Translations under genes and position numbers: made by a program
Shown here: positions 1-63,146 of the stretch, piece by piece
How positions within the stretch are numbered: position 1 is the first letter of the stretch
How the letters are laid out: each line of letters begins with the position of its first letter
Origin: Chiloscyllium plagiosum
Lineage: Eukaryota
Length of the DNA stretch: 63,146 nt
Direction of reading: 5' to 3'
Assembly (NCBI RefSeq): GCF_004010195.1
Contig: NC_057749.1
Location: 11,715,880-11,779,025 of the forward strand
The notes under the pieces: model-generated
The model's database searches: none
What the model saw: the letters and a program-made list of their open reading frames with translations, nothing else
Told to the model about the DNA's origin: nothing

Positions 1-370
1 CTGCCGCTTCTGGTTGTCAGTTCCAGCTGTCCGCTGCAACACTACTATTATAGGACAAGCCAAACAGAGAACATCCAGGGAATTCCTAGAGGCATGGCAC
101 TCATCCACAGATTCAATCAATAAAGCACATTGATCTAGACCAATATACCGGCCACTGCAGCGGACAGCTGGAACTGACAACCGGAAGCGGCAGATTCAAA
201 CCACTACAAATGCAGGAGGAAAGATCACAGAAGCGCTTCACAGGAGGCTCCCAAGCACTGAGGATGTCACCTAGACAGGGGACGAAACGTCTGCAACACC
301 AATTCCCAGCTCGGCGAACAGAACCACAACAACGAGCACCCGAGCTACAAATCATCTCACAAACTTTGAA
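1..370 (+). mobile_element. Penelope-like element (Poseidon-type) 3' end/pLTR with hammerhead motif; bases 1-38 are an inverted copy of 155-192
   Basis: Near-identical to 50841-51170, which follows a PLE RT fragment; ends AAACTTTGAA; hammerhead core at 258-291. Confidence 0.8.
255..294 (+). ncRNA. Minimal type I hammerhead ribozyme motif in PLE pLTR
   Basis: GCA-CTGAGGA-T-GTCACC-TAGACA-GGGGAC-GAAAC-GTC-TGC: CUGANGA and GAAA core boxes, stem II, GUC cleavage triplet, GCA/TGC stem I. Confidence 0.75.
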
Positions 371-2030
371 CCTCTCAACCTTCTTCTCTCCACCGAAAAC
401 AGCATCAGTTCCCTCAGCCTTTCTTCGTAAGACCTTCCTTCCATACCAGGCAACATCCTAGTAAATCTCATCTGAACCATTTCCTAAACTCCCATATCCT
501 TCCTATCATGCGGTGACCAGAACTGTACACAATATTCCAGGTGTGGCCTTACCAGTGTCTTGTACAGCTGAAGCATGATCTCATGGCTCTGGAACTCAAG
601 CCCCCTACCAACAAACATCAACACACCATATGCCCGCTTAACAACCCTATCAACCTGGGTGGCAAGGAATCTATGCACCTGGACACCGAGATCACTCTGT
701 TCAACTACACTGCCAAGAATTTTACCTTTAGCCCAGTACTCTGCATTCCTGTTATTTCTTCCGAAGTGAACTACTTCACGCTTTTCCGCATTAAACTCCA
801 TTTGCCATTTCTCTGCCTAGCTCTGCACCTTATCTAGTCCCTCTGTAACCCACAACATCCTTTGGCACTATCCACAACTCTGCCTACCTTAATGCCATCT
901 GCAAATTTATTAACCCATCCTTCTATGCCCACATCTATATAATTTCTAAAAATGACAAACAGCAGTGGCCCCAAAACAGATCCTTGTGGCACACCACTGG
1001 TAACTGAGCTCCAGGATGAACATTTCCCATCAACCACCACCCTCTGTCTTCTTTCAGCTAGCTAATTTCTGATCCAATTTGCTAAATCGTCTTCAATCCC
1101 AAATCTCTGTATTTTGTGCAATAACCTATCACGTGGAACCTTATCAAATGCCTTACTGAAGTCCATGTACACCACATCAACTGCTTTACCTTCATCCAGC
1201 TGTTTTGTCGCCTTCTCAAAGAACTCAATAAGGTAGTTAGGCACAACCTACCCTTCACAAAACCGCATTGACTATCGCTAATCAAATTATCCCTTTCCAG
1301 ATGATTATAAATCCTATCTCTTATAACCCTTTCTAACACCTTACCCACAACTGAAGTAAGTCTCACTGGCCTATAATTACCAGGGTTGTCTCGACTCTCC
1401 TTCTTAAACAAGGGATCATTTGCTATCCTCCAGTCTTCTGGCACTACTCCTGTCAACAATGATGACATAAAGATTGAAGCCAAAAGCTCTGCAATCTCCT
1501 CCCTGGCTTCCCAGAGAATCCGAGGATAAATCTAATCCAGCCCAGGGGTCTTAACTATTTTCAGATCTTCCAAAATTGCTAAAACCTCCTCATTGTCAAC
1601 TGCAATCCCATCTAATCTAGTAGCCTGTATTTCCGTATTCTCACTAACATTGCCCTTTTCCAACGCGAATACTGATGAAAAATATTCATTAAGTGCTTCC
1701 CCTTTGTCTTCAGATTCCACACACAACTTTCCACCACTATTAGCAAGTTTTGAGAAGATTTGTAGTTCACGTTGAGGTTCTAGATGTAGGTTTGCTCGCT
1801 GAGGTGGAAGGTTCATTTTCAGACGTTTTGTCACCATATTAGGTAACATCTTCAGTAGCCTCCGGACGCAAGGAAGCCCAAACATATAAATAGAAAGCAG
1901 GAAACACCAGCAGTACTTCATCTGGAGGATCACTGAAGATGTTACCTAGTATGGTGACAAAACATCTGAAAATGAACCTTTCAGCCCAGCAAGCAACCCT
2001 ACATCCATTTCCACCGCTATCTTTGATTGG
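371..2030 (-). mobile_element. CR1 LINE ORF2 (RT) fragment, frameshifted, interrupted by PLE insert 1741-2007
   Basis: Fragments PGNYRPVRLTSVVGK, VDVVYMDFSKAFDKVP, GVPQGSVLGPLLF, LYKTLVRPHLEYCVQFWSP. Confidence 0.9.
1741..2007. mobile_element. Inverted pLTR-only PLE derivative with 13-bp TSD
   Basis: TSD TTTCCACCACTAT (1728-1740) / TTTCCACCGCTAT (2008-2020); left arm matches 60241-60370; right arm is its reverse complement; degenerate hammerhead on each strand. Confidence 0.8.
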
Positions 2031-2197
2031 CTAGAGTAAGATTACAGCCATTCTTTTATCCTATGCATCCTAAATCATGCCTCTATGACTATGACTGAAC
2101 TTCATCCAGGCAGCACTGAATGTGTCAAACAGTACTAGCTGATCAGTCATGAAAAGCACATTGCTCAGGGATTCAACACTTATGTTTCATCATTCAG

Positions 2198-2291
2198 GGC
2201 AGCACACTGGATCACCACAGCTCAGAGTCTTCGCAGAATTCCAGTTCCAGTCTGTCTGAGAGGAATATCTTCACAGCCTTCAGTACACAAG
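2198..2291 (+). CDS. ENTREP2: FAM189A1/ENTREP2 internal coding exon (GSTLDHH...NIFTAFSTQ), 94 nt, apparent GC donor
   Basis: Acceptor cattcag; open frame resembling the recalled human segment ending PNTSAGFSTP; phase-1 end needed by the next exon is met only by AAG|GCATGT. Confidence 0.65.
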
Positions 2292-2734
2292 GCATGTAAG
2301 CTGAAGACTGTCTGATTCTTTGTTGGAAGTGGAATTTTTGTTTCCAAGTTGCAGTTTGGTTAGAAAGCTGCTCCAAAGTATGGAGATTATCCAGAACATT
2401 ATATGGAAAACTCAGCTGAGGGAGAATTTGTGAGGAGTTGGGAGAAATTGAGCACAACAAAAACTTGGAGAAAGACTGGACAAATGTAACACCTGCCATT
2501 AACATTATGTTTACACCTAAGATTAACAGATATGATGTCAGTAGAGTTTTTCAAGCAATCAATTTATATTGTGATATTTGAGAACTATAGTGTGTTTGGT
2601 CTTTGCCTTATGTATTGGAGATAATAGCACTCATTGGACTGATTTTGAGATGTTGTATTACCATTACCAGCTTACAAGCCTGCAGTATCCTGTTAGTTGA
2701 TCTCAGCCTGGTCTAATGTTAGAATAAAGAGTTA

Positions 2735-2925
2735 CAGATGCTGAAAATCTAAAACAGAAAAAGAAGTTGCTGGAGAAGAAGAATTCATGCTTTAAGTCCA
2801 GTGAACCTTCTCCAGACCCAAACCCTTCTGAAGAAGGGTCTATTGACTCAAAACATTAACTCTGATTTTGCTCTACAGATGCTGCCAGACTTGATGAGTT
2901 TCTTGCTTAATTTCTGTTTTTGGTC
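2735..2925. mobile_element. Short inverted non-autonomous element (family B) with degenerate hammerhead
   Basis: Arms CAGAAAAAGAAGTTGCTGG... versus ...TTTCTGTTTTTG; same family as 11454-11663 and 58562-58795. Confidence 0.6.
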
Positions 2926-3214
2926 CGCTGTTAACTTTGGTCTTTTCACTAGTCAAGGGCACTATCAGCCAGGGTTCCTGCCCCTGGAGATACTGCTTGT
3001 GTAGAGGATCAGGTGTGGCAGTAACCCCTATGTGGTTGAACAGTTACTCATCCTGGCAGCCTGCACTTTTACCACATGAATGGTAACATGTACAGGTTCC
3101 CGAGGTTGTCAGAGTGCTGATGCAAAGATCAGGAAAAGTGGATAATTCTTTCTTGATGTATTTCAATAGGGTTATAGATGTATAAATGTTTAAATATTCC
3201 TCTTCCCTTTTCAG

Positions 3215-3712
3215 TGCCTGTGGACAATGTCTTGCTGACATTGTGTGAATCTGCTGATATCCTAGAACAAAATGGCATGTCCATGGATTGCTGTTCAGTT
3301 GAAATTCAGGAATCTGTACACTCTGCAGCCAGTGTGATACCTGCCACAACCACAGACCATGGTTGCACCAGTTTGGAGGCTGATATTGGGGGGCAATGCA
3401 GGACTTATTCAGAAAGTTTCTGTGAGGAGGGAAACAATTCACCAGATCTGTCACTGGGCTCTGTAAGCTGGCAAGAGCACAGATTGTCAGAATGTTCTGC
3501 AGTGAGTTCCAACACAGTGGAGAAAATCCTCCAAACACCATCCCAGGCCTGCACTTTATCACTCAAACAAATTAAAATGTGCTGTGGAGTCTTCAGGCAG
3601 TCCTCATCTGCCACTGTGCCTGACAGAGTCAGGCGACCCGCTCAACAGAAGACTGGTGGGAACAGAATAATCCGATCTAGTAGTGATCCTGCCTCCTGCA
3701 CGTCTACAAAAG
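3215..3712 (+). CDS. ENTREP2: FAM189A1/ENTREP2 coding exon (VPVDNVLL...RIIRSSSDPASCTSTK)
   Basis: Acceptor tcttcccttttcag, donor AG|gtaaac, phase 1-1; RSSSDP motif matches recalled human RVSRSTSDPTLCTS. Confidence 0.85.
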
Positions 3713-4199
3713 GTAAACATCTGGCTTTTAGAAAGGAGAGACTTCAATGATTCACACTAATTATAATCCCATTTCCAATTATGCCCAGAAAGCTATTGTT
3801 TTATAGTAATTGCCAAACTATGTAATCTTCATATGATTTTTGTGGTGATGAGATGAAATTGAAACTACATGAAGTGTCTTTCCAAATATTGAAAATTTCC
3901 CCTTTATTCCTCCCATTAATGTGTGCCATTTGCAGCATAGGAGTAGCAGGAGACCATTTCAGTGTCTCAAGCCTGTTTCATCGATCAATAATGACTGTGA
4001 TTATTGCTCCATTTTTCTGGAGACCCTTATTCAACCAAATGTCAGTTTTGAAAATTCCAATCGATGCCCAGTCCCAGTGGTTTTTTGGAAAAGATCATTT
4101 GAGATTTCCACAACCCTTTGTGTGAAGATATGCTTTCTGACTTCTCTTCTTCCTGTTTTCCTTAAACACTTCAATTAGCTGAGAATATAAATTGAGGGA

Positions 4200-5270
4200 G
4201 AGATATAAATATTGTTGCTGGTACTACAGGCTATTTTATACAATCACCAAGAATAGAACTGGACTGGCCAGAATGGAATCAAAGGATGAGGAAAAACTGT
4301 AACTGAACAATGGGCTACCTTCAAAGAAAAGATTATTTGGGGACTACTAAAGTATATTCCCTTCAAAGGGACAAACAAATCCAGAGCTCCCTGGATGATA
4401 ATGAAGATAGAAATAAAGAAAAAAGTGTACTTACGACAGCTGTTAGGTCGTACAGCAAACCTTTTATTATCCAACACCTACAGGATTAGAAATGTACTGG
4501 TTGATCAATTATTCCAGTTGAGCAAGAAGTCTGCATAATCAATGTACAAACACACTATGTAATAGAAATGCAGGGGACATACACACCACTGTTATACTTT
4601 ATTCACAGCATAAATTACCTACACAATCAACCTTCCCTTAAATAAAACTTAGCAGCAGAGAGCCTTTTCACTTACACCCTCAACTGACTACTTGGACGTT
4701 GCGAGATCGCAATAAAATAGTAAATTTTCGGTATTTGAGGGATACAATTTTTGCCAGTTTAATTGAGAGTGCCGGTTCATAAGGTGCCAATTAAAAAAAG
4801 GTTAATGTAAATACAATTGAGAACCAAACTGAACACAGAAGGTTCAGAAAGGAGTAAAAAAGGAAACACAAAGAAGAAAAGAGGGATTTTGAGAAAAGAC
4901 TGACAGTTAAAATACAAGCAAATCCTAAGGTCTTTCATAAGCAATCATAAGGGGAGGGGGTGGTAGGGCAGATTATAGATCAAGAAGGAGATTTGCACAC
5001 GGAGGCAAGAGTCATGACTGAGTGTTATTTTAATACTTTGAATCTGTTTTTACCTATGAAACCCAACAATAACAGACTAGTCAGTTTAACTTCAGTGTGG
5101 AGAAATTACTAGCAAGAATTGTTCAGGGCTGGATTAATAATCACATGGAAAAATATGGGCTTATCTGAAATAGTCAACATGGATTTCTAAAGAGAGCATT
5201 GTGTTCAATTTACTGAACTTTATTGAAGAAGTAACTGAGTTGAGGTGGCTGCTGCTGGTGAAAGTCAGTA
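4200..5270 (+). mobile_element. Old degenerate CR1 ORF2 fragments
   Basis: CR1-like segments (AGTCAGTTTAACTTCAGT, AGTCAACATGGATTT), interrupted by a MITE. Confidence 0.55.
4453..4807. mobile_element. Degenerate Tc1/mariner (Tigger/pogo-like) MITE
   Basis: TA|CAGCAAACCTTTTATTATCCAACACC ... GGTGCCAATTAAAAAAAGGTTAATG|TA; imperfect TIRs with TA flanks. Confidence 0.55.
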
Positions 5271-5364
5271 AGAGTTGAATTTGTTGACCAATAAGAATGT
5301 TAGAAGTTAGAATGTCAGTCACTCGATTATATACCTCTGACAAATATACACTTATATCTTTTGC

Positions 5365-5850
5365 ACTTCCAGGGTAAATACAGTATGGTTAAATACACTG
5401 TCACCCACTCCCAGGACAGGTACATCATGAGATTAGATATTGAGTAAAGACCATTTTAAACTGAAAGTAAAGCTCTCTCTGCACTGTTCGCATCAACTCT
5501 CAAGATAGATACTGCACTGGGTTAAACTCAGAGTAAAGTTTCCACTGCTCTTTTAAACTGAACGCAAAGCTCTTTCTACACTGTCCCCATCAAACACTCC
5601 CATGATAGGGTCAGCAGGGCTGGATACAGAGAATAGAAACCCTCTACTTTGTAAAACTGAAAGTAATGCAATCTCTACTCTTTTAACTGAAAATAAAGCT
5701 TTCTGTATACTATCCTATTAATCACTCCCAAGACAGTTAGAGCACATAGTCAGTTACACAGTAAAGCACCATCTACACAGACCCAGAACACAAGGTTAGA
5801 TACAGCAAAAAGGACCCTCTACACTGTCAAACATTCCTACGGCCGGTGGA
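5365..5850 (+). repeat. Composite minisatellite cluster 1 (~66-bp plus ~31-bp units)
   Basis: Recurrent TACACTGTCCCCATCAAACACTCCC..GGTTAGATACAGAGTAAAGCT and CTCTTTTAAACTGAAAGTAAAG; also at 12845-13390 and 36984-37325. Confidence 0.85.
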
Positions 5851-6069
5851 ATGTGTTGGATTATGTGCATGTACTTTTATGTTCTAAGTGAGCTTTGCCT
5901 AATTCACATGCTTCATACAATACATAAGCATTCAGATTCCTAGCCTGAACACAATCTCCTCTATGCTTTATAAAGCAACCAAAGAGAGGCACCTATATTA
6001 TAGAATAAAAAAGCAGTCAACATTGCTGTTCTGATCTGGCAGTGCTGGTTCTTTGAACGAGCTCATCAA

Positions 6070-6485
6070 GTTACATAGAAAATAGGTGCAGGAGCAGGCC
6101 ATTCGACCCTTTGAGCCTGCACCACCATTCAATGTTATCATGGCTGATCATGCAATTTCAGTATCCACTCTCACTTTCTCTCCATCCCCCGTGATCCCTT
6201 TAGACACAAGGGCCATATCCAACTCCCTCTTGAATATATCTAATGAACTGACCCCAGTAGCTTTCTGTGGTACAGACTTCCACAGGTTTGCAATTCTCTG
6301 AGTGAAGAAACTTTCCTTATCTCAGGCCTGAATGGCTTACCCCTTATTCTTAAAATGTGACCCCTAGTTTTGTACTTCCCCAACATCGAGAACATGATTT
6401 CCGCACCTAGCTTGTCCAGTCCCATCAGGACTTTATGTTTCTATGAGATCCCCCCACATGCTTCTAAATTCCAGTGAGTACAAGC
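6070..6485 (-). mobile_element. CR1 LINE 3' end fragment
   Basis: TRGHILRIRGKPFRPEIRK C-terminal peptide and CR1 3'UTR. Confidence 0.75.
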
Positions 6486-7104
6486 TCAGTGCAAGTTCCC
6501 CTTAGAATCGAGAAAGTTAAGGGGAAACTTAACAGAACTATTCAAAGTTCTGCATAGTTTTAATCGTGTAACTTTGAGAAATTGAGCAGGTGTATGGGAA
6601 TAGGGTGTTACTGATGTATTGCTGTGTGGGAGAAACTTATGATTGTCTGTAGTGCATATCAAATTCCAAATTAAACCCCAAATGCCAGGAGATCTGCTAC
6701 CACTTTGGAAGGTGGGGCTGGAGGGTTGCACTGTTTGAAGTGGGGAGAGCAGACACATCCTATAGGGTACCAGTATAGTCCAATTCTTTTCAGCTCTGTC
6801 CCTCAAGGGGGCTGCATAGACAAGCCTAGCCACTTTGAGGCAGTCCAGCATGACCTCCCACATCAAGTTCCATACATAGTAGTTAAGGCCTTGTCACACA
6901 GAACAAACAGGTAACAATGGTCACAATGAGCATAAATCCTTTCACCAGGGCTTCTGCTCTCTAGAGGATGATTCTGTCTTGAGCAGTGACCTTACTTTTC
7001 CAGATTCTGTCCAGCCTATAATCCAGGGATAATATTTGCAGATGAATTGCTTTTGCATCTGGCCTTCAAAGCTGCTTTATTAACTGTTTGCCCTTGTCCC
7101 TCAG

Positions 7105-7427
7105 CTCATTATCATGAACTTCATTTTGTCACTTTGAGCCATCTTGCCAAACGTTTCCAGTCGATAAAACAGCAGAGTTACATGGTGAAGATGGATGGGC
7201 ACGGAGAGCAGCAAGCACTGCAGGAAGTCTCTAGGGAGCGACCCCACTCTCTTGTTGACCTGAAAGCCTACAAGGACACAAAAATATTGGTGGCTAAATT
7301 CTTGCAGCATTCAAACTGCAACCTTGCTCCTGAGGTACAACATATAATCAACAGCATCCGATCTGTCATCAGGTTAGATGAGCAACACATGGAGGAAGCT
7401 ATTTATAGTGCCAACATCATTGACCAG
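7105..7427 (+). CDS. ENTREP2: FAM189A1/ENTREP2 penultimate coding exon (..ERPHSLVDLKAYKDTKILVAKFL..SANIIDQ)
   Basis: TTAAC branch, polypyrimidine tract and cag acceptor; donor CAG|gtaggt; strong resemblance to recalled human [26 protein letters not shown]. Confidence 0.9.
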
Positions 7428-7716
7428 GTAGGTGATGCTACTGCATCTAGTTCCAGGCCTGACTGTGTTCATATCACCTTGCTCAGCCTTTATTATAATA
7501 ACGTTATGAACTTCTCAGTAATGGTTAGGAACCTGCAGCTTATAATGGAGTTGGCTTAATGTAGATGTTTGTCTGCTGCTGCTCCCTCATGGAGCGATGG
7601 CCCTCTCCCACAAATAGCTGAATGGCTATGCCCATGTTAAATGGGACAAGATGGAAGTGTGGGCCCCTCACCCTACTGACAACATTCAAATTACTCTGTT
7701 TTCTTATCCCTGGCAG

Positions 7717-7902
7717 GTGATGACAAGTTCTCAACCAATGAATGTGATAAGTTTGCGATTACAGGAGAATCTTCACCTTCTTAGCTGTGGTGATGTCAGC
7801 TCACCAACAGCTTCAGTATGGACTGTCCAAGTAGACCACAGATTTGAACATGAGCAGCCACAGTTTAGTTTGATAGATGTGTGCAAAGAGACAATTCTGT
7901 GA
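7717..7902 (+). CDS. ENTREP2: FAM189A1/ENTREP2 last coding exon, ends ..SLIDVCKETIL*
   Basis: Acceptor ttttcttatccctggcag, phase 0, in frame; C-terminus resembles the ET-x-L end of FAM189 paralogues. Confidence 0.75.
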   Translation: MMTSSQPMNVISLRLQENLHLLSCGDVSSPTASVWTVQVDHRFEHEQPQFSLIDVCKETIL

Positions 7903-8009
7903 GACCTGCTGTGTGGATTGTGCCATTTCAGATTAAAAGAATGTGGACAGGCAAGGGACAGATTGGTCTACATTCAAACTTGGAGCTAAATATCAACTTT
8001 CCTAAGGTC

Positions 8010-8290
8010 AGCACAGTGGCTCAATGCTGCTACACAATGCCAGGGACCTGGATTTGATTCCAATCTCGGGCAACTACCTGTGTGGAGTTTGCACACTCTC
8101 CGCCTGTCTCTGTGGGTTTCCTCCAGATGCTCCAGTTTCCTCCCACAGTCCAAAGATGTGCAAGTTAGATGGACTGGCCATGGGAAATGTAGGGATAGGG
8201 TAGGGGGGTGGGTCTGAGTGGGATGTTCTTCGGAGGGTCGGTGTAGCCCTGATGGGTGGAAGAGCCTGCTTCCACACTGTAGGGATTCAT
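8010..8290 (+). mobile_element. HE1-like V-SINE in ENTREP2 3'UTR
   Basis: tRNA-like head; V-domain TGTGTGGAGTTTGCAC..GGGTTTCCTCC..CCTCCCACAGTCCAAAGATGTGC. Confidence 0.85.
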
Positions 8291-9102
8291 ATAAAGATAT
8301 AGAATTCCTCTTGGAAGAAGATAGATAGATTTTTCAAATATTCCCTATGATTGTGAAAACTGGAAGAAGTTTTAAAACATTGGATAAATTGTTGCCCTGA
8401 CACTTGTCTACATGGGATGTATGCCTGACCATTTGCAGTGTTTTGATAAAATTATTTATAATGTATTGCTGCTGACTGATTATGAGGTTAAGATGATTAT
8501 ACTGTCTGGGCCTGTTAGTGAATAACCCCAGTAACTTGCCATTCTTCCAGAACTGCACCTGCTCCAACTTGCAGCAACTCAAGTTATTTCGCTGATTGTA
8601 AGGACATGACAGAACTGGTAACACTTTCCAGGATGTCCTGAGTTAGTCCTTCAGCTATTTGAGAACCATTTGAGACAATGAAAATGCTGAAGTGGAATTA
8701 TTCTTAAACTGAGACCAGTTACCCTCAGTTAGCACACGACTGGACTTAAAATGCATGATAAAGTTTAAACGTTTGTGCCTGTCATCTTGCTTGTGTGCCA
8801 AAGCTCACAAAGAGCTCATGAAGAGTTGAATAAACTAATGGTTCAAAGGATCCAGGGAGATGATCACTGACACATCCTAATATATCAGTTCCCTGGTGTT
8901 GCCTCCTTTCATTTGCAAATCCAGACTTGTGGGTGAGAAGGCCAGAAACAGGCATAGCCCAATGACTTCTACTTGTGTTCAAAATCACGAAAGAACAAAA
9001 TACCAGCCTCATGATTGTGACTCATTCATCAATCATTGAACAACTGCAATATTGCTGTTCTAAGATGTATTCAATATTAATATATTTTAACATTATATGG
9101 AA

Positions 9103-9108
9103 AATAAA
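9103..9108 (+). promoter_or_regulatory. Candidate polyadenylation signal for ENTREP2
   Basis: AATAAA at the end of an AT-rich 3'UTR-like stretch. Confidence 0.5.
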
Positions 9109-9293
9109 TATAAAATATAAACTGTCCTTGAGATAGCCACCTAATAGTGAATGAAAACAAAATATCTCATGTGAGGAGCCCTGGCCATGTTTAGGTTTTT
9201 AATATTTGACTCATTAATCAATAACAGAATCTGAGGAGGGCTGAACTAAGCATCTGTTGTATCAGAGTTTGACTAAAATATTAAATTGCCACA

Positions 9294-9299
9294 TTTATT
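9294..9299 (-). promoter_or_regulatory. Candidate polyadenylation signal for APBA2
   Basis: Minus-strand AATAAA (plus TTTATT) followed by U-rich sequence; an alternative lies at 10076-10081. Confidence 0.5.
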
Positions 9300-10480
9300 T
9301 TTCTGTATTTCTTTGTAAACTGAGTTGAATCGTATGGATTAAAGACAAACTTTGTGTATGGTCCAGAAAATAAATGGTACTGTTACCGCCCCACATCTGT
9401 ATCTCTGTGCAGTTCCAAAGAATTGTTATTGGAGTCAAAACTTTAACTCTGTTTCTCTCTCTAAAGATACTGCTAGACCTCTTGAATTTTTCCAGCACCT
9501 TTGATTTTTATTTCAGTATTTGGGAGAGGCGCAGATAAAACAGATATAACCAGCCCAGTTCAGGTATTACCTACTTTTATGAAAAAGAATGAGTCTGGAT
9601 TTTCCTATTGTCTTCTCAAGTGATCCACAGCTGTTCACATTGTTTATTTCACATTCTGTATTCTTGATGCAATCTCATGCACTAGCCAAGAAGACATTGC
9701 AGGATCTGCAGCTGCACCAACTCATCTCCAAGTGGAGTAACATGATGGGAAAAAGACAAACTAACATTTAGCCTCTAGTGCTAGTACAGCATTTCAAGAT
9801 ACAAATACAAAGACTCTAATATTATCAACTCACTCACCAGCAACACAACACGCGCTGCACAAATACGGGCTATGCCGGTAACTGTTGTTCATCAATGATA
9901 ACAGAACTATCTGTTACATTCCAACTGGGCTAAATGCACAAAGATAACACTGGTAAGAAAGTTCAAAGCAGTGGGTGTCACTGCGAACTGCACTGTCAGA
10001 GATTTCTCTGTAAACTCGTTACTAATAGCAACAATGGCTGTCTTTATCTGACATTCAGCACTGGACATTCAATTATTTATTGCACACCAACATCATGTTA
10101 AAGTGACACTGTCACTAACTTGTGAAAGAACTTGGTTCAACTTATATAAAATGCAAAATATTTGTTTTTAGAGAAGAGAAAGAGCCTGTTTCTTCTCTCA
10201 ATGGAAATGGTGCGGAGTCTAGTGTGGAATGACAGAGCAGAAATACACGCATTCCCAGAGACACAGATATGCACACACACAGACATAAACCCTCTCTCGT
10301 ACACACACACTCACTCACACTCACACATAATCACAAGAAAGAAAACAGACATGCACACACCCATGCAATATGGGAGGCACTGACACTGTCTTCATTCCAC
10401 TGATCACCTCTTCCCAGCACAAAATGTTCAGCTGATCTGCTGGAAGTCCATTGAGCAGATGAACCCATTTCTTCACAAAG

Positions 10481-10552
10481 TTAGATGTACAATGGTGTTT
10501 CTTGTCCAGTTAGGAGTCTAAACATGGCAGCTGGCATTGTCTTCATGTGTAT
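10481..10552 (-). CDS. APBA2: APBA2 coding exon 12 (IHMKTMPAAMFRLLTGQETPLYI*)
   Basis: Acceptor ttttag; matches recalled Mint2 C-terminus; TAA stop. Confidence 0.97.
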   Translation of the reverse strand: MHMKTMPAAMFRLLTGQETPLYI

Positions 10553-11453
10553 CTAAAATTATTAAAAATTTAGTAATTAAAAATTCCAACTTTCTCAAAA
10601 GCATATATACTTATTGAGTGCAGCAGCTAGAGGCAGTGACAACTGAAGCTTGATGATGTGCAGTTTAAACATGAATGGATCCCTCATGCCATTGCGATTT
10701 GTTGATTCATTAGTGACAGAAATACTGTCATGTGGTTCTTTATCCATCAATATTCTTGAATACATGTCAAGTAAGTAAACAATGCTTTTGATCATTCAGA
10801 AAGTGAGTGCTGTCAAGAAAACTGTAAGGATCTTTCTGGCTTCAGGCTGAGCAGAACTCAGTATTTTAAGATTGTTTTAAATGTAAAACAAAGTCTAATA
10901 GCTGATCATTCAAACAAGATAAAGAGGATAAGAAGCATTTACATTGTAACCTGAAATAATGTCAAAGCTCAGCCCTACTGATTTCACGAAATTGCACTTT
11001 CTAAGAGAATACAAGAGAACCAGAAGTAGGACACTTATTCTGTTTAATCACTTTGACCATTCCATAAGATCATATCCGAATTGCAATAGAACCACACACA
11101 CTCTCACTCACCCTATTTCTATTTATACCTTTAAGATTTCTTTTACTAACAAACAAACTTAAAATTTACAATTGATCTGCCAACAAATATTATTTACGGA
11201 AGAGAGTTTGAAATTCCTTCCACCCTTTCAGACGTCAGTTTCCTGTTTTCACAACTAAAAGGTTTGGCTCTAATGTTTGTACTATGTTCTCTAATCAGCA
11301 GAAATTGTTCCTCTTTCCACAGGCTCTGCTGTCCTTAATATCTTGACAACTTTGATCAAAACACACATGAACTTCTAAATTCCAGGAAATGCAATTCTTT
11401 TTCTGATAAATTCAGGTTACACTCCCAACAAGGCCAATATATCTTTCTAAAGG

Positions 11454-11663
11454 CACTCAAATAGAAACTGATGGAAAAACTCAACAGATCTGGCAGTATC
11501 TGTGAAGAGCAATCAGAGGCGTTGCTGAGAAAGGGTCACCGGATCTGAAATGTTAACTCTCATGTCTCTCCACAGATGCTGCTAGATCTGCTGAGCTTTT
11601 CCAGCAACTTCTGTTTGTGTTTCTGACTTATAGCATCGGCAGTTCTTTCAGTTTTTATTCAGC
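11454..11663. mobile_element. Inverted short element (family B) with 13-bp TSD and degenerate hammerhead
   Basis: TSD ATCTTTCTAAAGG (11441-11453) / ATCTTTCCAAAGG (11664-11676); CTGAGAAAGGGTCACCGGATCTGAAATGTTAA. Confidence 0.7.
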
Positions 11664-11744
11664 ATCTTTCCAAAGGGGTGGTTTCCAAAACTGCTCACGG
11701 TAACTTCAGGGCTGTGTATTAATATACATGATTTTTATCCCAAG

Positions 11745-12280
11745 TATTCTGTACAGTTCTAGACACTGCATTAGAGGAAGGATGTGGAAGCTTTCGAAAG
11801 GGTGCAAAAGAGATTTACTAGGATGTTGCCTGGTATGGAGGGAAGGTCTTATGAGGAAACGTTGAGGGACTTGAGGCTGTTTTCATTAGAGAGAAGAAGG
11901 TTGAGAGGTGACTTTATTCAGACATACAAGATAATCATATGGTTAGATAAGATGGACAGTGAGAGCCTTTTCCTCGGATGGTGATGGCTAGCATGAGGGG
12001 ACATAAATTTAAATTGAGGGGTGATAGATGTAGGTCAGATGTCAGAGATGGTTTCTTTACTATGATTAGTGGGGCCGTGGAACACACTGCCTGCAACAGT
12101 AGTAGACTCGCCAACTTTAAAGGCATTTAAATGGTCATTGGATAAACATATGGATGAAAATGGAATAATGTCGGATAGATAGGCTTGAGATTGGTTCCAC
12201 AGGTCGGCACAAAATCAAAGGCCGGAGGGCCTGTACTGTGTTGTATTGTGCTATGTTCTATATATTCTATGTTCTATATT
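11745..12280 (+). mobile_element. CR1 LINE 3' end with (TTCTA)n-like tail
   Basis: [33 protein letters not shown]; same subfamily as 30200-30915. Confidence 0.9.
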
Positions 12281-12383
12281 CTAGTCCTTTAAACTCAAAG
12301 GCCATTAGTTTTTTACACTATTTTCTGTTATCTGTCTGTAAAATGTTAATAAAGAGAGGAGCTCTTTGCATCAAGGACCTTAC

Positions 12384-12524
12384 CTCGCCCACTGAGTTAG
12401 ACAGAGCTTGAACAATTTTTTCATGAGCAGTAGCCACGACACTTTGCCCATTGATTTCAATGATACGGTGACCCACTCTAACTCCACCACGCTCTGCAAT
12501 CCCACCTCTCATCAGGCTGCAAAT
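12384..12524 (-). CDS. APBA2: APBA2 coding exon 11 (PDZ2: ICSLMRGG...SNSVGE)
   Basis: 141 nt, AG/GT boundaries, matches Mint2 PDZ2. Confidence 0.97.
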
Positions 12525-12844
12525 CTGTAAGAGCAAACAACCATCATTGCCAAATCCTGTCTCACACCTTGCTCTCTCAAACATTACAGTGCAGAGGTAG
12601 GATAATGTTTTGAGTGGAGAGTGACTGAGCAGTCCAATGTGGATACTCTCACAGCATTAGATCATACTTAATTATACTTAAACAATAGGAATAATATTTG
12701 CAGAATAGTGCAGAACAATTCTCACAAATCTCAGCTGGTGTTCTTTCATGTCAGATCCAATATGATGAAATGTTTGGTATTTTTAATGGAACTGAAAGTG
12801 GGAGTCTACAGAGCAAAGTATCATATAAGTTAGATACAATGTTC

Positions 12845-13390
12845 AGTACCCCATTACTCTTTTGAACTGAAAGTAAATCTGTCTCGACTCTTTTTAAACT
12901 GAAAGTACAGCTGACTTGACACTGTCCCCATTGAACAATCCCAGGCAGATACAGCATGGGGTTACAGCTGAAGTAAAACTTCCTCTACTCTTTTAAAACA
13001 GAACGTTAAACTCTCTCAACACTGCCAATCAAAAAAACACAGGACAGGATAGGACAATGTGGAATTTGATAGAAAGAAAAGCTGCCTCTACCTCTTTGAA
13101 ATGCAAGTAAACCTCTCTCTACTCTTTTAAAGTGTAAGTCAATGGAAAGTAAAGCTGCCTCGACACTCGCCCCATCAAACAGTCCCACGACAGGGACGGC
13201 AGGGCCTCATTTACAGAGTAAAGCTCTATTCTTTTAAACTGAAAGTAAAGCTTCCCTCACACTGTCCCCATTAAACACTTGCAGGATTGTTCATGCATGG
13301 GGTTACATAGAAAGTAAACCAGTATCTACACTGTCCCCATCAAACATTCCTAAAGTATTACATTTAGAAACAGCATAAAGCTCAGTAGCT
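12845..13390 (+). repeat. Composite minisatellite cluster 2
   Basis: Same units as 5365-5850. Confidence 0.85.
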
Positions 13391-14202
13391 GCACATTACA
13401 CACTATGCTGCAAATATTGGATAATGTTCTGCTTTTGATGGACTGTTGCACCAATATCTTTGCACTTTTAAAATGCATCTCTTAGGAATAAGTATACTTG
13501 TTACAATGGCCTGTCGGCAGCAGAAAGAGAGAGAAGGGACGCAGAGATTGCAACAGAGGTCAAAACACTGGAACATTAGGGAACAGCAGGGTGCTGTCAT
13601 GAGGACACATTCAGGTTGTTACTCTGCATTGATAAAATGAAATGTGGTATCAGCTGGCACTGTTTAGAGTACCATGCTTCCTGCAATATCTTTTACAGAT
13701 TGTTCAGTAACTCTGTAAGTTATATCAGGCAAAGAAACAAAACAGTTATCTGTTTCCAGTGGGATCTCACTTGCTGGAGCCGCTAATGGATACATTCAAT
13801 CCATACTGGCAAGTCTTAGCTTAAACTTCAAGGAACAGAGCTGCAAGGTTAACCGAACAGGTCAAAGTTAAGTAACTCGGGACCTGAAGAATAAATATCC
13901 AGTGCCAGCACCACTGGTTGGGGTATGGTTGTCAGTTATTTGTCTGTCCATGCAGCCTTTCACTGCCATCTGCTGGTCATTCCAAACAGTTATAGTGACT
14001 GTTAGTCCCTCAAAACAATGAAGAGATTTGCCCAGGCTACATGCTGTGCGTTTCCCCTTGGTTGACACAGATATCAATCATGGTCTTTGAGCAGAGAGGA
14101 CAAAGTTGTCCTAAGTGGGAGAGGCTCTTGAGCCAGGGTTTAGTTTCTCCACCAATAACAATCCATTGGAGCTGATGTTGAGAGGTATGTCAACCCTTTT
14201 TT

Positions 14203-14675
14203 ACATGATTTGGAGATGCCGGTGTTGGACTGGGATGTACAAAGTTAAAAATCACACAACACCAGGTTATTTGTACTTGCAGAATTACATTTTATTTTGC
14301 TCAAAAACTACATGAATCCTTGCAAGATTCTGTAAATCCCTTTTTTAGATTAGAATTAGTCTGAACATTGGGGAACAGACAGCCTCACACAGGGCACCTC
14401 ACATCTTCAATACACTATCTAGGCCAACATGGCACCTATTGTTAAAGTTGACTTGAGAATCTAACTTTAAGAAAGTTCTGGGATTTACATATGAAAGAAC
14501 TGAAATCAACATGCCCCATTCTAAAAGATGAGACTTAACAAACAATCCAGGTCTTTTTCAATTTATAATTTCAGTTACATCACACTGTAAACTTCTGCTA
14601 TAAATTCTGTGTCCTACGATCTTATACTCCACAACCACTTGATGAAGGAGCAGCGCTCCAAAAGCTAGTGCTTCA
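14203..14675. mobile_element. Family C non-autonomous element with inverted terminus and degenerate hammerhead
   Basis: Shares sequence with 51733-52525; TTGATGAAGGAGCAGCGCTCCAAAAGCTAG near 14639-14668. Confidence 0.65.
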
Positions 14676-15986
14676 CATGGATGATTTTGGGATAGTGTAG
14701 GGGGATGAACTGAGAATAGTTCACAGGTCAGCGCAACATCGAGGGCCGAAGGGCCTGTTCTGCGCTGTATTGTTCTATGCTCTATGTTCTACATTATGAT
14801 GCAGGTGGTTAGAGACTCCGAATGCTCACTAGTTTCAGTTTATTCAGTTTTGTGTTTGCTGGCAGAAGTCAGATGCAGACTTCGAGCAGTTACGACATAC
14901 GTCTCTGGAAGCCAGTGACAGTTCAATGAACCAAGTGAGGGGTGAAGAAGACCTTCAAGCAGTATTGGCTTCATGCAGCTTGAGAAAAATTGGAGTTTAG
15001 AGTAATTCAATGATATCTCACTGAAGCTAACTGTTGGGTTAAATGCTGAAATTGCACCCGTAATTACACACTTGAGCACAGGCGCAGGAATTCTGGCAAG
15101 CTCTGCATTAGAAGTGATTGAACTATCAAGACTTGAGCAGTGGTTAAGGCAGTCTTAGTCATAGAGGTTCTGGGGGAGTTCCATGGCTTAATCTTCAAAA
15201 TTAAAAGTCAGAATCTCTTGAAAAGGAGACAGCCTTAGTGAGATTTAGAGACCCACAATGTCACTGAAGTCTGGGTGGGATTGGTCTTGGCTGTAACACC
15301 TATTTAAAGTGTGGTCTGAGGGGAATTGTAACATCTTTGGATGTTCAGCCACAACTTGCCTGTTAACAGAATATTAATCACATGTTATTCATGAATAATA
15401 TGATTGAGTTATATATATTCTGTCCAAACATGTGCATATTAAGTAGATTGGCCATGCTAAATTGCCCATAGTGTAGGGATGTATAGTCTAGGTTGATTAG
15501 CCATGGGAAATGCAATGTTAAGGGGAATAACTTCAGGGGGTGGGTCTGTGTGGGATGCTCTTCCGAGGGTCGATGTGGTCTCTTCTACACTGTAGGGACT
15601 TTATGATTCTCTGATTTAGAATCATTATCTTACTTGTTCAATACACTGATCAATTATACTTGAACAAAGGAAAAATAAGCAGTAGAGATTTTTGTTTTGA
15701 CATTTCAGTTCAACCCAGAATCTTGCCATTTATTTTCTTTCCCTTGATTCTTCTACACAATCTACTTAAACGATTATGCTATAACATGAGATTATAACAA
15801 AGATCTGGTTTGTCCAGTATTTCCAAAAATGGAATCGCAACTATTTGGCGGGCTAGTTTGGGACCATAACACTAAATGAAAGAAGAGCTTGTTAGTTAAG
15901 TCTGTAGGAGTTGTGAGAGAACATAAAAACTGATTGTGCCCAGTCATTGCCACTGAGGAGAAAGTCAGTGGTCATGTGCTACTCCG

Positions 15987-16330
15987 GGGCGGCATGGTGG
16001 CTCAGTGGCTCAATCGTTAGAACTGCTGCCTCACAGCGCTAGGGTCCCGGGTTCAATTCCAGCCTCAGGCGACTGTCTGTGTAGAGTTTGCACATTCTAC
16101 CCGAGTCTATGTGGGTTTCCTCCGGGTGCTCCGTTTTTCCTCCCAGAGTCGAAAGATGTGCATGTTAGGTGAATTGGCCATTCTAAATTGGCCAAAGCGT
16201 TCAGGGATGCATAGGTTAGGTTAGGTGCATTAGTCAGGGGTAATGTAGAAGAATGGTCTGGGTGAGTTACTCTTCGGAGGGTCAGTGTGGAGTTGAGCCA
16301 AATGGCCTGTTTCCACACTTTGGGAATCTA
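15987..16330 (+). mobile_element. HE1-like V-SINE, full length
   Basis: GGGCGGCATGGTGGCTCAGTGG (A box), GGTTCAATTCC (B box), V-domain. Confidence 0.9.
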
Positions 16331-16334
16331 TTCC

Positions 16335-17460
16335 AGAGATGAGGTGAGAGTGACAGCCCTTGACATTAACCAAATGTGATACCACAGAGCCTTCTCAAAA
16401 CTGGAATCAATGGGTATCAAAGGGAAATCTTTCCAGTGGTTAGAGTCATAAAAAGATGATTGTGGTTGCTGAAGGTCACTCATCTCAGCTCCAGGACTGC
16501 AGGAGTTCATCAGGGTAGTGTCCTCGGCCCAATCATCTTCAACTGTTTCATCATTGACCCTTCCTCCATCATAAGGTCATAAGGAGATGTTCGCCAATGA
16601 TTGCACAATGTTAAGCACTGTTCACGACTCCTCAGACAATGAAGCAGTCAGTGTCCAAATGCAACAAGATCTGGTCAATATCCAAGCTTGGGCTGACAAA
16701 TGGCAAATAACATTCACGCCACACAAATGTCAGGCTATGACTATCACCAACACGAGGCAATCTAACCACCACCCTTTAACATTCAATAGTGTTAGCATCA
16801 CTGAATCTTCCACTATCAACATCCTGGGAGTTATCATTGATCAGAAACTCAACTGGACTAACCACATAAATGCAGTGGTACAAGAGCAAGTCAGATGCTA
16901 GGAACACTGCAGCAAATAACTCACGTCCTGACTCCCCAAAACTTGTCTACCATCTACAAGGCACAAGTCAGGAGTGTGATGGAATAGTCCCCACTTGCCT
17001 GGATGAGTGCACTTCTAACAACACTCAAGAAGCTTGACACCATTCAGGATAAAGCAGCCCACTTGACTGACACTGCATTCACATGCATCCAGTCCCACCA
17101 CTAACGACACTCAGTAGCAGCAGTATGTGTACTATCTACAAGATGCGCTGCAGAAATTCACCAAAAATCCTCAGACAGCACCTTCCAAATCCATGACCAC
17201 TTCCATCTAGAAGGACAAGGGCAGCAGATATATGGGAACACCACTACCTTCAAGTTCCCCTTCAAGCCACTCACCATTCTGACTTCACTGTCACTGGGTC
17301 AAAATCCTGAAATTCCCTCCCTAATGGCATTGAGTCAACCCACAGCAGGTGGACTGTAGTGGTTCAAGAAGGCAGCTCACCACCACATTCTCAAGGGCAG
17401 CTAGGGATGGACAATAAATTCTGGCCAGTAACAACCCCCACATCACACAAAATGAATATT
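16335..17460 (+). mobile_element. CR1-clade LINE, second family, 3' part
   Basis: MFANDCTM (FADD motif)..QQDLVNIQAWADKWQITF..ILGVIIDQKLNW; copies at 41405-42520 and 42890-43520. Confidence 0.8.
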
Positions 17461-18429
17461 TTTAAAAATTCATTAATGACAATCGGAAGTATATCTGATG
17501 CCGAAGCCAATTCCAAGCATGTTACAATCCTCTTCTGGTTTTCTATTCCCAGAAGAAAGTGTATTCTCCATTCTCTCTAAGCTGACTTCGAGCAGGAAGT
17601 CAGTGTTCACTGAGAGCAACATCAATATTCTGCAAGCTCTTGAGAAACTGTGGCAGTCCTACATTCCAAGCTTCCATTGTTTTGATTGTCCACAAGGCTG
17701 CAGGTGCTCAAAGTGGAGAAATTCAAGTTTTTTTTGGGCCATGCATACTTTAAACATAAGGGTAAGAATGCCAACAGAATAGGGAATAGTTTTTGTTTGT
17801 GGCACCTTTTCTCACGGGGACCCTGAAAAGGATGGCTCCATGGTGAATGTTACTGTCAGGGAAATATTCTATCCATGACACAACCATCTGTTGCTTCTAG
17901 GGTTTTGCTTATTCCTAGTACGTGTCACCTTTTAATATGGGAAAGTTGGTGGGCATTCAACAATCTTGAAGGGTTGTAAATCTTTACCAATCACACGGTA
18001 ACGTGTGATTAATCAATCTCAATCACCTCCTGCCTGCATCCACCTATCGCCAACCCATCTACCTTTCCCCAGCCCCACACCCCCCATTTATTTCTCAGCC
18101 TCCTTCCCCTTCCCCAGTCCTGATGAAAACGTCAATTCTCCTGCTCCTCTGATGCTGCTTCACCTGCTGTGCTTTATCCACTTCTATACTTTATCAACTC
18201 TGACTTCACAGCATGAGCAGTCTTCACTATCTCCAAGCTCCTGAGCTAGGTGGATCTAAAGAGGTAGATCTCAGTGAAAGCCCATGCTTCAATTCCTTCA
18301 CAACAGAACATGTGGATAAATGAGAAATGACTACATATCAAAGGAGTATAAAATCTGCAGTGGGATTAACATTCACCAGTTGATATGAGGGAGTATTGCA
18401 CCATTACAGGGTCAGTGCTGAGGGAGTGG

Positions 18430-19150
18430 ATGAGTATGCGGATGACACCAAGATTGGTGGTATAGTGGACAATGAAGAAAGTTATCTAAGATTATCTAAG
18501 GTGACAAAGAGATCTTCATCAATTGGCTCAATGGGTTGAATAGTAGCAGACGGATTTTAATTTGGATAAATGTGAGGTATTGCATTTTGGTAAAACAAAA
18601 GTAAGAATTATACAATTAAAAGTGAGGTATTGCATTTTGGTAAAACAAAAAGTAAGTCTTATACAATTAAAAGTAGGGCCTTGGGTAGTATTGTAAAACA
18701 GAGAGACCAAGGGGTTCAGGTACATAATTCTTTGAAGTTTGCATCACATATAGATCGGGTGGTTAAGAATGATTGCTCAGACCTTTGAATACAGGGGTAA
18801 GGATGTTATATTGAGGTTGTACAGGACATTGATGTGGTCTCTTCTGCAGTATTGTGTCCTGTTAGGGTCTTAATAATAGGAGGGGTATTATTAAGCTGAA
18901 GAGGGGAAACGGAGAGTTGAGTTATAAGGAGAGGCTGGGTAGGCTAGGACATTTTTCACTGGTGCATGGAAGGTTGAGAGGTGATCTTATAGAGGCTTTT
19001 AAAATCATGAGGGGTACAGGTAAGGTGAATGGCATGTGTCTTTTCCCTAGGTGGGTAATTTCAAAACTAGAGGGCATATTCTTAAGGGGAGAGGAATTTT
19101 AAAAAGACATGAGCAATTTTTTTTTACCCAGAGAGTGGTTTGTGTGTGGA
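18430..19150 (+). mobile_element. CR1 RT 3' fragment with ~50-bp internal tandem duplication (18572-18673)
   Basis: YADDTKIGG-like codons; LFSL..RLRGDLIE. Confidence 0.8.
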
Positions 19151-20898
19151 ATGAATTTAGAACATAGAACATACAACACAGGAACAGGCCCTTCGGCCCA
19201 TGATGTTCTGCCGAATATGAAACTAATTAAACTAATCCTTTCTGCCTCCCCATGGTCCATATGCCTCCATTTGCATATTCATATGCTTACCTAAAACTCT
19301 CTTAAACACCTCTATTGTATCTGCCTTCACCAGCCCTGGCACCGTCCCTGTTCCAGACTCCTCACACTTTCTGTGTAAAACATTTGCCCCTCACTTCTCC
19401 TTTGAACTTTTGCCCTCTCACTTTAAATGCATGCCCTCTAGTATTAGCCATTTCAATGCTGGGAAAAAGATCCTGATTGTCAACCCTATCGACACATCAC
19501 ATAATTTTACAGACTTCAGTCAAGTCTCCCCTCAGCATCTGCTGCTCCAGAGAAAATAATCCAAGTTTTCCTAGCCTCTCCTTATAGCTCTTACCCTCTA
19601 ATCCAGGCAGATCCTGGTAAACCTCTTCTGCACCCTCTCCAAAGCCTCCACAACCTTCCTGTAAGTTGGCAACCAGAATTGAATGCAATACTCTTAAGTG
19701 TGGCCTTACCAAAGTCTTATAAAACTGCAATATGACATCCTGACTCTCATACTTAATTCCCCGAGCAAGCAAGGCAAGCATAACAGATACCTTCTTTACC
19801 ACGGTATCGACTTGTGTGGCCATTTTCATGGAACTATGTACTTGAACCCCAAGATCCCTCTGTACACGCTGTTCATGGTCCTACCATTAATGTATACTTT
19901 TCCTTAACATTTGATCTCCTAAAGTGCAGCACCTCACACTTACCCAAATGAAACTCCATCTGCCATTTGTCTGCCCATATCTGCAACTGATCCATAGTCC
20001 ATTGTATCCTTTGACAGCCTTTTACACTATTGTCTTCGCTGATTGCCTGCAAACTTACAAACCCATCCATGTACATTTTCATCCAAGTTATTTATATATA
20101 TCACAAACAGCAGAGGTCCCAGTACAGATCCCTACACAATTCTACTAGACACGGACCTCCAGCCAGAAAAATACCCTTCCACAACTACCCTGTCTTCTAT
20201 GGGCCAGCCAATTCTGAATCCAAGCAGCCAAGTCATTGTGGATCCCATACATCTTAATCTTCTGAGTGAGCCTATCATAAGGGACCTTGTTGAAAGACAT
20301 ACTAAAATCCATATAGACAACATCCACTGCTCTACCCTCATCGATCACCTTCATCACCTCATCAAAAAATTCAAAAAAGTTAGTAAGATATGACTTGCCC
20401 CGCACAAAGCCATGCTGACTATCCCTAATTAGGCTTTTCCAAATGCGCAAACATCCTATCCCAAAGAATTCTCTCCAACAACTTCCCAACCACCAATGTA
20501 AGATTAACTGGTCTAGTTTCCTGCATTATCCCTATTTCCCTTCCCGAACAGAGGAACATTAGCTAGTCGCCAGTCCTCTGGGATCTCTCCAGTGGCAAGG
20601 AAATAAAAATCTTGGTCAAGACCCCAACAATCTCCTTTTTTGCCTCTCTCAATAAGCTGGGGTAAATACTATCAGATCCTGGGGACTTATCCACCTTAAT
20701 GCCCTTCAAGAGACCCAACACCACTTCTTTCTTGATCTCAAAATACCCTAGCATATTGCATGCTCCATAATAATCTCACTATCCTCCATATCCTTCTTCT
20801 GGGTGAATACCGACACAAAGTACTCATTTCAGATCTTGCCCAGAGCCTCTGCCCTCAAGTGCAATTCCCCTCCTTTATCCTTGAGTGGTCCTATCTTC

Positions 20899-22141
20899 CA
20901 AACCAAAGGAGTAGCCATGGGCACCCGCATGGGCCCCAGCTATGCCTGCCTCTTCGTAGGATATGTGGAACAGTCCATCTTCCGCAGCTACACTGGCACC
21001 ACCCCCCACCTTTTCCTCCGCAACATCAATGACTGTATTGGCGCTGCCTCGTGCTCCCACGAGGAGGTTGAACAGTTCATCCACTTTACTAACACCTTCC
21101 ACCCCGACCTCAAATTTACCTGGACCGTCTTAGACTCCTCCCTCCCCTTCCTAGACCTCTCCATTTCTATCTCGGGCGACCGAATCAACACGGACATTTA
21201 CTATAAACCGACCAACTCCCACAGCTACTTAGACTACCTCCTCCCACCCTGCCCCCTGTAAAAACGCCATCCCATATTCCCAATTCCTTCGTCTCCGCCG
21301 CATTTGCTCCCAAGAGGACCAGTTCCAATACCGAACAACCCAGATGGTCTATTTCTTCAAAGACTGCAATTTCCCCCAGACATGGTCGATGATGCTCTCT
21401 ACCGCATCTCCTCCACTTCCCGCTCCTCCACCCTAGAGCCCCGCCTCTCCAATCGCCACCAGGACAGAACCCCACTAGCCTCACCTACCACCCCACCAAC
21501 CTCCATATACATCGTATCATCTGTCATCATTTCCGCCACCTCCAAACGGATCCCACCACCAGGGATATATTTCCCTCCCCTCCCCTNNNNNNNNNNNNNN
21601 NNNNNNNNNNNNNNNNNNNCAGAGAACACCTCTGGGACACCCAGACCAACCAACCCAACCACTCCGTGGCTCAACACTTCAACTCCCCCTCCCACTCCAC
21701 CAAGGACATGCAGGTCCTTGGACTCCTCCATCGCCAGACCATAGCAACATGACAGCTGGAGGAAGAGCGCCTCATCTTCCGCCTAGGAACCCTCCAACCA
21801 CAAGGGATGAATGCAGATTTCTCCAGCTTTCTCATTTCCCCTCCCCCTATCTTGTCTCAGTCCCAACCCTCGAACTCAGCACCACCTTCCTAACCTGCAA
21901 TCTTCTTCCTGACCTATCCGCCCCCACCCCCAATCCGGCCTACCACCCTCACCTTAACCTCCTTCCACCTATCGCATTTCCAACGCCCCTCCCCTAAGTC
22001 CCTCCTCCCTACCTTTTATCGTAGCTTGCTTGGCACACTTTCCTCATTCCTGAAGAAGTGCTCATGCCCGAAACGTCGATTCTCCTGCTCCTTTGATGCT
22101 GCCTGACCTGCTGCACTTTTCCAGCAACACATTTTCAGCTC
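20899..22141 (+). mobile_element. Penelope-like element (Neptune-type), 5'-truncated, 13-bp TSD, contains assembly gap
   Basis: QTKGVAMGTRMGPSYACLF..LPFLDLSI..DIYYKPT PLE RT; perfect TSD TGGTCCTATCTTC (20886-20898 / 22142-22154); hammerhead motif 22050-22077. Confidence 0.88.
21587..21619. other. Assembly gap (33 N)
   Basis: Run of n. Confidence 1.
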
Positions 22142-22644
22142 TGGTCCTATCTTCTCCCTAGTTATCCTCTGGTTTTTAATGTATGCATAGAATGCTTTTG
22201 GATTCTCTTTAACTCTATTTGCCAAGGTTATTTCATGGCCTGTTCTTGTTTATCTAATTCCCTGTATGAGTTCTTTCCTGCTTTCTTTATATTCCTCATG
22301 AACCCAGTCCAATTTTAGCTTCCTAAACCTTATATAAGCTTATTTTTCTCTTCTGACTAAATTCACAACCGTCCTCGCTATTCAAAGGTCCCTTATCTTG
22401 ACATCCTTGTCCTTCCTCCTTACTGGAACATGCCGGTCCTGAACTCTTATCCTTAAAGAACTCCCACGCACCAAATGAGGACTTGCTCGAGGAAGTGGTG
22501 ACAGTTACAATGTTTAAAAGACATTTAATTAAGTACACGGATAAGAAATTTGGAGGGTCAGAGCCAAGCACTGGCAGGTGGAAACAGATTAGCTGGGATT
22601 GGCTGGACAAAAGGATCTGTTTCCATGTTGTATGACTCTATGAG

Positions 22645-22850
22645 TGCTACACTGTCAGAAGGTCAGTGCTGAAGAATTGCCACACTATCAGAGGGTAAGT
22701 GCTGACGGAGCACTGAGGGAGTGATACAGTCAAAGGGTCAATGCTAAGGCAATGCTGCACTCCTGGAGGGTCAGTGTGAGGGAGTGCTGAGGGGGTGATG
22801 CACTGTCAGAGGGTTAGTGCTGAGGGAGCACTGCAATGTCAGAGGGGAGA
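22645..22850 (+). repeat. ~33-bp minisatellite (CAGTGCTGAGGGAGTGCTGCACTGTCAGAGGGT)
   Basis: About six degenerate tandem units. Confidence 0.8.
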
Positions 22851-22927
22851 TATTGTTCTAAGAAAGATCAGTAATGGGACGTCTAGTTTTTTGTCATGCT
22901 ATTCACGGCCCTGCCCAGTGTACTCAC

Positions 22928-23047
22928 AATGCCATTCTGTACACTGAAACCAAGCTGGTACTTGAGGTCAGGACGTTTGATGAGCACGGTGGTGACAGGA
23001 GGACAGCTCACAATGTTCAGCTTAACCTGAACCTGATTCTTCAAACC
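22928..23047 (-). CDS. APBA2: APBA2 coding exon 10 ([13 protein letters not shown]...FSVQNGI)
   Basis: 120 nt, cag/gtgagt, PDZ1-PDZ2 junction. Confidence 0.97.
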
Positions 23048-23627
23048 CTGAAAAACAAGGCATGCTGTGAATTAACCAGGTGTGCAGAAACTGACTCATT
23101 GACCTCAGAGATTCTCATAATTATCAGTGAACAAAGACTAGAAAACCCTACCAAGTTCAGTTGTCTCTGGGCCGAGGAATTTGAAACTCCAGATCGCTTT
23201 GGATGTAACAGCAGGAGTCTGTGTTCATGGGCACAGCAGTGAGGGCTTGACTGTATACACATGCAAGAGCGTGGGTGAGTGTATGTATATTTGAGAGTTT
23301 GTGGGTTGTGTCCAGGTGTGAATGTGTACAGATGTGAGGGTCTGTATGAAGGTTTGTTTACGGGGGTGGGAGCGGCTGTACATAGATAGCAGGGTGTGGG
23401 GGGAATGTGCATATACAGGTGAAGGGGAAGGTGTGTACTGATTGGAGGATATATGTGTATATGCATGCAGGTGAGATGGTGTGTGTAGACAGATGGGAAA
23501 ATGTGTGTGGACAGGCAGAAAGGTGGATGTACAGACAGGAGGATGCATACTTGCTCATGAGATTGTGTACTTGTGTGGGTGTGAACCTGTGCGGATGTGA
23601 GTGTATAGGTATAGTACTGGGCAGTAC

Positions 23628-23840
23628 CTTAATGATTCCTTGGCAGGTAGTGAGTGGGAGACCGACAAGGCTCGTGTCATTTATGGACATTATCTGGTCT
23701 CCAATACTGAGCTTTCCTGAACGAGCTGCTGCTCCTCCATTCATCATGTTTGCCAGGATGACAGTTGGCAGGATCGAACCCCATCCTGACTCCACAATCA
23801 CTACACCAAAAATCTCTCCTTTCAACTTCTCAACGTGTAG
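23628..23840 (-). CDS. APBA2: APBA2 coding exon 9 (PDZ1: [13 protein letters not shown]...CQGIIK)
   Basis: 213 nt, AG/GT, Mint PDZ1 sequence. Confidence 0.97.
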
Positions 23841-24189
23841 CTGTGTAAAACAGTGAAGCAAAGAACAAACACTAAGATTAGTCACAGAAAATCCTGCCAT
23901 TATTCCCAACCTAATCATGGGGAGCTCAGTGCGTATCTAGCATGTGTTGGAAATACAGTGGGTAAGAATCAGAAGAATACAAAAGGGAGATGGAGAAAGA
24001 GGGGGCGCAGAAAGAGAGAGAGAAGAAAGTGGGGGGAGAGAAACGTGGGGAGGAAAATGGCGGGGGGGGGGCTGAAGAAACAAGGGAGAGGGGTGTGTAC
24101 CTTGCAGTTTGGGGGGTTGGGGGTGTTCTTTGGTGTGGGAAGGGGATGTGGAGGGGGCAAACTGCTAGCAGTGGCTGCAAGTAACTGAC

Positions 24190-24369
24190 CTCTTTGCAAT
24201 TAGCAGAGTTGGAGAAATGGACAAGGTCGTCGTTGTACATTTCCTGAGTGTTGATGATGTCACTGTACTCCTTCTGACTCAAGTCTTCAGGGTTAATCCC
24301 ATTGGCTCGCAGAAACTCCTGGTAGGCAACACTAAACGCCTGTCCAATGGACTGAGCTATCAGCTGAGC
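24190..24369 (-). CDS. APBA2: APBA2 coding exon 8 ([12 protein letters not shown]...NSANCKE)
   Basis: 180 nt, AG/GT, PTB C-terminal helix. Confidence 0.97.
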
Positions 24370-24744
24370 CTGCACACAAACAAGGTACATTTGTGAAGAG
24401 AATATCCAGAAAATAATGACACTGCTCGTCTGACATGACACTAAGAGCAGAAGGTTCCAGAATGAATAAATATTCAATGCTGAAGAGCAGCATGAAACAC
24501 CTAAATGGAACAGACCCACTGTAAGGTACAGGTTGGTTACCTGGGAGCATGGACACCAACCAGCTCTGCAGATCCTCATCAGAGCCTAGGTAGAATGGCT
24601 TCAGCCCATTGGATGGATGGATAAATGGGGAGCACCTAGCATCTGAGCTGAAACTGTGCAGTACACTCACTGCCCGAGGAGCCATAACCAAAAAAAGTAG
24701 CAACTCATTACCAGCATTACAAGAAAAGTATTTCTTATACTCAC

Positions 24745-24930
24745 ATCCTCAGACTCGAAGACATGACAGACCATTTTGTACTGTTTCTTGACCTCCTGGC
24801 TCCCAGGTGTGCTTTCAATACAATCCTGGGAAGCCGTACGTGGCACTCGCCGTCGAGCCATCAGGACGACAATGTTGCCAATATCTGCAATGTAGGAAAT
24901 TGTGCGCAGTGCATGATCCATCATTGGTTC
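24745..24930 (-). CDS. APBA2: APBA2 coding exon 7 ([18 protein letters not shown]...HVFESED)
   Basis: 186 nt, cag/gtgagt, PTB domain. Confidence 0.97.
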
Positions 24931-25096
24931 CTGGAACAGATGATACATCAGGGTTAGAAGCTGCACAGAGCTTCCACAACCATTAATCAACAAGTGAAGA
25001 AACATTAGCATCTTCTACCAACGAATCAGTGATCAGTCCAAAAACATATACTCATCCCTTTCATTGTCAGTTGTCAAAATAAAGCAAGTGTGAACA

Positions 25097-25805
25097 TTGG
25101 CTCAATCAGTGACATCCTCCACACGAGACAGAATCAGTTCCAGCCCCAATCCAGAAAATAGGAGTGAAAAACCAGACTAACACTTCATTGCAGCACTGAG
25201 GAGGTGCGACACTGTTGAAGGATCAGTACTGAGGAAGCACTCCACAGACAGAGTCAGTTGTGAGGGAGAACTGCACCATTGAAGGTGCAGCAGTGAGGAA
25301 GCAATGCACTAATGGAGGGGCAGTAGTGAGGGTGGATTGCACTATTGGGAGGTGCAGTAGTGAGAAAGTATTGCTAATTTGAAGGGACAGTAATAAGAGA
25401 TGTGAACTATTAGAGGGCAATAATAAGGGAGTGCCATTATATTGGAAGGACAGAAGTGAGGCAGAAGAATACTGTTGGAGGGGCAGTCGTGAGGGAGTAG
25501 TGTCAAATGCCTTTCCAATGAAACATTAAATTGGGGTTCTATTTGCTCTCCCAGGGAAATCTAATAGTTCTCATGTCATTATATGAAGGAGACGAATACA
25601 TTTTTCCTCATGTCTCAGACCAGTATTTATCCCTAAAATAACTCCTTAAAACACTTTACTTTTCACACTGCTCTTTGTGGGATCTTGTTGTATTCAGATT
25701 TCTGGCTGGCTTTATCTTACTTCCTGGACTACATTTCAAAATGCTTTACTGACTGTTTTGGGACATCCTGAGGTCCTGAAAGGCATTACGGAAATACAAA
25801 GCTTT
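25097..25805 (+). mobile_element. SacSINE1/DeuSINE-like SINE with internally expanded ~33-bp array (25190-25500)
   Basis: Deu-type motifs TATTTATCCCT, TGCTCTTTGTGGGATCTTG, TTTGGGACATCCTGAGGTCCTGAAAGGC. Confidence 0.7.
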
Positions 25806-26126
25806 TCCTCTGGTTAATTAAGCCTTGGTTCAAAGGTATTTTTGTGCTTCAGGTTTCTATAGTCACTGCCTGTCACTAGGAGCTGGAGTCCTGCAGCCCA
25901 GCTCTGCCCAATCATTTTACTGACAAACTACAATCTGGAATCAGCAGTGAGGATTGTGGCTGCTTCAAACTATCACTCAGAAATGACAAGCTGTGTGGTC
26001 AGGCATTCTCCTCTTGCTCTCCATTTCACCCTACCCAACATACACTCACTACACACACAAAGACACACACATATGCATACATCAGTTTGCTGGGCTAGGG
26101 TCTGCATCTCCCACACATACTGTTAC

Positions 26127-26213
26127 CTGTGAATCCGCATTCAGAACTTTAATCCTCTGTGTGGAAATGAAGAGATCGACTTCTGTCATTGGCTGTGAAT
26201 CTCCATCAGAACC
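26127..26213 (-). CDS. APBA2: APBA2 coding exon 6 ([29 protein letters not shown])
   Basis: 87 nt, cag/gtaaca. Confidence 0.96.
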
Positions 26214-26461
26214 CTGGGAGGAAGAAATTGACAGGGTCATTGATAAAGCCCATTTGGAAATCCAGGTCAGTACACTGGCTGACAGTGTTGCAGTACTGGT
26301 TAAACGTTACTGCTGGATTTCATATTGTGTCCACTGAAATATCATGTCACCCATCATCACACTGCAGGGCTCCCTGTCCAAATAAATTAATACACGTGGA
26401 TCAAATAATCAAAGACACAAGATTGCTGTTACAGGGGCAAGCCTGCAAGCGAACTACTCAC

Positions 26462-26497
26462 CCCTTTCTTCTTGATCTTTGATGTTTTCTGTACCCT
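26462..26497 (-). CDS. APBA2: APBA2 coding exon 5, 36-nt alternative microexon (RVQKTSKIKKKG)
   Basis: cactcag acceptor, gtgagt donor, phase 0-0; corresponds to recalled human RMQKAAKIKKKA insert. Confidence 0.9.
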
Positions 26498-26882
26498 CTG
26501 AGTGGCAACAAAGTATGAAAAGAAAATGAAGTTAGATACTGGAGATGACAGAAGAGATACTGGCACACAATACATCTCTGGTCACTTAAACTCATTAGGG
26601 CTGGGGTGGGAGGAGGGACAGAGATAGGAGGAGGAAAGGGGGATGCAATTCCGGAGTCCTAAGTACAGACCACCCCACAACCTCATACATAGATGAATTG
26701 CTGCACCCACACACAAGGGTATGGCTGTATCCACTGAAGTTTAGGAAAATGAAGTGTGACTGGATTAAAATATCTCCAGGGATCCTGGAGCTGGATGAAA
26801 TTTGAATCATTCGGGAGGCTGAGATGGTTACTGAGAGGAGTTACAGGGAGGTAATCACACCTCAGGTACAAGATGGGTTACA

Positions 26883-27025
26883 AATTAGAGTGGTGCTGGA
26901 AAAGCACAACAGGTCAGGCAGCATCCGAGGAGCCGGAAAATCAACGTTTCGGGCAGGAGCCCTTCCTGATGCACCACTCTAATCTTGACTCTAATCTCCA
27001 GCATCTGCAGTCCTCATTTCCATCT
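26883..27025. mobile_element. Short inverted PLE pLTR derivative with 12-bp TSD
   Basis: Perfect TSD AGATGGGTTACA (26871-26882 / 27026-27037); ATTAGAGTGGTGC versus GCACCACTCTAAT. Confidence 0.8.
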
Positions 27026-27790
27026 AGATGGGTTACAGTCAGAGGACTGAAAGGGAACCGTCAGGCTGTGCAAGGAACCCCTGTGGCCGTTCCCCTCAAC
27101 AAGTATACCAATTTGGATGCTGTTGGGGGGAACAACTTACCAGGGGTAAGCCATGGGGCACAGGTCTCTGGCAGAGAGCCTGTTTCTGTTGCTCAGAAGA
27201 GAAAGGGGAGAGGAGCAGAGCATTAGTCATTGGGGACTCCATAGTTAGGGAGACAGATACGAGGTTCTGTAGGAACGAGAGAGACTCATGGTTGCCAGGG
27301 CTTGTCTTGTCTCAGATCATGGTTTTGGGAGCTTAAGGGGGGAGGGGGAGCAGACCGAAGTTGTGGTCCACATAGGCACCAACAACATAGGTAGGAAAAG
27401 GGATGGGGATTTAAGGCAGAAATTCAAGGAGCCTGGGTGGAAGCTTAGAGCTAGAACAAATAGAGTTGTTATCTCAGTTTTGTTACCTATGCCACTTGCT
27501 AGCGAAGTAAGGAATAGAGAGAGAGAGGAGTTGGACACGTGGCTACAGGGAAGGTGCAGGGGACAGAGATTCAGATACCTGGATATTCTGAGCTAGGTGG
27601 GCCCTCTACAAACAGGATGGTCTACACCTGAACCAGAGAGGTACCAATACCCTGGGGGAAGTGTGTGGAAATTTGCTAATGTTCTTCGGGAGGGTTTAAA
27701 CTAATTCAGCAAGGAGGTGGGAAGCTAAATTGTAGCTCCAGTGCCCAGGAGGTTGAGAGTAGTGAGGTTTCAAGGTTGCATATGTGCATT

Positions 27791-27883
27791 CCTGAAGAAG
27801 GGCTTATGCCCAAAACGTCGATTCTCCTGTTCCCTGGATGCTGCCTGACCTGCTGCGCTTTTCCAGCAACACATTTCCAGCTC
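27791..27883 (+). mobile_element. 93-bp PLE pLTR insert starting at the hammerhead core, 14-bp TSD
   Basis: TSD TGCATATGTGCATT (27777-27790) / TGCATAAGTGCATT (27884-27897); matches 22049-22141. Confidence 0.8.
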
Positions 27884-30614
27884 TGCATAAGTGCATTGGC
27901 AAGCAGGAAGGTGGTTTGAAGTCTGCCTACTTCAACGCCAGGAGCATCCGGAATAAGGTGGGTCAACTTGCAGCATAGGTTGGTACCTGAGATTTCGATG
28001 TTGTAGCCATTTTGGAGACATGGATAGAGCAGAGACAGGAATGGTTGTTGCAGGTTCCAGGGTTTAGATGTTTTAATAAGAACAGGGAAAGTGGTAAAAG
28101 AGGGGGAGGTGTAGCCTTATTAGTCAAGGAATGTATTACGGTAGCAGAAAGGATGTTTGAGGACTCATCTACTGTAGTATGGACCAAGGTTAGAAACAGG
28201 AAAGGAGAGGTCACCCTGTTGGGAGTTTTCTATAGGCCTCCGAATAGTTCCAGCGATGTCAAGGAAAGGATTGCAAAGATGATTCTGGATAGGAGCGAGA
28301 GTAACAGCATAGTTGTTTTGCGTTACTTTAACTTTCCAAATATTGACTGGAAATACTATAGTTTAAGTACTTTAGATGGGTCAGTTTTTGTCCATATGTG
28401 TAGGAGGGTTTCCTAACACAGTATGTAGAGAGGCCAACAAGGGGCGAAGCCACATTGGATTTGGTACTGGATAATGATCCCAGCCAGGTGTTAGATTTGG
28501 AGGTAGGTGAGCACTTTGGTGGTGGTGATGTTTACTTTAGAGTATATACCGCAGGGCAAGAGTTATAGCTGGGGAAAAGGCAATTATGATGTGATTAGGC
28601 AAGATTTAGGATGCTTATGATGAGGAAAGAAAGTGCAGGGGATGGGCACAATTGAAACGTGGAACTTATTCAAGGAACAGCTACTGCGTGTCCTTGATAA
28701 ATGTGTTCCTGTCAGGCAGGGAGTAAGTGGTCGAGCGAGGGAGCCGTGGTTTACTAAAAAAGTCGTATCTATTGTCAAGAGGAAGAAGGTGGCCTATGTA
28801 AGGATGAAACGTAAAAGCTCAGTTCAGGCACTTGAGAGTTACAAGTAGCCAGGAAAGACCTAAAGAGAGAACTAAGAGCCAGGAAGCGACATGAGAAGTC
28901 ATTGGCAGGTAGGATCATGGAAAATCTTAAAGCTTTTTATAGGTATATCAGGAATAAAAGAATGACTAGAGTAAGATTAAGGCCAATCAAGGATAGTAAT
29001 GGGAAGTTGTGCGTGGAGTCCGAGGAGATAGGAGAAGCGCTAAATGAATATTTTTCATTGGTATTCACACAGGAAAACGTCAACGCTGTCGAGGAAAATA
29101 CTGAGATACAGGCTACTAGACGGGATGGGATTGAGGTTCACAAGGAGGACGTTTCAGCAATTCTGGAAAGTGTGAAAATAGCTAAGTCCCCTGGGCCAGA
29201 TGCAATTTATCCTAGGATTCTCTGGGAAGCCAGAGAGGAGATTGCAGAGCCTTTGGCTTTGATCTTTATGTCGTCATTGTCAACAGGAATAGTGCCAGAA
29301 TACTGGAGGGTAGCAAATGTTGTTCCCTTGTTCAAGAAGGGGAGTAGAGACAACTCTGGTAATTATGGACCAGTGAGTCTTACTTCGGTTGTGGGTAAAG
29401 TGTTGGGAAGGGTTACGAGAGGTCAGATTTATAATCATCTAGAAAGGTATAAGAGTTGATTAGGGACAGTCAACACGGTTTTGGGAAGGGTAGGTCATGC
29501 CTCACAAATCTTATTGAGTTCTTTGAGAAGGTGACCAAACAGGTGGATGAGGTTATAGCAGTTGATCTGCTGTATATGGATTTAGTAAGGCACTTGATAA
29601 GGTTCCCCACGGTAGGCTATTGCAGAAAATACAGAGATGGGATTGAGGGTGATTTGACGATTTGGATCAAAACTTGGCCAGCTGACAGAGGATGGTGGTG
29701 ATGGGAAATGTTCATCCTGGAGTTCAGTTACTAGTGGTGTACCTCAAGGATCTGATTTGGGCCCACTGCTGTTTGTCATTTTTATAAATGACCTGGATGA
29801 GGGCATAGAAGAATGGGTTAGTAAATTTGCAGATGACATTAAAGTTGGTGGAGTTATGGATAGTGCCGAAGGATTTTGCAGGTTACGGAGGGACATAGAT
29901 AAGGTGCAGAGCTATGCTGAGAGGTGGCAAATGGAGTTTAATGCAGAAAGCTGTGAATTGATTTACTTTGAAATACAGAGTACCTGGGCTAATGGTAAGA
30001 TTCTTGGTAATGTAGATCAGCAGAGAGATCTCGGTGTCCATATACATAGATCCCTGAAAGTTGCCACCCAGGTCGATACGGTTGTTAAGAAGGCATACGG
30101 TGTTAGCTTTTATTGGTAGAGGGATTGAGTTTCGGAGCTTTGAGGTCATGTTGCAGCTGTAAAAAACTCTGGTGTGGCTGCTCTTGGAGTATTGCATACT
30201 GTTCTGGTTGCCACATTATAGGAAGGATGTGGAAGCTTTGGAAAGGGTTCAGAGGAGATTTACTAGGATGTTGCCTGGTATGGAGGGAAGGTCTTATGAG
30301 TAAAGGTGAAGGGACTTGAGGCTGTTTTCACGAGAGAGAAGAAGGTTGAGAGGTGATTTAATTAAGACATATAAGATAATTAGAGGACTAGGTAGGGTGG
30401 ACAGTGAGAGCCTTTTCCCTCAGATAGTGATGACTAGCATGAGGGACATAGGTTTAAATTGAGGGGTGATAGATATGGGACAGATGTCAAAGGTAGTTTC
30501 TTCACTCAGAGTAGTAGGCGCATGGAACACCCTGCCTGCAACAGTAGTAGATTCACCAACTTTAAGGGCATTTAAATGGTCATTGGATAAACATATGGAT
30601 GAAAATAGAATAGT

Positions 30615-30830
30615 AGGAGAAAGTGAGGACTGCAGATGCTGGAGATCAGAGTCGAGAGTGTGTTGCTGGGAAAACACAGCAGGTCAGGCAGCATTTGAAG
30701 AGCAGGAGAATCGAGGTTTTGGGCATAAGCCCTTCACCAGGCATGATTCCTGAATGCCCAAAACTTCAATTCTCTGCTCCTCAGATGCTACCTGATCTCC
30801 TGTGCTTTCGCAGCAACACACACTGAAACT
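30615..30830. mobile_element. Inverted PLE pLTR derivative inside CR1 3' end
   Basis: TGTGTTGCTGGGAAAACACAGC versus TGTGCTTTCGCAGCAACACA arms. Confidence 0.75.
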
Positions 30831-31449
30831 GGAATAGTGTAGGTCAGATTGGTTTCACAGGTCAGTGCAACATCGAGGGCCAAAGGGGATATACTGCACT
30901 CTAATGTTCTTTGTTTCCTCTTGTGCAAGAATCTAGAAATCTGGGTCACCCATTTAAAATACAGATAAGGAGAATTTTATTTCCCACAGAGCATCATGAC
31001 TCTTTGGAACTCTCTTCCTGAAAAGTAGTAGTAGAGTCTTTGAACATCTTTAAGGCAGGTTAAGGTGGGAGGTGGTGGTGGTGGAGGGGGGGGGGGTTGG
31101 TGAGGTCGTTGGAGTTGTCAGGAGTAATCAGATGAGCTACAGTCTTATTGAATGGGAGAGCAGGCTCCAGGGGCGGAATAGTCTATTCTCTTATTCCTAT
31201 ATTTGTATATTTGTATATATTATATATATATTATATACATATATATAGCCATTACTCAACAACAGAGGGTAGACTTAATGCCCTCTGTCAGTGAGGCTGA
31301 ACAAGAATTAGTTATGGGTTCTTGTGCAGTTCCTTTGTTATTTTAAGATATATCAGTTTGTTTGTAAAATAATATTCACACAGGTCCAGAGCTGGTCTTA
31401 TCTCATATGGTCTGAGGGTGACTGAGGCCAAATGGAATAAGGCACCAGG

Positions 31450-33497
31450 TGATAGAGTAATACAGCATGGAAACAGGCCCTTCAGCCCAAACTGGTCCAT
31501 GCTGACCATGGTGCCCACTCAGCTAGTTCCAATTACCCGCATTTATACAGTCATAGAGATGAACAGCACAGAAACAGACCCTTCGGTGCATGCCAAACAG
31601 GTATCCTAACCTAATCAAGTCCCATTTGCCAGCACTTGGCCCATATCCGACTAAACCCTTCCTATTCATATAACCATCCAGATGCCTCTTAAATGCTGCA
31701 ACTGTACCAGCCTCCACCACTTCCTCTGACAGCTCATTCCATACATGTATCATCCTCTGCATGAAGAAGTTGCCCCTTACATCTCTTTTATATCTTTCCC
31801 CTCTCACCCTAAACCTATGGCGTCTAGTTCTGGACTCCCCCACCCCAGGAAAAAGACTTTGTCTATTTATCCTATCCATGCCACTCATGATTTTATAAAC
31901 CTCTATAAGGTCACCCCTCAGCCTCCGATGCTCCAGGGAAAACAGCCCCAGCCTATTCAGCCTCTCCCTGTAGCTCAAATCCTCCAAACTGGCAATATCC
32001 TAGTAAATCTTTTCTGAATACTTTCAAGTTTTGCAATATCCTTCCGATAGGAAGGAACCCAGAATTGCACACAGTATCCCAAAAGTGGCCGAAGCAACTT
32101 TGGTCCAAACCCTCTAAACCTTTCCCATCCATGTACCTATCCAAATTGTTTTTAAATGTTGCTATTGTATCTTCCTCAACCACTTTCTCTGCAAGCCCAT
32201 TGCATATTTGTACCACTCTCTGCGTGAAGATGTTTCCCGTCAGGTCCTTCTTAAATCTTTCCTCTCTCACTTTAAACCTATGCCCTCTAATTTTCAATTC
32301 CCCATACCTGGGAAAAAGATTATATGCATTTACCCTACCTATGCTCCGCATGATTTTATACACTCAATAAGGTCACCCCTCATTCTCCTACATTCCAAGG
32401 AATAAAGTCCTATCCTGGCCAACCTCTCCCTACAACTCAGGCCTACTTGTCCTGGCAACATCCTCATAAATCTTCTTTGCTCTTTTTCCAGTTTAACTAT
32501 GTCTTTCCTATAATAGAGTGACCAAAACTGTACACAATACTCCAAGTGCGGCCTCACCAACGACTTACACAACTGTAACATAACGTCCCAATTCATATAC
32601 CCAATGCCTTGATTGATTAAAGCCAGCATGCTAAATGTATTCTTCACCACCCTGTCTACCTATGACGCCATTTTCCTAGGCCCCTGTGTTCCATAATACT
32701 CTTCAGGACCTTACCATTTACTGCATAAACTACCTTGGTTTGACTTTCCAAAGTGCAAAACCTCACATTTATCTGTATTGAATTGCATTTGCCAAACCTC
32801 AGCCCATTTACCCATCTGATCAAGATCCCTCTGTAATGTTTGATAACCTTCCTTGCAATCAACAATACCTCCTAATTTTCTATCATTTGCAAACTTACTA
32901 ATCATGCCTTGTGCATTCACACTCACATTATTTATGTAAATAACAAATAACAAAGGTCCCAGCACCAACCCTTGTGACACACCACTAGTCACAGGCCTCC
33001 AGTCTGAGAAAGAACCTTCAAACATCACACTCTGCATCCCACCATCTAGCCAATTTTAAATCCAGTTAGCTAGTTCTCCTTAGATCCCACGCAACCTAAT
33101 CTTCATAACTAGCCTGCTGTGTGGGACCTTATCAAAGGCCTTCCTAAAGTATATATAGACGACATCCACTGTCCTACCCTCATCTATTCTCTTGGTTACC
33201 TCTTTGAAACACTCTAAAAGATTTGACAGATATGACTTCTCGCGCACAAATCCATACTAACTATCCCTAATCAGACTTGGACTATCCAAAGGTTTTAGAT
33301 TAGATTAGATTCCCTACAGTATGGAAACAGGCCCTTCGGCCAAACAAGTCCACACTGACCCTCCAGAGATGTTGGTTGACCCTACCCCTCAGCATCCTCT
33401 CCAACAACTTGTTTAGCACTAACAGCAGGCTCGCTGGCATGTGGTTCCCAGGCTTGTCTTTACTACTTTTCTGAAACAATGGAACAACATTAGCCAT
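31450..33497 (-). mobile_element. Stacked CR1 3'/RT fragments (at least two elements)
   Basis: Two separate RT C-termini (LFSLEHRRLRGDLIEVYK; LYSLECRRMRGDLIE) and ISKFAND. Confidence 0.88.
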
Positions 33498-34008
33498 TAG
33501 GTGTAGTCTAGGTAGCTGTGGGAGTCGGTTGGTTTATAGTAAATGTCCGAGTTGATTCGGTCGCCCGTGATAGAAATGGAGAGGTCTAGAAAGGGGAGGG
33601 AGGAGTCTGAGACGGTCCGAGCGCCTCATCTTCCGCCTAGGAACCCTCCAACCACAAGGGATGAACTCAGACTTCTCCAGTTTCCGCATTTCCCGTCCCC
33701 CCACCTTGTCTCAGTCCCAACTCTCGAACTCAGCACCACCATCCTAACCTGCAATCTTCTTCCTGACCTCTCCGTCCCCACCCCCACTCCGGCCTATCAC
33801 CCTCACCTTATCACCCTCACCTTAACCTCCTTCCACCTATCGCATTTCCAACGCCCCTCCCCCAAGTCCCTCCTCCCTACCTTTTATCTTAGCCTGCTTG
33901 GCACACTTTCCTCATTCCTGAAGAAGGGCTCATGCCCGAAACGTTGATTCTACTGCTCCTTGGATGCTGCCTGACCTGCTGCGCTTTTCCAGCAACACAT
34001 TTTCAGCT
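33498..34008. mobile_element. Neptune-type PLE fragment with 5' inversion; hammerhead 33918-33945
   Basis: 33498-33618 is the reverse complement of ~21122-21240; 33619-34008 matches 21766-22140. Confidence 0.85.
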
Positions 34009-35069
34009 TAAACCTAAGAGAGTTTGGACCTAAAGTGTTCTCCAACTGACACTTCAGTCACTTGCCCGACTTCATTTCTAAACTGTTGCACCCGCCCAAG
34101 TAGGGTTCTCTACATATTGGTTTAGGAAACGTTCTTGGACAAATCGGACCAATTCCACCCGGTTGGGCCTTTTAAACTCTGGGTGGTCCAGTCAATTCCG
34201 GGGAAAATTAAAAACCAATACTACACTATTATTCTACTGGTAACTGCAATCTCTCTACACATCTGCTCCTCTAGTACCAAATGGCTATTAGTCCCAACAA
34301 AGTGACCATCCCCTTCTTGTTTCTAGTTCTAACCATATAGCCTCATTTGAATACCCTTTAAGAATATCCTCTCGAAGCACTATTGTTATGTCCTCCCTTA
34401 TCTAAAGGCCAACTGCCCCATCTCACTTACTTGTCCCTCTGTCGCGCCTGTAGCTTTTGTATCCTGGCAACATCCAAGGAGCAGCGAAATCGACATTTCG
34501 GGCAAAAGCCCTTCGTCAGGAATAAAAACCTAGTTTTTACCTCATTTTTACCTCATCTGCCTTACCAATCAGGCCTCGTGTGTTGAAATAAATGCACTTT
34601 AAACCTTATCACTCCCTTCACTGTGGATATATTAATGAAGGGCTAATTGGGTGTAAATTATGGGTCTCTCTTGTAGTGTAAAAGTAGTGTACCTACCGCA
34701 GGTTCAAGTCCACCGGTTCCAGAGGTATGTAATAACATCTCTGAATGGGATGGTTAGAAAAACAGGTTAAATTAAGAAAAAGGATGTGAATTGGTTGTAT
34801 AAGTAGGTGGAGCTAGTAATCAGCTGCTTTTGTGGCACAGTGGTAGTGGCCCTATATCTGGGCCAGAAGGGCTGATGTCAAGTTCTACCTGCACCAGAGA
34901 TGTGTCATTATGTTCAGGTTGATTAAAATATCTAAAAGTTGGACTTGAATTTTTGTGTAAACAGAGTTACTTTTTTTGGAGTATAACAAAAGCTACACCT
35001 ACAGAATGCCAGAGTTTGAACTGTAGATAGTTGAGATGAAGATGAAACAAGCAGAGTTAAGCAAGATAC

Positions 35070-35215
35070 CTTGATGCGTCCCACAGCCTCCTGGGCTTGC
35101 ATCATGCGGATGTTTTTGGAGGGGTTCCGCTCAGATAGCAGCTGTGTGGAGCCTAGGTAATTGGCTGCAAAAATGATCCCATCAATCAGATCCTCAGGCT
35201 CACAGGGTCCTGGAA
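35070..35215 (-). CDS. APBA2: APBA2 coding exon 4 ([23 protein letters not shown]...EAVGRIK)
   Basis: 146 nt, phase 1-0, start of PTB domain. Confidence 0.97.
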
Positions 35216-35997
35216 CTTCAGAAATAGCACAGAATCAGAGCTCATGAAGTAGTCAAATGATTTTAAGGGATATGGGGATAATGCAGGAATATCTCATTAA
35301 GGTGGATGATCGAGAATGGGGGAGCAGGCTTAATGGACTCATGTTTTTAAGCCCCTCCCCTCAGTAACAAGTACAGCAAGTGCTTCAATCTCAAGGAGAC
35401 ACCTCATCAAATGAAAATATTAAACCTTATCAAAAATGCAAGAAAGGTTTCAGTGGTAATTGCAGCATCGGCCATGGGTGTGAAACAGGTTGGGCTATTG
35501 GTGCTGAGCTATTCTGTATAAGCCACAGCCTCTGATATATCAAAGATTTATTTATTTTACCTTCTACATCTCTCATTTTACTCACAGGCAGCTCAAGACA
35601 ACAGAGGATTTGATAAAATAATCGGCACAAAAATAGTACATTCAAGCTTATGTCAGTGTTTATGCCCTACCCTAGCCCCTTTGCTCATCTAAATCTGCCG
35701 TCTTTAACTACTTAACCATTTCTCCCTCTGGGGATGTGATCTTGGTGATACAAATGGGAGTGGATTAGAATAACACCAAATTAAGCAAAATTTGGAACAT
35801 CTTATCACACACCAGAGGCAGATCCATTAATTATTCAGACCATGTGCTGATGGTCTACTCTATACTACAGACAATGAAGAATATTTCCAGAACTGTTTCT
35901 ACTGCACCGAATGACCCTTTACAACAAGGGGCTCCATTCCAGCCTGCCTCTGCTTGTCTAAATCATTTCCATCTGCAAATACTTGACAAGCACTCAC

Positions 35998-36037
35998 CAT
36001 CCACAAAGTTGGGAAAAGCCGATGGCTTCCTTGTTTG
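35998..36037 (-). CDS. APBA2: APBA2 coding exon 3 (QTRKPSAFPNFVD)
   Basis: 40 nt, tttctcttttag/gtgagt, phase 0-1; resembles human TKKVASFPSFVA. Confidence 0.9.
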
Positions 36038-36649
36038 CTAAAAGAGAAACCAGATATTAGCATAGTGCCACACTAACTAAATATTAACCAATGATATCTC
36101 AAGGTGCATCACGCTCTGAGTGAACACGCGCAACATAATCTGAAATTGAATTCATTCCCTGTAATAAGGTGACCAAGAGAACACATCCAGTCAACTCACC
36201 ATTGAGTTACTTACACAGATGGATCATCAGATAGACAATGGTCAAATAAACAGTCAACAAAGACATACACCAACTCTCTCACTTGAGTATGGACACTGCA
36301 TGTTTGAAGCCTCACTAAAATTGCCAATCTTCATATCTGACTGAAAATGGTAAGTGTCAGAAGGACATTAAAAATCAGACAACCATTCCAGTCATGCCTG
36401 ACAGCTTTGCATATTTCAGAGGAGTCACTGGAAATCAGTTAGGTACATTCCTGCCTCATTTTTGCCTCCCTTATTCTGTGACTGAAACAACTGCAACAGC
36501 CTGAAGGCCAGCCCTCTCCCTACATCTTTCAGCTGACTCTGTTTATGCTGCAGGACTTGAGCTGGGATCTTCACAGAATGCTACAATAAATGGTTCATAA
36601 ATGGTCATTGATTAAAGAATGAAAATCACAGAAAAGCAGTAAAACTGAC

Positions 36650-36730
36650 CTCAGAGAGATAGTTATTATTGACCGGGCCATTGAGGTCAGAGCGTTGCTG
36701 TTTCCGCGGCTGCTCTGTGTCAGAAGTAGC
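36650..36730 (-). CDS. APBA2: APBA2 coding exon 2 (ATSDTEQPRKQQRSDLNGPVNNNYLSE)
   Basis: 81 nt, cag/gtcagt; EQPRKQQRSDLNGPV is characteristic of APBA2. Confidence 0.95.
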
Positions 36731-36983
36731 CTGTCACCAAACAGAGAAATAACACGGAGTTACACCTAATTTTCCATACATTTCCTTTTATCTAGCGTAC
36801 CCATCACCCATCAATCTGTGTGCCCACATTTTAAGCAATCTCTATCCATAGCCTTAGATTGATTTGTCTTTTATCCAATCATTTGTCTCTTTCTCTGTCT
36901 CTATTTTTTGTCTGATCATCCATCCATCTACCTTTCCAGCTATTTGTCATCCAAATGACAATATAGTTACTTATCTATATATT

Positions 36984-37325
36984 TAGATACAGAGTAAAGC
37001 TCCTTCTATGTCCCCATCAAGCACTCCCAGTACTAGGAAAGCACACTGGTTAGATACAGATTAAAACTCCCTCTACTGTTTTAAACTAAAAGTAAACTCC
37101 CTTTACTCTTTTAAACAAAACGTAAAGCACTCTCTGCTTTTTAAACTGAAAGTAAAATTCCTTCTACACTGTTCCCATCAAACATTCCCACGATGAGTAC
37201 AGCATGGGGTTAGATACAGAGTAAAACTTCTTTTAATCTCTTAAACAGAAAGTAAAGTTCTCTCTACGCTGTTCCCAGGCCAGGTACATCACAGGGTTAG
37301 ATGTAGAGTAAAGCTCTCTTTACAA
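36984..37325 (+). repeat. Composite minisatellite cluster 3
   Basis: Same units as 5365-5850. Confidence 0.85.
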
Positions 37326-37779
37326 TTTTACATCTATGTTGCTCCCCTGCTAACGTGAGAAATATGCCTGAACTAAGTCAGCAGTTCCTATGACCTGCTT
37401 TGTTCAGTGTTGTTGTTTGTAACAACCTTGTGGTGAAATCAAAACCTCTAAGTCAGATCTAAGCCTCTCCTCTTAGTTTTGGGTAAGAACTGCTAAAATA
37501 TAGGTTAGAGATGGGACATCAATGAGAGTGCTGAGACCAGAAAGGGATGCATTTCTATTAGCTTTTGTAGGAAATTAATTGCAATGAACTATCTTGTTCA
37601 ATTGTGTCCAACAGGAGTTTTGAGATAGCTTGGGAGCATCACCTAACATGAAGGAGAACACTGCCTACTACAATCACAGGAGAGCGTAGTAATTGAAACA
37701 GCAGCAACAGACCAAGAATTTCAGCTGTCAACTGGATGACAGTACATGCAACAGATTGTCCTTTAGTGTCAGCTATACT

Positions 37780-38250
37780 GGAACGTTCCAGAGGAGGTTC
37801 ACGAGAATGATCTGAGGAATGAAAGACTTAACATATGAGAAATGTTTGAGGACTCTGGGATTATACTCGATGGAGTTTACTAGGATGAGGGGGGATCTGA
37901 TTGAAACTTACAGAATACTGAACAGGTTGGACAGAGTGGAAGACATTTCCATTGGCAGGAGAGACAAGGACCCAAGGGCACAGTTTAAGAGTAAAGGGAT
38001 GGCCCTTTAGAATGGAAACAATGAAAAATTTCTTTACGCAGAGACTGTGAATCTGTGGAGTTAATTGCTGTAAAAGCTGTGGAGGCCATGTCATTGAGTA
38101 TATTTAAAACAGATATAGTTAAGTTCTTGATTGCCAAAGGGGATCAAAGGCAGAAAGCAGGAAAATGGGGTCGAAAAATCTATCAGCCATGATTGAATGG
38201 TGGAGCAGACTCGATAGGCCTAATTTCTGCTCCTATGTCTTTTATCTTAT
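37780..38250 (+). mobile_element. CR1 3' end fragment
   Basis: LGLYSMEFTRMRGDLIETYRIL. Confidence 0.8.
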
Positions 38251-38982
38251 AAAGACCGGAGGGAGTTTTACACTGCCTCCCTTTAAATAGCTGACACTGA
38301 AGGTCAACCCTGTTGCACGTGTTGCCCTTCTAAATGTTAACGAGGATGGATGCATATTTTAGAAGTTATGTTCCAAAGTATATAAATGCTTATGAGATGT
38401 TTTAACATCTGCTTTTATTTCAATAAACTACAAATTTCACCAAATGGGGAAACTGTCTATTCTCCCTGAAATCTATTCCTAACCCTTTTATATCTAAAAT
38501 AAATCATTACAAACAGATGTGAACGTACTTCAGTAAATTTAAATACATCCCAAGTATTATCCTGGAACTCTCAGGGGCGTTTATCAGTGTGTTTTGCCCT
38601 TCAGTTAACTATTTGTAGTGCAGTGTCCTGTCCTCTAAACTCCATCACAGATACTGAATAGCTACCTCTCTATCTCTCATCACTGCCATGACAACAATGC
38701 CTGTTCCTGTTCCTGATGCCTATTCAGTGTTCCCTGCAACGCGGGGAGAGATGAGTGAAATGCAGCATTTCATCCCTCTTCAATCGAATAGCTGGCCAAC
38801 AGCATCTCACTTCATAATGAACTAATGGTTATTTGGGAGTGGTACTAGACATTGAAGGTCAAGGGGCAGCTGCTTGGGAATTCCAGAATAAATCAGAAGC
38901 TATGGAAGATGAATGGGTAGAACAAGGAAGGGAAGAATGGATTTTTAGCCTTTGAGAAAGTTTTGATTGTGGGAATGTGTAC

Positions 38983-39855
38983 CTGCTCAGGATTCCATTG
39001 CTGGTGTTCCTCAGGGGCTGTCAGCTCAGGCTTTTCCTCACTACTTTTCTCATTGCTGGGTGATGCCTGGCAGAGTCTTGGCCGAGTCTCCCGTCCACTA
39101 TGGCAGCTGGTCAGGTTTCTGTCCAAATTCCCCTTCACAGTCACCTCCAAACTCTGCTCTCCAACACTGTTCAAGCTGCTCATACTCATACTCATTTTGA
39201 TTTCAGCTACGATTTGATCAATATCTTCCTCCACATCCTCTGTGTCCACTTCCAATTTGCTGCTGTGGTGCTGCAATGTCTGAGGACACTGGGCAATGTG
39301 CTCAGAGTGAGAATATTCACGTGAGGTTCCTTCATTGCTGCCACTTCCTTCACTGTTCCTTTCTGCCTGGGCAACCGTACAATCCAATTCCTCAAGGTGA
39401 CTAGCCCTGTCACAACCAGAGTGTTTAGATTCTTCAGTCATAGCTTGACAGAGTCTGTTAGATTGTGCCCAGGACTCTTCTGTGGCTTCCTGGCAATCAT
39501 CAGTCTCTGCTGCAGTAATAGTTTGAGTTCCATAGCCCCCTCCAGTGCACCCCAGGTCTTCCAGATAACTGTCTTCTTCAGGACAGTATCTGATATAATA
39601 AGTCACCCCTTCCTCCTCCTCCTCAGGCAGGCCTTCATCATAATCCTCCTCTTCCTCAGACGTATTATTTATATAGTCAGAGCTTGAATCACCATCCCCT
39701 GGGTTGTCATGGAGATCGATATCCAAAGGAACAGGATGAGCTTCCTTACCATTCTCCTGCCAATCTTCAGATGTTTGATGCTTGGGTTCTGTTTGGCAGT
39801 GAGAGGGAGTGGAACAAGGATGCAATGAAGGCTCCTCCAACTTGTCTGCCATCAT
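38983..39855 (-). CDS. APBA2: APBA2 first coding exon (291 codons, acidic N-terminus/Munc18-binding region); exon extends to acceptor at 39944
   Basis: DGDSSSDYINNTSEEEEDYDEGLPEE..TYYIRYCPEEDSYLE and EEDIDQIVAEIKMSMSM; donor CAG|gtacac; ATG at 39855. Confidence 0.93.
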
Positions 39856-40204
39856 CACCAGCTCCAGCCGGTTACAGTCACCAGCCCTTCAGCCGGTTAC
39901 AGTCACCAGCCCTTCACATTCCAGTCCTGGCTCAGAGACTTAATCTGCAGCAAGAGAAAACCATCAGTGAAAAAGAATAACAAAAATCCTTTAATTCAGT
40001 AAACATGCAATAAATAGGGATCCACATGGAAGAGAAACATTAGCAATGCTTAGAATGCAGGCCTGTTTGAGCCCTTTAGAAAGAAAACAATGGTCATTAT
40101 CAGGACTTCCACTGTTGACATTCATTGTCACTAGTCAATAGCCTTCATCAGCAACCATCTCAATACATTTTTGTTCATTAATAATGCTAACTCCCTTGTG
40201 TACT

Positions 40205-40440
40205 TCAGATTCTGACTCTCACTGGGGTATGAGTCCCACAGTGGCTCTCACTGGGGTACTGGTCCCACAGACACTGACTCTCACTGGGGTAGGGGTCCCA
40301 CAAACACCAACTCTCACTGGGTTATGGATCCCACACACACTGACTCTCACTTGGGTATGGGTCCCATACTAATGACTCAGTGGACTATGGGTCCCACACA
40401 TACTGACTTTAACTGGAGTATGGATCCCACACACAGCAGC
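40205..40440 (+). repeat. ~32-bp minisatellite (CCCACACACACTGACTCTCACTGGGGTATGGGT)
   Basis: About seven tandem degenerate units. Confidence 0.85.
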
Positions 40441-40878
40441 GGTTCACTGGACAGTCTGATTGTTGAATCATGACCAATGCCTCCTCAGAGCCACTGAGAC
40501 TTTCTGAAGTGCTCCCATTGTTGTTATGTTCAAGGATAATAAACACAAAATAATATTTCTCCTGAAAACACTGTCCTTGAATCTGAATTTGAAGGAAATA
40601 ATTCCTAAGGCTCCACATCAAATAATGCTGCAATTAGAACTGAAGACATGGGGCTGAATGCTATTTTCAGCTTTGTCCTTGGTCCTCAGTCAAATCTGTT
40701 TCTGCCACCTTAATGCCCTCGGTCTAACAGAGCCAGGATCTATTTGGTGCAGGCTCTAATTCAATTCTCTCTTTCTCAACATTTTTTTTTTTGATTGTTG
40801 TTACAATTTTGCTTTTCTGTGTAAGTTCCACCCTTGGATCACTTTCTCTCCTTCTATTTCTTTCATGAACAGTCTAAG

Positions 40879-41230
40879 CAGCACAGTGACTCAGTGGTTA
40901 GTACTGCTGCCTCACAGTGCCAGGGACGCGGGTTTAATTCCACCCTTGGGTGACTGTCTTTGTGGAGTTTGCACAATCTCCCCGTGTCTGGGTGGGTTTC
41001 CTCCGGGTGCTCCGTTTTCCTCCTACAGTCACAAAGACGTGCAGGGTAGATGGATTGGCCACGGGAATTTGCCCATAATGTCCAGGCTCAGTGTATTAGC
41101 CACGGGAAATGCAGGGTCACAGGGATAGGTTAGGGGAGTGGGTCTGTACGGGATGATTTTCTGAGAGTCAGTGTGAGTTCGATGAGCCGAATGGCCTGCT
41201 TCCACGCTGTACAGATTCTATGATTCTATC
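40879..41230 (+). mobile_element. HE1-like V-SINE
   Basis: tRNA head plus V-domain. Confidence 0.88.
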
Positions 41231-41404
41231 TCTGGGTTGTTGGGTTATACAATGTTTTTTCTCCATGAGGCTTATGTGCAGGCTGCACTCCCATTATAAT
41301 CACTTAGCAACCACCTTACATTTGATTCTCATATCACCCAGAGTTTTTTATTCAAAGCTCATTGCAGCCTTGGTTCAAACATAGAGAAAAGAGCTGAATT
41401 CTAG

Positions 41405-42520
41405 AGGTGAAGTGAGAGTGACAATCCTCTATATCAAGGCTTCATTCAATCATGTGAGATATCAAGGCACCATAGCAAAACTGGAATCATTGATACTGGG
41501 GACATACTCTCCACTGGTTGGAGTCATACCTGGAATATAGGAAGATGGATGTAGTTGTTGAGGTCAGTCACCTCAGTTTCAGGATATCTGTGCAGGAGTT
41601 CCTCAGGGTAGCATCCTAGGCTGATGACTACCCCTCCATCATAAGGTCAGAAGTGGAGATGTTCGCTGATCTTTACATAATGTTCAGCACGTTCACAACT
41701 CCTTAAACACTGAAGGACTGCATGTTCAAATACAACAAAATCTGAACAATTCCCAAGCTTGGGCTGATCAGTGGCAAGTAACATTCATGCCACACAAATA
41801 CCGGACTATGACCATCACCAATAACAGACAATCTAACCACTGTCCCTAACATTCAATAGTGTTACTATCACTGAATCTCACAGTATTAACATCCTTGGGA
41901 ATCACCATCAATCAGAAACTCTATTGGACTCGCTACATAAATGCAGTGGCTACAAAAGCAGGTATGAAGCTCGGAATATGCGACAAGTAACTTACCTACT
42001 GACTCCCCAAAGCCTGCCCATCATTTACAAGACACAAGTCAGGAAGGTGATGGAATAATTCCCATTTGCCTGAATACATGCGGCTCTAACAATACTCAAG
42101 AAGCTCAACACCATCCAGGATAAAGCATTCTGTTTGATTGGCACCAGATCCACAAACATCCACGCTCTCCACCACCGACACTCAGTAGCAGTGGTGTATA
42201 CTATCTACAAAATGCACTGTAGAAATTCACCAAAGATCTTCAAACAGCACCTTCTAAACCCACAAACACTTCTATCTAGAAGGTCAAGAGCAGCAGATAG
42301 ATGGGAATGCTATTACCTGCAAGTTTCCCTCCAAGCCACTCACCAACCTGACTTAGAAATATATCACTGGGTCAAAATCCTGGTATTCCCTCCCTAAGGG
42401 CATTGTAGGTCAACCCAAAACAGGTGGGCTGCAGTGGTTCAAGAATGCAATGCACCACCAAGGGCAACTATGGACAGGCAATAAATGCTAGCCATTCATC
42501 ACACAAATGAATAAAAAAAA
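41405..42520 (+). mobile_element. CR1-clade LINE, second family, 3' part
   Basis: Colinear with 16335-17460; ends AAATGAATAAAAAAAA. Confidence 0.8.
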
Positions 42521-42889
42521 CTATCAGCAAGTTTTAAATTTCTTTTCAATGGGACTTCAACATTGCTGCTGTCCCAATATTGATTGTTCATCCCTAATTA
42601 CCCCAAAGAAAGAAATGTTGAGCTGTCTTGAGTTACTGCGGCCCTTATGGTATAAACAGACCCATATCCTTCCTATAATGTGGTGATCAGCACTAGGCAT
42701 CATACTTCCATTGTGAACACACCAGAGCATTATAAAAGTTCAACATAACTGTGTTTACATTCAATGACTTTACTTACAAAGCCAAAGATCCAATATGCTT
42801 TAAGCATTGTTATCAAGATTGATACACATGAGACCCCAGTCACGGTGTCCATGTATCTATCTTCAGAACTGAGCCTTTATTTCTAGATT

Positions 42890-43520
42890 ATGGTGATATA
42901 TTTCCAAGTCAGGATAGTGACTGACTTGGAGGGGATCTCACAGCAGGTGATATCCCCATGTATCTGTTTTTTTGTCTTTCTAGGTGACATTGGTCAGAAA
43001 TTTGGAAGTTGCTGTTTAAAGAATCTTGGTGAATTTCTGCACCGCATCTTATAAAAGGTACAGCAATGGTGATGCCATTGAATATCAATGGAAGATTTTC
43101 AGATTCTCTCTTGTTGGAGACCATCATTGCCTGGCATTTGTGAAGCTTGAATGTTACTTGCCACTTGTCAGCCCAAGCCTGGATATTGTCCAGGTCTGGC
43201 TGCATTTAGACAAAGACTGCTTCAGTATCTGAGGAATCATGAATGTGCTGAACATTGCGCAATGATCAGCAAACATCATCACTTCTGAACTTATGATAGA
43301 GGGAAGATTATTGTTGAAGCAGCTGAAAATGATTGGCCTATAAACTACCCTGAGGAACTCCTGCAGAGATGATTTGGAGCTGAGATGACTGACACCCAAA
43401 AACTACAACCATCTTCCTGTGTACCAGGTATGACTCCAACCAGCAGACAGTTTCCTCCTGATTTCCATTGACTCCAGTTTTGCTAGGGCTCCTTGATTTC
43501 ACGCTAGTTCGATTGCTGCC
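42890..43520 (-). mobile_element. CR1-clade LINE, second family fragment, inverted relative to neighbour
   Basis: MMFADHCAMF, QPDLDNIQAWADKWQVTF. Confidence 0.78.
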
Positions 43521-43799
43521 CAGCCTCAGCCCAGCATCCCTGACCTCATTTGGTCCAGCATCATTGTCCTCTCCCCTAGATTGTCACAAGTGGACTTATT
43601 TCAGGGTACCTTGAGAGTCTCAATAATCAGTCATATCAGTGAGAGAAATACTAAAATCTGGAAAAAAACAATAATTGTCAAAAGCTGAGGGTGTGGCTAA
43701 AATTGGAATAGGGTCTTGACACTCGTGGGTGTCAGAAAATAGCAGGGAGGCAGCTCAGGACAGGAAGAGAAATATAAAAGTAAAAATATAATTTACCAA

Positions 43800-44245
43800 C
43801 ATTGGTTGAGGAATATATGACTGCGGACACTGGGGAGAACTCTCGTGCCCTTCACCAAATAGTGTCATGAAATAGTTTACACCTGTCTAAGAGGGCAAGC
43901 AGGATAACATCTTACTCCTTCAGTGCTGGCCTATACTGCACCTAATTTGTACATGGCCACACAGCAGTTCAGGGGGTCCTCGCATATTGCCACACATAAA
44001 CCTTGGAGGTCTGTTCAGTGGCAGGAACAATTAAATGGAACATAGGTACATAGGTTCCAGCAATGCAGAGCTCCCCTAGTACTGACTCTGCAATGGCGCA
44101 GCAAATTCCTCAGCACAAACCCTCCAACAGTGCAGTACTCCCTCAGTCCTGAACTTCTGACAGTACAGTGCTTCCTCAATAATGACCTTATGCTCTGTGG
44201 CACTCACTTGTTACTGCGCTGGAGTGATTGTCTGGATTTTGTACA
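43800..44245 (-). mobile_element. Degenerate DeuSINE-like SINE with ~33-bp array (44080-44220)
   Basis: GGACACTGGGGAGAACTC is the reverse complement of Deu GAGTTCTCCCCAGTGTCC; repeated CAGTGCAGTACTCCCTCAGT. Confidence 0.55.
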
Positions 44246-45321
44246 AGAACATCGAGGGATAATTAATGCTGCTCTGTTTTATGGTGAGAGCTGAGGGGTG
44301 AGGATTCTGTACAATTCTTAGTGCTCTAAATAATTACTCTACAACCTCGCTGGTCACTATGGAAACAGAATCATGGCACTGATCTGGCTCTTGCCAAGGC
44401 ATGTAGTGAAGCTCCTCATTGAGTCTCACATTGCCTCCATTCTCAGCCTGTCTTATAGCTGCAATTGCTCAGACAGTAGACTGACAGAGCTCTCAAATGC
44501 AGTCTAATCATAGACTATGAGAGTGTCCAACTATCCCCCTGTGACTAAGATCACTGCTGTTCTGTGTAGAAGGATAATCAAAGCACAATACCTGCCATTG
44601 CGAGTTCCATCAACCCTGTTCACTCACGCACAAACAATATCACATCCTAAAATATCTATCACCACATACTCTTCCCAAACAACTGTAACTCTGGAAATAG
44701 TATCCAAGAGATTAAGGTGCTGAAGAAAATGTTGGTCCTCAGTTGAAGGAAATTCTGAATAATTCAGCATCAACTCCCCGTAAATAACAGAAATTTCACG
44801 ACAACTGGCAGTCAGTAATATCTGCAGCTGGGTCCAAAAGGGAGCTGTGATAAATAATTCATGGCCCTCGCTCTCAAACACATTTCATGACAAGCAGTTG
44901 TAAGGATTTCATTGTCAGTCTATAAATGGGTTTATTTTAACATGCAGACACTGGAGAAACTGCACTTTTTTTCACTCGCATTCCTGAAACTAAGAAGCAA
45001 CACAATTGATACACCCCACTTCCCTCTTTTATCTGTAGCAGGTCAGCTATATATATCCAGCACATGCTGTTTCTGTTCACATTTCTTGCATTTTTGCCCT
45101 TTGTCTTAATTCCATTTTCAATATTACCTTGATGTTTATCAGGATGAAATGTACAACCCAGGCGATGCAAGGGGTCCAACCACAATACACACTGATGGAA
45201 TAACAGTCTCCCTGCAGTAACAAGCATGGAAAGGATGGGAAATGGGGTGGGATGAGAGAGAAAAATGGACAGGGAAAAGAAAGAACCTAAAAAAGGTCAA
45301 ATAGGCCTTGGTGTTCGTCCT

Positions 45322-45765
45322 GACTCAGTGGTTAGTACTCTTCACATTTGAGTCAGAAGCTTGTGGGTTCAAGTCCCACTTTAGGACTTGATCAGAAAAA
45401 AATAAAGCTGACACTCTGGTGCAGTGCTGAAGGGATATTACATTATCACAGGTGCCACCTTTCAGATAAGATGTTTAACTGAGGCATATCTACCTTCTCA
45501 GATAGATATAAAAAGGTCTCACAGAGAAAAAGCAGGGAGTTCTCCTTTGAGTCCTAGCCAATATTTATCCCTCAATCAATATCATAAAACAGATTATTTG
45601 ACTTTCATACTGTCATTTGTGAGAGATAGCTGTATGAAAGCAGACTGCTGATTTGCCTATATTACAACAGTGGCAACACTTTAGATTAGATTAGATTAGA
45701 TTAGATTACTTTAAAAATACTTCATTGCCTGTAAAGTGCTTTGGATGTCCTTTGGCTGTGAAAAT
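45322..45765 (+). mobile_element. SacSINE1/DeuSINE-like SINE, full length
   Basis: tRNA head (GGGTTCAAGTCCC), Deu-type GCCAATATTTATCCCTCAATCAA..CAGATTAT, tail ATTACAACAGTG..TACTTCATTGCCTGTAAAGTGCTTTGG. Confidence 0.8.
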
Positions 45766-46453
45766 TTCTGTGCTGCAATCCTTGATAAAAAAAGGTCTTA
45801 GCCGATAAAAGCTGCAGATCTGGGATAGGTCTCCATTAGACCATAAGACACAGGACTAGGATTAGGCCATTTGGCCACTGAGTCTGTTCCACCACTCAAT
45901 CATGTCTCTGCGCAGTGCAGTCTAACTCCATTTCTGTCTCTTCCTCCTATTTAGTCAGATGCCCTCTTGGTGATATACCTTGGGTGCTCCTGCCTTTGAA
46001 TCGAAAAAGATGCCCCATTCTTTGAGAGGGGAACATTGGTCTTGGAAATGTGGTTGCCACGTTTTTGGAAGACGGAAGTTAAGGAATGGGAGGGTCAAAA
46101 GCAAAGGCCAATTTCATTGTGAACAAACTTCAGGAGGTAAACATCATCCTGTTATTAATCCTGATTAAATACATTTCCTCTTTAACAGGCTCCACTCAGC
46201 CTTGCATGGAGATACAGTATTATCACAAAATGGAACAGAATTTTAAGCTTTATCCAGATTACTGGTTATAACTACCAGAGACATTTAGAGATGTGCAGAC
46301 ACCAGGCTGTGACAGCAATTATACCAGATTGGAAAAACAGTGAGTCAGAAAATTGCGAAACTGAATTTGGAGAGGCTAATCTTGCCACCATTCTGGATCA
46401 GTGGTGCTGGAAGAGCACAGCAATTCAGGCAGCATCCGAGGACAGGCAAAATC

Positions 46454-46481
46454 GACGTTTCGGGCAAAAGCCCTTCATCAG
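46454..46481 (-). ncRNA. Minimal hammerhead ribozyme core (sense to APBA2 direction)
   Basis: CTGATGA-A-GGGC-TTTT-GCCC-GAAAC-GTC. Confidence 0.75.
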
Positions 46482-46732
46482 GAATAAAGGCAGAGAGCCT
46501 GAAGCGTGGAGAGATAAGCTAGAGGAGGGTGGGAGAGAAGAGGAAAACTTCTTCAGGGCGGGAGTCCTGATTGTGAAAGTAAGCTTGGAGGCGGAGGCGA
46601 CGGAAGAATTGTTCGATGTCACGGCGTGTATATCTCCTTCCCCACTGACCTATTGTACTCTATGCTACTCTCTCCCCACCCCCCCCCTCCTCTAGCTTAT
46701 CTCTCCACGCTTCAGGCTCTCTGCCTTTATTC

Positions 46733-46760
46733 CTGATGAAGGGCTTTTGCCCGAAACGTC
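46733..46760 (+). ncRNA. Minimal hammerhead ribozyme core
   Basis: CTGATGA-A-GGGC-TTTT-GCCC-GAAAC-GTC. Confidence 0.75.
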
Positions 46761-47169
46761 GATTTTGCCTGTCCTCGGATGCTGCCTGAATTGCTGTGCT
46801 CTTCCAGCACCACTGATCCAGAATCTGGTTTCCAGCATCTGCAGTCATTGTTTTTACCTCGTTAATCTTGCCACCAGCTTCATCTCTCTTAGGTTTCCAA
46901 TTTCTGCTCCAAGCTTCTTTGCCATTTTCTTAATGCTATTGTCTTCAGCAATCCTCTGAACTGTTTTCTTAATGATCCCTATTATTCTGCTTTAAATGGT
47001 GAGCTTCTCAACATCTCCACATTTCTCTTGTATGTACAAGCTACTGGTAGTAAACACAGGCATGGCGTTATCTTTCACTATGCCCGAGTCAGTTTTTTTG
47101 CATCTACTTTTTAATCTTAGTGTTGTTCTATACGCGAAGCGCTAACCCTTCAACTGGGTGATTCATTAA

Positions 47170-48555
47170 TAGAACACAGAACAGTACAGCACAGTACAGG
47201 CCCTTCGGTACTTTATATTGTACCGATCTTTTATCCTACTCTAAGATCAAACTAACCTACATACCCTTCATTTTACTGTCATCCATGTGCCTATCCAAGA
47301 GTCGCTTAAATGTTCCTAATGTATCTGACTGTACACAGAGTGATGGGTGTGTGGAATGCACTACCAGAGGTTGTAGTAAAGAACCAATGTCTGACATCAT
47401 CCCTAAACCTTCCTCCAATCACCTTAAAATTATGCCCCCTTGTGATAGCCATTTCTGCCCTGGGAAAAAGTCTCTGACTCTTCACTCTCCTGTCAACTTC
47501 TTGTACACCTCTATCAAGTCACCTTGCATCCTTCTTCATTCCAATGAGAAAAGCCTTAGCTCCCTCAAACTTTCTTCATCAGACGTGCGCTCCAGTTCAG
47601 GCAGCATCCTGGTAAATCTCCTCTGCACCCTCTCTAAAGCTTCCATATCCTGTGGTGACTAGAACTGAACACAATATTCCAAGTGTGGTCTAACCAGGGC
47701 TCATTAGAGCTGCAGAATAAACTTGTAGCACTTAAACTCAATCCCCCTGCTCATGAAAGCCAACACACCATACGCCTTCTTAACAATCCTATCAAGAGAG
47801 ATCTATGAACATGGACCCCAGGATCCCTCTGTTCCTCCACATTGCCAAGAATCCTGCCTTTAACCCTGTATTCTGCATTCAAATTTGACCTTCTAAAATG
47901 AATCACTTCACGCTTTTCCAGGTTGATCTCCACCTGCCACTTATCAACCCAGTTCTCCATCCTGTCAATATCCCATCGCAACTTACAACAGCCCTCTCCA
48001 CACTATTCACAACTCCATCAACCTTCATGTCATCAGCAAACTCACTAGCCCACTCTTCCACTTCCTCATCCAAGTCATTTATAAAAATCACAAATAGCAG
48101 AGATCCCAGAACAGATCCCTGCGGAACACCACTGGTCACCGAGCTCCAGGCTGAAAACTGTCCATCTCTTCCCACCCTATGTTTTCTGGGGCCAGCCAAT
48201 TTTGAATCTGGACAGCCAAATTATCCTGTATCCCATGCCTCCTTAATTTCTGAATGAGCCTACCATGTGGAACCTTCTCAAACGCTTTGATAAAATCCAT
48301 GTACACTACATCCACTGCTCTACCTTCATGAATGTGTTTTGTCACATCCTCAAAGAATTCAATAAGGCTTGTGAGACATGACCTGCTCCTCACAAAGCCG
48401 TGCTGACTATCTCTAATCAAACGACGGTTTTCCAAGTAGTCATAAATCTTGTCTCTCAGAATCTTTTCCAATAATTTTCCCACCACACACATAAAGCTGA
48501 CTTGTTTGTAATTCCCAGGATTACCCCTATTCCCTTTCTTGAATAAAGGAATAAC
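47170..48555 (-). mobile_element. CR1 LINE RT and 3' end
   Basis: PGNYKQVSF, DSQHGFVRSRSCLT, GVPQGSVLG, EFADD. Confidence 0.9.
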
Positions 48556-48809
48556 ATAATAATGACAAAGAAATAAAAATAAACCAGCTAATCTCTCAAG
48601 CCTGTTCCACCATTTAATTAGATAATGGCTGAGAGCTACCTTCACCCTTTTGACAAGTACTGATTTCAAAACCAATAAAAATCTGTCTGTTTTGAAAGCT
48701 CCAACTGAAGCTCAGCTTGAGAGGCTACGGATCTGAAACCTTAACTCTATTTCTCTCTCCACAGAGATCAGTACTACATTTCCAACATTTCCAGATTCAA
48801 AATATTAAC

Positions 48810-49350
48810 AATATAAGACTTATGAGCTGAAGTAAGCCATTCAGCTCCATCAAGTCTGCTCTACCATTCAATGAGATCATGGTTGATCTGAAAATGCTCA
48901 ACTCCACTTTCCTGCCTTTTTCCCCCATAACCCATTGATTCCTTGAATATACTTAACAACTCAGCCTCGACAGCCCTCTGCATAAAGAATTCCACAGATT
49001 CACTACCCTCCTGTTGAAGAAATTCTTTCTCATCTCTGTCTTATGTGGGTGACCTTTACTGAGATTATGCCCACTGGTCCTAGGCTTTCCCACAAGGGAA
49101 AACAATCTCTCCATACTCCAATGAATACAAGCCCAACCTACCCAACCTCTCATCATAAGAAAATCCCTCCGTGCTTGGACATTCTCTGAACTTCCTCCAA
49201 TATCAGTATATATTTCCTTAGATGAGGGAATCAAAATTGTTCATGCTATTCGAGGTGTGGTCTGACTAGTGTCTTGAATTAGTTTAGTAAGACCTTCTTG
49301 TTTTTATCCTCTATACCATTTGAAATAAAGGCAAATATATTTTTTGCTTT
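48810..49350 (-). mobile_element. CR1 3' end fragment
   Basis: EMRKNFFNRRVVNLWNSL. Confidence 0.75.
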
Positions 49351-50294
49351 TCCTTTCTTTTTACTTATTCATAAATTGTGCCCATCAAATGCAGCACAAG
49401 CCCTTGCCTAGTTTTTCTTAAGAAGGTGGTGGTGAGTTATCTTCTTGAACTGTTGCAATCCATTTGGTATAGGGACACCCACAGAGCAAATCAGATGTGA
49501 GTCACTCGGAGGGGAACTTGCAGGATATGGTATCCGATGCTCTTGTCCTTCTAAATAGAAATGGCTGTGGGTTTAGAAGATTCTGTCCAAGGAGGTTTGG
49601 TGAACTTTTGCAGAATATCTTACAGATGGTACACACTACTGCTACTGAGTGCCACTGGTGGAGTTGAATGAATTAATGATTTTCTTTCTCACGTGTATTT
49701 TGCAGTGAGAAATACAATAAAATACAGTAAAATACAGTAAATTTCATTCATTTCCACAATATGGCACCATTTTGAAACTTTAAGAGCAAGAGAAAAATTA
49801 GAAGGTTTAGCTTAAAGTGAACTACATTCGAGTTTTGGGCCAGTTTAGAACCACCACCACCTCACTAGACCCAAATAATGTAAAATTCACCAACATTTAT
49901 AGACATGGTGCCTGTCAAATGGTTTGATTTGTTCTGGATGGTATCAAGCAGCTTGAGCATGATTGATGCTACACTCATCCAAACAAATGGAGAATATTCA
50001 AACATACTACTGACTTGCATAGGCTTTGGGGAGTCAGGCAGTACTCTCTGCTGAAAGTGGATGCTTGCTTTTTGAAATTCATACACAAGGACCCAAATCC
50101 TTTTCTGCTGCAGTTTATACTATTTAAATAATATTCAGCTCCTTAATTTTTCAAAGTGCATAACCTCTCATTTCCCACATTATATTCTATCTGCCAAATT
50201 GTTGCCCACTCACTTGCCCACACCCCTTTGCAGATTCTTTGTGTTGTCCTCACCATTAGCCTTCTTACCTATTTTACTGTATTCTATTCACAGA

Positions 50295-51170
50295 AATAGA
50301 AAACACACACCGGATCATCAACGCCACACTCACAGGAATCAGATTCACTAGAGAGGAAGAAAAGGACAACCAACTCCCATTCCTAGCCATGACGGTGCAG
50401 AGAACACCGAACGGAGAATTCACCACAAAGGTATACAGGAAAGCCACACACACAGACCAAGTCCTGAACTATGAAAGCAACCACCCCAACACACACAAAA
50501 GAAGTTGCATCAAGACACTGTTCAAAAGGGCCACAACACACTACAGTACACCAGAACTGCAAAAAGAGGAAGAAGAATACCTCTACAATGTATTCGCCAA
50601 AAACGGATACCCCCGCAATTTCATCAACAGATGCCTAAGGGAAAGACAACGGAACAAGGACATGCCACAACCTAAAGGACTAGCCACATTACCATACTTC
50701 AAGAACATTTCTGAACTGACAGCCAGATTACTGCGACCACTAGGACTCATAACAGCACACAAATGTCAGTTCCAGCTGTCCGTTGCAGTGGTCAGTATAT
50801 TGGGTCCAGATCGATGTGCTTATTGATTGGATCTGAAGTCACTACTATTATAGGACAAGCCAAACAGAGAACAGCCAGGGAATTCCTAGAGGCATGGCAG
50901 TCATCCACAGATTATATCAACAAACACATCGACCTGGACCCAATATACCGGCCACTGAAGCGGACAGCAGGAACTGACAACCGGAAGCGGCAGAGACAAA
51001 CCACTATAAATGCCGGAGGAAACATTACAGAAGCGCTTCACAGGAGGCTCCCAAGCACTGAGGATGTCACCTAGACAGGGGATGAAACGTCTGCAACACA
51101 AATTCCCAGCTCGGCAAACAGAACCACAACAATGAGCACCCAAGCTACAAATCTTCTCACAAACTTTGAA
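50295..51170 (+). mobile_element. Penelope-like element (Poseidon-type): RT C-terminal part, inversion, pLTR with hammerhead 51058-51091
   Basis: KVYRKATHTDQVLNYESNHP..NGYPRNFI..TLPY; 50764-50835 is an inverted copy of ~50908-50980. Confidence 0.88.
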
Positions 51171-51732
51171 GAGTCATAGAGTCATAGAGATGTACAGCAC
51201 AGAAACAGACCCTTCGGTCCAACTCATCCATGCCGTTCAGATACCCTAAATTAATCTAGTCCTATTTGCCAACATTTAGCCCATATCCTTTGACACCCTT
51301 CCTATTCAGATCCCCATCAGATGCCTTTTAAATGTTGTAATTGTATTATAGTTCTTTGAGAAAGAGACAGATAATATAGAAAAGAACAACCTGAGGGTGC
51401 ATTATTCTTGGATTTCCAGAAGGTGTCACACGAAAGCTTACGACACAAAGTAAGAGCTCAATGTGTAGGGGTAACATACTTGCAAAGAGAAAATTGGCTA
51501 ATTAACAAGAAATACAGTAGGTATAAACGGGCTGTTTTCAGATTAGAAAGACGTAACAATTGAAGTGTCATAGGTCTCAGTGCTGTAGTGTATCGTTAGT
51601 AAATTTACAGATTTTGCAAAGATAGGTAGAAAAGCAAGTTGTGAAGTGGGCAAAAATATGGAAAACGGAGTGTAATATGGTTGAATATGAATTGCCAGGA
51701 AAGACGGAAAGGAAGTACACTATCTAAATAAA

Positions 51733-52525
51733 GTTAAAAATCACACAACACCAGGTTTTAGTCCAACAGGTTTTTTTTTGGAAGTACTGGCTTTCATCAG
51801 ACAGCTGTGAAACAGGATCTAAAACACAGAGTTTATAGCAACAGATTACAGGGTCATGCAACTGAAATATACATTGAACAAACCTAAATTGCTATTGCAT
51901 CTTTCATCTTTTAGAATGGTTTGCAGGTTTCGGTTCATTAATATGTAAATCCCAGAACCTGCAGCCCATTCTAAAAAATGAAAGATGCAAGAGCAATCTA
52001 GATTAGATTAGATTACTTACAGTGTGCAAACAGGCCCTGCGGCCTAACAAGTCCATACCGACCCGCCGAAGCACAACTGACCCATACCCCTACATTTACC
52101 CCTTTACCTAACACTATGGGCAATTTAGCATGGCCAATTCACCTAACCTGCACATTTTTGGACTGTGGGAGGAAACCGGAGCACCCGGAGGAAACCCACG
52201 CAGACACGGGGAGAATGTGCAAACTCCACACAGTCAGTCGCCTGAATCAGGAATTGAACCCGGGTCTCTGGCGCTGTGAGGCAGCAGTGCTAACCATTGT
52301 GCCACCGTGCCGCCCTAGATATATTGAACAATCTAGGTTTGTTCAATATATCATTTCATTTGCATGACACTGTAATCTTTTGCCATAAATTCTGTGTCTT
52401 AAATTCCTGTTTTACAGCTACCTGATGAAAGCCAGTACTTCCAAAAAAACCTGTTGGATTATAATCTGGTGTTGTGTGATTTTTAACTTTGTCCACTTCA
52501 GTCCAACACTGACTCCTCCACATCA
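51733..52525. mobile_element. Family C long palindromic element (arms ~200 bp) with nested HE1 SINE
   Basis: AAGTTAAAAATCACACAACACCAG versus CTGGTGTTGTGTGATTTTTAACTT; flanks TATCTAAATAAA / TATTTAAATAAA. Confidence 0.78.
51999..52315 (-). mobile_element. HE1-like V-SINE, young, full length
   Basis: Intact head GGGCGGCACGGTGGCACAATGG, many CpGs retained, (TCTAA)n tail. Confidence 0.92.
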
Positions 52526-53369
52526 TATTTAAATAAAAGTAGATTGCAGAATTGTGAGGTTCACAGTAATCCTGGTATCCTGGTACACAAATCACAAAAT
52601 GTTACTATGTAGGTGCAGCAAATGACCAGGAAGAAAAATGGACTATTGATGTTTATTGCAAGGGGAAGGGAATATAAAAATAGGGTTGTTTTGATACAGT
52701 TTAACAGGTAATTGCTGAGACCACAATCTGGACTACTGTATACAATTCTGATCTCATTTAATAATGATATTATTGCATTAGAAACAATTCAGAGAGGGTT
52801 CACAAGACTGATTCAAGGAACGTAAGAGTTATAGGCAAGTTTGGATATTTTGGGCCTGTATCCATTAGAGTTTGGAAGATTGAGATGTGATCTTACTGAA
52901 ACATGTAAGATCCTGAGAGGATTTGAAAAGATGGCTGCTGAAATGATGCTCCCTCTTGTGGAAGAGACGACAACTAGGATAAAGTTTAGAACTATGGGGT
53001 TTTACATAGAAAATGTAGGACAGAAATAGGGCATTTGGCTCTTCCAACCTGCTCCATCATTCAATTTGATCATGATTGTTCCTCTTTCTCCCCAAACCCC
53101 GAGATGTCTTTAGAATCTGAAAATGTATTTTTTAAATAATATATTTAATGACAGCCTTCTGTGGTAGAGAATTCCACAGGTCTATTTTTCCTCATCTGAG
53201 TCCTACCTGATCTAATCACTATCCTGAGGCTGTGTTCCCTGGTTCTAGACTCCAAAGATTGAAACATCCTTCTTAACTCTAGTAAACACAGACCCAGTCA
53301 AACTTATCTCTCCTCATGGGACACAGTCCTGCTTATCAGTCCAGTGATGCTCTGCTGCTTTCCCTCTAT

Positions 53370-54494
53370 CAGGAATGAGGCAAGTGGCCCAAGGGGGCTA
53401 AGAGATGTATGGGAGGGGGTGGGGCTGGGGGGAGCAAGATAGCTGGGAATGCAATGGGTAGTTGAAGGTGGGGGTGAAGATGATAGGTCGGAGAGGAGGG
53501 TGAAGCAGATATGTGGGCATATAGTACAGTTCAAGAGGACGGTGCTGAGTTGGAATGTTCAATCTGGAATAAGGTTGGGGGGGGGGGGGAAATGAGGAAA
53601 CTGGTGAAATCCTCATTGATCCCGTGTGGCTGGAGGGTCCCAAGGTGGAAAATGAAGCATTCTTGCTCCAGGCATTGGTGGTTAGGGTTTGCTGTGGAGG
53701 AGGCCCAGGACTTGTCCTTGATGGAGTGGGTAGAAGTGCAATCCTTCCCTGCCACCGTCAGAAGTGTAAAAATCTACACCCACACCACCCCCCTTGCCCC
53801 CCTCCATGGCCCCAAAGGATCCTTCCACGTCCAACACATGTACTTCCACACACATCATCTACTATGTCCGTTGCTCTCAATGTGGTCTCCTCTACATTGG
53901 GGAGACAGGACGCCAACTCGCAGAACTTCAGAGAACATCTCTGGGACACACGCACCAAACAACCCCACCACCTCATGGCCAAACACTTTAACTCCCATCC
54001 CACTCCGCCAAGAATGTGCAAGTCTTGGGCCTTCTCCACCGCCAAACCCTAAACACCCAACACCTGGAGGAAGAACACCTCATCTTCCACCTTGGGACCC
54101 TCCAAACACACCGGATCAGCATGGATTTCACAAGTTTCCGCCTTTCCCCTCCCCTCACCTTAACCCAGATCCAACCTTCCAACTCGGCACTGCCCTCTTG
54201 AACTGCCCTACCTGTCCATCTTCCTTCCCACCTATCTACTCTACCCTCCTCTCCAACCCATCACCTTCACCTGCACCTTCATCTACCCATTCCCAGATAC
54301 CTTCCCCCATCCCAGCCACACCCCCCTCCCATTTATCTTTCAGCCCCCTTGGGCCACAAGCCTCATTCCTGATGAAGGGCCTACACTTGAAACATCGATT
54401 CTCCTGCTCCTCGGATGCTGCCTGACCGGCTGTGCTTTTCCAGCATGACACTCTTCAACTTTTGATCTCCAGCATCTGCAGTCCTCACTTTCTC
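53370..54494. mobile_element. Neptune-type PLE with GIY-YIG remnant and inverted 5' copy, ~15-bp TSD
   Basis: HIIYYVRCSQCGLLYIGETGR; 53370-53730 is an inverted copy of ~53990-54373; TSD CTGCTTTCCCTCTAT / CTGCATTCTCTCTAT. Confidence 0.85.
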
Positions 54495-54869
54495 CTGCAT
54501 TCTCTCTATGACAAGTATATCCTCTTTTAGGCAGCAAGATCAAAACTGCACACAATACACCAGTTGTGATCGCAGCAAGATCTTGTATAACTGCAGTACT
54601 TCTGAACTCAAATTCTCTTGCAATGAAAACCAACATACCATTTGCCTTACTCATTGCTTAACATACCTGCCTGTCTAGTTTCATTAGAGACAAAAAAACT
54701 GCGGATGCTGGAATCCAAGGTAGACAAGCAGGAAGCTGAAAGAACACAGCAAGCCAGGCAGCATCAGAAGGTGGAGAATTTGACGTTTCAGCTGTAACTC
54801 TTCTTCAGGACTATCTATTTCCATTGACTGGTTTACAAAAACACCCAGACCTCTTTAAATAAAATAAGG

Positions 54870-57805
54870 ATGGAGGGTCAGGTGATGCATTGTTTCTGCA
54901 TGATGTGGGAGCTGAAGGACCTCATTGTGGTTTCCAGTGACCATGTCTGTAGGAAATGTTGGTTGCTGGAAGAACTCCGGCTCAGAGTTGATAAGTTGGA
55001 GTCTGACCTTCAAACATTGCGACGCATCAGGGAGGGAGAGTGTTACCTGGATGCTATGTTTCAGGAGACAGTCACACCCATTAAATGAACTAACTCAAAT
55101 TCAGCCAGTGGCCAGGGACCGGAGGGTGTGGCTGTGAGTGAGGCAGGTAGAGGGATCCGGGAGGTAGAGTTGCAGGAGTCTCAGCCCCTGACCTTGTCCA
55201 ACAGGTTCAACAGTTTTGCTCCCTGTGTGGACAGGAATGGGGACTGCAGGGAGGACGAGCCAACTGACCACAGCACCGTGGCGCAGGGAGTCATTCAAGA
55301 GGGGTGTGAGAAGAGAATTGTTGTTGTAATTGGGGATAATATAGTTACAGGCATAGACACTGTTCTCTGTAACCAGAATCGAGATGTTGTGTTGCCTGCC
55401 TGGTGCTTGAATTCAGAATATCTCATCTGAACTGCAAAGGAACTTGGAGTGGGAAGGTAAAGATCCAGTAGTTGTGGTCCACGTAGGTTCCAATGACATA
55501 GGTAAAACCAGGGAAAGAGATTCGGCTAAGCAAGTATAAACAGCTAGGTGCTAAATTAAACAGCAGAACCAAGAAGGTAATAATCTCTGGATCACTACCT
55601 CAGCCACAAGCTAATTGGCACAGGATCAATAAGATTAAGGAAGAACATGTGTAGCTCAAAGATTGATGTGGGAGAAATGGGTTTGAATTCATGGGACATT
55701 GGCACCAGTATTGGGGAAGAAGGGACCTGTTCCAATGGAACAGTCTTCATCTGAACTGTGCTAGGACCAGAGTCCCAGCAATCACATAGCTGGGGCTACA
55801 GACAGGAATTTAAACTAAATAGGGTTGGGGAGGGTCCAGTTATAGGGGAAATTAGAAAACTCGAATTAAGGGAGGAGGTAAGACTGCAGAACTCAGGAGA
55901 GGTTATTAAAATCTCCAGTTCAAACACAAATAAGACTGAGTGTATGGAAAGGGTTAGCAATTAAACTTTAAGCATGCTGGACAAATAAGTGACAATGAGA
56001 AGAGGGGCAGTTAATACAGGTCTGAAGGTGTATACCTGAATGCACATAGTATAAGGAATAAGGTAAATGAACTTGTGGCACAAATCAAAATTGGCAGGTA
56101 TGACATGGTGGACATCAAGGAGACACGGCTGCAAGGGGATCAAGATTAGGAACTGGATATCCAAAGATATACATCCTATTGAAAAGATAGGCAGGTGGGC
56201 AGAAGGGGTGGGCTTGCCTTATTAGTAATGAAACTAAATCAATAGTATGAAATGAAGTAGAGTCAGATTGTGCAGAATCTGTGTGAGTAGAATTGAGGAA
56301 CCGTAAAAGTAAAAAAACCATAGTTACATTTATGTACAGGGGAACCTCGATTATCCGAACGTGATGGGCAGGCACGATTTCATTCGGATAATTGATTATT
56401 TGGTTAATCAATTAAATGCCTTTCCTCTGGGGTTCAGAGTTTTTAAAGTCTGCTCCCTGTTCAGGTGACAGTGTGCAAGCCCCCCCCCCAGAACTGCCCC
56501 CCTGCGGCCCCCTCTCCAGGGCAACCACACTGGACACCAACAACAAGACTGCTGCTGCTGCCTTTATGGGGTAAGTCTCCAAATAGCGTGCGCGCACACA
56601 CACACCCACAGCTACAGCCACAGCCACACACACAACTTTTTACTGCACCTTTTTGACGGGTTTTACATTTGCCCTGTACAGGACAATGTTGGAGAGATTA
56701 TCTGGGGAAGGGGGGGGCTTAGGGTACACCCCTCAGTAGAACTCCAGGGAAAGTGTGTAGGGGGAGAGAGAGGGCAGGAGGTCAGTCATTTGGAGATGGT
56801 GCCTGTTTAATCACTGTAAACAAAAGACACGATCACTGTTGGAAACACGTCTTTGATGCAATGTTTCTATTGGGACCTCGAGATCTTCTTTGGATAATCC
56901 GATTTTCGGATAATTGGTATTCGGATAATTGAGGTTCCTCTAAAATAGGCCTCCAAACAATAGTCAGAAGCTGGGGCACAGGATACACCAGGAGATAGAA
57001 AAGATGTGTAGGAAAGGCAAAGGTACAGTGATCATGGGGGATTTCAACATTCAGGTGGTCTGGGAAAATCAGGTTGGTAGTGGGCTGCAAGAAAAGGAAT
57101 TTGTGGAATGTCTATGAGATGGCGTTTTGGAGCAATTTGTGGTGAAGCCCACTAGGGAACAGACAACACTGGATTTAGTGTTGAGCCATGAGGCAGACTT
57201 GATAAGGAAGCTTAAGATGAAGGAACCCTTAGGAGGCAGTGATCATAACAGGACTGAATTTACTCTGCAATCTGAGAGGGAGAAGATAGAATCAGATTAT
57301 GGTATTACAGCTGAATAAAGGCAACTTCAGAGGCATGAGGGAGGAGCTAGGTCGAATTGTCTGGAAGAGGATCCTAGTAGGAAAGACAGTGGAACAGCAA
57401 TGGCAAGAGTTTCTGAGAGTAATTCAGGAGACACGGCAGAGATTCATCCCACAGAAAAAGAAGCATGGTACAGGAAGAATGAGGAAACCATGGCTGACGA
57501 GGGAAGTCAGGGATAGCATAAAACGTGACGAAGGGCAGTGGGTAACCAGAAGATTGGGAAGCTTACAAAGACCAACAGAGGAGAACAAGAAAAAATAAAT
57601 GAGGAGGGAGAAGATTAATTATGAGGCTAAGCTAGCCAGTAAAAAAAAGGAAGACCATAGAGTTCCTTGAGATATATAAAGAGCAAAATAGAGGCAAAAG
57701 TGGACAATGGGCTGCTGGAAAATGATGCCAAACAGAGAGGAGTGGGGAACAAGGAAATGACTGAGGAACTGAATAATTACTTCACATCAGTCTTCCCAGT
57801 GGAAA
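54870..57805 (+). mobile_element. CR1 LINE 5' part (ORF1 Cys-rich, coiled-coil and esterase; ORF2 endonuclease), degenerate
   Basis: CFCMMWE..HVCRKC..LRLRVDKLE; VVVIGDNIV; VIMGDFN; PTREQTTLDLVL. Confidence 0.85.
56337..56942. mobile_element. Tc1/mariner (Tigger/pogo-like) MITE inserted in CR1
   Basis: TA|CAGGGGAACCTCGATTATCCGAA ... TTCGGATAATTGAGGTTCCTCT TIRs; repeated subterminal TTCGGATAAT. Confidence 0.85.
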
Positions 57806-57806
57806 A

Positions 57807-58090
57807 TTAGATTAGATTAGATTCCCTACAGTATGGAAACAGGCCCTTCGGCTCAACAAGTTCACAACGACCTGCTGAACAGTAACCCACCCAGCCCCAT
57901 TCCCCTACCCTATATTCATCCCTGACTAATGCACCTACACTACGGCAATTTAGCATGGCCAATTCACCTAACCTGCACATCTTTGGACTGTGGGAGGAAA
58001 CCAGAGCACCGGAGGAAACCCACACAGACATAGGGATATTGTGCAAACTCCACACAGACTCCCAAGACGGGAATCGAACCCAAGTCCCTG
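57807..58090 (-). mobile_element. HE1-like V-SINE, 5'-truncated
   Basis: V-domain, B box, (TCTAA)n tail. Confidence 0.88.
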
Positions 58091-58465
58091 AGATCTAATT
58101 GAAACATACAGAGTACTGAATGGCCTGGATAGAGTAGATGTTGGGAAGATGTTTCCATTGATAGGAGAGACTAGGACCTGAGGGCACAGCCTCAGAGTAA
58201 AGGGAAGACCTTTTAGAACGGAGATAAGGAAAAACTTCTGCAGCCAGAGAGTGGTGAATCTATGGAATACATTGCCACAGAAGGCTGTGGAGGCCAAGCC
58301 ACTGAGCATATTTAAGACTGAGATTCTTGAATATCAAGGGGATCAAAGGTTACAAGAGAAAGCAAGAGAATGGGGTTGAGAAACTTATCAGCCATGATCA
58401 AATGGTAGAGCAGACCCAATGAGCAGAATGGCTTAATTTCTGCTCCTATGTCTTATGGTCTTAGT
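58091..58465 (+). mobile_element. CR1 3' end
   Basis: Matches 37890-38250. Confidence 0.8.
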
Positions 58466-58561
58466 ACTTCTCACCATTTAAATAATATTAGATTAGATTA
58501 GATTAGATTAGATATTCTTTCTTTCTATTTTTCACACCGAAGTATATAACTTCATATTTTG

Positions 58562-58795
58562 CAACAAAAACAGAAATTGCTGAAAAAAATCTCAGCCAAT
58601 CTGGTAGCATCTGTGGAGAGAAAGCAAAGTTAACATTTCGGGTCCAGTGACTCTTCTTCAGAATAAAGTGTTCTGAAGAAGGATCACCGGACTCAAAACG
58701 TTAACTCTGCTTTCTCTCAACAGATGCTACCAGACCTGCAGAGTTTTCCCAGCAATTCCTATATATGTTTCTGATTTCTATCATCTGCAGTTCTT
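58562..58795. mobile_element. Family B palindromic element with two back-to-back hammerhead motifs
   Basis: TTAACATTTCGGGTCCAGTGACTCTTCTTCAGAA-TAAAGTG-TTCTGAAGAAGGATCACCGGACTCAAAACGTTAA. Confidence 0.78.
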
Positions 58796-59415
58796 CCAGT
58801 TTCACACATAGCAACTTTGTGTTGCATCTGCCACATCTTTCCCTGTAGAAGAAATTTTGTGGCCCTGGAAGCCATTTTCTTTGTGCCTTATCTTAGCTAC
58901 CCTAAAAATCATTACTAAGAGAAATTTGTAACTAACTGCGTACAAGATTCTGTGTCAAAGTCTGACCTGACCCAGTAGGACTGAGATTAAGTGTATCCAT
59001 AAGAAAGAAAGCATTATTGAAAATTAACAGTTGGTTATCTCTGTTCTGTGCTCCTGCAACAATGTACAAGATAATTAATTGTCTGCAATTAATTGTCAGC
59101 CTGCAGTCAGTAAAATTCATATAAGCGCCTGTTAACTTGTGGCACCTAGCATAAGAGAGGGCTTAGTTAAGAATTTGGGTCCATTCCTGAGTAACCCCTA
59201 TTTTTCCTTTACTTATGGTGTTGCCTTTTCTTGATTTAAGGTTTCACTCCTGATAACCCCAACCATGCTTTCTGCAAAACTCATGAAATACTTTATCTGT
59301 GGAATGTTGTTAAATTAGCAATGTAATACACAGTATTGACACAAGCCTAAACAATAGACCTTTTAATAAACATTTTTGGCAAGACCTCCACTTTACCTAA
59401 TGCAAGTGTAAGTAG

Positions 59416-59427
59416 GCCATCTAGTGG
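59416..59427 (-). promoter_or_regulatory. Candidate CTCF binding site
   Basis: Minus strand CCACTAGATGGC, matching the CTCF core consensus, in a repeat-free island. Confidence 0.5.
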
Positions 59428-59699
59428 CTATTTTGTCATACTGTGTCTAGTTAAGCAAATTATCAACTGGGTCACATATAAACCCCTGCTGAACTGTAAT
59501 ATTTCGAAGCAGTTAGCAATCTGTTTTACGGACTGGCTGCTTCCCATGATATATCATGAAATAAAGTTGGTCAATACTGAAGATCTGAAATTTTCTTCGA
59601 CATTCCCACTTACTCAACTTGTCTAAATCACCTTGAAACCTCCTTATGTTCTCCTCACAACTTCATCTGACACAACCATGTGCTGTCAGCAAACTTTGA

Positions 59700-60220
59700 A
59701 ATGCTGTATTTGGTTCCTTCATCCAAGAAGGATATTATTAAATTGGAGAGGGTTCAGAGAAGATTTACCAAGATGTTGCTGGGACTGGAGGATTTGAATT
59801 GTAAGGAGAGGCTGGATAGGCTGGGATCTTTTCCACTGGAGTGTAGGAGGTTGAAGGGTGACCTTATAGAGGTTTATAAAATCATGAGGGCATAGATAAG
59901 GTGAATAGCAAAGATCTTTTCCCTTGGATGGGGGTGTTAAAAACTAGGGGACATTTTTTAAGGTGAGGAGAAATTTAAAAGGAATCTGAAGGGCAACATT
60001 TTGACACAGAGAGTGGTTCATATGCGGAATGAACTGCCAGAGGAAGTGGTAGATGCAGTACAGTTACAACATTTAAAAGATATTTGGACAGGTATGCGAA
60101 TAGGAAAGGTGTAGAGGGATATGGGCCAAATGCAGGGAAGTGGGATTAGCTTAGTTTGGGAAACTTGGTCAGCATGGACAGTGGGACTGAAGGGTCAGTT
60201 TCCCTGCTATATGACTCCAT
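59700..60220 (+). mobile_element. CR1 3' end
   Basis: KDIIKLERVQRRFTKML..RLKGDLIEVYKIM. Confidence 0.85.
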
Positions 60221-60240
60221 CACTTAAACATTTGTATATA

Positions 60241-61870
60241 TTAGCAAGTTTTGAGAAGATATGTGGCTCAGGTTGAGGTTCTGGATGTAGGTTTGCTCGC
60301 TGAGCTGGAAGGTTCATTTTCAGACGTTTCATCACCATACTAGGTAAGATCTTCAGTGAGCCTCCGGATGAAGCATTGCCGATGATTCCTGCTTTCTATT
60401 TATATGTTTGGGTTTCTTTAGGTTGGTGATGTCATTTCCTGCGTGGATGTCATTTCCTATGGTGATGTCATTTCCAATTCTTTTTCTCAGGAGGTAGTAA
60501 ATGGGGTCCAAGTCAACGTGTCTGTTGATAGAGTTCCAATTGGAATGTCATGCTTTTAGGAATTCTCATGCATGTCTTTGTTTGGCTTGTCCTAGGATGG
60601 ATGTGTTGTCCAGCCGAAGTTGTGTCCCTCCTTATCTGTATGTAAGGATACTAGTGAAAGAGAGTCATGTCGTTTTGTGGCTAGTTGATGTTCATGTATC
60701 CTGGTGGCTAGTTTTCTGCCTGTTTGTCCAATGTAGTGTTTGCTACAGTCCTTGCATGGTATTTTGTAAATGACATTAGTTTTGTTTGTTGTCTGTATAG
60801 GATCTTTCAAGTTCATTCGCTGCTGTTTTAGTGTGTTGGTGGGTTTGTGGGCTAGCATGATGTCAAGGGGTCTGAGTAGTCTGGCAGTCATTTCCAAGAT
60901 GTCTTTGATGTAGGGGAGAATGGCTAGGGTTTCTGGATGTGTTTTGTCTGCTTATTTGGGTTTGTTTCTGAGAAATCCGCCGACTTGTGTTCATTGGGTA
61001 CCCATTCTTTTTGAATACACTGTACAGATGATTTTCCTCTGCTCTGTGTACTTCCTCTGTGCTGCAGTGCGTGGTGGCTTGTTGAAGTAAAGTTCTGATG
61101 CAGTATCATTTGTGGATGTTGGTATGATGGCTTCTGTAGTTCAATATTTGGTCTGTATGTGTTGTTTTCCTGAGTATGCTGGTTTGAAGTTCCCCATTGG
61201 CTGTTCGGTCTACTGTGACATCTAGGAATGGCAGTTTGTTGTTGTTTTCTTCCTCTTTAGTGAATTTTATGCCAGTAAGGCTATTATTGATGGTCTTGAA
61301 GGTTTCCTCTAATTTGTTTCATTTAGTGATGACAAAGGTGTCATCCATGTAGCGGATCCAGAGTTTGGGTTGGATGGTTGGCAAGGCAGTTTGTTCAAGT
61401 CTCTGCATTATTGTCTCTGCTAAGAACCCTGGTATCAGAGATCCCACGGGTGTTCTGTTGGTTTGACTGTAGGTTTTGTTGTTGAAGGTGTAGTGGGTGG
61501 TAAGGCATAAGTCCACAAGCTTGACGATACTGTCCTTGCTGATGAAGTTGGTGGTGATTGATGTATGTGTCTTTGGGTCTTCTAATAGTGTAGTCAGTGT
61601 TTACTTGGCCTGATTGATGTGAGTAGGGCTATACATCAAAGGAAACCATTATTTCATCCTCTTCTATCTTAGTGTCTTTGATGGTCTTCAGGAATTCTTG
61701 AGTGGAGTGGATGGAATGGCTTGAGTCTTGTACTAAGTGTTTTATTCTTTGGTGTAGCTCATGGCCAATCTGTAAGTTGATGTTCCAGGTGACGAGACTA
61801 TGAGTCTGAGGGGGACTCCTGGTTTGTGAATTTTGGGTAATCCATAGAAGCGTGGTGTGTTGGATCCGTC
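60241..61870 (-). mobile_element. Penelope-like element (Poseidon-type), RT + GIY-YIG + pLTR, degenerate; hammerhead 60323-60356
   Basis: EIMVSFDV, WIRYMDDTFVI, VIYKIPCKDCSKHYIGQTGRKLATRIHEH. Confidence 0.92.
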
Positions 61871-62189
61871 TGGAAAATTGAGTTGAAGGCACAATCAAAT
61901 CAGCAATGATCGAATGAATAGCAGAGCAGGCTCGAGGGGCTGAATGACCTAGACCTGCTGTCAATTTGTATGCTTATATTCTTGACCTTTTGTATTGTAT
62001 CTCATCTATATTGCCTCTACCTCCAATGTCCTAAACTGAGAGATGTCTTTCCATGACCTGTCCAATGTTTCTCAACAAATCATCAGCAAAATCAGATAAA
62101 TCAGGCTTCCCATTTTTATCAATCAGTACCTCCAAATCTGCATTGCATGAGGAATAATGGGATGTTTAAGGGTGTGACTGGTGCAGTAT

Positions 62190-63146
62190 AATTAAAATAT
62201 CATCACCATCACTAAAGTAGTAGTATTAGACAAAATGGCGAAAGTGAGGACTGCAGATGCTGGAGATCAGAGTCTAGATTAGAGTGATGCTGGAAAAGCA
62301 CAGCAGGTCATGCAGCATCCAAGGAGCAGGAAAATCAGTATTAGACAAAATAATGGGTCTACAGGCAGATAAATCCCTGGGCCTGGTCATGTGGCTTGCA
62401 TCCTAGGATCCTAAAAGAGATAGCTAGAGAGATAGTGGAGGCATTGGTTGTAATTCTCCAAAATTCCTTTGATTCTGGAGAAGTACCAGAGGATTGAAAA
62501 ACTGCTCGTGTCACACCTCTATTAAAAAAAGGAGGGAGGCAAAAAGGAGTTAACTATATGCCGATTAGCCTAACATCTACTGTTGGAAAAGTATTGAAAT
62601 CAATATTTAAGAAAGTAACAGCAGAACAGTTAAAAAAATCTTTATTTCACCTATATGTGGAACTGCAGGAGGTGGGGAAGATACTAAATGAGTATTTTGC
62701 ACCAGCGTTTGCTGTGGAGAAGGATATAGAAGCTAGGGAACTTTAAGAAGGAAGTATGTGTCAGATATAGACAGGATAGATCGCATTAATCCTTAGAAGA
62801 GTAGAAAGGCAGTAGGAATATACTTAAGGGAGAAATCGGGAGGGCAAAAAGGGGACATGAGATAGCTTTTGCAAATGGGATTAAGGAGAATCCAAAGGGT
62901 TTTTACAAATACATTAAGGACAAAGAGTAACTAGGGAGAGAATAGGGCCCCTCAAAGATCAGCAAGGCAGCCTTTGTGTGGAGCCGCAGGAGATGGGGAA
63001 TATACTAAACAAGTATTTTGCATCAGTATTTACTGTGGAAAATGACATGGAAGATATAGATTGTAGGGAAATAGATGGTGACATCTTGAAAAATGTCCAA
63101 ATTACAGAGGAGGAAGTGCTGGATGTCTTTAAACGCATAAAAGTGG
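62190..63146 (+). mobile_element. CR1 ORF2 fragments (several, rearranged)
   Basis: PISLTSTVGKVL, ILNEYFA, KENPKGFYKYIK segments. Confidence 0.8.
62237..62336 (-). mobile_element. 100-bp PLE pLTR tip with perfect 15-bp TSD
   Basis: TSD AGTATTAGACAAAAT (62222-62236 / 62337-62351). Confidence 0.8.

What the first reader, a model, noticed from the sequence alone, without database searches (positions are those of the whole stretch)
1728..62351. Window-wide population of ORF-less, hammerhead-associated PLE derivatives from at least four families with 12-15 bp TSDs
Seen: short inserts at 1741, 2735, 11454, 14203, 26883, 27791, 30615, 46391, 51733, 54686, 58562 and 62237. Most are head-to-head inverted terminal sequence, and readable TSDs are 12-15 bp, like the 13-bp TSD of the coding PLE at 20899. 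Two families link to coding PLEs in this window (Neptune-type at 20899/53370; Poseidon-type at 60241). Families B and C have no coding partner here. Inference: sharks host an abundant retrozyme- or MITE-like class of PLE-mobilised elements that repeat libraries may mislabel as SINEs or DNA MITEs.
Basis: partly seen in the sequence, partly recalled or inferred. Interest (0 to 1): 0.75.

Follow-up and report, generated by a model that had tools for sequence, protein, structure and literature searches.

The report
Stub-sized Penelope retroelement insertions, shark
The short hairpin-shaped inserts are real, but they are best explained as very short insertion products of ordinary Penelope-like jumping genes, with the mirror-image half built anew at each landing; the one unexplained point is that many copies begin just in front of their small hammerhead ribozyme motif.

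Summary
All 12 listed inserts exist and are 3'-terminal pieces of Penelope-like elements (PLEs). Eight have a significant 12-15 bp TSD, nine are head-to-head, and eight keep a minimal hammerhead core within two substitutions. The retrozyme/MITE inference is not supported. No insert has tandem same-strand hammerheads, every junction differs, sizes grade into ORF-bearing copies, 46391 carries 25 codons of the ORF, and both arms of 51733 lack stem II and GAAA. All 8 complete head-to-head inserts have one tailed and one untailed end, the published PLE insertion pattern. Family B is a sister of the Neptune-type family A; C has no coding link here. Whole-genome contigs laid on a B copy showed no recurrent junction among the rows printed. 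One feature is not explained by random truncation: 13 of 22 short arms start at -13..+5 of the hammerhead core, and loose ends suggest that only about 10-20% of B arms share sequence further upstream. This fits an RNA start at an initiator-like site 4 nt before the ribozyme, with run-off cDNAs being integrated (inferred, untested). Opposite-strand hammerhead pairs from truncated PLEs were described in 2014. Verdict: new shark members of a known kind.

The parts
1741..2007 (.). Poseidon-type (PosII) head-to-head insert; minus arm +114 to about -13 (tailed), plus arm -63 to +74 (positions relative to hammerhead C3)
   Evidence: 13-bp TSD 1728-1740/2008-2020, 1 mismatch; empty site in a LINE paralogue; 88-92% to 60241
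2722..2920 (.). Family B head-to-head insert; tailed minus arm with internal deletion, plus arm -2 to +92
   Evidence: 13-bp TSD with 3 mismatches, not above chance
11454..11663 (.). Family B head-to-head insert; minus arm stops at +32, plus arm -2 to +138 (tailed)
   Evidence: 13-bp TSD, 1 mismatch
14203..14677 (.). Family C insert; short tailed minus arm, long plus arm ending at about +41 against a LINE 3' end; hammerhead with AGCU helix III at 14639-14667. That 14270-14475 belongs to the element is inferred.
   Evidence: no readable TSD
20899..22141 (+). 5'-truncated coding Neptune-type PLE (RT to EN remnant, 3' UTR, exact core 22050-22077, no tail); N gap 21587-21619
   Evidence: perfect 13-bp TSD; empty site; tblastn of P0002 E 1e-71
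26883..27025 (.). Family A head-to-head stub; minus arm stops at +5, plus arm is mainly the tail; no complete core
   Evidence: perfect 12-bp TSD
27791..27883 (+). Family A single arm, -1 (or -5 with microhomology) to +91; 92% to the 20899 end
   Evidence: 14-bp TSD, 1 mismatch
30615..30823 (.). Family A head-to-head insert; both arms start at about -4/-5; plus arm has a 10-nt deletion in the core
   Evidence: 15-bp TSD, 2 mismatches; empty site
33499..34008 (.). Family A copy with an inverted ORF piece (33503-33618) joined to a direct arm -285 to +90; exact core 33918-33945; no TSD
46391..46862 (.). Young family A head-to-head insert (arms 97% alike, two exact cores) with an ORF piece at about 46555-46629 (minus strand) in its centre
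   Evidence: perfect 14-bp TSD
51733..52525 (.). Family C head-to-head insert split by a SINE-like repeat (about 51990-52315); both arms lack the same 16 nt (stem II and GAAA)
   Evidence: 12-bp TSD, 1 mismatch; deletion read from the sequences
53370..54494 (.). Coding Neptune-type copy: inverted arm -370 to +2, direct arm -634 to +125 with a degenerate Cys linker and GIY-YIG remnant
   Evidence: 15-bp TSD, 2 mismatches
54686..54810 (-). Single tailed arm of a divergent A-like family, -2 to +122; exact core 54782-54808
   Evidence: 15-bp TSD with 3 mismatches, not above chance
58563..58803 (.). Family B head-to-head insert; both arms start at -2/-3, 11-nt private spacer, right arm tailed
   Evidence: TSD not readable
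60241..61880 (-). 5'-truncated coding Poseidon-type PLE (RT, GIY-YIG, 3' UTR with TATAAA at -48, exact core, tail); 5' limit approximate
62237..62336 (-). Family A single tailed arm that begins at +28, the first base after the predicted hammerhead cut (1-nt ambiguity)
   Evidence: perfect 15-bp TSD
40..368 (+). Second Poseidon-type family (PosI): EN end, exact core 258-291, tail; inverted piece at 1-38 cut by the window edge
50260..51168 (+). PosI coding copy with an internal inversion (50764-50835), exact core 51058-51091, tail
9410..9515 (+).
   Evidence: profile hit E 3e-22, but it was in the profile; blastn to 58562 E 2e-7; no TSD
18022..18232 (+). Decayed family A arm with tail and a deletion in the core, not listed
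   Evidence: no TSD
34466..34530 (-). Family A fragment, about -7 to +53, core with one substitution, not listed
   Evidence: no TSD

Best explanation
The inserts are dead-end, heavily 5'-truncated integration products of autonomous endonuclease-bearing PLEs (Neptune and Poseidon clades). The GIY-YIG domain nicks both target strands 12-15 nt apart (inferred from the TSDs). Each nicked end primes reverse transcription at one of the element's two internal start sites, 36-41 nt apart, which gives one tailed and one untailed end. The two cDNAs stop early and are joined at their 5' limits with private filler, small deletions or template jumps, so the palindrome is made at each landing. If only one end is extended, a single arm results. 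[quoted passage not shown] Shown: anatomy, TSDs, tail pattern, junction variety, size continuum, 5' clustering. Taken from the anole element PAc: two-strand nicking and internal two-site initiation. Inferred: the transcription start and run-off step. Ribozyme cleavage is not needed for most copies.
For: One tailed and one untailed end in 8 of 8 complete head-to-head inserts (0.5^8 = 0.004 by hand). Poseidon-type ends at +110 to +115 and +74 with an ATG at stem II, as in PAc (PMC11167929). No two inserts share a junction. In genome contigs the 15 best of 325 joint rows include none inside the B element with more than 2 contigs per run, and fill letters differ. ORF pieces in 46391 and 33503. Both arms of 51733 carry a broken core. 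13 of 22 arms ending between -110 and +75 fall in -13..+5 (binomial p 3e-8; 7 of 15 inserts counted conservatively, p 4e-4). Loose ends at the B centre: 991 and 537 contigs in X1, 1115 and 618 in X13, agreement 0.38-0.41; simulation fits about 10-20% sharing upstream sequence, and ten unrelated subfamilies all extending would give 0.46. Initiator-like match with A at -4 in 6 of 7 long A arms, TATAAA at -48 in both PosII arms.
Against: No coding partner of B or C was seen, so 'autonomous parent' is inferred for them; no genome was available. A sharp 5' boundary is also what a short SINE-like template would give. The cluster window was chosen after seeing the data, arm ends were read by eye, and short arms are the easiest to see. 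The A at -4 is also the first base of helix I, so its conservation need not mean a promoter. All four C arms and 4 of 5 Poseidon arms do not stop at the boundary. The simulation assumes how 'agreement' is computed and 85% identity. Only 24 of 1,359 loose-end rows and 15 of 325 joint rows were shown. Head-to-head copies with a shared centre would align through and not show as joints.
Confidence: 0.68

Rival explanations
1. SINE-like monomers: short RNAs of 95-140 nt (hammerhead to tail) made from ORF-less source copies that kept the upstream promoter are mobilised in trans by PLE protein; palindromes still form at landing.
For: 6 of 7 B arms in the window start at -1..-5; most B arms in contigs share nothing upstream; no coding B or C copy in 63 kb; trans-mobilisation by pLTRs is published (PMC3846280) and non-autonomous PLEs exist in Chlamydomonas (PMC8557442).
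Against: A minority of B arms share upstream letters to about -20 in three runs; A shows the same boundary yet grades into coding copies; new copies would lose the upstream promoter; 46391 was copied from RNA holding ORF sequence.
Confidence: 0.19
2. MITE-like class: the palindrome itself is the mobile unit and is re-copied with a fixed centre.
For: 9 of 12 are inverted and TSD-flanked; several contigs align across the 58562 centre (5 of the 8 X1 pieces shown).
Against: All nine junctions differ; outer ends differ by the tail; TSD length varies from 12 to 15; no recurrent joint among rows shown.
Confidence: 0.05
3. Long inverted insertions were trimmed afterwards by deletion of unstable palindrome centres, and the boundary is an ascertainment effect.
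For: Internal deletions in 2722, 26883, 30615 and 18022; upstream UTRs differ between subfamilies, so alignments stop there anyway.
Against: Single arms with TSD-defined ends also start at -1 and -2 (27791; 54686 with a weak TSD); a 97%-identical palindrome with 153-nt arms survives at 46391.
Confidence: 0.05
4. Non-LTR retrozymes: hammerhead cleavage releases unit-length RNA circles that are reverse-transcribed and inserted.
For: 62237 starts at the predicted cut (+28) and one arm of 11454 two bases from it; retrozymes are reported from one chondrichthyan genome (bioRxiv 10.64898/2026.07.22.740005).
Against: No tandem same-strand cores; cores are the minimal type; in 1741, 46391 and 58562 nearly all core bases pair with the other arm (33 of 34, 28 of 28, 26 of 30; less in 30615, 2722 and 11454); only 2 of 31 arms start near the cut; copies are not permuted around it.
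Confidence: 0.03

Closest known systems
Insertion units of endonuclease-bearing PLEs: 5' truncation, adjacent inverted copy, 30-40 bp tail at one end (Craig et al. 2021, PMC8557442; Arkhipova et al. 2013, PMC3846280)
   Same: Head-to-head arms, tail on one end only, variable TSD, copy-specific junctions, solo terminal repeats.
   Different: Here most units are 90-270 bp with no ORF between the arms; TSDs are 12-15 bp against the 8-10 bp cases quoted for Adineta; 5' ends pile up at the hammerhead.
Minimal hammerheads (min-HHR) of metazoan PLEs (Cervera and De la Pena 2014, PMC4209133)
   Same: Core with an extra base between A9 and stem II, palindromic 15.2-16.2 positions, short helix I; the paper reports pairs 100-700 bp apart on opposite strands and thousands of single motifs attributed to truncated PLEs.
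   Different: No shark in the parts read; TSDs, tails and 5' boundaries not tabulated there. It notes that the Drosophila virilis intron ends at the 5' end of helix I, another possible cause of a boundary.
Poseidon_Ac (PAc) of Anolis (Frangieh et al. 2024, PMC11167929)
   Same: ORF begins at stem II; RT starts at two internal sites about 111-118 nt into the ORF and a tail length earlier; both strands nicked and extended; hammerhead cleavage dispensable in vitro.
   Different: In vitro work on one element; it does not address palindromic stubs or the transcription start.
Non-LTR retrozymes (Cervera and De la Pena 2020, PMC7229834; Li et al. 2026, 10.64898/2026.07.22.740005)
   Same: PLE-related, type I hammerhead, no full ORF, long TSDs when present.
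   Different: Defined by head-to-tail tandem units and circular RNA; these inserts are single or head-to-head with minimal cores.

Membership tests
EN+ PLE insertion (Neptune/Poseidon) | Terminal sequence continuous with a PLE RT and GIY-YIG ORF | tested here: met
   A and both Poseidon-type families. Pfam did not hit the short fragments; the homologues P0001 and P0002 carry PF00078. GIY-YIG and clade calls rest on motifs read by eye and recalled, plus the linker criterion in PMC8557442.
EN+ PLE insertion (Neptune/Poseidon) | Same link to an ORF for families B and C | tested here: inconclusive
   B cross-hits A and a minority shares upstream letters; C has no cross-hit; no genome; metagenome scans gave 0 and 1 chance locus.
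EN+ PLE insertion (Neptune/Poseidon) | Minimal type I hammerhead in the terminal repeat | tested here: met
   8 exact cores vs 0-1 in shuffles; stems differ between families but pair. Absent or broken in 26883, 51733, 62237.
EN+ PLE insertion (Neptune/Poseidon) | Inverted 5'-truncated copy and 30-40 bp tail at one end | tested here: met
   8 of 8 complete head-to-head inserts; tail 36-41 nt where measured.
EN+ PLE insertion (Neptune/Poseidon) | Target-site duplication of variable length | tested here: met
   10 significant TSDs among 20 inserts tested; 3 empty sites.
Non-LTR retrozyme | At least two tandem units with same-strand hammerheads | tested here: not met
   None of 16 tandem-repeat rows covers a core; paired arms are always on opposite strands.
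Non-LTR retrozyme | Units bounded by the cleavage site | tested here: not met
   2 of 31 arms start at or near the cut.
Non-LTR retrozyme | Abundant linear and circular unit-length RNA; self-cleavage | not testable with these tools
   Only a poly(A) single-cell run was available as raw reads.
MITE (DNA transposon derivative) | Uniform size, identical terminal inverted repeats, fixed short TSD, transposase partner (definition recalled) | tested here: not met
   Sizes 93-793 bp, ends differ by the tail, TSD 12-15 bp, partners are retroelements.
Self-propagating non-autonomous PLE family | Many dispersed copies with one fixed internal structure | tested here: inconclusive
   Not met for the palindromes; the single arm of B has a near-fixed 5' end, so a monomer family is not excluded.
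Already catalogued in Dfam/Repbase | Entry with this structure and label | not testable with these tools
   No repeat library is offered; Rfam gave no hammerhead hit, only sub-threshold hairpin models.

The most novel reading that the evidence does not exclude
Shark Neptune-type PLEs have a dominant template whose 5' end lies about 4 nt before the hammerhead core. Because RT starts internally 95-140 nt downstream, run-off cDNAs akin to strong-stop DNA are integrated singly or as pairs from a protein dimer, one from each start site. The very many stubs would then be a genomic map of the PLE RNA start and of two-ended priming in vivo, and family B may have become a SINE-like monomer fed by such short RNAs.
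Probability: 0.4. Interest if true: 0.55.

Novelty: new member of a known kind. Interest (0 to 1): 0.3.

Why it matters
How PLEs make their inverted and tailed insertions is still open; the papers read say so (PMC8557442, PMC11167929). A genome with very many short TSD-bounded products is a natural data set for it: tail asymmetry, TSD length and 5' boundary can be counted at scale. PLE pieces cover about 9.2 kb of this window (14.6%, 23 intervals set by hand), so their annotation affects shark repeat budgets, and the hairpins draw false miRNA-model hits. It is not a new class of mobile element.

Tried and rejected
No whole genome was held, so genome-wide tabulation and extension of B and C were not possible. 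Rfam: 14 matches, none a hammerhead, all below gathering score. Pfam on 7 fragments: only PDZ in a host exon passed. Metagenome pattern scans: C motif 0 loci; B motif 1 locus, a chance match in bacterial-looking coding DNA. Look-ups of earlier findings by the B and C sequences gave nothing. RNA: no RNA holder listed. In raw run X21, 633 of 12,955,460 reads (about 2% of the run) were laid, only 4 at 95% identity or more, on both strands, with no shared start or end; a poly(A) single-cell library cannot show short or circular RNA, so this is no evidence either way. High depth at 58380-58463 was first taken for another B piece; it is a LINE 3' end with no PLE profile hit, so the 26,235 contigs laid in X1 include LINE contigs and are no B copy number. 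The MAFFT alignment did not place the 16-nt C deletion correctly; it was read by eye. A splice acceptor as cause of the boundary was considered: B has CAG at -5..-3, but the long A1, A2 and A4 arms have no AG there. PMC12602865 held nothing relevant.
Full report
Setting. The window is vertebrate intronic DNA rich in LINE fragments, with host exons on both strands (PDZ hit). No genome was held. Positions below are relative to C3 of the hammerhead core, in the ribozyme's sense.

Observation. All 12 inserts are there. A boundary-anchored TSD search over 20 inserts, against 400 random flank pairs, gave significant 12-15 bp duplications for 8 of the 12 listed and for coding copies 20899 and 53370; 2735 and 54686 have decayed candidates not above chance, and 14203 and 58562 have none readable. 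Three of 17 rebuilt empty sites match another LINE copy with a single TSD. Nine of 12 are head-to-head. Eight exact minimal hammerhead cores occur against 0-1 per shuffle in 15 shuffles. The cores fit the min-HHR of PMC4209133 (parts 1-2 of 4 read): an extra base before stem II, a palindromic ACGU (A, B, Poseidon) or AGCU (C), and a 3-4 bp helix I.

Families. A (several subfamilies plus 54686) is continuous with coding copies 20899, 33503 and 53370; RT-bearing proteins P0001 and P0002 match 20899 at E 8e-62 and 1e-71, and 53370 keeps a degenerate Cys linker before the GIY-YIG remnant, the Neptune mark named in PMC8557442 (passages). 1741 matches the Poseidon-type copy at 60241 (88-92%). B is a sister of A: the profiles cross-hit, best E 2e-15. 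C cross-hits nothing and has no coding link; its PLE status rests on core type, tail asymmetry and TSD.

Anatomy points to integration products. First, 3' ends fall in two classes 36-41 nt apart, and 8 of 8 complete head-to-head inserts have one of each. PMC8557442 describes the tail at one end and the adjacent inverted copy as typical. PMC11167929 (main text and start of methods read) shows that the tail lies between two internal RT start sites and that both target strands are nicked and extended. The Poseidon-type ends here (+110 to +115 and +74, ATG at stem II) match that layout. Second, no two inserts share a junction, and sizes grade from 93 bp to 1.6 kb. Third, 46391 carries about 25 codons from the N-terminal part of the ORF between its arms (aa 109 to about 134 of P0002), so its template held coding sequence. 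Fourth, both arms of 51733-52525 lack the same 16 nt of the core (read by eye), so a dead ribozyme was still copied, as PAc mutants are in vitro. Fifth, no tandem same-strand cores exist, and in the three best-kept palindromes the core is buried in the inter-arm helix (14 of 21, 9 of 30 and 3 of 30 bases in the other three).

Genome-scale look at B. One lay of four runs on 58380-58990 placed 26,235 of 16.5 million X1 contigs and 30,305 of 20.3 million X13 contigs (a related organism); these counts include a LINE end at 58380-58463. B is plainly abundant in both, but depth is no copy number. Of 325 joint rows 15 were shown; those within the element rest on 0-2 contigs per run with differing fill. 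The largest loose-end groups sit at the centre: 991 and 537 contigs in X1, 1115 and 618 in X13, 110 and 61 in X20, agreement 0.37-0.41. The clip position is forced by this copy's private spacer; the information is in the low agreement. The consensus begins with TCAG just before the TT that precedes the core, keeps a weak shared signal to about -20, then fades. A simulation gives 0.35-0.43 if 10-20% share an upstream sequence and 30-60% share only four letters, and 0.46 if all arms extended into ten unrelated subfamilies. So most B arms that reach the core stop within a few bases of it, and a minority extend, which suggests a longer parent. This estimate is rough.

The boundary. Of 31 arms (ends read by eye), 22 end between -110 and +75, and 13 of these in -13..+5 (p 3e-8; 3e-7 after a tenfold scan correction; 7 of 15 inserts counted conservatively, p 4e-4). 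Only 62237 (+28, the predicted cut) and one arm of 11454 (+32) lie near the cleavage site. An initiator-like YYANWYY has its A at -4 in 6 of 7 long A arms, and TATAAA lies at -48 in both PosII arms and about -40 in 2 of 3 C arms. PMC8557442 and PMC3846280 (passages) place the promoter and start site in the pLTR. I infer run-off from the 5'-proximal RT start to the RNA's 5' end. Against it: -4 is also the start of helix I; C arms and 4 of 5 Poseidon arms do not stop there; no RNA data test it.

What is known. PMC4209133 already reports opposite-strand min-HHR pairs 100-700 bp apart and thousands of single motifs from truncated PLEs in fish, coelacanth and frog. Retrozymes are defined by tandem units (PMC7229834, passages; bioRxiv 10.64898/2026.07.22.740005, parts 1-3 of 5, which includes one chondrichthyan). 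Short non-autonomous Penelope elements are mentioned for butterflies (PMC6685494, passages), and PMC8969392 (passages) lists inverted pLTRs and tails as ordinary. Eight searches listed no paper devoted to shark PLE stubs or to a 5' boundary at the hammerhead; shark genome papers were seen as listings only, supplements were not read, and most subscription papers are outside the library. A 2017 paper on dimeric PLE hammerheads is recalled, not seen.

Earlier scan notes from the same genome reach the same reading, including the boundary. I had noted the clustering and stated the truncation reading; those notes are unchecked and are not counted as support.

Verdict. Real and abundant, but ordinary PLE insertion products with about 0.68 confidence; SINE-like monomers about 0.19; MITE-like or retrozyme readings 0.05 or less each. 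Interest 0.3, resting on the boundary and the strict tail asymmetry as a handle on PLE mechanism.

Noticed in passing
window:51733-52525: Both arms of this family C insert lack the same 16 nt (stem II and GAAA): a ribozyme-dead variant that was still retrotransposed.
   Followed up: partly
window:62237-62336: Single arm with a perfect 15-bp TSD that starts at the first base after the predicted hammerhead cut; a possible rare copy of a cleaved RNA (one case, 1-nt ambiguity).
   Followed up: partly
window:53370-53730: The inverted arm of the coding copy begins at +2 of the hammerhead rather than at either normal 3' end, so it holds the part upstream of the boundary where short arms stop.
   Followed up: no
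window:33499-34008: Inverted arm is an ORF-internal piece, about 530 nt away from where the direct arm starts in the 20899 copy; no TSD; twin-priming-like.
   Followed up: partly
window:26883-27025, 30615-30823, 18022-18232, 2722-2920: Small internal deletions in or just after the hammerhead core recur in four copies; RT slips at the structure or later hairpin deletion.
   Followed up: no
window:23361-24585 and 38893-39888 (minus); 3178-3750 and 6990-7559 (plus): Host exons: a PDZ-domain gene on the minus strand (PF00595; APBA/Mint-like from recall) converging on a plus-strand gene (FAM189/ENTREP-like from recall).
   Followed up: no
window:5454-5638, 12860-13354, 37048-37343; 22637-22846, 25197-25497, 40212-40435: Dispersed minisatellite-like repeat families with units of about 30-33 nt, unrelated to the PLE ends.
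   Followed up: no
window:48717-48765: Further decayed family B-like fragment (E 3e-6).
   Followed up: no
window:21587-21619: 33-base N gap inside the coding copy at 20899, where the RT-EN linker would lie.
   Followed up: no

Follow-up and report, generated by a model that had tools for sequence, protein, structure and literature searches.

We find that the 472-bp palindrome at 46391-46862 of the window (the whole 63,146-nt stretch of Chiloscyllium plagiosum DNA analysed here) is best explained as one recent insertion of a Penelope-like element (PLE), in which two short cDNAs were joined head to head, rather than as an element in its own right, and we put the probability of this reading at roughly 0.85. 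The insert is enclosed by a perfect 14-bp target-site duplication (TAATCTTGCCACCA), the left copy of which (46377-46390) corresponds to a single-copy site that lacks the insert in a related species, while the right copy (46863-46876) is recognised as its sequence repeat. Within these limits lies an inverted repeat of 153 nt at 97% identity (46390-46542 / 46672-46824) with a perfect core of 139 nt (46391-46529 / 46685-46823). The duplication, the 139-bp inverted repeat and a hammerhead motif on each strand were the features from which a young palindromic mini-element had originally been predicted from the letters of the window, and all of them are present. The 14-bp duplication is the only direct repeat at the insert, the two motifs being inverted and not direct.

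The two parts of the insert differ in length, orientation and ends. On the left lies an inverted arm of 165 nt (46391-46555, - strand), a 5'-truncated 3' end of one PLE variant (B, see below), of which 46391-46529 is identical to the right arm; it is without the 39-nt tail, and its hammerhead motif (46454-46481, - strand) is the reverse complement of that at 46733-46760. On the right lies a direct copy (+ strand) of another variant (A), which begins with 76 nt (46556-46631) that are antisense to the N-terminal codons of the PLE ORF, as judged from the upstream continuation of this sequence in other copies. There follows sense PLE 3' UTR/pLTR sequence (46632-46823, family positions 77-268), including the right perfect arm and a minimal hammerhead motif assigned from published sequence features (46733-46760, predicted cleavage after C46760), and finally a 39-nt tail extension (46824-46862), which comparison of the arms places only at the right end of the insertion. 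The ends of the insert are thus asymmetric: the left arm touches its duplication, whereas the right arm is separated from its own by those 39 bases. At 46555/46556 the arms meet with zero extra bases between them and with no second duplication. The insert retains 18 CpGs at an observed/expected ratio of 0.57, against 0.17 and 0.26 in the 2-kb flanks, in keeping with the retention of CpGs noted originally, and this copy contains no ORF. A PLE ORF starting at ATG 46779 and running through the tail was considered and rejected, given that its 28 open codons have no convincing match in a related protein of 654 aa.

Searches of the genome (3.56 Gb, 101,977 contigs) with queries from the insert place the two arms in different variants of the family. 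With the 472-nt query, element positions 166-472 (window 46556-46862) match 39 other loci at 99-100% identity, here called A type, while positions 1-472 in full are matched by the window alone (40 scored of 2794 candidates in both cases). With 39 loci at this level of identity, the right 307 nt are a copy of the shared, constant end of a repeat that is both very abundant and very young. The left arm matches these same A-type loci solely as the reverse complement of positions 291-434. Its inner 62 nt, read in the sense of the element, instead recover a rarer B type: 27 of 35 candidates, all of them scored and the window being one of the 27, match over the full length at 94-100% identity. The arms are identical across 139 nt and unrelated further inward, and neither the right copy nor the abundant A family contains the innermost 26 nt of the left arm (46530-46555), which the B variant has at 26 other loci. 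Three B-type loci (L045, L050, L054) are simple sense copies, 5'-truncated and flanked by target duplications of their own, with sense PLE ORF sequence between the 5' duplication and the tail; in L045 and L050 reverse-transcriptase sequence is recognisable upstream of the tail, and other B loci have a sense RT/EN body in that position. One further locus (L012) likewise combines an A copy with a neighbouring inverted arm that is B-like. The sequence comparisons thus identify the window's arms as the 5'-truncated tails of two different PLE variants.

These results bear directly on the proposal that the 472-bp hairpin is itself the unit that is copied and spreads, i.e. a replicating family of palindromic mini-elements. 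The unit's ends are clean and both its arms and its target duplication are perfect, which speaks for such a family, and non-autonomous derivatives of PLE pLTRs have been described (10.64898/2026.07.22.740005). A query across the arm/spacer junction (46515-46600), however, finds its full match only at the window (40 scored of 1158 candidates), the other 39 loci matching in the A part only, so that the genome-wide count of copies with the same arm and spacer architecture, suggested at the outset as a check, yields the window only among those scored. Copies sharing both termini and an internal junction, which would mark a Foldback- or MITE-like family, were therefore not found, and the tail stands at one end only. 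Together with the origin of the arms from different variants and the differing junctions of related two-armed insertions described below, this makes a replicating mini-element highly improbable. Indeed, the original prediction had itself held that different junctions in every copy would point to an insertion by-product and not to a family, and that is the pattern in the related copies. As a palindrome, the window copy was dead on arrival and has no means of replicating.

A second possibility is suggested by LINE-1 elements, in which twin priming, that is, a second priming on the other DNA strand, produces an inverted 5' segment within one target duplication. In LINE-1 this second primer pairs with the same RNA at internal positions that are random. 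If twin priming or snap-back on a single RNA had operated here, as in LINE-1 5' inversions, both arms would derive from one template, which fits the identity of the 139 nt that they have in common. Internal priming also predicts inverted pieces of the element's internal body, such as occur in 5 of the 16 related insertions discussed below. Yet one template cannot readily supply the B-specific 26 nt at 46530-46555, and the outer end of the window's arm coincides with the fixed proximal start of the family and not with a random internal site. The window therefore resembles a LINE-1 5' inversion in having an inverted segment within one duplication, but differs from it in that the arm starts at the element's own start site and apparently on a different RNA; we consider single-template priming very unlikely.

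To place the insert among its relatives we compared 40 A-type loci, 29 of which came from the 472-nt query and 11 of which were new from the junction query (9 of the 11 with longer flanks). Target duplications of 11-17 nt are found in 16 of the 40, the 5' ends of the remaining 24 lying beyond the flanks examined. In controls shifted 100, 200 and 300 nt downstream, duplications of at least 11 nt occur in 0, 0 and 1 of 40, which excludes chance as the source of those at the true ends. An inverted tail arm adjoins the 5' duplication in 11 of the 16 resolved loci, a proportion that may be inflated, since the 29 loci were selected with a query spanning both arms, which could favour two-armed copies; in the remaining 5, it is an inverted part of the body that adjoins the 5' duplication. 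The second set of 11 loci has a target duplication in 3, with a tail arm in 1 of those 3. For 10 of the 11 tail arms the outer end lies at family positions 268-273, so that these arms are without the 39-nt tail, and for the other (L005) it lies at position 125. The inner ends, by comparison, are all different (102, 118, 124, 138, 145, 147, or past 77 into antisense 3' UTR/endonuclease sequence), and with a different junction in every related copy the two-armed structure is that of an insertion by-product and not of a replicating family. An apparent coincidence between the ends of N stretches and the starts of both arms was also considered, but did not recur in the second set of loci, where the N stretches end elsewhere.

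The recurrence of this layout also weighs on the idea that the window records two separate events, with a short B copy in inverted orientation and a short A copy in direct orientation arriving side by side at different times. Arms from different variants are what such a history would leave behind; PLEs often target their own copies, and nicking by PLE proteins within their own pLTR or close to it has been described (PMC11167929). Against it, a single 14-bp duplication surrounds the composite, with neither a second duplication nor spare bases between the arms; the same two-armed layout is found within one duplication at most of the resolved loci; and a related species lacks precisely both parts. 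We regard two separate insertions as unlikely. The single duplication, the lack of spare bases and outer ends that coincide with start sites make one integration event the simplest reading.

A contig from the related species (run X9, record 25; 755 nt) joins 46387 directly to 46871 and so represents the empty site, with one target copy and an extra CCA at the join; it differs from the window at 22 flank positions (approximately 3%). The insertion is consequently younger than the split from that species. The recent age claimed originally is thus upheld by an empty site at approximately 3% divergence, by the identity to other copies, which reaches 100% for many of them, and by the CpGs kept. For the filled site, contigs of run X2, which bears the species label of the window, pass from unique flank into the left arm for 22 nt and into the right end for 24 nt, which shows that this sample carries the insertion at both of its ends, although these lengths fall under the 31 letters set as the criterion for bridging. 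Contigs of run X6 stop at 46322 and resume at 47012, and those of run X7 stop at 46394, such that neither run usefully covers the junctions. Among the pieces examined no contig bridges the inner junction at 46555/46556, as contigs break within the repeat, and the support for this join is the assembly. Complex PLE insertions are known often to trouble shotgun assemblies, especially those from short reads (PMC8557442), and together with the unbridged inner junction this could suggest that the palindrome was created by mis-joining of repeat copies. However, the X2 contigs run from unique flank into the correct ends of the element, the target duplication is perfect and the layout is typical of the family, and an assembly artefact is scarcely credible.

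Evidence for the body of the PLE comes from the readable parts upstream of the tail, most related loci reading N there, which hides the complete structures and the inner joins of most copies. In one locus (L016), the tail from family position 77 onwards is preceded by an ORF whose final part comprises a stretch rich in cysteine and histidine (CCHH-like) and a GIY-YIG region, the Pfam match to GIY-YIG (E = 4.1e-4, 21.0 bits) falling just under the cut-off of 22.6. At the readable edge of another (L058), a 98-aa N-terminal peptide matches 37 database proteins, the best of which are bamboo shark proteins with RVT_1 at 93-95% identity; the peptide corresponds to residues 117-214 of a 654-aa shark RVT_1 protein (95% identity), and RVT_1 and GIY-YIG occur together in 3 of the 37 matches, these being more distant ones. 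An ORF combining RT with GIY-YIG at its C terminus, upstream of the tail, is therefore a feature of the family and not of the window copy. The copies of the family have a constant 3' end, varying lengths, 5' truncation and target-site duplications, and the PLE origin and the minimal type I hammerhead of PLE terminal repeats that had been proposed for the insert are upheld. The L058 peptide has no match among the old RT-bearing ORFs of the window, which probably belong to other kinds of retroelement or are too decayed.

The A tail is a chimera. Its first 76 nt (46556-46631), and likewise the sequence upstream of them in other copies, run antisense to the N-terminal region of the PLE ORF, while family position 77 onwards comprises 3' UTR, hammerhead and tail in sense orientation. 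All 40 loci scored, out of 350 candidates, carry the junction at 46631/46632 with 100% identity, and loose contig ends at 46632 lead into the canonical, non-A upstream sequence. Since A copies that share this junction have different lengths and different target duplications, it appears that an RNA with an antisense body and a 231-nt sense tail has been mobilised in trans, and we suggest from the sequences that the A family spreads in this way.

Under our preferred reading of a single PLE insertion, a staggered break made by the PLE endonuclease would give rise to the 14-bp duplication. The bottom strand would then prime a cDNA on an A-type RNA from the distal start, yielding the 307-nt direct copy with its 39-nt tail, and the top strand would prime another cDNA, this one from the proximal start on a different RNA of B type, yielding the 165-nt inverted copy without a tail. 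Both cDNAs would end early and be joined head to head at 46555/46556. From the structure of the insert and its relatives we infer in which order and on which strand priming took place, and that a single event drew on two RNAs. Biochemical work provides a basis for several of these steps: a purified PLE protein cleaves and extends both DNA strands, with two adjacent internal RT starts that bracket the tail (PMC11167929, Frangieh et al. 2024), and in the same study the PLE hammerhead needs protein for cleavage and is dispensable for insertion in vitro. The protein concerned, that of the green anole Poseidon element PAc, fits the window's one tailed and one tail-less arm both in its two-strand cutting and extension and in its two RT starts. 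Two differences should be mentioned. First, PAc shows no strand difference in start site in vitro (PMC11167929), whereas here the window and 10 of the 11 related copies have a tail-less arm at the 5' duplication; the strand asymmetry that we propose is drawn from genomic copies and goes beyond the biochemistry. Second, the ORF of PAc starts inside the hammerhead, as compared with the window's 28 codons from 46779 and their want of a convincing protein match.

Going further, the window may be a natural record of two-template, two-strand integration by one PLE complex, in which the distal start was used on an A RNA that is non-autonomous and antisense in its body, and the proximal start on another PLE RNA, though we hold this tentatively and at somewhat under even odds. 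If it is general, a 231-nt 3' module with a minimal hammerhead would be enough for mobilisation in trans, and the single tail per insertion would reflect a strand-specific choice of start site in vivo that is unseen in vitro. A search of the literature found no report of two different templates within a single PLE insertion, although absence there is no proof.

The layout of the window and the presence of minimal hammerheads on opposite strands have, by contrast, already been described for PLEs. PLE insertions are highly 5'-truncated and carry at their 5' end a further copy that is inverted and itself 5'-truncated, and a tail of 30-40 bp on one side only, according to the account of Craig et al. 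2021 (PMC8557442); the tail is also described in PMC11167929. The canonical endonuclease-positive units in the account of Craig et al. resemble the window in their 5' truncation, duplication, inverted 5' copy, one-sided tail and hammerhead, which sits downstream of an RT/GIY-YIG ORF within the tail segment that is repeated. Relative to those units, the window copy is extremely short and retains no ORF, its arms come from two variants and its direct arm comes from a chimeric source with an antisense body. Animal non-LTR retrozymes (10.64898/2026.07.22.740005) are likewise short, non-coding, related to PLE pLTRs and equipped with a type I hammerhead, but they consist of direct tandem repeats and form circular RNAs, whereas the window has a single inverted pair and no tandem partner. 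For annotation, these comparisons imply that short hammerhead hairpin inserts in shark-like genomes are tail-end debris of active PLEs, and not a new class of ribozyme-bearing element. What deserves attention is the combination of arms from different templates within one duplication, the consistent lack of a tail beside the 5' duplication, and a family with an antisense body that apparently spreads by means of its 231-nt tail; for the retroelement field, the copies around the window insert provide in vivo data on an insertion mechanism that is poorly understood.

The minimal hammerhead motif stands on each strand because the pLTR segment is present in both arms. It reads CTGATGA-A-GGGC-TTTT-GCCC-GAAAC-GTC at 46733-46760 on the + strand, and its reverse complement at 46454-46481 makes it readable on the - strand. 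The core boxes are CTGATGA (46733-46739), GAAA (46753-46756) and GTC (46758-46760); helix II pairs GGGC (46741-46744) with GCCC (46749-46752) and is preceded by an extra A (A46740). The helix III region, GAA-ACGU-C, has no loop, its palindromic positions (15.1-16.1, ACGU) being of the dimer type, and a monomer with a single arm cannot close helix III. Helix I (AUUC/GAUU) has 3 pairs around a U-U mismatch as against 4-5 bp in published minimal hammerheads, so the weak stem I remarked on in the original prediction is real. The minimal hammerheads of metazoan PLE repeats were defined by Cervera & de la Pena 2014 (PMC4209133), who also noted pairs on opposite strands 100-700 bp apart; the criteria given are CUGANGA...GAAA...UH, no real helix III with palindromic positions 15.2-16.2 of the dimer type, a helix I of 4-5 bp and weak self-cleavage at GUC as dimers. 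The motif of the window agrees with those hammerheads in its CUGAUGA, GAAA and GUC boxes, its lack of a loop 3 and its palindromic ACGU, and differs from the schistosome families in the length of helix II, which is 4 bp here and 7-8 bp there (PMC4209133).

Of 21 older, decayed copies from the window and related loci, 19-21 retain each of the core positions and 20 retain the extra A before helix II, while position N7 varies freely (T in 13, A in 4, G in 3 and C in 1). Other changes in these copies are mostly CpG decay, and the most diverged of them has helix II as GGTC/GACC, with both sides changed. The hammerhead families in Rfam comprise types I, II and III, HH9 and HH10. A scan with hammerhead models, which had been proposed as a check on the motif, returned no Rfam hammerhead at E ≤ 10 in either 45500-47800 (11 matches) or 46700-46800 (2 matches), and nothing at gathering score in the whole window; we attribute this to the absence of helix III, which the models presumably expect to be closed. 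The many matches to microRNA precursors in the scan of 45500-47800 are merely a product of the long hairpin, and they fall far short of the respective gathering scores.

The original prediction further held that transcription of either strand would find a hammerhead presented by the insert, with the proviso that the long hairpin could sequester it. This is true of the letters, but does not carry over to the predicted fold of a + strand transcript, which is one long hairpin (-351 kcal/mol) in which all 28 motif positions are paired with the other arm, from 46733 with 46481 to 46760 with 46454. In a single arm, the fold constrained to a hammerhead reaches -5.7 kcal/mol, compared with -22.4 kcal/mol for the minimum free energy fold, and when two arm fragments are cofolded the double-hammerhead fold is not the minimum in this thermodynamic prediction. 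Any transcript that spans both arms is thus predicted to bury the ribozyme in a hairpin of 139-153 bp, and on these folding results no self-cleavage is expected from the window locus. Among the sequencing runs that contain this stretch, none is recorded as RNA.

With regard to genomic context, the insert lies approximately 6.5 kb upstream of the N-terminal coding exon of an APBA2-like gene, the exons of which occupy the - strand at 23.4-39.9 kb of the window. These include PDZ1 (within 23358-23936; rat and human APBA2 chains, E = 1e-37), the end of the PTB domain (within 23926-24585; rat and human APBA2 chains, E = 1e-32), further PTB pieces recognised from domain matches (within 24670-25014, 26085-26306 and 34935-35234) and a long N-terminal exon (within 38896-39888) that matches the Munc18-binding stretch of APBA1 (E = 3.6e-4). 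The 125 - strand reading frames beyond the insert within the window contain no match to an APBA domain. The gene proposed originally is therefore borne out by its exons, while the placement in an APBA2 5' intron is, with no exon found beyond the insert in the window, a plausible one; a position in upstream intergenic DNA is possible. At a distance of 6.5 kb upstream of the APBA2 coding exons, a hairpin that is recent, long and perfect could conceivably affect local RNA processing and, if it is transcribed near APBA2, its 139-bp perfect stem might feed small RNAs directed against the PLE family.

The direct copy of the tail in the Penelope-like element (PLE) insert belongs to an abundant type, hereafter the A tail, in which two parts are joined head to head as a fixed chimera (window 46556-46631 + 46632-46862; loci L002-L030 and L055-L063 elsewhere in the genome). 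Its first part (46556-46631, 76 nt, and longer upstream in other copies) is antisense to the N-terminal region of the PLE ORF, and is joined at 46631/46632 to a sense tail of 231 nt (46632-46862). Identity across this junction was 100% in all 40 loci scored, from 350 candidates. The sequence arrangement suggests that the A chimera is a non-autonomous PLE derivative with an antisense body, which would spread via its tail alone.

The two arms of these insertions differ in their tails. In 10 of 11 cases (L007, L009, L011, L012, L014, L016, L017, L021, L029 and L055), the outer end of the inverted arm, adjoining the 5' target duplication, falls at family position 268-273 (position 1 being window 46556) and lacks the 39-nt tail, which is present on the direct copy of the same insertions. 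This apparent strand asymmetry in genomic copies contrasts with in vitro work on a PLE protein, in which no difference in start site between the strands was reported (PMC11167929). At L029, approximately 720 nt of unique, unmasked sequence (657-1379) lie inside the insertion bounded by the target duplication, between the inverted arm and the body. The window's own insert occupies a short CCA repeat, and at the empty site of a related species (sequencing run X9) the target has an additional CCA (GCCACCACCA, versus GCCACCA at window 46377-46390).

Old, decayed head-to-head pairs of the hammerhead-bearing tail region, with 72-85% identity to the young copy, occur in the window (30675-30744, minus strand / 30755-30806, plus strand), at L054 (125-200 / 205-274) and at L046 (1867-1938 / 1941-1969), which shows that this genome has carried the fold-back arrangement for a long time. 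Nine more decayed hammerhead-region copies lie within the window (18127-18173, 22032-22113, 26903-26965, 27788-27859, 33900-33985, 34461-34526, 54365-54436, 54745-54813 and 62297-62336), several of them in introns of an APBA2-like gene. The exons of this gene, on the minus strand (23358-39888), cover PDZ1 and four pieces of the PTB domain, and include a long one at the N-terminal end with a Munc18-binding-like stretch.

An old PLE body is also present on the minus strand (60595-60951 and 61322-61600), where a GIY-YIG-like ORF piece (E = 5.6e-4, below the cut-off) lies beside an RVT_1 piece. Further reverse-transcriptase ORF fragments (Pfam RVT_1) at 47906-48711, 32714-33055 and 1082-1531 (minus strand) and 29658-30119 (plus strand) probably belong to other retroelement classes; the two compared with the N-terminal peptide of the young PLE, 48139-48711 and 1082-1531, were unrelated to it. 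Another highly repeated stretch begins at ~47169, within 47125-47350. In each of the four runs compared, summed contig depth rises abruptly there by four orders of magnitude; loose contig ends also accumulate at this point.
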